Source: Octopus sinensis (taxonomy: Eukaryota). Taken from it: DNA of 64,000 bases. Made by a program: the position numbers and the translations under genes. Below, one piece after another: positions 1-64,000 of this stretch (positions are counted from its first letter, which is position 1; every line of letters starts with the position of its first letter). Under the pieces are notes generated by a model. It worked only from the letters and a program-made list of their open reading frames with translations. It did no database searches and was not told the origin of the DNA. The stretch lies in contig NC_043005.1 in the NCBI RefSeq assembly GCF_006345805.1, positions 75,206,001-75,270,000 of the forward strand. The letters run 5' to 3'.

Positions 1-355
1 GTGCTTTAAAATAGTAAATCGTAAAATTAGATTTATTTCACAGAAGTAAAATGAATGAACCAATAAAATCAATGCTTGCAGAAAGGAAGGATTCTTTGTT
101 CGCTCAATTATCAATAAAGTTAGTCGTTTTATATTTCTTTGAGGACATAAAACCAATAAGAGTACAATGGTCCTAGAGTACATTACCCTTCCCTTAAGAA
201 CTCTACAAACTGTCTTGGAACCACAAGGAGATGGCTTAAAGAGAGAAAAGTGTTGGTATATTTTTAAAATTGTTAAATTTAAACATGTAACAACATACTG
301 TACACAGTTGTTTATAGGCACCAGATCAAATTGCTTTTCAATATTTTCTCTCCAG

Positions 356-388
356 AATCTACAACTGAAGCAGCAACAACAGCTACAG
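356..388 (+). CDS. Unit 1 Thr-rich linker micro-exon (STTEAATTAT), phase 1-1
   Basis: tccag|AA...ACAG|gtgtgt, 33 nt, paralogous to five other micro-exons. Confidence 0.88.
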
Positions 389-519
389 GTGTGTATTTGA
401 AATTTTCCATTATTGCAAAATAATAAATATGTTTGATTCTCATACAGAGGACACAACTGGATTATTTCTCCAAGTTCTATTATTTAGATATGTCTCTGTT
501 TATGTGTATAATTGTGAGA

Positions 520-569
<50 letters not shown>

Positions 570-3500
570 ACATGTATGCATGTGTTAAATGTAAAATAAA
601 AAACGTCACATAATCTGAGCTTAAATGATTGAATAAATAATGTTGTTTTCTTCTTCTCTAAATACAGAATCCTGGTGTGTGATGAATGATGGTTTAGCTG
701 ATGCCTCATTAATAAGAAGTTGGGACATTAAGACTTCAAGCAATCAAGAACATGTAAATGCTATCAGACCTGGTGGAAAAGGTTGGAAACCTGATGTCAG
801 TGACAAAAAACGTACTGTAACAATTTTTGTTGGAGATGCTTTAAGATATGGTGCAACAATAAGATTACCCCGTGCCAAATACGTGCAGAAGTTTGATGTG
901 ATACTCTCTGATGGACAGGTAACTTATATCCAAGTTTTAAAGACATAATTAAGCATGTGTTCTTAATCACACAGTATCACAATATTGACCAGACCATCAG
1001 ATGTTGTTATCTAACACTTGACCCACTGTGCTTCCAATTCTGGCTTGATTGCACCATTCTTTTTCCTCTTGATCCAAAGTGCTTAACTAAATCGTCTTCC
1101 CATTGTTATGGAAGCCATCCAAGTGGCCTTTTCTGATCTCTTGGATACCACTAAATTTTAATTGGCCAGAAATGTTGATGGGAAAAGTTAGATGATTCCA
1201 TCAGCCCCAGTATTTGACCAATGCTTTATTTTTTAGATCCTCAAAAGATGAACTACAAAGTTGACCTTAGTGAGATTAGAACTCAGAATTTGTACGGGAT
1301 TTTTGCAGAGTTTTGGATTTTTTTGCAATTTTCTGATAATACCGACATAGACTTGCCCAAATGCATCAATAGATTAACAATAATATATTTTTCACTGTTG
1401 TTACAATCATCTGAAATGGAACTGTCAAAGCGCAATATTCAAGCAATTTTGCTATCCAACTTCAAAAAAGGACGTAAAGCAGCTGAAACTGCTCATGATA
1501 TCAACAGAATGTTTGGTGAGGAAATGACTGTGAGTGGTCAGCTTGAAAATGGTTTAAATGATTTAGTAGTAGAGACCTGAGATTTGAAGATCATGATGCC
1601 CATCTATCATCAATGACGGTCAATTAAAGACCGTCATTGAGAAAGATCCATGTAAAACCACTTGAGAACTGGCAAAAGAACTTCAAGTTAGCCAGAAAAC
1701 TGCCTGCAACCATTTGCATGCGATCAAAATCAAAAAAGCTTGACAAATGGATACCACACATTTGAATGAAAATCAGAAGATGCAGAGATATGAAATTTGC
1801 TCATTGCTTCTTCTCCATAACCAGACCAATCCATTTCTCAATGGTATTGTAACTTGCAAAGAAAACTGGATTCTGTACAATAATAAAAAAAACGTTCTTT
1901 GCAGTGGCTGGACCAAAATGAAGCACCAAAAACCATCCCCAAACCCGAGCTCTTCAAAAAGGTTATGGTGACTGTTTGGTGGTGTACTGCTGGACTCATC
2001 CACTATGACTTCTTAAAACCCAGAAAAACCATTACTGCAGAAACATATTGCCAAAATGAACGAAAAACTGCTACTCTTCCATCCCAGATTGGTCAACAAA
2101 AGAGGGCCAAACATTCTTCATGACAGTGCTCGACCTCATGTTTCGCTAATGACACTTCAGAAGTTAAGGGAACTTGGCTACGAAGTTCTTCCCCACCCAG
2201 CTTATTCCCCAGACCTTTCTTCTATTGACTACCACTTTTTAAGCACTTTGACGGTTTCCTTTGAGAGAAGGTGTTCAAAAATCGAACCGATGATGAAAGT
2301 GCATTCAAAGAGTTTATCAGCTCTAGAACTCCAAATTTTTATGTTACTGGAATAAACAAACTTGTAACTTATTGGCAAAAATGTGTTGACTGTAATGGTA
2401 CTTACTTTGACATATAAAATTTCTGTATTGTTGAAATATATTGTGGTGAATGTCATGTTTCAAAACGTTGCTTACTTTTTACTCAGCCTGATATAGAAGT
2501 ATATTAGCATGTTTTAATATATATTCTAAAAACATGCAATATTAACTGAACTATTTTTCTTTTACAGAATACCAATTATATTCGAAACAATAATCCTGAT
2601 GCTATTATCAAAATACCTTTTGGCACCACCGTCAACAGTGTAAAATTACGATTTCACTCTGTTAAACCAAATTGCCAAATAGTTGTAACAGTATCAATTC
2701 TTGGATGTTTTGAATCCCGTAAGTGCAATTTTATTTTTAAACAGACTTTCTGATGAAGTCCTCAACTGTGCCAAGATACCTGATAAACTAGTAAGATGAG
2801 GAGTGGGGGAAGGGGAACGTATCCTCAAACCAGAGACTTGGCCTGAGTCTGTGAAACAAAATAGACTCCACTAAAGACACCCAACGTATCAGGTTTTGCT
2901 TTTAAATCAAGCAACAGGTTATGTTAACCATCCAAATAGACAATGGTAAGATCTGAACTGAAAAGTATAAAAAAGGTGGAACAAAGTAGACGATGTAACC
3001 TGACGTGGTCCCTGGCCAGCACCTGTCAAGCCATCCGACTCATGCCAGCATGGAAAATGGATATTAAATGATGATGATGATGAAGTTGATTAACAATTCA
3101 ACATTTAAATCTGCCATATCTGGCCAAACTATTCACTCTGTTTTATGTTGAAGCCAGCCAGATCCAGCCTATCACACTGACCCTGAAATATCTATCTACT
3201 ACAAACATACAATCACATTATCAAAATCTTAGATCTATCAGATAATACATGAGTAATTCAAATTATTTCGAATAAATAAGCTTTATATTTGACAGAGTAA
3301 TCTGAGAGCTAAAGGGTTGAGCATGTGCTTAAAAAATTGTTTGTTTATATTTGGTAAAAAAAATGACCTGAAACAACATTCTGTGTATTTGTCACCATGC
3401 ATGGAATCTAATTATTCTTTAATATCTTCTTTCTAGAGTCTACAACTGAAGCAGCAACAACAGCTACAGGTACGTAGTTCAGAGTAACCATATTCAGCAC

Positions 3501-6500
3501 AGTTCTGTCTTACATGAAGATAAGGAATTGGGAAAACATCATATACAGATATTTCGTTTTGGGATTTGGTTTGCAAGATTCTTTATATGAGTTCGTGTGT
3601 TGAAGCATATTCTGTTGTGTCAGAAGCATATACTGTTTTGTTGTGTCAGTAAGACTATTGAAAAGGTTGTAAGACACAATGAAAATTTTAGGAAAATAAA
3701 AATAAGAAATAGGTGGAAATTTTACTGGTGAGTGTGTTAAATTATAAGGCACAAAAAGAAAATGACTCTCCCTAGACACAACATCATATACAGATGTCAT
3801 GCAATAATAACTGAATTCCTTTAAGCCAAGGTTTCCCAATCAAGGGTGCTTGCACCTCCAAGGGGTGTGACACAGCATTTCAGGGGGTGTGAACAGGGCC
3901 GGATTTATAGGGGCGTCAAAGAAGGCAATTGCCCCAGGCACCTTTATTCTTATGTAAATTATTACTTTAAAGGGTGCAAGAACATATTAAAAGTTTTTAG
4001 GGGTGTGGGGCATAGAAAAGGTTGGGAACCACTGCTTTAAGCCATGGATGACAATGGAATTAAAAATATGTTGGTAAACATTCTTTTGCATACAATTAAA
4101 TCAATTTTATCTTACTTATAGACTTACATTCCTATAAGAATGTGATTCTACAGATAATTAGAGATTTAGCTCTAAGTATCTTCTTATAGGTAAATTCCTT
4201 TCATTACGAATACATAGATGTCATTTCCAGTTTTCTAATAATTCTCTCTGATAGTATTTTGCTTACTCATCCTACCACTCCTTTTTCACATCATCATTGT
4301 TTGGTAATAAATTGTTGTTGTAGCTGCTGTGGCTGTTTTCCTCCTCCTCCTCATCTTCCTCTGCCTACTCCCCCTCCTTCTTCATTGCTGCTGTTGTTGT
4401 TCTTCCAATCAGGACTCACGCCATTAGCCACAAAGAATAATCTCTAATTTGAGCCTACTCTAACCTACTAAAAATGTGTGTGGAAACTTGAAGATCCACC
4501 CACCACATAGACTGGTGGTTTTATGGGCGCAAAAGCTACGTTGTTATCCTCATTCCGTAAATGGTGGCTTTTAACGGGTGGAGAGCTGAACCATCCCGGG
4601 GTACAGAGGCTTCACAATCTAGACTAGGGTCTGAAAGTTTACCACACCATAGTGGGTTACTCTGCTTTGTGGCAGAAGTAGGAAGAAAGAGTGAGAGAAA
4701 GTTGTATGAAAGAGTACAACAGGGTTCACCACCTTCCCTCGCTGGAGTCTCGTGGAGCTTAGGTGTTTTTGCTCAATAAACACTCACAATGCCCAGTCTG
4801 GGAATTGAAACTGTGTTCTTATGACCGCAAGTCCGCTGCCCTAACCACTGAGCCATTGCACCTCCACAGGCTGCTGTTGTTGTTTTCTTCCTCCTCCCCT
4901 CCCCCTCCGCCTCCTCCCCCCTCCTTTTTCGCTGCTGCTGCTGTTGTTGTTGTTATTGTTCAGTCCAAAGTCAGACTTGATTAAACAGGCCTTTCATTGA
5001 GGGCATTCCAGCCATGACATCGCATCCTTTTGTTCATCCAGGATACATTGGTAAATGTATAGTTCTTGTTCTAGATACTGAGATGTAATTTCAGGAAGAT
5101 ATTTCTACTATTTTTCACAGATCAAGTGATGTGATAGGGCTGCCATTTTTGGCTTTGAATAATTAGATATTTCTCAGTAAATGCATTTGTGGAAATGTTG
5201 TCGAGTATATGTAAGTATTGATATCTATAATTACTGATTTGATTGTTTGTAACTGAAATAAAAGACACCAAGTTTTTGAAGTGTGTGTGTGTGTATTTGA
5301 GTATCTTCCTATGTACAGGTCTATTCAATACTTGTTAAAGGAATGTGCCCTCAGTATTTTGGCATTCACTGATTGAATAAATAATTAGCTGTTTTCTTCA
5401 TCTCTTCATACAGAATCCTGGTGTGTGATGAATGATGGTTTAGCTGATGCTTCATTAATAAGAGGTTGGGACATTAAGACTTCAAGCAATCAAGAACATG
5501 TAAATTCTATCAGACCTGGTGGAAAAGGCTGGAAACCTGATCTCAGTGACAAAAAACGTGTGGTAACAATTTTTGTTGGAGATGCTTTAAGATATGGTGC
5601 AACAATAAGACTGCCTCATGCCAAATATGTTGAGAAGTTTGATGTGATACTCTCTGATGGACGGGTAAATTATATCCAGATTTTTACAATATTTCCCTAC
5701 ATTTACATCAATAATATATTTACTATTAAACTTTAAATAATTTATGATAATAAATGGTATCCCCTGGTGGAGTGTTAACACATTTCTTCATAATATTTGG
5801 TAGGATTAGAAGTTTGAATTTGAAATTAAGAAGTAAGGGAGGATGTATAGATTACATATATCCAATTTTCTATTTTTATTCACACCCTTTCAGTACTACT
5901 TCTCTCTCCCAGCTGACGGGTTTTATTGTCCAAGGTATTTGGTGATCCTGTTGTTACCTGGTTCCACCTAAAAAGCATTAGTGAGTGTACTACGTAAAAA
6001 GCATTGGAGCTGGTGCCATTTAAAAAGTTCCCATGCTGGGACCGCATAAAAAGCACCCTGTACACTCTGTAAAGTGGTTGATGTTAGGAATGGCATCCAG
6101 CTGTAGAAACCATGCCAAAACAGACAATAGAACTTGATGCTGCTCCAGGTTTTGCCATACCCTGTCAAACAGTTTGACCCATATCAGCATAGACATCAAA
6201 TGTCAAGTAATAATGATGATGTTAATGTTGATTTGGTACCATGTCAGTCCTGCTCCTATTCTCTCTTTACTCTTTTACTTGTTTCAGTCATGTGACTGTG
6301 GCCATGCTGAAGCACCACATGTAGTCGAGCAAATCGACCCCAGGACTTATTCTTTGTAAGCCTAGTACTTATTCTATCGGTCTCTTTTGCTGAACCGCTA
6401 AGTTACAGGGACGTAAAACACACCTGCATCAGTTGTCAAGCAATGTTGGGATGGACAAACTCAGACACACAAACATATATGCACACATACATATATATAT

Positions 6501-9500
6501 ATATATACATATATACGACAGGCTTCTTTCAGTTTCTGTCTACCAAATCCACTCACAAGGCTTTGGTCGGCCCGAGGCTATAGTAGAAGACACTTGCCCA
6601 AGGTGCCACAAAGTGGGACTGAACCCAGAACCATGTGGTTTGTAAGCAAGTTACTTACCTTACAGTCACTCATATGCCTATGATAATCAAAAACATTTCA
6701 GTTATGATCATCTTCCCTTTTTTAAGGCATAGTATAATGTGGACTACATTAATCTATGTTTATTTCAGTTTTAAAGTTAGTGTGTAAGTAAGTGGTGAGG
6801 TGGATTCGCTTTCTATTTCTTATAGGCTGTGTGAGAATAGATCAGTAATAAGATTTTGATAAGTAAATAGGTTTCTCATTAAATAATAAATTCCAAAGAG
6901 ATTTTTTCCTTTCATTCTTACATAAAGTAATCCTTTCTACTATAGGCACAAGGCCTGAAATTTTGAGGGGAGGGAGCCAGTTGATTAGATCGACCTCAGG
7001 ACACAACTGGTACTTAATTTATCGACCCTGAAAGGATGAAAGGCAAATTCGACCTCAGCGGAATTTGAACTCAGAGGGTAGTGATAGACGAAATACTGCT
7101 AAGCATTTCATCTAACGTGCTAACGATTCTGCCTGCTCACCACCTTAATTCTTATATAAAGTAATACAAATGGAAACACACTTATATTTCATCTCTATCT
7201 CCTTTGTGCAGTACCTACGAGTATTACTTGGATAGGTCTCTTAAGTAGATTTACATATATCTCTATATATATATAAAGCTGAAGTTGTCTGTGTATGGCA
7301 GGTTTGGTAGCCTTCAACTAACACTATTTCCTCCGAGACCCTGCGGTGCAAGTTGACCAAAATTGAAAGTATGATAGAAGAAGACTTGCTCTTCCTTCCA
7401 TAGAAGAAAAAATACAAATCGGACCATGTTAACACCAAAAATTATTTACACCAAAAAGGTCCTTTGAAAATCCCTATTTTTTATGATTTTTTTTACTGCT
7501 GTGTTGCCATTTTTTGGTGTATTTCAACCAGAAAAATGTTCTCTTAAAGAGAATAACAAGCTACATAATACAAAATATTTACTTTTCAAAAGTTTCAATT
7601 CTAAAGGGTCAAAACAAATCCGAGCAACGCCGGGCGATACTGCTAGTACTATATAAAACTATCATCATCATCATCATATGTCCATTTTCCATGCTAGCAT
7701 GGGTTAGATGGTTTGAGAGGAGCTAGCAAACCAGAGGACTGCATCAAACTCCACTCTCTCTTTTGGCATGGCTTTTACAGTTGGAGGTCCTTCCTAAAAC
7801 CAGCCACATTACAGAGTGGACTGGGTGCTTTTGCAAAGCACCAGCACTGGCATGGTCTGATCAGAGATATATCCATATATTGTACAAAAGTCATAAAAGA
7901 AAAAGAAATAATTTTTTACACAAGAGATAACTAGAGAGGAAAATAAGAAAAAATGAAGCTCATTTTCATTTTTCATGAAAACCTTAATTATTTGTATGTT
8001 TTGTTATAAATTATAAAATAGGCAATGTTAACTAAGTCATATGTCTTTCTGCAGAATACCAACCATGTTCGTAACAATGAGCCTGATGCTATTATTAAGA
8101 TACCTTTTGGTACCACAGTAAACAGTGTAAAATTACAGTTTCATTCTGTGAAACCAGAGTGCCAAATAGCTGTAACAATATCAATTCTTGGATGTTTTGA
8201 ATCACGTAAGTATGATTGTACATTTCATACAAACTTATAATGCAGTATTTCTATGTGTAATAATATTTATGATAACCCATATTATCATATTATGTAGTAT
8301 CATGTTGTACATAATCATAATTTAGAAAATAATAAAATCATATGTGGTAAAACTAACAGGGTAATATACTATACAATCGTTTAAACTGGAATTTAATCAT
8401 TCTCTAATATTTTTTTTCTATAGATTCTACAACTGAAGCAATAACAACAGCTACAGGTATGTAGTTTACAATTTCCACAATGGTAATATCAGTACAGTTT
8501 GACAAGAGAATAGCATAAAAGCATTTATTTATGTCATGTGAGGTCTGGTCAAAAAGTATTGGCACTGTTACTATGGTAAGGGAGCTGAAGTACACAGAGT
8601 GAAACTGCTTGGCACGGTTTGACATTGAACTCTGTTGTACATGCACACTAAATAATAATGCTCTTGCTCGCTTCTGTTGTTTATAGCAGTGCCTGGAAGT
8701 AAAGTATGTAGAGTGTGGTTGTCTCAAAAAGACATTCGGATTTCAGCTGTGCATCCGTGTCGGTGACATAAAAAGCACTAACCGACCATGGCTGTCTGCC
8801 AGCCTCCTCTGGCCCTTGTGCCGGTGGCATGTAAAAAGCACTCACTACACGCACTGAGTGGTTGGCATTAGGCACTGCGGTCATATTTGTTTCTGCCATT
8901 TAATGGTTTGCTCCTGCTGACGCCTTCACTGTTGCCATTGGATGTCGCTAATGTTGTTCGATGAGCTGCTGCTACTACTTTGGTTGTTAGTGCTGGATAC
9001 CGCCAGTTTCATATATGAATCCCTCATAGATATATAAATGTTGATTTATATATTTACATACAAATCAATACTTAGGAGGAAAACACTTAATATTGTAATT
9101 ATGAAATAAAAGACACTTCCTAAATTGTCTCTGTAACTAATTAAAAAATTAAAGTGTGTGTATGATTACTCACTTACATATAAGTCTCTGCAGTGCAAGT
9201 TGAAAGAATTTACCTGTAGTATTTGACTTTTATCTCTTAATACAGAGTCCTGGTGTGTTATGAATGATGGTTTAGCTGATGCTTCATTAATAAGAAGTTG
9301 GGACATTAAGACTTCAAGCAATCAAGAACATGTAAATTCTATCAGACCTGGTGGAAAAGGATGGAAACCCGATCTCAGTGACAAAAAACGTATGGTAACT
9401 ATTTTTGTTGGAGATGCTTTAAGATATGGTGCTACAATAAGGTTACCCCATGCGAAATATGTGGAAAAGTTTGATGTAATACTCTCTGATGGACAGGTAA

Positions 9501-12500
9501 ATTATATCTTGATTTAGAATATTTTGTTATTTTTACACAAATTATTTAGTTATTTTTAGTACATTAATTAATTTATAAGAAATATCTAATGTTCTCAATT
9601 AATAACATGTTGTTTCTACACAATCAGATCTATTATGGAATGCATCCTAGCAATGATCATTACTTCTTTTTACTCCGAGACTAGTATAGCCTGGAATGCA
9701 TTAGTCAGTGTGGATTTGCATTTTTTTATAGAGTCATTGAAGTTGTTCTCTCTTTTATGCCAAACAAAATAAGCAGAAATGATCAGCATTAAGATTCGAT
9801 AAATAATTAGATTTTTAATTTAAAATAACTTTTGACTAGAACTCCATCTCTTTTTATCTCAGTAGTTAGCAATTTTGTTTTCTCCTTTGCGTAATACCCA
9901 GTGCTGGATTAACCCATTAAGCAAAATAAGCACGTGCTCTGGGTATCAATGATCAGGGGCACCACAGATATGAAAATGGTTTACAGAACAAAAGAAATCA
10001 CTTTAAACTTGCTAAAGTAATACTCGTAATGCCTTATCTCTACTAAGTATAGAAGCAGAAATTTTACATAAAATTGATTTTAACAATATCATTGAACACT
10101 TTGCAATTAGAAATAAAAAAGAAAACTTTTCAAATATAAATAAAATAGAAGCATACAAAAATAAACATTATTTTCCATCTTATTGTAAATTTTGTTTCAT
10201 TTTCAAAAATAAAAATTTACTTTATGTTTTATTATTGTTTACATTTTGAATATTTTTTGTTTACATTTTGAACCATTTAAATATATTTGAGGACACCAAA
10301 ACCTTTTAAGTGCTTAGGGCCTTTATGGGTCTTTATCTGGCCTTGGTAATATCTACCAGAATTACTTGGAAATTACACAAATTACTTAGTTTTATTTTAA
10401 TGCATTAATTAATTTATGCTGTCATTTAGCTCCATGTTAGTTCTGCTCCAGCAGACTGGTACGGAAAGCATTCTGGTCATAAGCATCACTCTTTTTTTTT
10501 TTTTTTCTGATATAGTGTAATTTGGACTACATTAGACAGTGTGAATTTTACTTTTGTACCAAGTAAAACAAGCCAGAACAGATCAACAATATGACTTGAT
10601 AAATACTTTGGTATTCTTTATTAATTTGATAAATGATTGCTACATTTTTAATTAAGTTACAGAATATCTTCTAACATGAGCTTCATCTTTCTTTATTCTC
10701 AAGCAATTATCATTTGTTTTGAAACACATATTTAAAATATTTTTCCTTTGCGCAATATCTACCAAAATTATCTCAAAATATCTCTTACTTAGTTTCACAT
10801 TAGTATATTGTTATATTTTAATGTAAATTTAAAAAAAATTAATCCTGTTAATTAAACTATCATTTCTTTCTACAGAATACCAAGCATATACAAAACAACA
10901 AACCTGATGCTATTATCAAAATACCTTTTGGTACCACCGTCAACAGTATAAAATTACAATTTCACTCTGTTAAACCAGAATGCCAGATAGTTGTAACAGT
11001 ATCAATTCTTGGATGTTTTGAAGCACGTAAGTGTAACTGCACTTCATAAACTTTATAATCCAAGATTTCTTTTTGATATTTATAACACATCCTCTATATA
11101 CGTTTTAATCCTGCAGAAAAAATTGACCAAGTGGTAAAATAACAAAATAACATACTGTATAACTGTTTCAATGCATAAAATTAACTTATTCTGTTAATAT
11201 CTTTTCTGCAGAATCAACAACTCCGGCAGCAACAGCTACAGGTATGAAATTTGCTATTTCCTCTACTGTGATATCAGAACGGTCCTATGTTATGTGGAGA
11301 CAAAGTATTGCATAAAAGTATAAAATTCTGTCACATGCAATAATAATTGAGTGCTTTTGTTAATTACAGGGTTAAAAATGTGTTGAAAAATATTCTTTCC
11401 AGTATGAGTTAAGCAATGTAGTTTTCATATGAGCAAATGTGATGTTACAGATGATAAGAGACTGAGTTATAAAAATTTTAATATACAGGTGCAAACATGG
11501 CTATGTGGTAAGAAGCTTGCTTCTCAATTACATGCTTTTGGGTTCAGTACCACTGCATGGTACCTTAGATGACTGTTCTACCAAAGCCTTGGTAGAACAA
11601 AGTCTGATGCAGTCCTCTGCCTGGCTAGCTCCTGTCAAACCGACCAACCCATGCCAGCATGGAAAGCAGATGTTAAACAATGATAATAATGATGATGCTG
11701 ATGATTAGCTCATTCCTTATAACACATCTGCATTGCCTCTCCAGGATCACAATGTGCCACATGTCTAATGTTGATGTGATCATGGAGTAACATGAGATGA
11801 AATGTTTTTCTCAAGAACACAATGCTCTTCCCAGTCCAGGAATCAAAATCACAATCTTGTGATCATGAATGAAACACCCTAACCACTAAGCCATGCATTC
11901 TTGCAATGATGTACATGTGTAAGTGTTTACATCTGTAAGCTTGAAAGAGTAGCAACCTTCTGTATTTTCATGATAACTAATGTAAAAAACAAAATGTGTG
12001 TGTGTGTGTACATGTCGGTATATATTTGTGTCTCAGTCTGTACAATGTGAGGTAAGAGTATTTACTACCAGTATTTAGCATTCACTGATTGCATAAATAA
12101 TGTTGTTTTCTTTGTCTTTTAATACAGAGTCTTGGTGTGTGATGAATGATGGTTTAGCAGATGCTTCATTAATAAGAAGTTGGGACATTGAGACTTCAAG
12201 CAATCAAGAACATGTAAATTCTATCAGACCTGGTGGAAAAGGATGGAAACCTGATGTCAGTGACAAAAAACGCACTGTAACAATTTTTGTTGGAGATGCT
12301 TTAAGATATGGTGCAACAATAAGATTACCCCATGCAAAATATGTGGAGAAATTTGACGTGATACTCTCTGATGGACGGGTAAATTATATCCAGATTCTGA
12401 TTATAAACTTGTTTTATTATTTTTACACCAAACATTTACTTATTATTGATGAATGTAGGCATAAGTATGGCTGTGTGGTTAAGAAACTTGTTTCCCAATC

Positions 12501-12568
12501 TCATGGTTTTGATAGTATGCCCACTCTATTGACAGATATACGAGTGCATCTTTTCCCTGACTTGTGGT

Positions 12569-12607
<39 letters not shown>

Positions 12608-15600
12608 AAGTAGATTTTTTCTCGCCACTTATAAAACATCCAATATTTTTTAAATAGTCAGATCTTTATTCTCGGTCACAAAGAACATCTATACACCCTC
12701 ACCCACATGATTGACCGATGCCTGACCCGTTGAATTCTTCAGCCACCGGTTCTCAACATACACTGATAAACAGTTTCGCCATGGGCTCTTAGGAGCACAG
12801 TTCGATTTGTTTTTTGCTCCGCCTCTGTTCTGTTTTTGTTTTTCCAACGGATTTCCTTTTTCTTCCTGAAGAGAAAGACACAATATGGTCCCATTATCAA
12901 TCGGATTTTGGTAATTTGTGCCTTTCGAACACGTGTAGAATGAAATAAAACGATTTCTGTTCAATCTGCGTTCAGCTCCATTTCTTCAATTCACCAATAA
13001 TGTTTTAATTTCAATTATCCGCACCAACGCACGGTTGCAACGCCAGATGGTTGTACCTCCAACCGTGCTGTTTACTGCTGTGATTTTTGCTACTAAGGTA
13101 TCGGTTAAACTGTTGATTAATCTACTACAAGATTATTCATCTTTCTATTTCACATAATATATATATATATATATATATATGCAATGGGCTTCTTCCAGTT
13201 TCTGACTACCAAATCGACTCACAAGAATTTGGTTAGCCTGAGAAAATACCTATCCTAGGTTCCATGTTGTGGGACTGAACCTGGAACCATGTGGTTGGGA
13301 AGCAAATTTCTTATCACACAGCTATGCCTGCAATCTTTTTATATAAATTTTTAAAGTGGGCAATATTAACTAAGCTGTATTATTTTTATAGAATACCAAG
13401 CATATACAAAACAACAAACCTGATGCTATTATCAAAATACCTTTTGGTACCACAGTCAAAAGTATAAAGTTACAATTTCATTCTGTTAAACCAGAATGCC
13501 AGATAGTTGTAACAGTATCAATCCTTGGATGTTTTGAAGCACGTAAGTTTGGCTTATACTTTTTAAACAAAGTTTTCAGCCCAGAATTCCTATATACTAT
13601 ATATATATTAATTTTAACCCAAGTTATATTTTCTATACATTTTAATCATATATAAGAAAAATATAAATTTATGCCATAAAAATAACAAAATAATATTTAT
13701 ATAATAATCTGCTTGTTAGTACACTCGTTACACATTAGTTAGTTAAAGAGGTGGAAGTGGAGTGAGTGAGAGGTTGAGTAAAAGTGAGAGAAATAGAAGG
13801 GGAAGAATGTGATTAGAAAAGAAAGAAGTGAGGAAGAAGTAGAGAAAGATGTATAAGGCCAAATGTGTCATGTGGTTAGTTGAAGGGAGAGGTGAAGAGC
13901 AAGAGAAAAAGATGGTGAGAGAAAAGTGGGGGAGAAAATTGTGAGTGACATGTAGGGTGGAGGAGAGAGAAAGATAAATAGAAAGAGATATGTTTAGGAT
14001 ACAATATTTAGGAGAGGGTGATGGTCGGTGGTGAGTTTAAGAAAGGCAGATAGAGAAATGAACAGAGGAGGCAGTTACATTAAGAGGGAGAGAGAAAGCG
14101 AGCGAGAGAGAGAGAAAGCGAGAGAGAGAGAGAGATGGTGGTTATGGTGGTGGTGGTGTGTTGATAGCGAAAAATATTTTTTCATTGAACTAAATCTATA
14201 ATATTATTCTTCTACTTGTTAGTTTAGTTTATACTTTTGTTTGTTAGAGAGGAGGAGGAGATAGAGTAAGAGAGAGAAGAAGAGGGAATGTGAGAGTAAG
14301 TGAGAGAGCAGATAGCCAACAGATGCATTATACTGTCACTCATGTGGCTAGTAGAAGTGAGAGATGATGAGAAAGAGAGAAATGTTAAAGACATGAAGAG
14401 GGGAATGACATGGTTAAAAAGTTTGTTGAAGAGGTAGAGAGAAAGAGAGAACTATAAAGTGCTTAGCAGAGGGAAATTTTAAAATCATATTATATATTAT
14501 TGTGACTGGAAGTGAAATAACTTAGCAAAATGAAAATTAAAATGAAAATCATCCTTTCTTTCTTAAATAGCTTTTCTTAATCTTTTTTCATTCTGTGGAA
14601 TTTCCATGGACTCCACTTGTATTATATAATTGTTTCAGTGCTAACAATTTAATTATTCTTTAATATCTTCTCTCTAGAGTCTACAACAATAGCTGCAACA
14701 ACTGCTACTGGTAAGTAGTCTACAATTTATGCTATCCCTTGTCTTTGTGGCAAGGGATTAAGGCAGTGAGCTGGCAGAATCGTTAGCACGCCGGGCAAAA
14801 TGCTTAGCGGTATTTCATCTGCCGCTACGTTCTGAGTTCAAATTCTGCCGAGGTCGACTTTGCCTTTCATCCTTTCGGGGTCAATAAATTAAGTACCAGT
14901 TATGCACTGGGGTCGATGTAATCGACTTAACCCATTGTCTGTCCTTGTTTGTCCCCTCTAAGTTTAGCCCCCTGTGGACAATAAAGAAATATTTATGGCA
15001 AGGGATGTCATAAAAGCTTAGATCCATGTTAGATGTAATAATAACTCAATACTTTTAAAGATTCCCTTTGGTCATGAATGACCAAAGGATTGCACTTTGA
15101 AAGTTACCCTCCAAGGCACAAGTCTAGCCAAGGTTGTTTATGGAAGACCAGCAGTCTCCCATGCCAGCTGCACCTCTCCATACCACCGATGTTATCCATG
15201 GGAAAGGCGAGGCTGATACAGCTTGGCACCAGTAATACCGCAATTCATTTCTACAGCTGAGAGAACTGGAGCAACATGAAATAAAGAATACAACTCACAG
15301 CCCAATCTGGGAATCAAACTCACTACTGTATGGTTGTGAGCCTGATGCTCTAACCACTAAGCCATGTGCCTCCACATATCCAATTCTTTTAGGCTATGGT
15401 TAATTAGAGAACAAAATTTAAAATACATTGAAGAGTAATCTTTTCGATATTCAACTAATTCAACATAGTCTTCCTGCAGACTAGTGGTTCTCATCCATTT
15501 TTTGCCTATAGACCCTTATTTTACTCTACTGAGCCTCCATAGCTAGTTCACGTGTATAAAAAACATCCTAATGTATTTCATTTTTGGATTTGGTTTGCAA

Positions 15601-18600
15601 GATTCTTTATTTGAGTTCGTGTGTTGAAGCATATTCTGTTGTGTCTGGGAAGAGTAATTTTCTTTTTGTGCCTTATAATGTAACACACTCACCGGTAAAA
15701 TTTTCACTTATTTCTTATTTTTATTTTCCTAAAATTTTTGTTACATCTTGTGAAAAGGTTGCAGGATGCAATGAAAATTTTAGGAAAATAAAAATAAGAA
15801 ATAAGTGGAAATTTTACCAGTGAGTATGTTACATTATAAGGCACAAAAAGAAAATTACTCTCACCAGACACAACAGAATCCTAATGTATTTTTTATAATT
15901 AAATATTATTAAGAATTGTACAACAAAAAAATTTAATATTTTGTGTATTGTAAAAGTATAAGCAATTTATTGCACACATACATTAACAATAAAATCTTAT
16001 ATGTAGATCCTTGTTGGGCCATGTAGATCCTGGTTGGGAACCACAGCTGTAGATTATGGTTCATGTGACAATGTCATGTTGCAGATAATGAGAGATGTTG
16101 GCAAATTCTGTTCATTGTGAATATCATCATCATTTAACATTCATTGTCCATGATGGTATGGGTTGAATGGCTTGACCAGAGCTGACCACATGGAGAGCTG
16201 CACCAGACTCCAGTCTGATTTCACATGGTTTCTATGGCTGGATGCCCTTCCTAATGCCAACCACTTTCCAGAATGTGCTAGGTGCTTTTGCGGGGCACCA
16301 CATGGATGCTTTTACATGGTGCTGCATGGGCATTTTTTGTGGCACCATGCAGGAGCACTTACATGCTTTTATGTGGCACTGCACAGGTGTTTTTTTATGG
16401 CACCAGACAGGTGCTTTTACATGGCACTGTCATGAGTGCTTTCCACCACTGCAGGGACTAGTCTAAACACATCTGCTGCAGAGTACAGGTCCTCTTGAAT
16501 CCAGCAAAGCCCCAGGCATCTCTGTCCTTTGTCAAACAAGTGCTAGACATCTGGGTCCTTTGTCATAGATATCACTTCTAACCTCCTAATAATCTCACTT
16601 TCTGTGATACTTTTGCTTGCTTATCTTATCACACTGTTTTGCTCTCTTACTATTTTGATATCAGTTAGATTTATTTGCCATTGTCATCATTAGCTGCAGC
16701 AGCATCATTTAGCTATCATCTCACCCCTGGTTGAGCAGACATTTTAATAAAAGGCATTCCAGTCATGACATGTCATCCTTTTGGTTATACTGGGTACAGT
16801 GGCCAATGTGAACTTCTTGTTTTAATTGGTGGTCAGTGGTTTCTTGTTACTGCCACTTCTAGCAGGTCAAGCAATGTGATAGAGACTTCCTTGATGGCTT
16901 AGATTACTAAGATACTTCTGACTAATTGTGTATGTATTGATGAGTCTATATAAGTGGTTATGTTTGTTTTAGTTTTCCATTTTTTTTTTGCTTTTTTTTG
17001 TTTTGTGTGTGTGTGTGTGTGTCTGCATCTGTGTGCCAGTCTGTGTGTCTGTGTGAGATAAAAGAACTACTTCTTATCACCATAACTAATATGGAAAATA
17101 AAGGGCATGTGTGTATATGCCTTTTTGAGTGTGTATGTGTGTATATATGTTTGTGTATGTATGTGAGGCAGAGTGTGAGAGAATATTCACTTATGTACAG
17201 GTTTGTACAATGTTTATTAATGTAGATTGGCGTTAGGAAGGACATCCAGCTGTAGAAACTTAGCCAGATCAGATTGGAGCCTGGTGCAGCCTTCTGGCTC
17301 GCCAGTCCTCAGTCAAACCGTCCAACCCATGCCAGCATGGAACATGGACGTTAAACGACAATGATGATGATGATGATGATGAATAAATAATTTTCAATAA
17401 TTGATTGAATAAATAATGTTGTTTTTTCATTTCTTAAAACAGAGTCCTGGTGTGTGATGAATGATGGTTTAGCAGATGCTTTATTAATAAGAAGTTGGGA
17501 CATTGAGACTTCAAGCAATCAAGAACATGTAAATTCCATCAGACCTGGTGGAAAAGGATGGAAACCTGATCTCAGTGACAAAAAACGTACTGTAACAATT
17601 TTTGTTGGAGATGCTTTAAGATATGGTGCAACAATAAGATTACCCCATGCAAAATATGTTGAGAAATTTGATGTGATACTCTCTGATGAGAAGGTAAATT
17701 GTCTACTAATTTATAATAATATCTATTATTTTTAATTAATTAACTTGTTTGTAATTTTTATAATGCTTATATAATGAAAATATGCCTAGCGTAAATAAAA
17801 GTAATAACAGATTGCCTTATTTTGCATATGACCTTATCATGCAATATATAGTGTGGGCCAGAGTTCATGACTAACTTATTAGTTACATTTCTTAATATGC
17901 TTATTTCGTTGTTATTCAACATCATCATCATCATCATCGTTTAACGTCTGTTTACCATGCTGGCATGGGTTGGACAGTTTGAATGGAGACTGGTAAGCCA
18001 GGAGGCCTCACCAGGTTCCAATCTAATCTGGCAATGTTTCTACAGCTGGATGCCCTTCCTGACATAAACCACTCCGAGAGTGAAGTGGGTACTTTTTACG
18101 AGCTACCAGCACAGGAGCCAGTCATGCGGCACAAGCATTGGCCACGTTCAGATGGTGCCTTTTACGTGCTACTGGCACAAGAACCAGTCGGAGTGGGGGT
18201 GGGGGTAGGGAGTGTGCTGGCATTGACCAGGTTTGGTTGGTGATTTTTATGTGCCATCAACATGAGGAGCCAGTCAGGCAGCACTTGCAATGACCCACAC
18301 ATGAATGGTGCTTATTGCGTGCCATCAGCACAAGAGCCAGTCAGGTAGCACTGGCATAATTACCTTTCCATTACAGCTAATTAACCAGTGATTGATCTCT
18401 TGCTATTCACATTATTTTCATTTCTTGTGTGTTCAACTCTTCTTATGTCCGTTTTTTCTTTCTCTTGTACCTGCTGTAGTTACCTGGAAAAGTCTATATA
18501 TAGCTGTACATTTGTATATTGGTAGATTTAATGTAAAATTTTAAAACAGACAATATTAACTTTGTTATATCTCTTTAACAGAATTCCATGAATATACCAA

Positions 18601-20957
18601 ACAATAAACCTGATGCTATTATCAAAATACCTTTTGGAACCACAGTAAACAGTGTCAAATTGCGATTTCATTCTGTTAAACCAGAATGCCAGATAGCAGT
18701 AACAGTATCAATTCTTGGATGTTTTGAATCACGTAAGTGTAATTGTATTTTCAATAACATTGCTGTATAAAACCGCAATTGTAATGGATGATATTATACA
18801 CCTTGTATAATGCAATAGTTTATTTATAAGCATTAATGTAATTTGTAAAATTAGATTTACTTCAGAGAAGTAAAAGGAATGATCCAGTCAAATTGACACT
18901 TGTAGAAAGGAAGGGTCCCTTGTTTGTTTAAAATCAGTTTCACTTATCTCACAAATTGTTAATGTTAGTCATTCTAAATTTACTTGTGGCTATAGAAACC
19001 ATATAAGAGTATAACAGATGGAATATATTTACCTTGCCTTAAAAGCTATTCAAATTATACTCTGTTACCTGGAACCACAAGGAAATTGCTTAAACAGGAA
19101 AGTTTTGGTATATATTTTAAATTGTTAAATTTAAACATGCTACAACACACTATATGCAGTTGTTTCTTTTTATTGAATTAAATTCTGCTTTTAATATCTT
19201 CACTTTAGAATCTACAACCGAAGCAGCAACAACAACTACAGGTATGTATTTGAAAATTTTCACCTTTGCAATGTACTCATTTGTTACTCATACAGTAGGT
19301 ATATATGAGTTACTTCTCTGAGTTCTATTAGTTAGATCTCTCTATGTTTAAATGTGGAGGCGCAATGGCCCAGTGGTTAGGGCAGCAGACTCGTGGTCGG
19401 AGGATCACAGTTTTGATTCTCATCTGGGCGTTGTGTGTGTTTATTAAGCGAAAACACCTAAAGCTCCATCAAGCTACAACAGGGGGTGGTGGCGACCCCT
19501 GTTGTACTCTTTCACCACAACTTTCTCTCACTCTCCCTTCCTGTTTCTTGAGTAACGCTGCGATGGACTGGCGTCCCGTCCAGCTGAGGGGAAGACATAC
19601 GCCACAGAAACCGGGAAACCAGACCCATGAGCCTGGCTAGGCTTGAAAATGGCGCATAAGAATATATGTTTAAGTGCATATATGTGTATATGAAGGAGTA
19701 TATATCTGTGTGCTCATGTATGCATGCATGTGTAAAATATAAAATTTTAAAATGTATCTTTTATAACCTGGACTTAAATAAATGAAGAAATAATCTTGTT
19801 TTTTCATTTTTCAAAACAGAGTCCTGGTGTGCGATGAATGATGGTTTAGCTGATGCTTCATTGATAAGAAGTTGGGACATTAAGACTTCAAGCAATCAAG
19901 AACATGTAAATTCTATCAGACCAGGTGGAAAAGGATGGAAACCTGATCTCAGTGACACTAAACGTACTGTGACAATTTTTGTTGGAGATGCTTTAAGATA
20001 TGGTGCAACAATAAGACTACTCCATGCAAAGTATGTTGAGAAATTTGATGTGATGCTCTCTGATGGACAGGTAAGAAGCATTTAGTTTATTTCTCTAATG
20101 ATCCTGTCTACATACTTCCCTTATTAATTTATTTTTATATGATGTGTCAAAACAAACTCACATATTTTTCATTTGAAAACACACAGTGTGTACTGATTAA
20201 ATTCATGATGGTAACTGAAGAAAGCAATAAAATATTATCTCCATGAAGACACCACTACCGCCTGCCTAACTGTGCTGGTGCCACACCAATAGCTGTGGAA
20301 AATATGCAAAGTTTTTTTGATACACCCTATAATAAGAAATGTGTAGTGCTGTTGCTGCTTTCCATCTCTATACTAGTCTTCATTCAGCAGACCTAAGATG
20401 AAATGAAGACTCTTGTTTCAGGCATAGCATTACTGTGACTGCATTAGCCAAAGTGTGGCCAACCTTTTATAAAATGTTAGAATACAATTGGAAAGGATTT
20501 AGCTGTTATTTTTAAAATGGTAGGAAATAGCATTTAATTCTAAATGTATAAAAACAAGACAAAGATATTGATGAATATTTAGGTTTTACATGAAAAATAA
20601 TTTGCAACCAAGGCACCTTCCCATTTTATTTTCATCATTTATCTCTTCTGCAAGAACACTTAATCTTTATTACTTTTGATTCTGTAAATTCTTTCATAAG
20701 TACCTGTAAATGGTTTCATATATACCTTTACATAAGTATCTCTTTTACTCTTTTACTTGTCTCAGTCATTTGACTGTGGCCATGCTGGAGCACCACCTTT
20801 ACTCGAACAAATCGACCCCGGGACTTATTCTTTATAAGCCTAGTACCTATTCTATTGGTCTCTTTTGCCAAACTGCTAAGCTACGGGGACGTAAACACAT
20901 CAGCATCGGTTTTCAAGTGATGTTGGGAGGACAAACTCAGACACACAAACACACACA

Positions 20958-21006
<49 letters not shown>

Positions 21007-21678
21007 CACACCACACACACACATATATATATATATATATACATATATATACGACAGGCTTCTTTCAGTTTCTGTCTACCAAATCCACTTACAAGGTTTT
21101 GGTTGGCCCGAAGCTAGAATAGAAGACACTTGCCCAAGGTGCCACGCAGTGGTACTGAACCTGGAACCATATGATTAGTAAGCAAGCTACTTACCACACA
21201 GCCACTCCTGCACCTTATATTGGTCGCAAAGTATATTGGTATGTCTTATTGTAAATTTTTTAAAGTTGACAATGTTGATATCTCTTTCTACAGAATACCA
21301 AACCTCTTCACAACAACAAACCTGATGCCATTATCAAGATACCTTTTGGTACCACAGTCAACAGTATAAAACTACGGTTTTACTCTGTTAAACCAGAGTG
21401 CCAATTAGTTGTAACAGTATCAATTCTTGGATGTTTTGAATTACGTAAGCATAAATGTACTTTTCAACCTTCTTAATATCAACCTGCTTGAGACCACCTT
21501 TAGTCTTATGAAACAAAATTCCCTTTTAAAGTGGTCTAAATTACAACTTTTCATCAAAACGCCATGTTTATGCAGATGCTGCACAGTTTAATAATAACAA
21601 TGTCATTCTAATGAGTTCCTTATCATTATAATAATAATAATAAGTCCAACCCATGCTAGCATGGAGAACGGACGCTAA

Positions 21679-21710
<32 letters not shown>

Positions 21711-24700
21711 TAATAATTGTGTACAGTGCTCAGGTGCACTACAACTCATCTAAAGTGTATATATAATCAGGTGTAGTTTTGGCGGATTTCGGAAAGCATG
21801 AGGGCCTTAAAGGATGCAGTGTCATGGCAGTCAACAACTGATGCAGGCAGTTTATTCCATGCTTCAGCAACTCTGAGCATGAAAAAATGTTTCCGAAAGT
21901 CATGGGAGCTGTGTTGTTTTCTTACTTTATAGGCATGTCCACGTGTGTTAGACACATGGAGATCAAAAAGGTGTTCAGTGTTGTTGTTGGTGAGGTGGTT
22001 GATAACTTTGTGGGTGTTTACCAAGTCTATCGCCAGATGCCGGAGCTTCAGTGAATCCATGCCCAGGGAAACAAGGCGCTCAGAATATGGTAGGTGTCTG
22101 ATGGAGGGTATGCGTTTGGTTGCACGTCTCTGGACAGATTCCAGGAGGTCAATGTTCTGAGCAAGATAGGGGTTCGAAACTGATGATGCGAATTCCAAGT
22201 GTGGTCGTACCATAGCTGTATACAGTTTTAAATAGATGGCTGGAGAGCAGCTAACAAAAGTCTTGCTGAGTGATGCCAAGACACCCTCGGCCTTCTTGAC
22301 AATTTTAGAGATATGCTTTGTCCAACGCAAATCACTACTGACAGTGATGCCTAGGTCACGTTCGCAAGAGGATTTCTTGATATCAGTGTTGTGGAGGGAG
22401 TATGTGGACGCAGGGTTTTTTCTCCCAAAATGCATGGTGGTACACTTGTCCACAGCCAGTTTCAGTTGCCAGTCTGTGATCCATTGCTGCATTGTGTCTA
22501 GGTCTGATTGCAGGAAAGAGTTGTAGACATCAGGATCTGTCCTCTTGATTTCAAGGTACAGCTTGATGTCGTCTGATTAATTGATACAAAAGCAATGTAC
22601 TTCAACAGAAATACAGTAACAAAAGGTATGTATATATTAACTGCTGGTAGGGACGCCATATTTCGTTTGGGAACCATGATATTAAGGATTTATAAGTCAA
22701 CACTGTGTCCTACTTTGGGTTAGCTGTACGATACAATTGCTTTTAAGTTATCTCAGCAGATTTTTTATAGAATTTAGAATCAGTATGGAAAGTTACGACA
22801 TTCCATACACAAATACATCTATGCAAACAAGATAGAAAACTAGGTAATGGGTATATATTCAATATACACCCGTTACCTTGTGTTATAAATGATAAACGTC
22901 GCCCTTTTCAAGACTAGCCAGGCTCATGGGCCTGGTTTCCCGGTTTCTGTGGCATATGTGTTCCCCACCAGCTGGATGGGAAGCCAGTCCATCGCAGCGT
23001 TACTCAAGAAACAGGAAGAGACAGCAAGAGAAAGTTGTGGTTAAAGAGTACAACAGAGGTCACCACCACCACCACCCTGCCAGAGCCTCGTAGAGCTTTT
23101 AGGTGTTTTCACTCAATAAGCACACACAACGCCCGGTTTGGGAATCGAACCACGATCCTCTGACCACGAGTCCGCTGCCCTAATCACTGGGCCATTGCGC
23201 CTCCACTGTTTCCTTGTGTTACATCACCAAATTTAGAATTTATTTAAGCAATGTGTTCATGGATGATTAATGGGTTGGATGTGGTGCTGAAGGAGGAGCA
23301 AGAGCACCTGATATATGCATACTCTTTAGTCTTTTACTTGTTTCAGTCATTTGACTGCGGCCATGCTGGAGCACCGCCTTTAGTCAAGCAAATCGACCCC
23401 GGGATTTATTCTTTCTAAGCCCAGTACTTATTCTATTGGTCTCTTTTGCCGAACCGCTAAGTGACGGGGACGTAAACACACCAGCATCGGTTGTCAAGCA
23501 ATGCTAGGGGGACAAACACAGACACACAAACACATACACACACATACATACATATATATATATACAACAGGCTTCTTTCAGTTTCCATCTACCAAATCCA
23601 CTCACAAGGCATTGGTCGGCCTGGGGCTATAGCAGAAGACACTTGCCCAAGATGCCACGCAGTGGGACTGAACCCAGAACCATGTGGTTGGTTAGCAAGC
23701 TACTTACCACACAGCCACTCCTGCATATTTATCTAGTCTACTAAATTTTTATTTCAACTTTTTTTATAGACATATTCATATACGAAACATTGTAACTTTC
23801 ACTTCTGACTCTAATTTCTATAGGAAATCTTTTGGAATAACTTAAAAGTGGTAACAAAAAGGTTAAACAAGCTTTTCAATGCAGTATTTGTGTGTGATTA
23901 CATTTATTACAACTTATATTATACACTGCTGGAGCTCTGTTGTTGATGAGGATTCAGTCATTTCATCAGCTAAATTATCTGCCCCTGAATTAATGCGTAA
24001 ATGGATGAGTATTTCACAGGCACATGTATCCTTAATGTAGAACTCAGGCAGAATCAGTAATACATGATATGTGACAAGGATGTTTCGGCTGATTTACCCT
24101 CCAGCCTTCATCAGGTGTCATGGGGAAATTTCAAACCTGGGTTCTCATTCCTAAGGTATTTTTCAATGTTATTAATATTATTATTATTATTATTATCCAG
24201 GTCACTACCTGGAATCAAACTCAAAACCTTGGGGTTAGTAGCCCGCGCTCTTAACCACGAGCATATAGTGTAGTGGTTAAGAGCGTGGGCTACTAACCCC
24301 AAGATTTCAAGTTCGATTCCAGGCAGTGACCTGAATAATAATAATAATAATAATGATGATGATGATGATGATGATGATGATAATAATAATAATATCAAAA
24401 AATACCTTTGGAATGTGAGCCCATGTTTGAGATTTTCCCAAGACATCTGATGAAGGCTGGAGGGTATATCAGCTGAAACATTGTGTTTACAATAAACAAG
24501 ATGAGGACAAATATCTGTCAAATGTAAATAATGTACATAATGTGCATAATTCTTCATCTCTTAAATATAGAATTGTAAAGTGTACGAAATAATCAATAAT
24601 ATCAAGCAGATGAAATATCAATCTTATGCATGTATAAGTGTGTGTGTGTGTGTGTGTGTGTGTACATATTTACATGTAATCATACAAACATGTTGTTTCA

Positions 24701-27700
24701 TTTTTGAAGAGCCATGCAAAATTGTTGATGGAATGTCCAGCTCTGAGTACATCCCAAGCAGCTCCATTAAAGTATCCAGCAACACAAGATATGTCAATGC
24801 ATTGAGACCCTTCAGAGAAGGCTGGAAATCTGATGAGAGAGATCACAAGCGAACTGTTACTATCAACGTTGGAAATGCATTTGTCGAGGGTGGTCATATT
24901 AAGTTGAAAAAAAGTAAATTTGTTGCAAATTTTGATGTTATTTTTGATAGAAATCACAGCATTAAGGTTAGTATTATTTTATAACTCTCTTTAACTCTTT
25001 TACTTGTTTCAGTCATTTGACTGTGGCCATGTTGGAGCACCGCCTTTAGTCGAGCAAATCAACCCTAGGACTTATTCTTTGTAAGCCTAGTACTTATTCT
25101 ATCAGTCTCTTTTGCCGAACCGCTAAGTTACAGGGACATAAACACACCAGCATTGGTTGTCAAGTGATGTTGGAGGGACAAACACAGACACACAAACACA
25201 CACACACAAATATATACATATACATATATATGATGGGCTTCTTTTCAGTTTCTGTCTACCAAATCCACTCACAAGTCTTTGGTAAACCTGAGGCTATAGT
25301 AGAAGACACTTGCCCAAGGTGCCACGCAGTTGGACTGAACCTGGAACCATGTGGTTGGTAAGCAAGCTACTTACCACACAGCCACTGAAATTTTCTCTGC
25401 ATTTCAATCTTTTCTTTTTGGTAAATGCAATAATATCCATTTTATATGCTGGTACCACATAAAAAACACTCATACAAATTCCTTGTAAAAAACACTCATG
25501 TTGGTGTCACATGAAAAACATTTGTGTCGGTGCCATGTACTCTGGCTTTAAGGGTATAGTGAAATGCCTGGCTGGAGGCCCAACTTCCTGAGTTCTTTTA
25601 CAGGACTTAGAAAAAACTGAAGGATCACTGCAATATGTGTGTGAATCTGAGAGGGAAATATACTGAATAAAACCATAATGAACTGACCCTCCTGTATTTT
25701 CTTTTACCCAACGCTAGGAACTTTTCAGGACCCTTTCCTAAAAGCACCCATGCCAGTACCACATAAAAAGCACCCAGCACACTCTGTTAAGTGGTTGGTG
25801 TTAAGAGCATCCAACCATACAAACTATACCAAAACACACAAACGAAGCTTGGGCAGTTCTCTGGCCGGTGATCTCCTGTCAAACTGCCCAACCCATGACA
25901 GCATGGAAAACAATCATTAAATGATGGTGATGTTGATGATGGTGGTGGTAGTGGTGGTGGTGGTGGTGGTGATGATGATGAAAAGTATCAAGCCAGAAAA
26001 CTCATTAGCATGTTGGATGGACAAGGTGCTTAGTGGCATTTCTTTTGGTTTTTTACATTCTGAGATGAAATTCTGCTGAGGTCAGATTTGCCTTTTATTC
26101 CTTTGAGTTGATAAAATAAAGTACCAGTCAAGTACTGGGGCTAATGTAATTAATTTGTGCCCTCCACTTAGAATTCCTGACCTTGAACCCTGCAACAGGC
26201 CAGCATCCCATTAAGGGGAGTGTTATCATCTTGAACACTTATAAACCATGGAAACTGAGTAACTGGCTCAAGAAAAATATTTAAAAAATAAATTTCTACT
26301 TAATTAGACATGCAAAAATATACTAATTAAGTATACAAAATAAAGTCAAAGATCAGATTTACAAAGTCAAATATATGGAGAAGGTGAATGCCTTCAAAAG
26401 CTAGAAGCTGACCAAATCAAAATACATAACATTAGTATGTTTTTATGGCTGGATGCCCTTCCTAACACCAATCACTCAGAGTAGACTGAGTGCTTTTTAT
26501 GTGGCATCTGCACAGGCGAGATCAGTTTTGCCGAAAAATGTGTAATTAAATGAAATATTTCATTATGTTCAAATCTGTTTAAATCAAATTTCATTTTCTT
26601 TAAAGGGAAATAAACCTGGAAAAACTATTACAATACCACGTGGAACTGATTATGAAAAGGTTACTTTGAAATTCTATCCAACAGAAAACTGTAGTGTCAT
26701 TGTGACAATTTCTATCAAAGGTTGCTTCGAAGAAAAATGTAAGTAAAGAAAATTTCATCACTTGTAAATGTCTATCAAAGGTATTACCTCATTGAAACCC
26801 CTTAGCATTTAGACCAGCTATATCTGGCTCAGATACTCCATCTGTTTTATGTTTAAACTGGTGAGATCTGGCCTCTCTCACAGCTTACCTTACAATGTTG
26901 TACAAAGAAGATGATGAAATCTGTTAGGATTTTTGACAACAAAATTTTATTTTTTCTTTACACAAAAAAAGATTGTTATGAAAAAACCAAAACATTGAAA
27001 AAGTTTTTGATTTTAATGTTCTTGGTGTAATTGTAGCAGCAGATAAAGTGTTGTTACTTGCTTCCCAGTTACTGACTTCTAATAACATTCATCCTCTGGC
27101 TATCCATTGCCTTTTTATTGACAGCTGTTGTCCATCACCTCTGTTTGGCCTTCTCCTACAGTGTCTGTCAATGCTCTCTCAGCATCATCTCAAAGCTCTC
27201 TGGCAGGTAGTCATGGTCTTGTCGAATTTATACTGGTTGATAGGCTCAGAAGGAAGTGCTCTGTGACTGGTCAGATTTTGTTGATCACATGGGCAATATT
27301 CTACTGAATCACAACATTAGTGAATTGCTGAATATTCCCACTACAATGTCACTCTAAATAATAAACAATCACATCATCAAAATCTCATAGCTATCAGATA
27401 ATGCATGACTGATTTAAAACAATGAGAATAAATAAGCATTACACTTGACAGAGTAATCTGAATGCTACAGAGTTAAGTGATTTTAGTAGAATTGTTTAAC
27501 TATGAACTGTTAAACAAGGAAAAAGATTGGATAAAAAACATTCACAGCCTATTTGATGTAGGATGACATCAAAATAGGTGAAAAATAGTTTAATTTTGTA
27601 CTAAAATATAGTTGTTTCTTTAGAAAAATATTATCAAATTTTTATTCTGTAACCAGAAGTGATGTCAAAATTTTTATATTTAGTATAAGTATTATATTTA

Positions 27701-30700
27701 CTTAAAATTTTTCAAGTTGTTTTATTTCTGTAAATATTTCCATTACAATATTTACATTAATTTAAAAGAGGATTTGGTTCACAAGTTTGATTAAATTCAC
27801 ACAGAATTAAAATAAAATTTAGCATACAAATTAATATAAATTATTAGCAATAAATTTATATTTCATTTCTTAAAAGCTAAAGGCCAGTATATAGAAGAAC
27901 CTGTCACAGGAAGAGCACCAGATAATGTTATACCAAACGAACCAGTTTCCAATGAAGGTAATGTTTATATTGATGTTTCTGAAAATATAATGGTGAAAGA
28001 CATGTTTGGAGATATTTTATTCATAACTGATAATACAAAGTCTGAGCTTAATAAGTGAGCATTTGTTACTTTTTAAATTCTGTTTTATTCTCTATGTCTT
28101 CCTAAAATTTCTTTATTACCACTTATATCTAAGATATCAAATATCAAATAGTATACCCAATGGAAAAGATTTTTTATTAATATGATAACTACAGCTAAAT
28201 ATGTTCTAAAGAAGGTTTCTTTCAAGTTTTTTCCCCTCACTTCAACCTTATCAGTGGACCTCTGTAAAGAGGAAACATCCTTTTACAGCACGAAAAAGAA
28301 TTTGGCAAAACCAATAGATTTTGTCTACTGAACTTGCAAAAGGCTACACCTAGTTCACAACTCTATAACAATGTTCGGCAATAACTGGTAAACCCTCTCT
28401 CACATGTACCACAAACTACAGATTCCTTACACAGGCACCAAGAAAACAGATAAAACTGAAACATTTGCTCATGCTGCCATTCTCTCTTATGCTCATTCTC
28501 TTATAATTCCTTTTACAAAATAAAAAAAAACAGTCCCAAGATTCTTTTTCCAAGTGACTGTTATATTCCACAATCTTGCCTCTAATCTTAAAGATTATTT
28601 TATCCAATAATAATGCTAACAGAACTCACTGTTTGTATTTTTTCATAAGTCATGTGACCAATAAAGTGGGTTCCTCTCTTTGTGCTTGTCATGTGGCTCA
28701 ACCTGAGTTACCTTTTCTTGTTTTTCATTGCTTGCTTTATCGTTACACAAACTAATTATTCCTTATACATCTATGGTGTATCACCAAGTAGCTCTGTCCA
28801 CTGATACATTATTCAGGAATTATACACAGATCACAACCCAACTCCTCCATTCTAATGTACAGCAAGCTCCGTGTGGTTTGACCCATACCTTCAGTCCAAT
28901 TTAGAAAGATGCAGGCTTCCACTTCATTAGAGGATGCCAGCACCTCCATTCATATTTAAACACTGCTCTTTGTGGTATTGACTCTGCTTTTCCTTTCCTG
29001 ACCTGGGCAACATGTTATACCAGAAGATACCTCAAGCAACAAGCTGTGTCATTCTATATTACCATTTCTAGTTGATCTATATGCAGCTCTGAAATAACCT
29101 ATCAAATACCAGTATTTCCTTCAGCACTTCCAATCTTAATGCTGTGATCTTGCTCATCCGTTCATTAACACTAGGTCTATTGGACCTCTTGCCAAAAACA
29201 TTTCATTCATCATTGCTATAACTGAGGCTCTTGTCTCTCTGATCTAATTTACCTTCATATGAGTACCTGTCTTGATCTGTGACTGGCTATTGTTAGGTAT
29301 ACACCTTTTTGGTAGTGCATAATATCATTTCTCATCCTTTTCTGCCTGCTTACAACCTAAATGTTTCCTTTACTTGTACTGTATAGCTTTAACTGAAGAG
29401 ACACATAATGTGGCTAAAACACTATAATGTTCTTTGTTGAGGAAAAACAACAGCTATCAGATGTTCACAATCAGGTCTGCCAGAATATTTTATGAATGGA
29501 GACATTATTGTCTGGATTTTCCCTGCTTTGCACCCCATGAATTATTGAAACTAGGAAAAGTTAATAGAAATACCAACTTTTGAACAGAAGATGTGAAATG
29601 TATAAACATAGGAAGATGGTTTTTTTCTATCACAAATTTATATAGAACTTGAGAGTTTTTAGCAGTTTGTGCCAAAGTCCTGAAACAGAAATCAGAGTTT
29701 CCAGTTGATACTAATGATTTTATCTTTGCTTTTCTTAACATAATACTTTGTTCTGCCAATAATATGATTTAAATTGTAAAATTTAATATTCATTACTAAA
29801 TTTTATATGAATTTTAGAAACTGGAAAACAAGTAGAACCTGTTCCTCTTTCTCGCTCAGGTAAGTTGATAACTTTCAAATAAACTTATTCAAAAAGCAAA
29901 GATAACCTAATCTTTTTGATGTTATGTTATGATTAATCATGAAACAGCAGACTGCATTCTTTGAATTGTTTCGCTTCATTCTTTTTGGTTTGCAATCCCA
30001 TAAAGAGTAACGTGACTTTATTCCCTGGTGAGTGGGTCAATAGAATAATTTAATTTACTTATCTTAATTTGGAAATTTTTTATTCTTATTTGCCATATTA
30101 GTCAATGAATGTATTTTCCCATTTTGTTTTACTTAATTTTTGAGAGTGGTTGGGTTCATTTTTAGTATTCTTGTTTGTGAGAGCAGTAGAGTATTTTTCA
30201 GATATTCTTATTTTAAAATCACCTCTGGCTATTCGTAGATAGGACGTTGGTATTTCGTCAGCTGAGGTTTGTACTCGGGTTCATATTGTTTTGGATTAAT
30301 CTCACATTATCTCAGAGCTTAGAGATTTTGACGATGTGATTGTTTATTTTTATTCTGAAATTATAGGGTAGATGGCCAGTTTGAAAATAAAACAGGTAGA
30401 ATATTTTGGCTGGATATGGGGTGGTTTGAATGCTAAAGGGTTAAGGGTATGTGTGTCTATGGAGTATTCAACCACCTGCATGTTAAATTCACAAGCATGT
30501 TGTTCTGTTGATTGGATCAACTGGAACCTTCACTGTCATATACTATTATATTATATCTGAAATAAGTAAGCATATATAGGTGCAGTAGCAGGTGTGTGGT
30601 AAGAAGCTTGCTTCCCAACCACATGGTTCTGGGTTCAGTCCCACTGCATGGCATCTTAGGCAAGTGTCTCCTACTATAGTCTCAGGCTGACCAAAGCCTT

Positions 30701-31753
30701 GTGAATGGATTTGATAGACGGAAACTGAAAGAAGCCCATCATAAAAATATGTGTGTGTGCATGTATGTGTGTCTGTGTTTGTCCCCCTAGCATCACTTGA
30801 CAACCAATATTGGTGTGTTTATGTCCTTGTAAGTTAGCAGTTTGGGAAAAGAGACCAACAAAATAAGTACAAGGCTTCAAAAGAATATGTCCTGGACTCG
30901 AATTGTTTGACTAAAGGTGGTGCTCCAGCATGGCCACTGTCAAATGACTGAAACAGATAAAATAATATGAATTTCTTTGAAGACAAAATTTTTCATTGTA
31001 TTTATTTATTTATTTATTTATTTCAGTCTGCACATTTGACAAATGTACATTCATGAGAGAATTTGGCTTCGACGGTCCTCACATAATTGGTTGGATTGAG
31101 AAAGACGGCATTGAGGGTATTACAAATGAAAGTGAAGTGGTTTATATGGATGAAAAACTAGAAGAGGGTGTTGTTATCAATGTTGCTTGTACCCAATGGT
31201 AAGACATATCACTCTTAGACAAGAAAGTGTTCTGAATAAGTTTGGGTATTTTGAATTATCTAATGTCCCAGACAAAATAGTTAATATACAGCTTGTAGCT
31301 TTGTGTAAAACTTTTAAAATTCATTGGAATTAAATTTACATCAATTTTTACTATTATCAATAAAATATCTACAAGAATGAACTCAACATATCATCATCAT
31401 CATCATCATCATTTTAGTTTTGTACTTCATCACCAATTAACCTATCACTATATCAAACTTAATTAGAGCAATTAGTTAAATTCAGTGTAATTAGTTAAAA
31501 TGATATAAGTAACTGTGTATAAACATGAGATTTTACTACCAACACAAACAAAAATAAGTCATGATGTTAAGGAGATGACTTGTTGAATCTCTACAAATAC
31601 ATTAGGTTATCTTTTGTAAAATTTAGATATACACAGTCACACAGCCATTATGTTGACCAATGCTGCACCAAGTAGGATGTACTGTATAACTTGATCAACA
31701 GATTTTCTCATATAGAATGTTCCACCCTAAAACTTATCTGTTCTTGTTTATAG

Positions 31754-31791
<38 letters not shown>

Positions 31792-34700
31792 GGAGAGTTC
31801 ACAAAAAAAACAAAAGACAAAGACAGGTGGTGTAGAAAACAAACAAATGTATTAGTGTATCATCATCATCATCATCATCATCGTTTAGCGTCCGTTTTCC
31901 ATGCTAGCATGGGTTGGACGGTTCTACTGGGGTCTGTGAAGCCAGAAGGCTTCATCAGGCCCAGTCAAATCTGGCAGTGTTTCTATGGCTGGATGCCCTT
32001 CCTAACGCCAACCACTCCGTGAGTGTAGTGGGTGCTTTTTACGTGCCACCCGCACTGGTGCCTCATTTAAAATCTGTTTTCCATGCTAGCATGGGTTCGA
32101 TGGTTTGACCAGAGCTGGTAAGGCCAGGGGCCACACCAGGCTCTATTGTCTATTCTGGCATGGTTTCTAAAGCTGAATGCCCTTCCTAACACCAACCACT
32201 CCACAGAGTGTACTGGGTGCTTTTAACATGGTATCAGCACTGGCATTAATTCTGCTGTGGTGGGCAAGTCTTCTTGAGTACAGCAACAAGCCAGATATCT
32301 CAGCCCTTAATCATCTCCTTTGTAAGGTTCAGTGTTGTGTGATCAGCCTTCAATACTTCTTCCTATGTCTTCCTGGGTCTCCCTCTTCCACATGTTCCAT
32401 CCACTTTAAGTGATCAGCATGTCTGTCTACATCCATATGCAGGGCCAAATTAAGACTTATAGAGGCCGTAAGCACTCAAAAGATTTTGGTACTTCCATAT
32501 ATAATTCGAAATGTAATCAATAATAGTGAAGGCACATGGTTCAGTGGTTAGGGGCTCGAGCTTACGATCGAGAGGTTGTGAGCTTGAATCACGGACCAGG
32601 CTGTGTGTTGTGTTCTTGAGCAAGACACTTTATTTCACATTGCTCCAGTTCACTCAGCTGTAGAAATGAGTTGCGACGTCAATGGCACCAAGCAGTATCG
32701 GCCTTTGCCTTTCCCTTGGATAACACTGGTGGCATAGAGAGGGGAGGCCAGTATGCATGGGTGACTGCTGGTCTTCCATAACCAACCTTGGCTGGACTTG
32801 TATCTTGGAGGGTAACTTTCTAGGTGCCATCCCATGGTCTGTATCATGACCGAAGGGGTCTCAATCTATAATAAACCATAAAATAAATTTATATTCTTCA
32901 AAATGAAACAAAACTAACAGTAAGATGGGAAATAATGTTTATTTTTGTATATTTTCACTTCATTTATATTTGAAAAGTTTCCTCTTATCTTTTTTAATTG
33001 CAAAATCTTTGGTCAGATTCTCAAAATTAATCTTACATAAAATGCCTGCTTCTATACTTAGTAGAGATAAGGCATCCCAAATATTATTTTAGCAAGTTTA
33101 AAGTGATTTCTTTTGTGCCGTAAACCATTGTCCATTTCTGTAGTGCCCCTATTTCCCATGATGTCCTAAGCACATGCTTATTTTGCTTAATGGTTAATCT
33201 AGCACTGTCCATATGCATCACATAACCAAACCAAACGAACGCAGTCTTCTCTCTTACACACTGCATCTAATTCCTGTTTTGTCTCTTGCAAGTATAAACT
33301 TCAAAATCCATAGTTGAAAAATAAAAATGATGATTTCATCACTCTGCAAAGGAACACTGAACATGTAATATACTCCAAAATGCATATACATATAAAGGAT
33401 AGCTTCTTACATCCGGACAAAATAATACCATAAAAATAATGCCTACTAAACTAGGCACAGGTGTACCTAAATGTAGTTTACCAATTTATGCCTTGTGTCT
33501 TTTTACAATTTTTATTAGCAGATCGATAATAATAAAAGCATTATTTTATTAATAATTTTTCAGTTTATGTAAAAATGGAAATATAACATGTGAACATAAA
33601 ATATGTGAGGGTGAGTCGTTTTTCTATTTGTTTTCTTTTATTTTTTCTTTAACCTTTAACCACTTTGATACCAGTCCATCTGGAACCACCTCTGGTTCTA
33701 TTATAAAAATGTTTTAAAGTGATCTAATCTAAAACTTTTCATCAAAATTTCATGTTAATTTTTGTTCCAAATACTGGCTAAACAGTGGCAAAGTTATATT
33801 AATAAATTCTTCGTTATTTTCACAATTAATTGACACAAAAGCAGTGTCCTTCTACGATGTATGTTCTTATACATTAACACACTACATAAAATAATCTATT
33901 TATAAATAAGTAAAAAAAAACTCATAATATATTGAAAAGAGTATTAATCTCCATCAACATATAATAATTTGACAAAATGTATATTTATGTAGAACTTTAG
34001 AACTTCTGTATAAGTAGACTGACTTTTTATTGCCATCCGTAATCATAGATAAGTATAAATCTGTTGATTAAATTATGGTTTAATTTTTTGCATTGAGTTA
34101 GAGAGGAAACTCTATGAAGTACTCTACTGGGACTGGATTTATCTTTCATTGGCCTTCTTTGATAGAATACTACAAATCAGAAACAAGGGTAAAAACAAAT
34201 CCCTTTCACTTGTTCAGAAATTGATGATAATATTCCAGTGTGACAAATTAGTTAACCCTTTCACATTCTGATTACTCTGTCAAGTTTAATACAGTTTTGA
34301 ATTAATCATGTAATATCTCATAGCTTACGGATTTCAATGACAGTGTGGGATAAGTGTGAGAGGCTGGATCTGGCTAGTTTGAACATAAAACAGATGCAAT
34401 ATTAGGCCAAATATAAGGGAGCAAGCTACAAAATTGTTAGCACACTGGGAGAAATGCTTAGTGGCATTTCATGTGTTTTTACATACAAGTTCAAATACCA
34501 CCAAGGTTGACTTTGCCTGTCATCCTTTTGGGGTCAATAAATTAAGTACCAGCTGAGCACAGGGGCTGATTTACTTTGCATTTTGAGTTCAAATTCCTGC
34601 AAGGCGACTTTGCCTTTCATCCTTTTGGAGTCAATAAGATAAGCACCAGCTGAACACCGGGGTTGATGCAATTTGCATTCTGAATTCAAATTCATTAAGG

Positions 34701-35138
34701 TCATCTTTGTCTTTCATCCTTTTGAGAGCAATAAAATAAGTACCAGCTAAGCACTGGGGTTGATACAATTGACTTACAACTATTCCAACATTACTGGTCT
34801 TGTGCCAAAATTTGAAACCATTATTTAGGCCAGATAGGGTCAGTTTAACTATGAAACGGTTAATTTATTTTCTCATCCTTTTGGTTAAATTAATTTATTT
34901 CCATTAATTATAAATATGTTTCAGGATGTATGTATACTGAATGGCAGGCTTGGAGTTCTTGCAGCAAAACCTGTGATAATGGACTTCAAACTAGAACTAG
35001 GAAAAAACATGTTGGCAAAGGGAATGAACCATGTAATCTTCCATTATCTGAAATTCAAGATTGCAATATTAAGATATGTCACGGTAATCAGCATTTTAAT
35101 TTTCAATTTAAACTAATTATTTCTTTATTTTGTTTTAA

Positions 35139-35169
<31 letters not shown>

Positions 35170-38100
35170 TTCTTTACATTGTAAATTCTTCTTTCAGAAC
35201 GAAAAAGTGAATCGACCCTAAGTACTTGTTTTTTATAAAGCCTGGTACTTACTCTACCAGTCTATTTTGCCAAATTATTAAGTTACAGGGATGTAAACAC
35301 ACCAACACTGGTTGTCAAGCATTGGTGGTGGCAGGGGACAAACACAGACACAAAGATACTCACACACACACATATATATAGATATAGATATAAATAAATG
35401 AAAATATATATATATACACAGGTGTGTATGATTGTGTATAGAAGAATATATTACTCAAAGAAATTCCAACTTTGCCCAATTTTCACATTTTATTTATAAT
35501 TATTATAATTATTTAATATAATATAATATAATGAAATGATATTTCATTATATTATATTAACTTATATTATTATAAGATTGTAAATAAAACGTGAAAATCA
35601 GACAAGGTTGGAATTTCTTTGAGTAATAATTAAATATATATATATATATATATATTTCTCTCTTCATTTATTTTTGTTCTCTCTCCATCCTTTCTGTTGA
35701 AGAGCATAGGCTCAAAACATCAAAGACTTTTCCATTCTTCCTGAGCATTAAACTAATACACCTGCTTATTGTTCCAACACCTGTCTTCATCTTTTGTTTT
35801 CTGTTAATTTGAACTATATATATGTATGTGTATATATATGTGTGTGTGTGTGCGTGTGTGTGTGTGTGTGTATGCCTACACACACACACATGAGGGGTTT
35901 CTTTCAGTTTTTATCTACCAAATCCATTCACAGGGCTTTGGTCAGATTATTTGCTATAGTAGAAGAGAAGGAGCCACATGCAGTGGGAATGAACCTAGAA
36001 CCATGTGGCTGGAAAGCAAATTTCTTACCATACAGCCATGCCTGCACCAGAACTAAGAAACATGTGCCTAATACATAGTATACAACTGAAATGCTAATTG
36101 GCCTTAATTGCCTCAGATCAGATCTAATTTAACAGCACCAATTAGAAGATACATTGAAATAATGTGAAAATACTATCTAACAAAAGTATTTTTGTAATGT
36201 GTAAGATATCAACCTAAGAATTGTAATTAAGTTAAAATAAGTTTATCAGATTATTGTATGAGACATTTTTGTTGAGTTTTTTTTATAGGGATTTATATAT
36301 TTTATATAATAATACATATATGCATTATGTAGACATGGCTGAGTGGTAAAAAGTTAGTTTCCCAGTTACATGATTCCAGGATCAGTCCCACTGTATGGCA
36401 CCTTCAGCAAGTACCTTGTACTATAGAGTCAGGCCTGTGGATTTAGTAGAAGAAAAATGAAAGAAGCCTATCATGTGTGTGTGTGTGTTTGCCCTTTACC
36501 ACCACTTGACAACTGGTGTTGGCATGTTTATGTACCAATAACATAGCAGTTCAGCAAAAGAGATTGACAGAATAAGTATTCAACTAAAAAATTCATTCAC
36601 CCAAATTTCTTCAGCATGGCCACAGTCATTAGACTGAAACAATTAAAAGACTGAAAAGATATAATTTGAGTTCAGTAATGAATTTATATATAGAGGCCCA
36701 TGGCCTAGTAGTGAGAGCAGTGGATTCACGGTCGAGGGATCGCAGGTTCGAATTTCGGACTGGGTGATATGTATGTTTATGAGCGAAACACCTATGGCTC
36801 CAGCAGAAGGTAATGGCGAACTTCTGCTAACTCTTTCACCACAACTCTCTGTCACTCTTTCTTCCCGCATCTAGCAGCTCACCTGTGACGGATAGGCGTC
36901 CTGTCCAGGTGGGGAACCTATACGCCAAGGAAACCGGGAAACTGGCCCTTATGAGCCAGGCGTGGCTCAAGAAGGAACAAACATTGAATCTATATAATGT
37001 GAAAAAGAAACAAACATGAGAAATATTATACATCATTTTATTTTATTTTTATCAAGCTGAAACCGTTTGGTCTTCTTGGAGTAGTTGGAGTCCCTGCATT
37101 ATTTCTAAACAAGATGCAGTTGGTTCATCTATACGTAAGCGTACATGCCATCGAGGAATTGACGATGAATGTGCTGGAGAAGCTTTACAGACCATGCCTT
37201 GTCAATCGAAAGTCAAGACAACTAGTAAGTATATATTTTATTTTATTGGTGATCATAGGAAACATATCCAGCTTTATTTAATCCTTTTAATGCTTTGATA
37301 CCAGCCTGTCTGGAGCCACCCTTGGCCCTATAGTAAAAATATCTGTAAAAAAAGGATGTTAAAAAAACAGTAATGATGTTGATTATGCATGTATGTACGG
37401 AGGGATGGAGGGAGGGAGGGAGGGAAAGAAAGGTAGTAATGCAGATAAACACAGTCAGGCTTTACACATACACACATATACACAGGCACATATATACACG
37501 TATATTTACATAAGCTAATATATTTACATAGAGCATAAAAAAGACAGAACACTAAGAGAAAATACATAATTTCTTAACTCAACAGCTGTTTATATAAATG
37601 TATTTTCGTCGATATATATATTTAAATATGTTGGTAAAATGTGTATTAACATATAAATATACATATTAACATATAAATGTATATATTTTATATTTTGAAA
37701 TCAATAAAAGCTTGTCATTATTCTGAATAAATAACAGAGTTATAAGGAAATACATTTTTTATAACTTTTATTGGAGACATTGAAGTTTGATGCAGTCCTT
37801 AAATCATTGGATCCTGTCAAAACATCCATCCCATGCCAGCGTAGAAGATGGATGTTAAATGATGATGATTGGAGGAGTGGGGTAGTGGTATGATGAGGAT
37901 GAAGATGAAAGTAATGATGGTGAGGATGATTATTATTATTATTATGCAGCTGAACTCAACTTTGACTTTCATCCCATCAGGTTTGATAATATAAGTACCA
38001 GTTGACTACTAGGGTCAAAGTAACTAACTGCACCCGCCCCACTAAAATTGGTAACTTTGTACCAAAATGTGAAATTATTATTTTTGTTAGTAATAGAAGT

Positions 38101-41100
38101 AAAAATAGAGAGCTAGCGCAATTGTTAGCACACTGGGCAAAATGCTTAGTGGTATATCATCTGTCTTTATGTTCTGAGATCAAATTCCACCGAGGTCACC
38201 TTTGCCTTTCATCCTTTCAGGGTTGATAAATTAAATACCAGCCAAGTACTGGGGTTGATGTGATTGACTTAACCCCCACCACAAATTTCAGGCCTTGTGC
38301 CTATAATAGAAAGGATTATTATCATTATTATTATTATTAGTAGTAGTAGTAGTAGTAGTAGCAGCAGCAGCAGCAACAGCAGTAGTAAAGGTAGAGGGCT
38401 AGCAGAACCATTAGCATGCCGGGCAAAATGCTTAGCGGTATTTTGCCAGTCGCTATGTTCTGTGTTCAAATTCCGCCGAGGTCGACTTTGCCTTTCATCC
38501 TTTCAGGGTTGATAAATTAAGTACCAGTTGTGTACTAGGGTCGATCTAATCGACTGGCGCCCTACCACCAAATTTCAGACCTTATGCCTATAACAGAAAG
38601 GACCATTATTATTATTATCATCATCATCATTATCATCATTATCATCATCATCATTATTATTATTATCATATATTAGACTTTTGCTTTGTATTCGTACAAG
38701 TTGGCTCTAAGTCTCATCCAGAGACCCCAAGAGACAACAAGCTGGAAGTTCATGTTGGTGTTATGCCGAGGGTGTCATATATTTAGTTTTGCACATAGTA
38801 TTGTTCTAGAGAATGTTTAAGAAAGCAAGAAAATTATGAGTTTGTTTTAAAATTTGAGATTACATAGACAGTATTTTACGTAGGATATGGGCACTTCCCA
38901 TGAGCACTATCTTTTAAATACCTGCCATTTTGGGGTTTTCTGGTATCTGAGCTAGGTAGCAATCAGCCCCTTTTATCATCATCATCATCATCATCATCAA
39001 CATCATCATCATCATCATTATTATCATTATTATTATTATTATTATTATTACTATTATTATTATTAACATCTTGAAGCAACTTCTGTTTTATTTTTGTTTC
39101 TAGAAACATGTACTGGTGGCAGTGTTTGGTCCGAATGTAGTAACCGCTGCCCAATAACATGTTTAGATGCTCGTCGAGAAGTCTGTGTTGAATCTGATGA
39201 ATGTATTCCTGGTTGCCATTGTCCAGCCGGTCAAGTACAGTTATTGGGACAATGTGTTCCTATAGATAAATGTCCTTGTTATAACATTGAAGGAATATCT
39301 GTTTTAAAGAATCTCAAAGCATCCAAGACACATCCTTGTCGAGAATGGTAAATAAGTTTTCATTATTTTTCTCTTGTTGTTTAATGTGAATCACATTTAT
39401 TTAATTTCTTCTTTCTTAGTTTAACTTTCACTTTCTATTTTACTGTAATTGTACAAATAGCTAGAGGGTTTATTCCTTTTTTTCTTACTCCGTTTATTGT
39501 TTTATTTAGTGAAAAGGCTTCTGATTTAAAATATTATATATTGGTGCTTGTGTAAGTTGTTGTGTACATAATCAGATTGATTTTGATTGTGCAGTTTATG
39601 GAAAGTCGCTGGCATTAGAACCCTCAAGCTGTAGACACCATCCCATTTATGTTTCTGTTTTATATAACCCTTTAGTACTTAAACTGACTATATCCAGCCC
39701 AAATCCTCAACTTGTTTTATGCTTAAACTGTGATTATAAAAGGTAGAAAACTATTCAAATATAAGTAAAGTAGAAGAAATCAAAAATAAACATTATTTTC
39801 CATCTTTACTGTTAATTTTGAAAAATAAAAATTTATTTAATGATTTATTATTGTTTATATTTTGAATTACATATATATGAGGGCACCAAAACCTTTTAAA
39901 TGTTTAGAGCTTCCATAGCTCTTAATCTGGCTCTGGCCTCACCTAAGCTTTGTAGAGCTTTGTAATGAATCAATAATTGCTCGGTCATTATCTTCTGATC
40001 CTAAAAAGAAGGGCCAGTTGTACCTGACCTAACCTATCTTTGACCAGATGTGAAACTTGCAAAACAAAAAAAATTTACAAGTAGATTTACTCTAACTTGT
40101 CTCTTATTTTATGCTAATTTGTCTAAGGTGGCAAGCTGGCAGAATCATTAGCACAAGAACAAAAGCATTTTTCCCATCTTTACTTTCTAAGTTCAAATCC
40201 CACCAGGGCCGACTTTGCCTTTCATCCTTTCAGTGATTGGAAGGTAGGGCTCACAATCAAGAGGTAGTGAGTTCAATTCCCAGAACAGGCTGTGTTGTGT
40301 TCTTTATTTTACATTGCTCCAGCTCATTCAGCTGTAGAAATGAGTTGCAATGTCACTGGTGCCAAGCTGCATTGGTCTTTGCCTTTCCCTTGAATAACAT
40401 TGGTAGCATGGGCGACTCCTGGTCATTCGTAAACAACCTTGCCTGGACTTATTTTTTGTAGGGGAACTTTCTAGGTGCAATCCCATGGTCATACATGACC
40501 AAAGGTTGGGGTCTTTACTTTTACTGGGATTAAAGTAACTGACTTAGCCGCTCCCACAAAATTTCTGGCCTTGTGCCAAAATCTGAAACCAATATGTCTT
40601 ACTAATTATTCTATTTGTCTATTAACAGCACATGCAGCAATAGTGGAAAGATTATATGTCAGGAAAAACCAAACTGTAAGGATAATGAATTTTAAAATCT
40701 CTATTATTATTATGAATTAATTGAATCTATATGACAATAGCACAAAAAAGAGAAAGTGCACATGACTAAAAAAAAAAACTTACATTTTGTTGTAGGTTGT
40801 TTGTGGTCTTCTTGGACTTCATGGGGAGGTTGCAGTACTTCTTGTGGAATTGGTAAAAGATTCAGATATACGTAAATATTATTGCTAACATTTGTTTTTA
40901 ACAAATTGTCCACCAAACTATCTTCAAAATTTTATGTAATTTCTCATGTTCTCTCTTCGCCTCTGTCCCTCCTTCTCTCTCTCTCTCTTCATCTCTTGCT
41001 CTTTATCTCTCTCTCTCCCCCCTTCCTTCTCTCTCTTATTTCTCTTTTGTGGGTTTTTTTAAAGTTTTACATTTCTTCCATCTAATAGCTTCCATATTTT

Positions 41101-44100
41101 GTAAGCAGTGTGTCTTGCAATTTGTTTAAATATAGTCTGCATCTCATTTAAAAATTTTCATTTAAATCATTTAACCAAAGCCGACCTGGTGTAGAGTGAG
41201 CATCTCATTGATGAGGTTGCAGATGGTGACAAAAGGTCTTCTACAAACTTAACTGATTGATCAATCAAACAATTAGTCAAATAACTGATTAATTAATTGG
41301 TTAAACAATTAACCAAATGACAAACAAAAGATGAAAAAAATGAAATAGAACCAGTGTATGTGTTTATTTTTGGCATAATATCCCTCTCAAGACAAAACAA
41401 AATTTAACTATTTATTTGCCTAAATTTAATGGACTGAAGAATTTCTTATTAATATGAAGTTAGCACAGATAATTCAAGCATAAATAAACGACTGTTTTGA
41501 TAGAATTAACAATTCTTCCATCTTTCTGACACCAATGAAATATCAACAAGTAAAATAAATCTCCTGAAGTGACATATTGATTTATTTTGACTGCGTGAAG
41601 AGCTAAATTTTATAGCAGAGTGCAGAAGACTATAGGTATAGGAGTGGCTGTGTGGTAAGTAGCTTGCTTACGAACCACATGGTTCTGGGTTTAGTCCCAC
41701 TGTGAGGCACCTTGGGCAAGTGTCTTCTACTATAGCCTCAGGCCGACCAAAATCTTGTGAGTGGATTTGGTAGACGGAAACTGAAAGAAGCCTGTCGTAT
41801 ATATGTGTATATATATGTGTGTGTATGTATGTGTGTGTGTAGGTTTGTGTGTCTGTGTTTGTCCCCACAACATCGCTTGACAACCAATATTGGTGTGTTT
41901 ATGTCCCCGTAACTTAGCAGGTCAGCAAAAGAGACCGATAGAGTAAGTACTAGGCTTACAAAGAATAAGTCCTGGGTTGATTTGCTCGACTAAAGGTGGT
42001 GTTCCAGCATGGCCACAGTCAAATGACTGAAACAAGTAAAAGAGTAAAAGAGTCGTTACTGAACTTTAGACCTTGAATGTACCCAAAAGAGACTAAATGC
42101 TATAAAATATTTAGTCCAGTTCTCCACCATTTAGGCCAGTGGTTTTCAACCATTTTGTTCCTATGGACCCTTTTAATCCCTATTTTACTTAGGTGGACCC
42201 TCATAACCATTTAATCTTTTTAAAATCCTATTATATTTCGATACTAGGTAGTGGGTAGCAATTTTCGTCACTACTTCAAGTAGTGACAACCCTGCCTGAC
42301 ACGAGTCCCGGGCTCAGCTGGCTCTAGCTGACAGTACCCGGTATGGGCCCTAGCCAGGGTTACGGAAAAGAGACAACCTTCAAAGAAATCTGGAGTGGAG
42401 CCACATAGGCAGTTTAGTGTTCAACTCAATACTCTTCCAGCAGCTCCTGCAACCAAACTGGTGCCAAACATAATGCTCTGCACTCCTTTGGACTACGTCA
42501 GCAAGGTCGAGAGAGGAATCCTGACGATTGGGCTACCCAGGATTTTCTTACATCTAGCCCAGGCCTGCACAAAACTGGAGAGGAAACAAAATGTAAAAAC
42601 CAGACTGGATTAGTTTATGCGCAACTCCATTGTCTCCTGAGACAAAAGGATGCCAACAATATTTTGATAATTAAATATGATTAGGAATTAAATATGATTA
42701 AAAATTGTTAAAATATTTTATGCATTGAAGAATTATAACCAATTTATTGAACAATAAATTTTAATAATAAAATCTTAAATGGACAACCATGGTTCATATG
42801 GACCCAGGTTGAGACCAACCATAGTTCATAATGATCCTAATATCATTCAGTAACTTAGAGATTACATGTTTAGGGATGGAGGATAAAGTTGTAGTTTAGA
42901 AGGAATGAACTGATTTCAATTGTTACCCAATGCTGATGCACAAAGTCCTTTCACTAGGAGCTTGTCTCTTGTTCTCTTGCACTTTATTCAATGTTGCCTA
43001 TAATTTACTATGATATATAGATACTGTATTTCAGCTAATGAAGATGAAATATTTGTGTAATTCAAACTATTTTGTATACTTGCATAAATATGTTTTAAAA
43101 AATGGCTATTATCTCATAATTTCATAACAATTACAAGACATGTAAATTTTCATTAAAAGAAATTTCTCCCCGTGTCTTAAGTGTCAAAATTATGGTAATA
43201 TTTATTGTCTCTTATAAAAATATTTCAATAGATAATTTAACTGGCACTCTGTCAGTGATGATGGCAAGGGTTCCTGTTGATCTGATCAACAGAACGGCCT
43301 ACTTGTAATATTAATGTGCAAGTAGCTGAGCTCTCCACAGACATGCGCACCCTTAATGTAGTTCTCAGGGAGACTCAGCATGACACCAAGTGTAACAAGG
43401 CTGGCCCTTTGAGTCATAGGTACAACTCATTTTTGTCACATGAGTGAACTAGATTAACATGAAATACCATAAATCCTCGACTATAATCCGCATTTTTCCC
43501 CAAAATTTAATGGTCAAAATCCCTAGTGCGTATTATACACGAGGTTAAAAATGAAAAATATTTTCTAAGCAATGTCCGAGTCTCTATTTGCTGTCCGGCA
43601 ATATTTATTCAAACACATTTTGTGATGTCAGGCACGAAAATACCTTAAGCTAAGCCTGAAAGCAATGAAGTCATAAAAGAATCATCCATAACTTGCAGTA
43701 AGCAACATTTATTAAACGTTATTACTGATATTTCTTTATTTTCTGCAAACAAAATGCACAAAAAAGTGACACGTTTACATTATGTTATATATACACTAAT
43801 AATAAAGGACGTTACCATATACAGTTTTATAAACCAAGGACGTTATATAGACCTCCTTGACTCAAGTTAGAGAAGGGGTGCATATTATACACAAGGTTTA
43901 GGTTTTTCAGAGTTACAGCCCCCTAAAAATCCCCTGCATATTATACTCAAGGGCAGACTATACTCGAGGATTTACGGTAAAGCATCTTGATTGTGTTGCT
44001 AGGAATTGAACTCATAATTGTAAGATTGTGAGCTGAATATCCTAACCACTGAGCTATGCAACTTCACGATATCATCATCACTATCATCGTCCTCATCATT

Positions 44101-47100
44101 TTATTTTATTTTTATTTATTTTTATTTTTGTATATCAGAACTCTTTTGGGAGGATCATCTTCTACCTGTAAATCACATGAATATGAATCAGATGCCTGTG
44201 AATTGAAAAAATGTCCTCCTGATTGTCAAATTGATGGCAAGTTTTATTACTACAATGAAAAAATTAGAGAAAATGATTGCCAAGTGTGGTAAGTCTCTGA
44301 TCATATATAATAATTTTACAATAACATCAGAATTAAAATATCTGAACTTTAACACTTTAGCATTTAAACCAACTATATCCAGCCCAAATATTCTGCCTGT
44401 TTTATGTTCAAACTGGCCTGATCCAGCCTTTCACACCTACCCTATAATGTCATTCTGAAAATAAACTTTCACATCATTGAAATTTTCAAGCTACAAGATA
44501 ACATATGATTAATTCAAAACAAATGTCAAAAATATAAGTAAAATATATTTACATCTTAGTTTTATGAATGGAAATTATACTATCCTGATAATATAATAAT
44601 AATCTGTTCTTCCAAACTTACCAATTTATCTTGCCTTTCTTTGAAATTCTTCATCACATTCATCACAAATTCTTCATTACTCCACACTCCATTTTAAAAT
44701 TGTTGTTTTTAAATTCTGCCCTCCTTTGGTAAGTCTGCTTCTCTATGGAATATCTTTCCATCCCTCTTAAATATTAGCCTCTAAGTTTTCAGGATTGTTA
44801 GTAGCAACACCAATCTTATTTAAATCTTAGCCTTATAAATCAAGAGACTTTCCCATAGATTATGGATAATATTCTACAGGGTGGTCTGAATGTCTTGTTA
44901 CCTCCTATATATTGTTTATTATTGTCATTATTATAATTATTTTTTGTTTTAGCATAGCCCCCCCCCCATGTAATGATTTGGGCCACCATATCGAGTGAGC
45001 ACCTGATAGGACCCTATCTTTTCGAGGGCACTATTAACCAGCAATCTTACTTGGACATGTCAGTTTTTACTGAGACATATGTATGTATGTATGTTATTGC
45101 TTACTGAGGTTAGATTATATTTCAAAGTTTCAATACAACTGCTCTCTTCTATAACAGTTCCACTGTAAACAAAACTCTTCACTTATGCCAGTTATTCAGG
45201 TTATTCTTTTAGATTAATAAATGATGGCTTGACTGGGTTTCTTTTTTTTTTTTTTTGCTTTTTACTTTTTTTTTACTTTTCGTTCCTGTAAACTTATAAA
45301 ATCTAAATTAAAGAATTTAACTTACAAATATGTTTCATCTAGTTACTGTAGAGAATCTGCAGAAAAATGTGAACCACTTCCATTCTCTAATGGTAAGTTT
45401 TTATCTTCATCTTTTGTAATAAAATATTAAGTTTCACCACTACCACCATCATCTCCACCACTACCATCAATACTACCACCACCACCACCAGGTGCTGTTA
45501 GATCTAAAACTTTTGGAAATATTATAATCATGCTAACTATGCTTACTTCTGATTTTATGTTAAGAAAATTTTGATATATATATATATATATATATATATA
45601 TTGAGTTTATAAGAGGTAATGGTGTCATTGAGACCCAAATGTATCAGGTAATGCTACAAAGTGCTATAGACAGACTATAGTTAAGTTCCAGGTTTGGTGA
45701 TTTTGTGAATAAGGGATTCAATGTTGGTCATATGTCAGCATTTGTATATAAAAATTTTTTGCATAATGGGATAAAAAGACCAAGGCTGTGTAGATATTAG
45801 AACATTTATACTTGGAATGAACAATTTTAAATACTGTTGGATTTTCCTAATAAGGTATTGGAATCTTACATATATACCATTCTGCCTAAAAAAATGGATC
45901 TACAAATTCAATATCCCTACATATCTCACATTTATTTTCTTTCCTCCACCTCACTCTCTATTTTGTATCCTATCTAAATTAATTATTACTTAACCATCCT
46001 CTCACACTGTCTCTGATGAAGGGATATAATTAATAAATATCCTTGGAAACAGCTGTAAGATCTTCTATCTATAAATGTTCTAATATCTATAAAGCCTTGG
46101 TTTTTTTTTATCTCATTACGCAAAAAATTCTTATATATATATATATATATATGTATATGATTTATAATTATAATTAAGGGTACCAAATAGTATCAGTGTT
46201 GCTAGAAATAAGAGTAGAAAAATACTCAACTAAGCCACAATATCACGGAAAATTCAATAAGCTGACAAAATCAATTTTGTCAGCTTCTTAATGTCAACCA
46301 CTTTGAGAATGTAATGGATGCTTTTACGTTCCACTGGCACAGGTGCCAGTTCAGGGGAGACCAGTATCTGCCACAATTACGATTTCACTTGGCTTGATGA
46401 ATCTTCTTCTCAAGTACAGCATATTGCCAAAGTCTTGGTTTGCAACACATATGATTCCTCTAATGGTTAGAGCTATAACAAGGAAGATTATCATTTCTTC
46501 ATAATATTTGGCGAGATTAGAAATTTGAGATTGAAATTAAGACATTATAAGGAAAACCATGCATAGAATTCACATATTTGATTTTTTTGTTATTTAATAT
46601 GAAGTTCTTAAAATATTTTTTTTATTCGTGGAATCTTCTAATTTCTAGCAACTGCTGGTTGGAGTGACTGGACCGAATGGAGTGGATGTACTCAAACATG
46701 CCAGGGTGGAATAAACTATCGGCTTCGTTATTGCAACAATCCTCTACCACGCTGTGGAGCAGCACCATGCAAGGGATTGCCCTTAGAACAGAAAACTTGT
46801 AATGAAAAGATAGCATGTAAGTATATTGTATGAATTGTCAGTTGATATAAAGAATTGTTTCGTATGAATAAGCATTAAATAAACATATCCTCTTTGTCAT
46901 CACCATCATCATCATTGTTTTATTGTTCACTCTTCTATGCTTGCATGAGTCAGATGGAATTTGCTGAAGCAGGCAAATTTTGTGGCCAGATGTCCTTTTA
47001 GTTACCAACTCTCATCCATTCCCACACAAGGTAAAATATTGTCCTCATTAGCTGGAACGTTTTTCACGGGAGACTGAAAACAAACAACATCACTTGTATG

Positions 47101-47139
47101 AGGGTGATGTTTGTTTACAACCATCACAAGTGTACACAC

Positions 47140-47198
<59 letters not shown>

Positions 47199-47200
47199 AG

Positions 47201-47231
<31 letters not shown>

Positions 47232-48787
47232 GGAGTGAACAAGAAGGTGTACAGCGGACACTTATTTTTTAATTGCTACAATTATTTCTGCACAACATAG
47301 TTCGTTCTCCAGCCGTACAGGTGCTTGGTTATGCAACTGCTTCCCTGCATTAGGAGATCTAGTTGTGTTTTCTTAGACAATATGCAAATATTTTATTGTC
47401 TCCGTAAGTTCAAAGTCTTGGCTTCAAGAACATCCTCTCTGTCTGTCGTGGCCTGAATTTAGTTGTAGTCACTGAGTTTATCAGGGTGTGTTGTTGCTGA
47501 AGGGCCACCGGCACAGGAGCCAGAGGAGGCTGGCAAATGGCCACGATTGGTTGGTGCTTTTTACGTGTCACCAACACAGATGCCAGTCAGGCGGCACTGG
47601 CATCAGCCACATTTGGATGGTGCTTTTTACATGCCACCAGCACGGGTATTATAACTACAATTTCTATTTGATTTTTATTTTGATGTTGATGTTGATGCAC
47701 TTGACTCAATAGGTCTCCTCAAGCACAGCGATATATATATAATACATTAAGTCAGCTTGAATCTTGCTTGGTTGCTTGATTGTTTGCTTGCAATGTTACC
47801 CAGTGAAACTGGCACATAATAGGAAAATACTATGAATTAAGTCGCCCCTGAAATATTAATATGAACGGAATAAAACAAGTTTTGCTTAACTCAGACAGAT
47901 GGTTTTTGAGATATTAGGGGTTTTCAGGGTATAAATACCCATAATGGTGCATAATGGGAAATAACTTAATTCTGAAAGAGAAGAAACTCTTACCTTTTGA
48001 TTAAACACAGAGACTTGACAATAAAAAAAATACAATTTGTTTCTTATCGTAAACATTTCTATTTTCACTTTTGTTAAACACAATATTTTAATCATTTAGA
48101 AATATTTTTAAGTGAATGTGATTTCAAAAATGTAAGTTGTTTGTACAGTAAGAATTTATATTTTAGCTTTCTTTAAACAGACAATATTTTAGTGTTTTTT
48201 AAAAATTATTTTCAAGTGAATACCATTGCAAAAATTTTATTTTGGCGTATTTAAAACAGATTTTAAAATGAAAATGACTTTAAAATATGGTAAATATTTT
48301 GTAAAAGACCTGTTCATAACCTTGGTGTGAAATAAATTTTTCTATAGGTTTTTTCGAGTGCATTTAACATATCTCACCTCCAAAGATTTGGCTGCAATTT
48401 CTAGCACACCCTGCTACCACATAACAGCTATTTGCAATAAAGGACCCAAAATAGCTGTTACATGGTAGCAGGGCATGCAAGAAATAGCAGCCAAATCTTT
48501 CCTTTTCTGGGGAAAGGAGCTGTTTATGTGTGATTTCATTGTCACATTTGTTAAAAGCATGTGAAATAACCTAGAAAAGAAAAAATAAAACCCATGAAAC
48601 AAAATTCCATTGGTGGGAAACTCAGAGTTTCCTGGTGACCCAACAGGTCATAGGTAGTGTAGTATATATATATACAAATGTGTATGTGTGTGTCCCCCTG
48701 AGCATTAGTACATGTATGGATGTATATGTGAATGAACATCATATATATATACATATATATATACATATATATATATATATATTATAT

Positions 48788-48822
<35 letters not shown>

Positions 48823-51800
48823 GATGAACTCTCCCATCAAGGATGATGTATGAACATTCAGATTTTGCCGAACAGCCTGCACACAGATGATTTGCTTATA
48901 GTGATCAAATGTTTGTGCTGTACATTAGCGCACTCCTTTCATTAAATTGATTATGCCTGAACAGGAACACAGTGTACCACACGTCAGGTCTTGAAGCGAT
49001 CGCAGTGCAATGTGAGATTAAATATTTGGCACAAGAACATAATGCATCACTTGGTCTAGGACGGAATCCAAAATCTTATTACTGCAAAACAAGCTCCTTA
49101 ACCACACAGCTGTGCCTCATTAAAATTCAGGAGACAAGTGAGCCTTTATTTATTTAAATCTTGCTTGTTCAAATGTCTCATTTCAGGCTTTGCTCCTTCC
49201 AATGCAACTGATACAAAGGGAAAGTGTCAAGGAGAATTGGAAGTTTATACAACTGAAGAATCTTGTGAAAGAACATGTGAAAATCGATTTGAAACTAATA
49301 TATTTGCATCATGTAAAAAGAAAAGTCACTGCATCTGTAAAGACGGTCATTACAGAAACCAAAATGACTGTATTCCAGGAACAAAGTGTGACATATGCCA
49401 TATTAATGGAACGGTTCATGAGGTAATACATTATTTTCTATATCATCATCATCATCATCACCATCATCACCATTTAGCATCTAGTTTTCATGTTGGTATG
49501 GGCTGGGTGGTTTGGCAAGGCACACTGAGATGCAGGGCAGTGATGAGCCCTGGTGTCAGCTTTGGCATGGTTTTTATGACTGGATGTTCTTCCTAACACC
49601 AACCACTTCACAGTGTGTACTGGTGCTTTTCTCATGTTAGTGTGCATTCTGTCACAGGTGGAGATAGTAGAAAATGATAATGTTTATATCATAAATGAAC
49701 AGAAAGTCTATCCAAAGCTAGGTTAGCTTTAGCTATATACACTGCAAAGCTTATTGTCTTAGGTGGAATTGTTTTTTATATCTGATGAGACAAAGTGAAG
49801 ATCTGAACTGTTTTAGTGGCTGTCACTGTTCACTGGTGGTGGACAACAGTGTATTGCATTAAACCTTGATTGGCAAGGCAGACCTGTCTGTCTGTATGAT
49901 GGGTCAATAAAAGTCTTTGATCTCAGAAGTGGAGTAATCAGCAATGTATCCAGCTAGAGACATACCTATTTCTTTACTACCCACAAGGGGCTAAACACAG
50001 AGGGGATAAACAAGGACAGACAAACAGATTAAGTCGATTATATCGACCCCGAAAGGATGAAAGGCAAAGTCGACCTCGGCGGAATTTGAACTCAGAATGT
50101 AACGGCAGACAAAATACGGCTATGCATTTCGCCCAGCGTGCTAACGCTTCTGCCAGCTCGCCGCCTTGGCTAGGGACATACCACTCCTTAAAAAATAATG
50201 TTTTTTTTTTGTAGTGGGTCTCAAGTCTCCCTTGGTTTTGCTACTGAATCATGTATACCATTGTACAATATATTTTTTGTGTGTTCACTTGTGGAAGTAA
50301 CAAAAGAAACAAACTTTAAAATAACAGTGAGGCTTTATTCCTTCATAAAGTGATACAGTGGATCAAGTAAGAAAAACTACGAACTTTGGTGGCTGTAGTT
50401 CATCCATCACTTGCATGATTCAGCTTGGGTTACATGTGCTTTATTATGTTATTTTTTTTCTCTGGTGAAAAACAGCAGGAAATCAGCATCACTCACCTTT
50501 ATGAAAATCATTCACCTGTCTTGTCTAAATAATTTCTCACACAAATTTATGGGAAAAGGTAAGCTCCAGAGCACATACTAATTAATTGTTTGAAAATGTA
50601 TTACATGCAATGTGATTGGACCTTCAATCCAAATCCCACACAATACTCAACCAATCATAGCACAGGACTAAAACTAATGTTCAAAACTCACATGATAGGT
50701 AAAACAACCAATCATTACAGATTAATGTGCTGAGCCTATAAAAGGCTGATTGTCTCCAATATGTGAGAATAGAAATCGATCTTGCTACATGTTAATAATA
50801 TTGTATTTTAAGCGGCAAGCTGGCTGAATTGTTAACCTGCCAGGCAAAATGCTTGGCAGAATTTCATGTTTTTACATTCTGAGTTCAAATTCTACCAGGA
50901 TCAACTTTGCCTTTCATCCTTGTGGGGTTAATTAAATAAGTACCAGTTGATCACTGGGGGTCGATTTTTGGCAAAAATTGCTGGCCTTGTGCCAAAATGT
51001 GAAACCAATAATATTGTAGTTTTCTATGAAGTATTTCCATCTATCAATGATTATATTGTATTAAATTTGATTTTGTAGCATGGCAGTATATGGGAGTCTT
51101 CAGCTGGTTGCGAAATATGTCAATGTGTGGGTGGTGAGGCTGTATGTAAAAGAATATGCCCGATACCAGAATGCAATGAGGTAAGTCTAAAATATTTCTA
51201 AAAGAATTAAGTTAATAATTAATAATTAGCAAGAGCACTCAGAGAGTTCAAACCTCTGCCAAGGCAACACCAACATCCTCTCAATGATTAGCTGGAGATG
51301 ATTTTTAAAATGAGAATATCTTAAATAAACTTGACTGCTCTCACAAATGAGAATACTAAAAATGAACCCGACTGCTCTCAAAAATTAAGTAAAAAAAACA
51401 GGAAAATGTAATCCAGAATCCTTGTCCAGAACTGGATCGATCCCAAAATCTAATCAGTTTGTGCCAGTTATGAGGTGAAGCGTCCTTGAAAGTGGGTCTT
51501 GAGATATGTTGTCCACGGACAGACAAACAAACAAACAAAGAACCATGACTGAAACAATACCTCTGCCTTCGCTAAGGCAGAGGTAATAACAGGCACTGGC
51601 ATGTTGTTAGTTTTGACCATGAAGGTTCCGGTTGATCTGATCAATGGAACAGCCTGCTTGTGAAATTAACATGTAAGTGGCTGAGCACTCCACAGGCATG
51701 TACCCATAACATAGTTCTCAGGGAGATTCAGTGTGACTCAGAATGTGACAAGGCTGGCCCACTGAATTACAGGTACAACTCATTTTTGACAGCTGAGTGG

Positions 51801-54800
51801 ACTGGAATAATGAGAGATAAAGTGTCTTGCTCAAGAACATAATGCACTACCAGATATTAAACTTATGACCTTACAATCATGAGCCAAACCACTCAGCCAC
51901 GGACGTTCACAATTATTAAGTTAATAATTAATAATTTAGTGATTACGTTTATAATTAATAAAAAGTAGAAATGAAAATAAAAATGCAACTACAGAACTTT
52001 AATCTCAAAAGATTTATTATTGGTAGTACTTGAAAATAATAATCCTAGGCCAAAGCAAATGTTTTCACATAAAAAAGAATGAAAACTATGCTTCTTTTCA
52101 ACACTTAAGTTTAACTTTAAAACTGATCCTAACTAAAGGAAAATAAACATTTTAAATTATTAAATATAAAAAGAAGAGAGTAACAAAATATTATTTCAAA
52201 CTTTGTATATTTTGTGCACTGTTAATAATTCATTAATGTAACAGATTTTATAGTAAAATTTACCAGAATAATGAAGAAAATATTATGTTAACAGTATCAG
52301 AGAAATTATAGTTGTTGTACTTTTAATAGCTTCATGATTGTAATCTAAAATACAATAATATTAATTAGTTGGGATATTTAACCAATTGACTAATAATAAA
52401 GGAGTGGAATTGAACCAGTGTATGTGTTAATTATATTGGCATAATGACTCTCCCAAGATACAACAAAATTTGTTTCAACACACAAATTCACATAAAGAAT
52501 CTTGCAAACCAGATACAAAAACTAAGTAAAATATATAGTTTTTAATTATGTGTATAAAGTATAATAATTTTAATAATATCACAGTATCACAATTTTGACC
52601 AGACTCTCGGATGCTGTTATACACAACTGGTCACAATGCACTTCCAATTTTGTCTCAAAATTTTAAACCATTATTACTATAATTATTATTATTACATTAT
52701 CCAAAAATATTCACATTTCATTTTCTTTGTTTATATCTTTATAGGATGAGAAACTTATTTATGAAAAAGATAATTGCTGCCCAAAATGTAAACATATTAC
52801 AGGTATACTGATTATATCATGACTATTAAATTCTTTCAACATTTTAAATACTTTGAAGACTGGTAAATTAGCAAAAATGCTAAAGTGGTAAACTAAATGT
52901 CTCACAGTATTTATCTCCTTTTCCTCCATTCTAAATTCAAATTCCTTTACTTTACTTTTTATTTTAAAATATTTATCAACAAATGAACTGGGTTTGGTCT
53001 GATTGATTATAAATCCCATTCCTTGAAACTCAAATGTAAGAAATCAATATTTAGGATAATTTTTAGCATTGAATAATTTCTAAAAAAGAATTTTCAGTTT
53101 CTATATAAAGTAATATTTTCTTTGATCAGTTTATCAATATTTAGCAGAAGCAACAAAGTGACTCAAGGACTGAAATTTGCTTCAGCTAAATATCAATAAA
53201 AATGTACATATACTCTGTTGTGTCTGGGGAGAATCATTTTCTTTTTGTGCCTTATAATGTAACACACTCACCGGTAAAATTTTCCACTTATTTCATATTT
53301 TTATTTTCCAAAAATTTTCGTTGCGTCTGGCAACCTTTTCAATAGTCTTGACTCTGTCTGTTCAGAGACAAGAATGGACAGAGTCAGGACTATTGAAAAG
53401 GTTGCAAGACGCAATGAAAATTTTAGGAAAATAAAAATATGAAATAAGTGGAAAATTTTACCGGTGAGTGTGTTAAATAATAAGGCACAAAAAGAAAATG
53501 ACTCTCCCCAGACACAACAGAATATGCTTCAACACACAAACTCATGTAAAGAATCTTGCAAACCAAATCCAAAAACGAAATGTACATATACTCATATTTT
53601 GAGTTCTATTTTTCTGGTTTGCATCACCAAACCCGTTTTATTATTTTATTAATTTCTCCCAAAATATTAATTTCCATTCATTCATTTTCTCTTCCTGTTA
53701 TTCCTGGTAAAGTCATGTAGAATTCTCATGTATTTTCCATAGGGGCATATCAGAAGCAATCATTATTACACTCTCCAAAAGGATTCCCAAGCATAACCAA
53801 CTGAAACTATGAATATTATCCAACCAGCTCATTCTTGGAACCAAACAAAAAGAGAGCAAATGCATTATAAGTTACTCAGGAAAAGCAGTTCCCTTAAATA
53901 TTTGAGATTTTGTCCACTTTTGAACATCTCTAGTTTTGATATGAGTAGGTTGATATTTGCATGACACAAAAACAGGGTTAATGAGCTGATTCTTTGGAGT
54001 TTACGTTTGGTGAAGAACTGATTGACCAAAGTACAAATTTGTCAAGTCAGAAACAACTACAGATAAACAAAAGAAGACAGTCAAGTGTATTGGTTGTATT
54101 TGATGGGGTTGTGCAGGAGTATACTAATTCTGAGGAATAGAGGTCATTGTAGTATCTGTAGAAAAGTCAGGATTAGTAACAAGAGATCTGTCAGCAAGTG
54201 ATTGAAGAATGTTGGTGAATGCATCTTTGCTAATCAGCAGAAGAGCTTCCATTTTATGCTGGTTGGCTCAGCTTGAAGAATCCATCTGGTACTCCTTTCC
54301 TGCAATGCTCTAATCACATGTCCATAATACCTATTTCTTTACTACCCACAAGGGGCTAAACACAGAGAGGACAAACAAGGACAGACAAATGGATTAAGTG
54401 GATTATATCGACCCCAGTGCGTAACTGGTACTTATTTAATCAACCCTGAAAGGATGAAAGGCAAAGTCGACCTCAGCGGAATTTGAACTCAGAATGTAGT
54501 GGCAGACGAAATACCTATTTCTTTACTACCCACAAGGGGCTAAACACAGAGAGGACAAACAAGGACAGACAAACGGATTAAGTCGATTATATCGACCTCA
54601 GTGCGTGACTGGTACTTATTTAATCGACCCTGAAAGGATGAAAGGCAAAGTCGACCTCGGCGTTATTTGAACTCAGAATGTAGTGGCATCCAAAATACCG
54701 CTAAATATTTCGCCCAGCGTGCTAACATTTCTGCCAGCTCGCCGCTTTTTATGTCCATAATACCAAAACTGTGACTTCACAATGAGTTTTGAATGGGGAA

Positions 54801-55500
54801 AATTACTCCTAGATATAACAATAGCTTTAATAGATTTTCAAATACTTTTTTTTAAAATATCTATGGTAGAAATAGAGACATTGAAAATTATATGAAAAAA
54901 TACAAATATATCAAAGGTTTTTCTTTATTTAATACAGCACTTGGCATAATATTATCCTTTTCTACATGTAACAGTTTTGCTGTTAACATTGATTTCAGAT
55001 TAAAACACAAGTTAATGTGACAATATGACCAGTGGATTGGTTATAATGATTCTGAGTTTTCGAAAACTCTTTTTATAGTTGAATCAAATGGTCTCTCAAT
55101 GAATCATTTAGCGGTATTAAATATAATATTCACAGAAGACTAAGTAGGTTGCACATTAATTAAATTCATACATTTAAAGTATTTCTCTTGCAATAATTAT
55201 CTTGTGAAAGTGGATTCATTACTTGAAACATAGTTTAAAATGTGAAAATGTGAATTTATTTTATTAAATGCTTTTTAAATTGCCTACCTGAAAATATAAT
55301 TATAAATATCAAACAAGCTAACAAACTATCTAAAAATTTTAATTTTGTTAAATTTACATTATTTACATTCGACAGATATTTGTCCTTATCTTGTTTATTG
55401 TTAACACAATGTTTTGACTGATATAACTTCCAGCCTTCTTCAGGTGTCTTGGGGAAATTTCAAACCTGGGTTCTCATTCCTAAAGTATTCTTTGAAGTTG

Positions 55501-55550
<50 letters not shown>

Positions 55551-56207
55551 GTTGTTCAGGTCACTGTATTATTGTTCAGCCCACGGGCATATGGCGTAGT
55601 GGTTAAGAGTGCGGGCTACTAATCCCAAGATTCTGAGTTCGATTCCAAGCAGTGACCTGAACAACAACAATAATAATAATTATAATAATAATAATAACAA
55701 CATCGAAGAATACCTTAGGAATGAGAACCCAGGTTCGAAATTTTCCCAAGACACCTGTTGAAGGCTGGAGGGTATATCAGCCAAAATGTGTTAACAACAA
55801 ACAAGATGAGGACAAATGTCCGTTGAATGTAAATAATGTACATAATTCCTCATCTCTCAAATATAGAACTGTATTGTTAAATTTAATTCTAAAGTTAGCT
55901 TCTATTTTTATTTCAGAAGGTACATGTGGCTTACATAAAGTCTGGGATTATCTGAAAAATTCAAATGGTACTTGTCAGTCAGTTGATAAGATACAGCTCA
56001 CCTATTGCAGTGGTGGTTGTGGAGATACTAGGTCATACCCTATGCTGACAAATGATTCAACTGGAACATGTAGCAACCATTGCCATTGTTGTGAAGGAAG
56101 CATTGCTAAAGTAAATGAAGTAATTGTCCAGTGTAAGGGGGAAGAGCAGAAAAGAACAATGTTTTATCCAGAATTTTGGTGCTGCAAATGTACAGAATGC
56201 AAAAAAT
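356..56207 (+). CDS. 5'-partial multi-exon gene: SCO-spondin/hemocytin-like secreted protein (7x FA58C/discoidin-like repeats, 4x TSP1, 2x TIL, VWC-like modules, C-terminal cystine knot)
   Basis: 36-37 exons with GT-AG boundaries and unbroken phase continuity (about 5.1 kb CDS, about 1,700 aa). Recognisable motifs: WSxW/CSxSCGxG (TSP1), TIL Cys spacing, CxGxC...CxCC...CxCxxC (CTCK). Orthology to SSPO is not established. Confidence 0.9.
668..918 (+). CDS. Unit 1 exon A, N-half of FA58C-like domain (SWCVMNDGLADASLI...GWKPD...FDVILSDGQ)
   Basis: tacag|, |gtaact, 251 nt, phase 1-0. Confidence 0.93.
1416..2494 (+). pseudogene. Mariner (DD34D) transposase fossil with right TIR
   Basis: Frameshifted pieces: KKGRKAAET, WILYNN, KVMVTVWW, LHDSARPH, YSPDL..DYH; stop near 2417; TIR-like aaacgttgcttactttttactcagcctgata; left TIR not seen. 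Confidence 0.9.
2568..2718 (+). CDS. Unit 1 exon B, C-half of FA58C-like domain (NTNYIRNNNPDAIIKIPFGTT...PNCQIVVTVSILGCFES)
   Basis: tacag|, |gtaagt, 151 nt, phase 0-1. Confidence 0.93.
3437..3469 (+). CDS. Unit 2 linker micro-exon (STTEAATTAT)
   Basis: tctag|, |gtacgt, 33 nt. Confidence 0.88.
3551..3779. mobile_element. Family G fold-back element, copy 1 (short left arm)
   Basis: 16-bp TSD aacatcatatacagat (3535-3550 / 3780-3795); homologous to 15579 and 53216. Confidence 0.85.
3827..4034. mobile_element. hAT-type MITE
   Basis: TIR caaggtttcccaa / ttgggaaccactg; exact 8-bp TSD ctttaagc. Confidence 0.85.
4400..4870 (-). mobile_element. tRNA-derived SINE family C, long-tail variant
   Basis: Head GGTGCAATGGCTCAGTGGTTAGGGCAGCGG on the minus strand, homologous to 19355. 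Confidence 0.75.
5414..5664 (+). CDS. Unit 2 exon A
   Basis: tacag|, |gtaaat, 251 nt, open frame. Confidence 0.93.
5985..6225 (+). mobile_element. Family D repeat with (GAT)n tail, RTE-type 3' end
   Basis: GGCATCCAGCTGTAGAAACC...GAT tail; other copies near 7670, 16125, 17228, 17922, 25440, 31860, 49440, 56935 and 57415. Confidence 0.75.
6263..6678 (-). mobile_element. tRNA-derived SINE family A (about 400 bp, central TA/TG microsatellite)
   Basis: Head GGAGTGGCTGTGTGGTAAG, tail AGTAAAAG; one of more than 12 copies. Confidence 0.88.
6932..7148 (-). mobile_element. tRNA-derived SINE family B
   Basis: 17-bp TSD ttctta(c/t)ataaagtaat. Confidence 0.85.
7260..7646 (+). mobile_element. Non-autonomous Helitron
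   Basis: 5' TC(TA)n, 3' hairpin ccgagcaacgccgg then CTAG; inserted between A and T; no TSD. Confidence 0.8.
8055..8205 (+). CDS. Unit 2 exon B (NTNHVRNNEPDAIIK...ILGCFES)
   Basis: tgcag|, |gtaagt, 151 nt. Confidence 0.93.
8424..8456 (+). CDS. Unit 3 linker micro-exon (STTEAITTAT)
   Basis: tatag|, |gtatgt, 33 nt. Confidence 0.88.
9246..9496 (+). CDS. Unit 3 exon A
   Basis: tacag|, |gtaaat, 251 nt. Confidence 0.93.
9899..10345. mobile_element. hAT-type MITE
   Basis: TIR cagtgctggattaa / ttatctggccttg; 8-bp TSD gtaata(c/t)c; partial sister copy near 39720-39935. Confidence 0.8.
10876..11026 (+). CDS. Unit 3 exon B (NTKHIQNNKPDAIIK...ILGCFEA)
   Basis: tacag|, |gtaagt, 151 nt. Confidence 0.93.
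11212..11241 (+). CDS. Unit 4 linker micro-exon (STTPAATAT)
   Basis: tgcag|, |gtatga, 30 nt (one codon shorter, frame preserved). Confidence 0.87.
12128..12378 (+). CDS. Unit 4 exon A
   Basis: tacag|, |gtaaat, 251 nt. Confidence 0.93.
12607..13145. mobile_element. Unclassified CpG-rich insertion in a (TA)n tract
   Basis: Bounded by TA microsatellites, CpG-rich relative to flanks, no recognisable ORF. Confidence 0.45.
13392..13542 (+). CDS. Unit 4 exon B
   Basis: tatag|, |gtaagt, 151 nt. Confidence 0.93.
14678..14710 (+). CDS. Unit 5 linker micro-exon (STTIAATTAT)
   Basis: tctag|, |gtaagt, 33 nt. Confidence 0.88.
14759..14991 (+). mobile_element. SINE family B
   Basis: 15-bp TSD ttt(g/a)tggcaagggat; about 50 nt downstream of the unit 5 linker donor. 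Confidence 0.88.
15482..16046. mobile_element. hAT MITE carrying a nested family G element
   Basis: tagtggttctca...ttgggaaccacag; degenerate 8-bp TSD ctgcagac/ctgtagat. Confidence 0.75.
15579..15877. mobile_element. Family G palindromic element, copy 2
   Basis: Arms of about 110 bp plus an unpaired tail of about 65 bp; 14-bp duplicated flank atcctaatgtattt. Confidence 0.88.
17443..17693 (+). CDS. Unit 5 exon A
   Basis: aacag|, |gtaaat, 251 nt. Confidence 0.93.
18582..18732 (+). CDS. Unit 5 exon B (NSMNIPNNKPDAIIK...ILGCFES)
   Basis: aacag|, |gtaagt, 151 nt. Confidence 0.93.
19209..19241 (+). CDS. Unit 6 linker micro-exon (STTEAATTTT)
   Basis: tttag|, |gtatgt, 33 nt. Confidence 0.88.
19355..19664 (+). 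mobile_element. tRNA-derived SINE family C
   Basis: A/B boxes; 12-bp TSD tatgtttaa(a/g)tg; empty site in the paralogous intron 389-667. Confidence 0.88.
19820..20070 (+). CDS. Unit 6 exon A
   Basis: aacag|, |gtaaga, 251 nt. Confidence 0.93.
20739..21215 (-). mobile_element. SINE family A
   Basis: Full length with expanded (CA)n core. Confidence 0.88.
21294..21444 (+). CDS. Unit 6 exon B (NTKPLHNNKPDAIIK...ILGCFEL)
   Basis: tacag|, |gtaagc, 151 nt. Confidence 0.93.
21625..22575 (-). mobile_element. 5'-truncated CR1/L2/Jockey-group LINE (RT C-terminus), with a family D tail nested in its (TAA)n end
   Basis: Uninterrupted frame DDIKLY...KCTTMHFG...ERDLGI...VRPHLEF...LESVQRRATK...AWNKLP (21767-22575). 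Confidence 0.92.
22593..22625 (+). CDS. Candidate unit 7 linker micro-exon (PMYFNRNTVTK), possibly skipped
   Basis: aaaag|...AAAG|gtatgt; exactly 33 nt, phase 1-1, same donor type as other linker exons; weak acceptor right next to a LINE insertion. Confidence 0.45.
22886..23211 (-). mobile_element. SINE family C
   Basis: 10-bp TSD ccttgtgtta. Confidence 0.85.
23322..23725 (-). mobile_element. SINE family A
   Basis: Full length; further copies at 24984(-), 30575(+), 35215-36050(-, split), 41636(+), 57818(+), 60421(+), 62595(-) and 63010(+). Confidence 0.88.
24080..24577. mobile_element. Family E head-to-head palindrome (tRNA-headed, hammerhead-containing SINE)
   Basis: Inverted arm 24080-24258 and full forward arm 24259-24577; CTGATGA..GAAA motif in both arms. 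Confidence 0.88.
24710..24966 (+). CDS. Diverged unit 7 exon A (PCKIVDGMSSSEYI...EGWKSDERD...FDVIFDRNHSIK)
   Basis: tgaag|, |gttagt, 257 nt, phase 1-0; aligns with the A exons. Confidence 0.88.
26606..26738 (+). CDS. Diverged unit 7 exon B (GNKPGKTITIPRGT...ENCSVIVTISIKGCFEEK)
   Basis: taaag|, |gtaagt, 133 nt, phase 0-1. Confidence 0.88.
27877..27957 (+). CDS. Pro/Glu-rich spacer exon (KGQYIEEPVTGRAPDNVIPNEPVSNE)
   Basis: aaaag|, |gtaatg, 81 nt, phase 1-1. Confidence 0.75.
29818..29859 (+). CDS. Spacer exon (TGKQVEPVPLSRS)
   Basis: tttag|, |gtaagt, 42 nt, phase 1-1. Confidence 0.72.
31027..31198 (+). CDS. Cys module exon (CTFDKCTFMREFGFDGPHIIGW...INVACTQC)
   Basis: ttcag|, |gtaaga, 172 nt, phase 1-2. 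Confidence 0.88.
32525..32860 (+). mobile_element. tRNA-derived SINE family F
   Basis: tRNA head + GTTCTTGAGCAAGACACTTTATTTCAC core; relatives at 11720, 15060, 23920, 40236, 43240, 48820, 51590 and 56335. Confidence 0.8.
33564..33610 (+). CDS. VWC-like end (LCKNGNITCEHKICE)
   Basis: ttcag|, |gtgagt, 47 nt, phase 2-1; completes CxxCxC. Confidence 0.85.
34432..34822 (+). mobile_element. SINE family B with a triplicated internal segment of about 110 bp
   Basis: Three tandem gagttcaaat...ctttgcc..catcctttt...aagtaccagctga units. Confidence 0.75.
34925..35083 (+). CDS. TSP1 repeat 1 (CMYTEWQAWSSCSKTCDNG...)
   Basis: ttcag|, |gtaatc, 159 nt; WxxW, CSxTC, RxR. Confidence 0.93.
35449..35628. repeat. 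Hairpin element with inverted arms of about 45 bp, inside the microsatellite of a family A SINE
   Basis: tattactcaaagaaattccaac...gttggaatttctttgagtaata. Confidence 0.8.
37057..37224 (+). CDS. TSP1 repeat 2 (WSSWSSWSPC...RKRTC)
   Basis: tcaag|, |gtaagt, 168 nt, phase 1-1. Confidence 0.9.
38108..38640 (+). mobile_element. Two tandem family B SINEs with (ATT/AGT/CAT)n tails
   Basis: Two complete heads at about 38108 and 38393. Confidence 0.8.
39104..39347 (+). CDS. TIL domain 1 plus start of VWC-like module
   Basis: tctag|, |gtaaat, 244 nt; C-x9-C-x3-C-x3-C...CIPGCHCP...CV. Confidence 0.93.
40629..40675 (+). CDS. VWC-like end (TCSNSGKIICQEKPN)
   Basis: aacag|, |gtaagg, 47 nt, phase 2-1. Confidence 0.85.
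40796..40871 (+). CDS. TSP1 repeat 3, N-half (CLWSSWTSWGGCSTSCGIGKRFRY)
   Basis: tgtag|, |gtaaat, 76 nt, phase 1-2. Confidence 0.88.
42244..42658 (-). mobile_element. GC-rich retroelement fragment, RTE 5'-leader-like, nested in a hAT MITE (42137-42815)
   Basis: 11-bp TSD atattt(c/t)gata; minus strand begins tgttggcatccttttgtctc. Confidence 0.55.
43465..43979. mobile_element. Tc1/pogo-superfamily MITE inserted into a family F SINE
   Basis: TIR taccataaatcctcgactata / tatactcgaggatttacggta; TA target. Confidence 0.85.
44139..44288 (+). CDS. TSP1 repeat 3, C-half, plus VWC-like start (..CELKKCPPDCQIDGK..NDCQVC)
   Basis: atcag|, |gtaagt, 150 nt, phase 2-2. Confidence 0.9.
45343..45392 (+). CDS. 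VWC-like end (YCRESAEKCEPLPFSN)
   Basis: tctag|, |gtaagt, 50 nt, phase 2-1. Confidence 0.85.
46649..46816 (+). CDS. TSP1 repeat 4 (GWSDWTEWSGCTQTCQGG..RLRYCNNPLP)
   Basis: tctag|, |gtaagt, 168 nt; missed by the ORF track because there is no ATG. Confidence 0.93.
47140..47226. repeat. (TA)n microsatellite
   Basis: Long TA run; others at about 522 (TG), 14085 (GA), 38970 (CAT/TAT) and 48750 (TA). Confidence 0.95.
49187..49422 (+). CDS. TIL domain 2 plus VWC start
   Basis: ttcag|, |gtaata, 236 nt, phase 1-0; CERTC...CICKDG...C. Confidence 0.92.
49967..50168 (-). mobile_element. SINE family B
   Basis: 14-bp TSD gctag(a/g)gacatacc. Confidence 0.88.
51079..51180 (+). CDS. VWC domain (HGSIWESSAGCEICQCVGGEAVCKRICPIPECNE)
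   Basis: tgtag|, |gtaagt, 102 nt, phase 0-0. Confidence 0.92.
51228..51590 (+). mobile_element. Helentron/DINE-like non-autonomous element
   Basis: Subterminal acctctgcc repeats, (CAAA)n tract, terminal hairpin acctctgcc-ttcgctaa-ggcagaggt. Confidence 0.6.
52745..52802 (+). CDS. VWC end (DEKLIYEKDNCCPKCKHIT)
   Basis: tatag|, |gtatac, 58 nt; CCPxC motif. Confidence 0.9.
53216..53577. mobile_element. Family G palindromic element, copy 3 (longest arms)
   Basis: Arms of about 145 bp plus tail; 16-bp duplicated flank aaatgtacatatactc. Confidence 0.9.
54332..54750 (-). mobile_element. Dimeric SINE family B (head-body-body)
   Basis: Exact 14-bp TSD atgtccataatacc. Confidence 0.88.
55356..55873. 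mobile_element. Family E head-to-head palindrome, copy 2
   Basis: Exact 11-bp TSD ttgttaaattt (55345-55355 / 55874-55884); A box at 55592, B box at 55637. Confidence 0.9.
55917..56207 (+). CDS. C-terminal cystine knot (CTCK) exon
   Basis: ttcag|, probable donor AAAT|gtaag; CSGGC, CHCC and CKCTEC motifs. Confidence 0.92.
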
Positions 56208-57983
56208 GTAAGAAAAATATATTTAATATCTTGAAAATAATATCTAGAGGAATCGTATCCACATCAGTTGTTAGCTGTTAGGACAAAGCATCTTTCAAGA
56301 TTTCCATGCTTCCCAAAAATCACCAATGCTATGCCTGAAGGCACATGGCTTTGTGATTAGGGGTGTTATATTCATAATCGTAAGATAAGACCATGGGTTT
56401 GATTCCCAAAATGTTCTTGAGCTAAACATTTCATTTCATATTGCTCCAATCCACTCAGCTGTAAATGGATTCCAGCAATAGCTGGGAAGTTAACCCTATG
56501 ATGGACTGACCTCTCATCCAGTGGGTAATGCTTTAATCTCAATATTTATATGCCATGAGACAGGCTAATTCTGTGGCTAGATACCTTTCCTGTTACCAAC
56601 CCTCATCCATTTCCACACAAGGTAATATTCTCCCCATATCTTGATATGTTTTTCACAGCAGACTGGAAACAAACATCACTCTTTTACTGTTCACTTTTCT
56701 GTCTCTTTGTGTTTTCTTCCGTGTGCTATGCATGTACTTCTAGCTATCATTACTGTCTTTATCTGATTTATATGTCAGAAAAGGTTGACAGAAGGCAGAT
56801 GGGTTAAAGTACATCTGAATTCTGCATACAATAATCTCATCATTATTATTACCATTGCCCATGTGGCCAAATGGTTAGAATTCCTGGCTTTCACCTAGAG
56901 GGCCCAGGTTCGATTCCTGGCGTGGAAACCTGTTACATTAAGATGAACTATGCATAAAGCTCTGGTGCTGGTGCCAAGTAAAAAGGACTGATGATGGTGC
57001 CACCATGAAGGTACTCCTGACACTCTGTAAAGGGGTTGGTGTTGTTTAAATGTGTCCAGCTGTAGAAACCAAGCCAAAACTGAATATGGAACTTGATATG
57101 ACCCCTGGCCTTGCCAACTCCTGTGAAGCTGTCCAACTCATGCCAGCATGGAAAACTGACATTAGATGATGATGATAATGATGATGAGGATGATGATGGT
57201 AATGGTGATGATGATGATAATGATTTAGAATCAAATTTAGAATGATTTAGGTTATGAAATGTTATTTTAAAGTTATACAATATTGTGTGCAATATTAACT
57301 AAACATTATCTTAACATGTTTTTATAACAGGGTTTCACCATGATGATGAAGTAAATGTTATGATAACAATATGACAGAAATTACAGTCATTCTACTTGTA
57401 AATAGCTACATCATCTTCATCATCATCATCGTTTAACGTCCTCCTTCCAAGCTGGCATGGATTGAACAGTTTGACATGAGCTAGCAAGGCAGAAGCCTGC
57501 ACCACTTCTGTGTCTATTTTGGCACGGTTTTTACGTTTGGATGCCCTTCCTAACACCAACCACCCTGCAGAGTGGGCTTAGTGTATTTTACATGGCACAA
57601 GCACAGGTGAGGTCAGTTTGTGCATGGTTTTTACAGCTTGATGCCCTTCCAAGTTTCAACCACTTTACAATGTGGACTGGATGCTTTTTAAGTGGCACCT
57701 GCACTGACAGGGTTACCAAGTAACTATGCAAGACAAGGAATGGTTGTAATCTAAAATAAAATGTAGTTTTTAATAATTTTATTAATTATATAAAACAAAA
57801 TTTTATCAATATATGCACAGAGGCGTGGGAGTGGCTGTGTGGTAAGAAGCTTGCTTACCAACCACATAGTCCCGGGTTCAGTCCCACTGCATGGCACCTT
57901 GGGCAACTGTCCTCTACTATAGCCTTGGGCTGACCAAAGCCTTGCGAGTGGATTTGGTAGATGGAAAGTGAAAAAGCCCGTCG

Positions 57984-58024
<41 letters not shown>

Positions 58025-58861
58025 ATATGTTTGTGTGTGTGTTTGTCCCCCCAGCATCGCTTGACAACCGATGCTGGTGTGTTTACGTCCCTGTAACTTA
58101 GCGGTTCAGCAAGAGAGACCAATAGAATAAGTACTAGGCTTACAAAGGAAAAGTCCTGGGGTCGATGTGTTTGACTAAAGGTGGTGCTCCAGCATGGCCA
58201 CAGTCAAATGACTGAAACAAGTAAAAGAGAGTAAAAGAGGGAATGCTTATTTGATATTTACAAAATAAATCCCAGTGATACAAGAAACAATTTATTATAT
58301 GAGACTTAGCTATTCACTATAAAAACCAGTTGAAATAATGATCCCCCAAATAGTCTTATGGTCAAATACTAGTCAGTCAGTCCAGTAGGCAGAGCCACAA
58401 ATCAGTGAAAGGAACTGGTGCCATCGATAGGAATGTCTTGAAATGGTGCACATTCTCTCCTGATGACTCCTGAAGCCTACTGCTGTCTGGTATGTGGTAT
58501 TTTCATCTGACTACACTTACATAAGCAAGCTGTTTTCAAGTCTCTAGATCAGCAGTTCCAACAACTGTTTCCTGGGACAACTGTGACTCTCAATGGTCTT
58601 CCCTCTATGAATATAATAAATTTTTCCTTAATTGACTTGTTTTACTTTTTTCGGTACATCCCTTCCCCTACCCCCACCTCCACCACCCAAAAAACAACGT
58701 AGGTTTTTGATCTGGCCCAGATATTAAAATCGTTGAGAATCACTGCTTAAAGTACTATGTTTAATATTTAATTAATTCTATGTTGGTTTATTATGTTAAG
58801 AAATGTGCTTTCAATTTTCAGTATGATGTTGATAACGATGTTTTTTTTCTCTTTATTACAG

Positions 58862-58990
58862 AATATTCACCATTCATTCATTTATTGAACACTTCATGAA
58901 AACCTATTGATTTTTTCTTCATCTTAATAAATCATAATTTATTAAATTTTATAATTAAAAAATGAATAAAGTTTTAATTTCAAATTAACT
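58862..58990 (+). other. Candidate terminal exon (split stop T|AA) and 3' UTR with AATAAA at 58926 and 58965
   Basis: Strong pyrimidine tract + tacag|aa completes TAA after the phase-1 donor at 56207; alternatives exist. Confidence 0.35.
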
Positions 58991-60455
58991 CTTATATTGT
59001 TTTTCCATCAAATTTTTTGATATATGCCAAAAAATTATATATCTATATATATATATGTATATGTATATATAAAACAGAGTTTGTGTGTGTGTGTGAATAT
59101 GTTTCTTGTAGATTCAAGAACTGAGTTTCCGATTTTGATGTATGAGGCATCAAAAGATTCAGTAATCTTTCAGCTACCAAATAAAGTATGTTTTTGCACA
59201 ACAACTCTTTTTTACTACAAAAATAACCTTGGAAACAAGGTTGGGTTACACAATTTTGAGGTCTTTGGCTAAGGTGGGGGGCAACTCTGCTTGAATAATC
59301 TTTATGTCTTAGATGGAGCATAATGAGAAATGTTTAAAATGCATGGAGTTTTACCAGGGAATGAAATTTCGAAGATACATCATCAGCTTTATTGATATTA
59401 TATAATCTTTTAATGTGATGTTTGTTTGTCTGTGTTTTGTTTAGCCCAGAGTTGCTGCTGATGTAGCAGACTCATTGCATAGTTTTTTTTTTCCTGAAAT
59501 ACTGTAAATCTATGTCTTTCTTTTGATGAAAGGGTGTGTTTTAAGAGAGGTTTCGCTGCCATTTTAGTAGCTCAAGTTACCACAGAGATGCCACTGTGTG
59601 TGTGTGTGTGTGTATGTGTGTGTTTTTCTCTGTGTGTGTGTGTTTTGTTGTGGTGAAAAAAATAACTTTCTCTCAGAATATTTTGTACAATAGATTTTTA
59701 AGAAATCTGGACGTCTTTCTTATTGCTAACCATTCAACTTCAAATTACAATTGTTAATTGTTGGAAGTCAAGTAGACTGAGATGTACATATATTGTTATC
59801 TTATCGAGTGGAAATTCAATACAAAGTTTTGAACTGATTATCATTTGGTTAGTAAATATGAAGCCATTAAGTCTTTAAACATTATTTTACAGGGTTTAGT
59901 CTTTCGACTGTCGCCATGATGGGACATCACCTTCAAAAATTTGATTGATCATACTGACCTCACCATGTATTTCAATCTGGCATTTATTTTATAGATCTCT
60001 GCTTGATGAATTGCTAACTTTGAGACATAGTGGGACACAATACTCGATTTAACAACAGATATAAACTCACACACACACACATATTAGGTGCAAGAATAAC
60101 TGTGTGGTTGTGAAGTTTGCTTTCCAACCACATGGTTCCATATTCAGTCCCTCTGCATGGTACCTTGGGCAAGTGTTTTCTACTATAGCCCTAGGCCAAA
60201 CACAGACTTGTGACTGAATTTAGTAGACAGAAACTGCAGTATTGTTCATCAGACAATGACTGAAAGGCATGTTTATAAAGAAGAGTTGTTTGCTTCATAC
60301 TCCACATGTGCTGATTCTGCCCATAAGAAAGGAACAAATAATACAATGTGGCTGTAGGTCATAACACCCGGGCAATGACTGGATGCATTGTTAGTATATG
60401 ATATGCATAGTTATATGTGCAGCTGTGTCTGTGTGGTAAGAATCTTGCTTCTCAA

Positions 60456-60847
60456 AAAAGGTGGTGAGCTGGCAGAAACGTTAGCATGCTGGGTGAAATG
60501 CTTAGTGGTATTTCATCTGCCATTATGTTCTGAGTTCAAACTCTGTCGAGGTCTACTTTACCTTTCATCCTTTCAGGGTCGATTAAATAAGTACCAGTTA
60601 TGCACTGGGGTCGATATAATCGACTTAATCCGTTTGTCTGTCCTTGTTCGTCCCATCTGTGTTTAGCCCCTTGTGGGTAGTAAAGAAATAGGTATTTCGT
60701 CTGCCGTTACATTCTGAGTTCGACTTTGCCTTTCATCCTTTTGGGGTTGCTAAATTAAGTACCAGTTACGCACTGGGGTTGATGTAATCGACTTAATGTC
60801 CTCATTTGTCCCCTCTATGTTTAGCCCCTTGTGGGCAGTAAAGAAAT
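60456..60847 (+). mobile_element. Dimeric SINE family B nested in the head of a family A SINE
   Basis: Exact 18-bp TSD aagaatcttgcttctcaa. Confidence 0.88.
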
Positions 60848-61308
60848 AAGAATCTTGCTTCTCAACTATGTGATTCCAGGTTTGGTCCCACTGTATGACA
60901 CCTTGGACTGACCAAAGTATTGTGAGTGAATTTGGTAAACGGAAACTGAAAGAAGCCCGTTGTGTGTGTGTGTTTATTTTTTGTACTAATGTTTGTCCTC
61001 CACCAGTGATGGTGTGTTTACATCCCTGTAACGTAGTGGCTTGACAAAAGAGACTGTTAAAATGTGCCAGGCTTAAAAATACATAAGTACTGGGGTTGAT
61101 TCATTCAACTAAAAATTCTTCAAAGTAGTACTCCAGCATGGCCACAGGCTAATGACTGAAACAAGTAAAAATTTTTTTAAATGGCATGTAATTTAACTTT
61201 ATAAGTAGCAATAAAATGTCACACATTTGTGACCTCTCCAGCAATTCTTCCCATCCACGTGTATCCTCCTGCTCCGCCTAGTCCGTTCTGTCAGGAAGAT
61301 ACACTTTG

Positions 61309-61325
61309 AGGTCACGAAGAGGTCA
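61309..61325 (+). promoter_or_regulatory. Perfect nuclear-receptor DR5 motif (AGGTCA-cgaag-AGGTCA)
   Basis: Exact consensus half-sites inside a CpG-rich 120-bp inverted-repeat element; function untested. Confidence 0.3.
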
Positions 61326-63170
61326 CAGATGTGTGACGAAAGATTTCCTGACAATATACACAAGATAAAAAAAGAACAACAACGTCTTTTACTTGTTTCA
61401 ATCATTGGACTATGGCCATTCTGGCAACAATTCTTCACATACTTTTCAACAGCAACAAGGACAATCACCAGCACCGCCGTCACCACCACGACCACCACCA
61501 CAACAACAACAATAACTGACCCGGCGTCAGCCAGTCCTTAATTCAACCCACAGTTGATGACCGGGTCAGCAGCCAATTCTTCGACAACAATTACAGCTAC
61601 AACAAACACTTTGACCAGCTCTAATTTACCCACATTTTCATATCTGTTTCTCTATTACCCATAAGGGGCTAAACATTAGAGGGGACAAACAAGGACAGAC
61701 AAACGGATTAAGTGGATTATATCGACTCCAGTGCGTAACTGGTACTTAATTTATCGATCCCGAATGGAGGAAAGGCAAAGTCGACCTCGGCGGAATTTGA
61801 ACTCAGAACCACATTTTCATATCACTAGCTACTAAATCAAAAGAAATTCAATTTATTGCATCTTTAGCGACTTCAGATAGTTGCATCTTTATTTCAACTA
61901 TTTCAACTATTTCAACAACACGATGCAGCACGGACTTTGTCAGTGAACAGGTCGCGGATTTTAGCGACGAAAATATTTTGACAAATTAAACTTAAATGTT
62001 GAAGTGAATCGAACGGCTTTTGTGTGTGTTTCTTAAATGGCTTATAAACACCTTCCACGCTGCAATTGTTTTCGTTTCAGCACACGATCTCAGATCAAAT
62101 TACTTGCTATGCGAGTACATCTCCGTATTTCAAAAGTGGATTCTCAGAAATAGTTTCTCGTACGAGTTAACTCCCTCTAATTTAGGTTAGCAATAGTTAT
62201 TTCCCCTTATTTCGATTTGTATTAACGTAAACGTTTTCTGAGAATTGAAATTATTTCAAAAGTGGATAAAACAAATTCTCATACTGGGGTGGAGGGGCTG
62301 AGATTCTAACTGGGGGTGCTGAGCACTCCATAGTCCCCCGCCCGTAGTTACGTGCCTGACGTGTAGCTACGACTTTCACACACGTACAAGCGAGCAGTAC
62401 GACTGGCTCCTTTTACCAAGTTCACTCACAAAGCTATGGCAGAAGAGACTTGACCGAGGCGCCACACCGTGGGTCTGAACCCAAGATACATGGTCGGGAA
62501 CCAAGCATCTTACCCACACAACCATTCCTACGCCTTTTTTTTTTGTCGCAATAACTTCAGAATAAAGAAAATTAATACCTATTGCTGTTTATACTCTTTT
62601 ACTTGTTTCAGTCATTTGACTGTGGCCATGCTGGAACACCGCCATTAGTCGAGCAAATCGACCTCAAGACTTATTCTTTGTAAGCCTAGTACTTATTCTC
62701 ATGTGCCGAACTGCTAAGTTATGGGGACATAAACACACCAGCATCAGTTGTCAAGTGATGTTGGGGGGACAAACACAAACACACAACCATATACACATAT
62801 ACGATGGGCTTCTTTTAGTTTCTGTCTACCAAATCCACTCACAAGGCTTTGGTCGACCCGAGGCTATAGTAGAAAACACTTGCCCAAGGTGCTATGCAGT
62901 GGGACTGAACTTGGAACTATGTGGTTGGTAAGCAGGCTACTTACCAGAGCCACTCCTACGCCTACTTAGCATTGTAAATGTATTTTTTTCAAAATTCTTA
63001 CTATTTTAGAAGGTGCAGGCATGGCTGTGTAGTAAGAAGCATGTTTCCCAATTGCATGGTTCTAGGTTCAGTTCCACTGCATGGCACCTTGGGCAAGTGT
63101 CTTCTACTATAGCCTTGGCTTGACCAAAGCCTTGTGAGTAGATTTGGTAGAGGGAAACTGAAAGAAACTC

Positions 63171-63212
<42 letters not shown>

Positions 63213-63434
63213 TTTATATGTTTGTGTGTCTTTGTGTCTGTGTCTGTCCCTCTACCATGACTTGACAACTGATTGTTGCTGCATGTTTGCATCTCTGTAA
63301 CTTAGCAGTTCAGCAAAAGACACCGATAGAATAAGTACGAGGCTTACAAAAAATAAGTCCTGGGGGTTGATTTGTTTGACTAAGAGCAGTGCTCCAGCAT
63401 GGCCGCAGTCAAACGACTAAAACAAATAAAAGAA

Positions 63435-63640
63435 TTTTATTTACATTTGACAGATTTTTATCCTCATCTTGTTTGTTGTTAACACGACATTTCGGCTGAT
63501 GTACTCTCCAGCCTTCTTCAGGTGTCCTGGGGAAATTTCGAATCTATGGTATTTTTTCCATGTTATTATTATTCAGGTCACTGCTTAAGATGGAATTGAA
63601 CTCGGAATCTTGGGGTTAGTAGCCTGCGCTCTTAGCCCAT
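63435..63640 (-). mobile_element. Family E single copy
   Basis: Truncated tRNA head, (AAT)n, hammerhead motif, conserved tail. Confidence 0.85.
63481..63527 (-). ncRNA. Minimal type-I hammerhead ribozyme motif
   Basis: GACAC-CUGAAGA-A-GGCUG(10 nt)CAGCC-GAAA-UG-UC-GUGUU: stems I and II, conserved core and GUC triplet present. Confidence 0.7.
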
Positions 63641-64000
63641 GTTTCATTTATGCCCCAGTAAATAATGATAAAAAATTAAGAATAAACAATATAATAATTA
63701 AAATAAGCATGTAGATCACATAAATTTAGCAGCCAACATCTTAAGGGTTTTTAAGACATTGAAAAGTAAACTAACAACTAATAAAAGGAACCTCCCTTTA
63801 AATTGTAGATCACATACCAAAGTAGCACCACTTACTCTATGGGTCTCTTTTGTCACGCTGTATCTTCCTGAGACTCAGGGTGTGTCTGTGGAGTACTCAG
63901 CAACATTCACGTGTAGGATATTCCATTCCATTCCATTGATCAACTGATAACCTTGTCATAACTGACGGAATGCCAGAAAAAGTAAAATGCATGGCTTCTT

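Follow-up and report, generated by a model that had tools for sequence, protein, structure and literature searches.

A tandem array of divergent, predicted discoidin-fold domains upstream of a SCO-spondin-like tail in Octopus sinensis

The window, the 64,000-nucleotide stretch of Octopus sinensis DNA analysed here, covers the middle and 3′ end of a large gene on the + strand, to which all coordinates below refer; the encoded modular protein is probably secreted. Upstream of the window lies the 5′ end of the gene, where a signal peptide would be encoded, as would VWD, LDLa or EMI domains if the gene has them. Positions 356-26738 hold an array of six near-identical three-exon units and one diverged two-exon unit, ending on the final base of exon C7. 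The exon borders of units 1-6 were set from the sequence by AG/GT flanks and the sole open frame; array exons are flanked by AG...GT throughout, with one frame open and each unit in phase 1-1. Unit 1 (356-2718) comprises exons A 356-388, B 668-918 and C 2568-2718; unit 2 (3437-8205), A 3437-3469, B 5414-5664 and C 8055-8205; unit 3 (8424-11026), A 8424-8456, B 9246-9496 and C 10876-11026; unit 4 (11212-13542), A 11212-11241, B 12128-12378 and C 13392-13542; unit 5 (14678-18732), A 14678-14710, B 17443-17693 and C 18582-18732; and unit 6 (19209-21444), A 19209-19241, B 19820-20070 and C 21294-21444. The diverged unit 7 (24710-26738; B7 24710-24966, C7 26606-26738), located with tblastn, has no linker exon, is about 46% identical to the other units and is reached by an in-frame C6-B7 splice. 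A repeat finder recovered each of the three exon families in six copies, as an earlier sequence-only reading had proposed; its strict 33+251+151 nt unit holds for exons B (251 nt) and C (151 nt), but exon A, 33 nt elsewhere, is one codon short (30 nt) in unit 4. Because positions 14-107 and 244-313, upstream of exon A1, resemble the intron preceding exon A6 in the same repeat analysis, the array probably extends past the window start, so that the earlier count of at least seven units, reached here with six regular copies and one diverged, holds as a lower bound.

Before each of the six young copies lies a linker of 10-11 residues rich in Ser, Thr and Ala, with a symmetric microexon to itself; this linker pattern matches six times in the window against zero expected by chance, and both the orthologue and a paralogous array have kept the microexons. 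The Thr-rich stalks of the sequence-only reading are therefore real as conserved, separately encoded segments, but at 10-11 residues they are not mucin-scale PTS regions.

The repeat domain comprises 134 residues and, in agreement with that reading, retains the landmarks of FA58C domains (N-terminal C, I.TSS, GWKPD, FDVILSDG and terminal GC) while lacking WLQVDL, TQG and other Trp-rich motifs. R34, W40 and the SS(N) motif are strongly conserved, and each cephalopod unit carries three cysteines (C4, C120 and C131), of which, given their number, one is probably unpaired. Membership in Pfam F5_F8_type_C (PF00754) by sequence was ruled out, as 0 of 36 family members matched even at E <= 10. As the proposed check by structural modelling of one unit, an AF2 model was built from a 36-sequence alignment (pLDDT 95.4, pTM 0.89). 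Foldseek against the PDB returned 41 matches to it at E <= 1e-3, discoidin or CBM32 domains with few exceptions; at the head of the list stand neuropilin b1, DDR2 DS, FVIII C2, CBM32, CASPR2 discoidin, lactadherin C2, retinoschisin and FV C2. The top structural matches reach E-values down to 1e-6 with TMq 0.60-0.66 and rmsd 3.4-5.8 A, the TM-scores being moderate (about 0.63) owing to a length some 20 residues below that of classical discoidin domains; an earlier, weak model from a 7-sequence alignment had indicated the same fold. When the family profile was compared with PDB sequences, all 20 matches at E <= 10 were discoidin domains, the best being the factor-V-like pseutarin C1 (0.0046), alongside neuropilin-2/1 b1. 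The HMMER alignment runs from the N-terminal Cys through C..GM...I.D..I..SS...R...W, a stretch, including the conserved Arg and Trp, that the domain shares with factor-V-like C1 and neuropilin b1. The predicted structure, together with these marginal profile E-values, thus supports a discoidin (F5/8-type-C-like) fold for the unit. With discoidin and CBM32 domains it has in common the predicted fold and a cysteine at each domain end, whereas classical discoidin domains are detectable with PF00754, have loops that are trimmed in the array domain, lack the extra third cysteine of the cephalopod subfamily and, in animal proteins, occur in one or two copies rather than at least seven in tandem. Multi-copy use on one chain is also seen in Clostridium perfringens GH89, whose six CBM32 modules include several of the matches.

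Downstream of the array, the TSP1, TIL, VWC and CTCK domains of the sequence-only reading were all recovered. Exon E1 (31027-31198; phase 1 to 2) encodes the first part of a Cys-rich, VWC-like or SCOR-like module and is 62% identical to L001 16108-16335; it is followed by the 47-nt E2 (33564-33610; phase 2 to 1; CKNGNITCEHKIC), kept in L001 16776-16835, and the two together give a partial Pfam VWC match (1.3e-4) under the cut-off. TSP1 repeats are encoded by E3 (34925-35083; Pfam TSP_1 1.8e-12), which is kept in L001, and by E4 (37057-37224), assigned from its WSSWSSWS motif, its frame and comparison with L001. E5 (39104-39347) encodes a TIL domain (Pfam TIL 8.8e-10; 66% identical to L001 19291-19557), E6 (40629-40675) is again 47 nt long in phase 2 to 1 (CSNSGKIICQEKPN), and E7 (40796-40871) encodes the N-terminal half of a TSP1 repeat (WSSWTSW, CSTSCG). 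The Cys-rich, VWC/SCOR-like E8 (44139-44288; phase 2 to 2; no Pfam match) is putatively linked to E7 and E9; the window yielded neither the exon that would complete the E7 repeat nor two small exons that should lie between E7, E8 and E9. The gene then ends in the order TSP1-TIL-VWC-CTCK, with a TSP1 repeat in E9 (46649-46816; Pfam TSP_1 2.3e-8), a TIL domain and the start of a VWC in E10 (49187-49422; Pfam TIL 7e-5 / 1.9e-3), the middle of the VWC in E11 (51079-51180) and its end (CCPKC) in the 58-nt E11b (52745-52802; phase 0 to 1), which restores the frame from E11 to E12 and raises the Pfam VWC match to full length and over the cut-off (3.1e-8). The last exon, E12 (55917-56281; possible alternative donor at 56207), carries a CTCK and the stop codon; no Pfam match was obtained for this CTCK, which was recognised through PDB sequence matches to norrin (3.2e-4), VWF CTCK 4nt5 (0.05) and sclerostin.

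Two explanations would deny the array and tail a common functional product. The idea that the exons of the array are decaying or non-functional, the array being a pseudogene or a duplication introduced by assembly, draws on the fact that assembly errors can yield near-identical tandem copies, but 20 of 20 array exons have open frames and canonical splice sites, exon copies differ by about 10%, intron lengths and transposon content vary, and an independent assembly of another species contains a similar array. Between paralogous units, dN/dS is 0.07-0.28 at dS 0.19-0.38, indicating purifying selection, so the units are to be regarded as live coding exons and decay or artefact as exceedingly improbable. 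The alternative of two adjacent genes, a discoidin-repeat protein ending at about 26.7 kb and a separate TSP1/TIL/VWC/CTCK protein, could accommodate a terminator and a promoter in the 4.3 kb that separate C7 from E1; one junction taken alone has a one-in-three chance of being phase-compatible, and searches did not find an annotated protein covering both array and tail. Against it, the frame of C7 meets no stop before the strong GTAAGT donor at its end, E1, which follows a strong acceptor, lacks a start with a Met or a signal-peptide-like sequence, and the spliced frame stays free of stops for 433 aa, crossing the nine canonical exons B7 to E7 and reaching the TSP1 and TIL exons; the exon chain E9-E12 is likewise in frame, and all modules share the phase-1 pattern of exon shuffling. 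The same exon set is kept in a second cephalopod, whose ENA contig ctg122297l carries, on one strand and in the same order, unit 7, the Cys-rich module, two TSP1 repeats and TIL; the terminal unit of L001 is the orthologue of unit 7 (60% identity). We therefore consider two genes quite improbable, and the continuous, phase-compatible frame, with its order kept in the second cephalopod, supports the joining of array and tail in one predicted product.

Searches recovered no annotated orthologue of the gene and no database record of the ORFs in the window itself. The domain family itself is wider: among 1.84 billion representatives, 33 matches were found, including the mucin-2-like protein of the chiton Liolophura sinensis (XP_064614628.1), in which long PTS linkers separate 7 domain copies, and uncharacterised proteins of Octopus bimaculoides, O. 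sinensis and O. vulgaris. These relatives, among them Octopus LOC106867630, LOC118768321 and CAI9741633.1, share the divergent domain in tandem with Thr/Pro-rich linkers between copies, but are only 17-30% identical to it and lack the third cysteine; Pfam gave no match on them, hence no TSP1, TIL or CTCK tail was seen. The second cephalopod assembly likewise holds at least 7 units, and in each of the two species the copies are homogenised among themselves. Similar arrays lie on at least 5 contigs of that assembly, which argues for a multigene family over one conserved orthologue. The lineage-specific expansion suggested by the sequence-only reading consequently needs refining, and the domain quite probably belongs to a branch of the discoidin (F5/8-type-C / CBM32) fold that spans the molluscs, is highly divergent and had not been modelled before.

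That reading had also placed the protein with SCO-spondin and hemocytin. Since VWD hallmark motifs and Pfam VWD matches downstream of the array, and LDLa motifs anywhere in the window, were not found, the tail is SCO-spondin-like and the hemocytin half of the comparison falls away. SCO-spondin carries F5/8-type-C domains by UniProt annotation, with a discoidin-type domain ahead of its TSP1 region as here, and its C-terminus likewise alternates TSP1 with TIL and short Cys-rich modules before VWC and CTCK; it differs in having far more TSP1 repeats, one or two canonical discoidin domains instead of a divergent Thr-linked array, and LDLa, VWD and EMI domains, here absent or beyond the window. Lophotrochozoan mucin-like proteins, of which F5_F8 domains are characteristic and which resemble SCO-spondins (Lang et al. 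2016, PMC4948705), and insect hemolectin/hemocytin are similarly large secreted polymers with central discoidin domains, small PTS stretches nearby and a terminal cystine knot (PMC4948705); in hemolectin, VWD-C8-TIL units flank two canonical F5_F8 domains, in contrast to at least 7 non-canonical ones with no VWD signature after them.

Since lipids, collagen, peptides or sugars can all be ligands of discoidin domains, the lectin function first suggested is one option only. In each domain, the loops at one end of the β-barrel may bind a ligand, be it a glycan, a matrix protein or a lipid, with Thr-rich linkers, putatively O-glycosylated, spacing the domains apart; the CTCK would join two chains tail to tail by disulfides, as in VWF, mucins and norrin, and such a dimer would display at least 14 binding sites as a high-avidity cross-linker in mucus, an adhesive or a fibre-like secretion. 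Alternatively, the gene would be the true cephalopod SCO-spondin orthologue, its product a neural secretion of the Reissner-fibre type, and not a paralogue with a role in mucus, adhesion or clotting. The alternation of TSP1 with TIL, the short Cys-rich exons of SCOR-like type and an end in VWC and CTCK, as described for the SCO-spondin C-terminus (PMC7333891), would fit this, but we judge it unlikely in view of about five TSP1 repeats in the 30-kb tail, where vertebrate SCO-spondin has more than 20, the lack of an LDLa motif in the window and the multigene arrays. Somewhat less doubtful, if still a minority view, is that the domains bind no ligand and act as structural modules that break up O-glycosylated linkers and cross-link chains by non-covalent or disulfide contacts. 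The CysD domain of gel-forming mucins is likewise a small globular domain repeatedly interrupting an O-glycosylated linker in a polymer ending in CTCK, although its fold and sequence are unrelated and the array linkers are far shorter; the chiton protein and other relatives alternate domain and PTS stretches in this manner, the probably unpaired cysteine could bond between chains, and the short loops and missing W-rich motifs point the same way. Set against this are the conserved R34, W40 and SS(N), which would lie at the loop end of the barrel, the ligand-binding nature of the best structural matches, and purifying selection on all units, which fits a binding site yet is compatible with self-association.

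No unit peptides were found in the supplementary data of two proteomes of O. vulgaris skin mucus; SCO-spondin-like proteins have been found in octopus skin mucus (PMC11431876) and limpet pedal mucus (PMC7333891). Taken together, the exon structure, purifying selection, fold, tail domains and in-frame join, with its conservation in a second species, make it fairly probable that the gene encodes an array of at least seven divergent discoidin-fold domains and linkers leading into a SCO-spondin-like tail; the product, probably secreted, would dimerise through this tail and act as a multivalent cross-linker. Proteins of this kind, from mucus or matrix, are already known; what is new is the array of very divergent, predicted discoidin-fold domains on a SCO-spondin-like tail.

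The array is built from six near-identical three-exon units, each with a linker exon (A) and two domain exons (B and C), and a seventh, diverged copy, in a window that is AT-rich (GC 0.28-0.43), with gene structure of the eukaryotic type. Searching positions 1-30000 for direct repeats recovered three families of six copies each, corresponding to the 33-nt exon A (D6), the 251-nt exon B (D1) and the 151-nt exon C (D2). All are on the forward strand with AG/GT borders: in units 1-6, exon A lies at 356-388, 3437-3469, 8424-8456, 11212-11241, 14678-14710 and 19209-19241; exon B at 668-918, 5414-5664, 9246-9496, 12128-12378, 17443-17693 and 19820-20070; and exon C at 2568-2718, 8055-8205, 10876-11026, 13392-13542, 18582-18732 and 21294-21444. 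Unit 7, located on the same strand by tblastn with one unit (46% identical), occupies 24710-24966 and 26606-26738; it has no linker exon, and C6 splices to B7 in frame. Only one reading frame is open, and all units are in phase 1 at both ends. The concatenated A-B-C exons measure 435 nt, except in unit 4, where a 30-nt exon A brings the total to 432 nt. The sequence-only reading had called the three-exon unit strict, which describes five of the six units and has to be relaxed for unit 4, and its limits were exact: position 356 is the first base of exon A1 and 26738 the last base of exon C7. Because segments 14-107 and 244-313 resemble the intron preceding exon A6 (repeat families D16 and D19), the array very likely extends 5′ of the window, with further units upstream of its start.

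Several repeats occupy the introns and flanks. Microsatellites of (TG)n (D4) occur at 511-599, 5276-5338, 11993-12055, 16994-17066 and 24623-24701, standing 10-140 nt 5′ of the acceptor in five of the seven exon-B copies, B7 included; they were evidently copied along with the unit, and an effect on exon-B splicing is conceivable. An abundant SINE-like repeat of ~250-400 nt is present in both orientations (D3/D5/D7/D10); its head is TA/CA-rich and its core, GGGACTGAACCCGGAACCATGTGGTT, is conserved. The direct-repeat search placed copies at 6266-6676, 13157-13332, 20744-21212, 23325-23725 and 24991-25392, and ORF footprints indicate more at ~30546-30803(-), 35794-36078, 41668-41883(-), 57855-58067(-), 62701-62969 and 63107-63292(-). 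ARAGORN and Rfam detected no tRNA or RNA family in this repeat or elsewhere in the window. A second interspersed, intronic family (...CCAACCCATGCCAGCATGGAAA...GTTAAA...), ending in (GAT)n and likewise found in both orientations (D8/D9/D12/D15), lies at 3000-3095, 6139-6234, 11609-11704, 17287-17382, 21644-21706 and 25853-25948, with inverted copies at 7661-7722, 16120-16181 and 17927-17988. The intron between units 6 and 7 holds a 241-aa ORF on the reverse strand (21767-22492), which has no Pfam match and is probably a transposon fragment, resembling by eye the C-terminal part of a non-LTR retrotransposon ORF2 (jockey/CR1-like).

To characterize the repeated domain, profile, structural and sequence searches were combined. 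The Pfam model F5_F8_type_C (PF00754) gave no match at E ≤ 10 in the window units or in 36 family members, and none at E ≤ 1 in nine full-length homologs, so that the gathering score for membership is not reached; phmmer of single units against PDB returned nothing relevant. A word-indexed search of 5.8 billion proteins with the unit, the family alignment and a 433-aa junction sequence yielded nothing or one unrelated TSP1 protein; this search is incomplete, passing over known relatives that are in the collection and have long words in common with the query (P0001, for instance, at 68% identity), and its silence on an annotated ortholog is therefore not strong evidence of absence. The seven-copy profile, run by exhaustive HMMER against 1.84 billion representative proteins, recovered 33 matches at E ≤ 1e-3, the best not beyond 1e-25. 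Most are exon-sized ORFs from genome assemblies containing exon B or exon C alone, and several are proteins with multiple copies of the domain, alternating with Thr/Pro-rich linkers. Named members include the "mucin-2-like" protein XP_064614628.1 of the chiton Liolophura sinensis, with seven copies, and the family also occurs in uncharacterized proteins of Octopus bimaculoides, O. sinensis and O. vulgaris. One match, P0022, was discarded as a false positive, being a bacterial low-complexity repeat protein.

An AF2 model generated from the seven window copies alone was poor (pLDDT 62) and served as a lead only, its best Foldseek matches already being discoidin domains. From a 36-sequence alignment of family members (A4), AF2 predicted a domain of nine β-strands with pLDDT 95.4 and pTM 0.89, for which Foldseek against PDB returned 41 matches at E ≤ 1e-3 (best 1.3e-6; query TM-score 0.60-0.66). 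These are led by the b1 domains of neuropilin-1/2, the discoidin (DS) domain of DDR2, and the C2 domains of factor VIII and factor V, along with the CBM32 modules of C. perfringens GH89, the CASPR2 discoidin domain, lactadherin C2 and retinoschisin. A family HMM searched against all PDB sequences agrees in direction, with all 20 matches at E ≤ 10 being discoidin domains, although the best E-value, to the factor-V-like subunit of pseutarin C, is only 0.0046; the b1 domains of neuropilin-2 and -1 are also among them. The alignment runs from the first cysteine through C..GM...I.D..I..SS and on to a conserved Arg and Trp. The earlier proposal had been staked on the unit modeling as a discoidin-type β-sandwich, which is what the A4-based model and its Foldseek matches predict. 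The domain lies outside Pfam F5_F8_type_C as now modeled, and on the predicted structure its most fitting description is that of a divergent and shortened branch within the discoidin fold, spanning 128 residues from Cys to Cys and carrying few tryptophans.

Each unit contains three cysteines, C4, C120 and C131. All seven units share C4 and C131 without exception; these two are general across the family and probably form a clasping disulfide; if they pair as the usual discoidin clasp, C120 is left unpaired. Encoded in exon C (~2670 in unit 1, + strand) within the contexts KPNCQ, KPECQ or TENCS, C120 is invariant in the window units, in the ortholog and in closely related cephalopod exon-C fragments, and is missing from the chiton protein and from more distant octopus paralogs. 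This residue could serve an inter-chain disulfide or metal binding. The linker encoded by exon A, STTEAATTAT plus split codons, comprises 10-11 residues, about half of them Ser/Thr, and an orthologous array in a second cephalopod has the same 33-nt microexon after exon C (STTEMATTPT and similar); ahead of the last units there, no Thr-rich microexon was detected. The module thus includes the Thr-rich linker as a conserved component with an exon to itself. The sequence-only reading had placed the domains on Thr-rich stalks; the composition and the separate microexon stand, and the length falls below mucin scale, these being spacers of 10-11 residues. Their O-glycosylation is plausible.

The exons downstream of the array, all on the forward strand, were placed by scanning for ORFs, applying splice and phase rules, and comparing the window with its orthologous locus. 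TSP_1 sequences are encoded by E3 (34925-35083), E4 (37057-37224), E7 (40796-40871, first half of a repeat) and E9 (46649-46816), and TIL domains by E5 (39104-39347) and E10 (49187-49422), while short Cys-rich segments come from E1 (31027-31198) together with E2 (33564-33610), from E6 (40629-40675) and from E8 (44139-44288). E11 (51079-51180) and the 58-nt E11b (52745-52802) precede the last exon, E12 (55917-56281), which contains the stop codon. Pfam supports TSP_1 (1.8e-12, 8.4e-12 and 2.3e-8), TIL (8.8e-10 and 7e-5) and a full-length VWC above the curated cut-off (3.1e-8). E12 has no Pfam match for CTCK and displays the cystine-knot pattern CxGxC ... CxC of that domain (YCSGGCGD, HCHCCEG, CCKCTEC), with similarity among PDB sequences to norrin (3.2e-4), the VWF CTCK 4nt5 (0.05) and sclerostin (0.47). 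Motifs of the C-mannosylation type (WSxWSxW) and of the O-fucosylation type (CSxTCG) are retained in the TSP1 exons, at sites 37068, 40804, 40831 and 46660, consistent with functional, secreted repeats. The gene model needs two more small exons, one completing the TSP1 repeat of E7 and one linking E8 to E9; splice, phase and Cys filters revealed no exon with a phase 2 start in 40872-44138 and no 2→1-phase exon in 44289-46648. Beyond the stop, 56282-64000 shows interspersed repeats and microsatellites only, with no convincing coding exon on either strand, and is probably 3′ UTR and intergenic DNA.

The same arrangement recurs in a second cephalopod. Two of the HMMER matches sit on one 377-kb contig (ENA ERZ21867824:ctg122297l), which carries on one strand, in order, four near-identical units, one similar unit, an intermediate unit, a unit-7 ortholog (60% identical) and tail exons matching E1 (62%), E2, E3, E4, E5 (66%) and E6. 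The intermediate unit (5773-6015 and 8405-8533 of that locus) falls between the repeat and terminal units, is 45-52% identical to all others and is without counterpart in the window. Exon-B identity reaches 90-96% among window units 1-6 and 94-100% among the repeats of the other species, versus 60-69% when the two species are compared; the terminal unit and the tail show ordinary orthology. These values show the pattern of concerted evolution or of independent recent expansion. A paralogous array in the same assembly (ctg119879l, 242774-254726) packs ~5 units into 12 kb, spaced at roughly 1.5 kb, and each unit has two linker microexons, one of 21 nt (TTPAAT) and one of 33 nt (TPTPKPSTET). Family members occupy at least five contigs of ERZ21867824 (at least four beyond ctg122297l), from which the domain arrays are judged to be a small gene family in cephalopods.

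These data bear on the array's status as a functional coding structure and on the question of a single gene for array and tail. In pairwise Nei-Gojobori comparisons of units 1-6, dN/dS is 0.07-0.28 at dS 0.19-0.38; the silent sites are appreciably diverged while the protein is conserved, and the introns are unequal in length, with differing transposon insertions. Pseudogene decay or an assembly artefact is for these reasons very unlikely, and it was rejected on the dN/dS values together with the independent assembly of another species. The sequence-only reading had joined the array to the TSP1/CTCK exons. A direct splice from C7 to the first TSP1 exon would create a TGA, for which reason E1 and E2 were sought and found; with them, B7-C7-E1-...-E7 gives a continuous, stop-free frame of 433 aa, and E9-E12 form a second continuous chain once E11b is added. 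That the array and the tail are two adjacent genes is improbable, since the spliced frame stays open and the order is conserved in the second cephalopod. This conserved collinearity strongly supports a single gene comprising array and tail.

Two known architectures had been named for this gene, SCO-spondin and hemocytin. The classical number of discoidin domains in an animal protein is one or two, in contrast to the at least seven discoidin-fold units of the window; arrays this long are better known from bacterial CBM32-bearing glycosidases. In hemocytin/hemolectin, VWD-C8-TIL units stand on either side of two canonical F5_F8 domains in a 3 + 2 arrangement (PMC4948705), whereas the window encodes at least seven non-canonical domains. 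A crude motif scan of the window in all frames turned up neither a VWD hallmark (GDPHY, GLCGN) nor an LDLa one (DxSDE), and Pfam detected no VWD or C8 on the spliced tail, which is incompletely modeled across 40.9-46.6 kb. Because no VWD was seen after the array in the motif scan or on the modeled tail, the hemocytin-type comparison is not supported, and because long PTS domains are absent (the linkers being 10-11 residues per unit), neither is a gel-forming mucin. The C-terminus is SCO-spondin-like in its predicted domain content, with TSP1 repeats (E3, E4, E7, E9) interleaved with TIL/SCOR-type and Cys-rich segments (E5, E10; E1/E2, E6, E8), followed by VWC and then CTCK; the N-terminal block of SCO-spondin (EMI, VWD-C8-TIL and LDLa) would fall upstream of the window. 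A true SCO-spondin ortholog with a neural, fiber-forming role is nevertheless unlikely, given that the TSP1 repeats are few, that LDLa is not seen in the window and that the sequences belong to a multigene family. Slightly less doubtful, and compatible with the main reading, is the possibility that the units are CysD-like structural or cross-linking modules, not ligand binders, as suggested by the relatives, in which the domain alternates with PTS linkers, and by the cysteines of each unit being odd in number.

On the main reading, which is judged likely, the locus encodes a modular, probably secreted protein with at least seven central discoidin-fold domains and a SCO-spondin-like VWC-CTCK end, the six young copies being separated by short Thr-rich spacers. 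CTCK dimerization is established for VWF, gel-forming mucins and norrin; by analogy, the predicted CTCK would produce disulfide-linked, tail-to-tail dimers displaying 14 or more copies of one putative binding domain. Discoidin ligands are bound by loops at one end of the barrel and range from phosphatidylserine (FV/FVIII, lactadherin) and collagen (DDR) to C-terminal arginine peptides (neuropilin) and sugars (discoidin I, CBM32), so that a lectin is one reasonable guess among several. F5_F8 domains are characteristic of lophotrochozoan mucin-like proteins, and the invertebrate mucin-like proteins are closest to SCO-spondins (Lang et al. 2016, PMC4948705); SCO-spondin-like proteins, known from cephalopod skin mucus and from adhesive secretions of molluscs, occur in the skin mucus of Octopus vulgaris (PMC11431876) and the pedal mucus of a limpet (PMC7333891). 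This published context fits a mucus or adhesive role without proving it. None of five unit-derived peptide strings occurs in the supplements of two O. vulgaris skin-mucus proteomes, a weak negative, given a possible difference in species and the probable absence of the gene from their search database, and a literature search combining discoidin, mucin and cephalopod found no paper. More speculatively, and with a low likelihood, the unit may be the founder of a mollusc-wide "mucin-associated discoidin-like" family playing a CysD-like part in molluscan secreted polymers, in which C120 would provide covalent inter-chain cross-links in cephalopods and the microexons and 1-1-phase units would tune valency and spacing. 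If true, such tuning would proceed through alternative splicing and rapid, concerted change in copy number.

The discoidin fold and the SCO-spondin-like tail are known already, and the locus overturns nothing; what appears new is a cryptic discoidin-like family missed by domain databases, occurring in tandem at least seven times, with microexon linkers, in a SCO-spondin-like setting. Its invisibility to Pfam leaves members labeled "uncharacterized" or "mucin-2-like" in octopus and chiton genomes, and alignment A4 could seed a family model. The locus would also be a clear case of a three-exon module evolving in concert. Mucus, glues, clots and egg coats have as their working parts large polymers with many identical binding domains; a dimer presenting 14 or more discoidin-like sites on short, putatively glycosylated spacers would be a candidate cross-linker that can be expressed and tested. 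The finding is useful for annotation and for the biology of mollusc mucus and adhesives.
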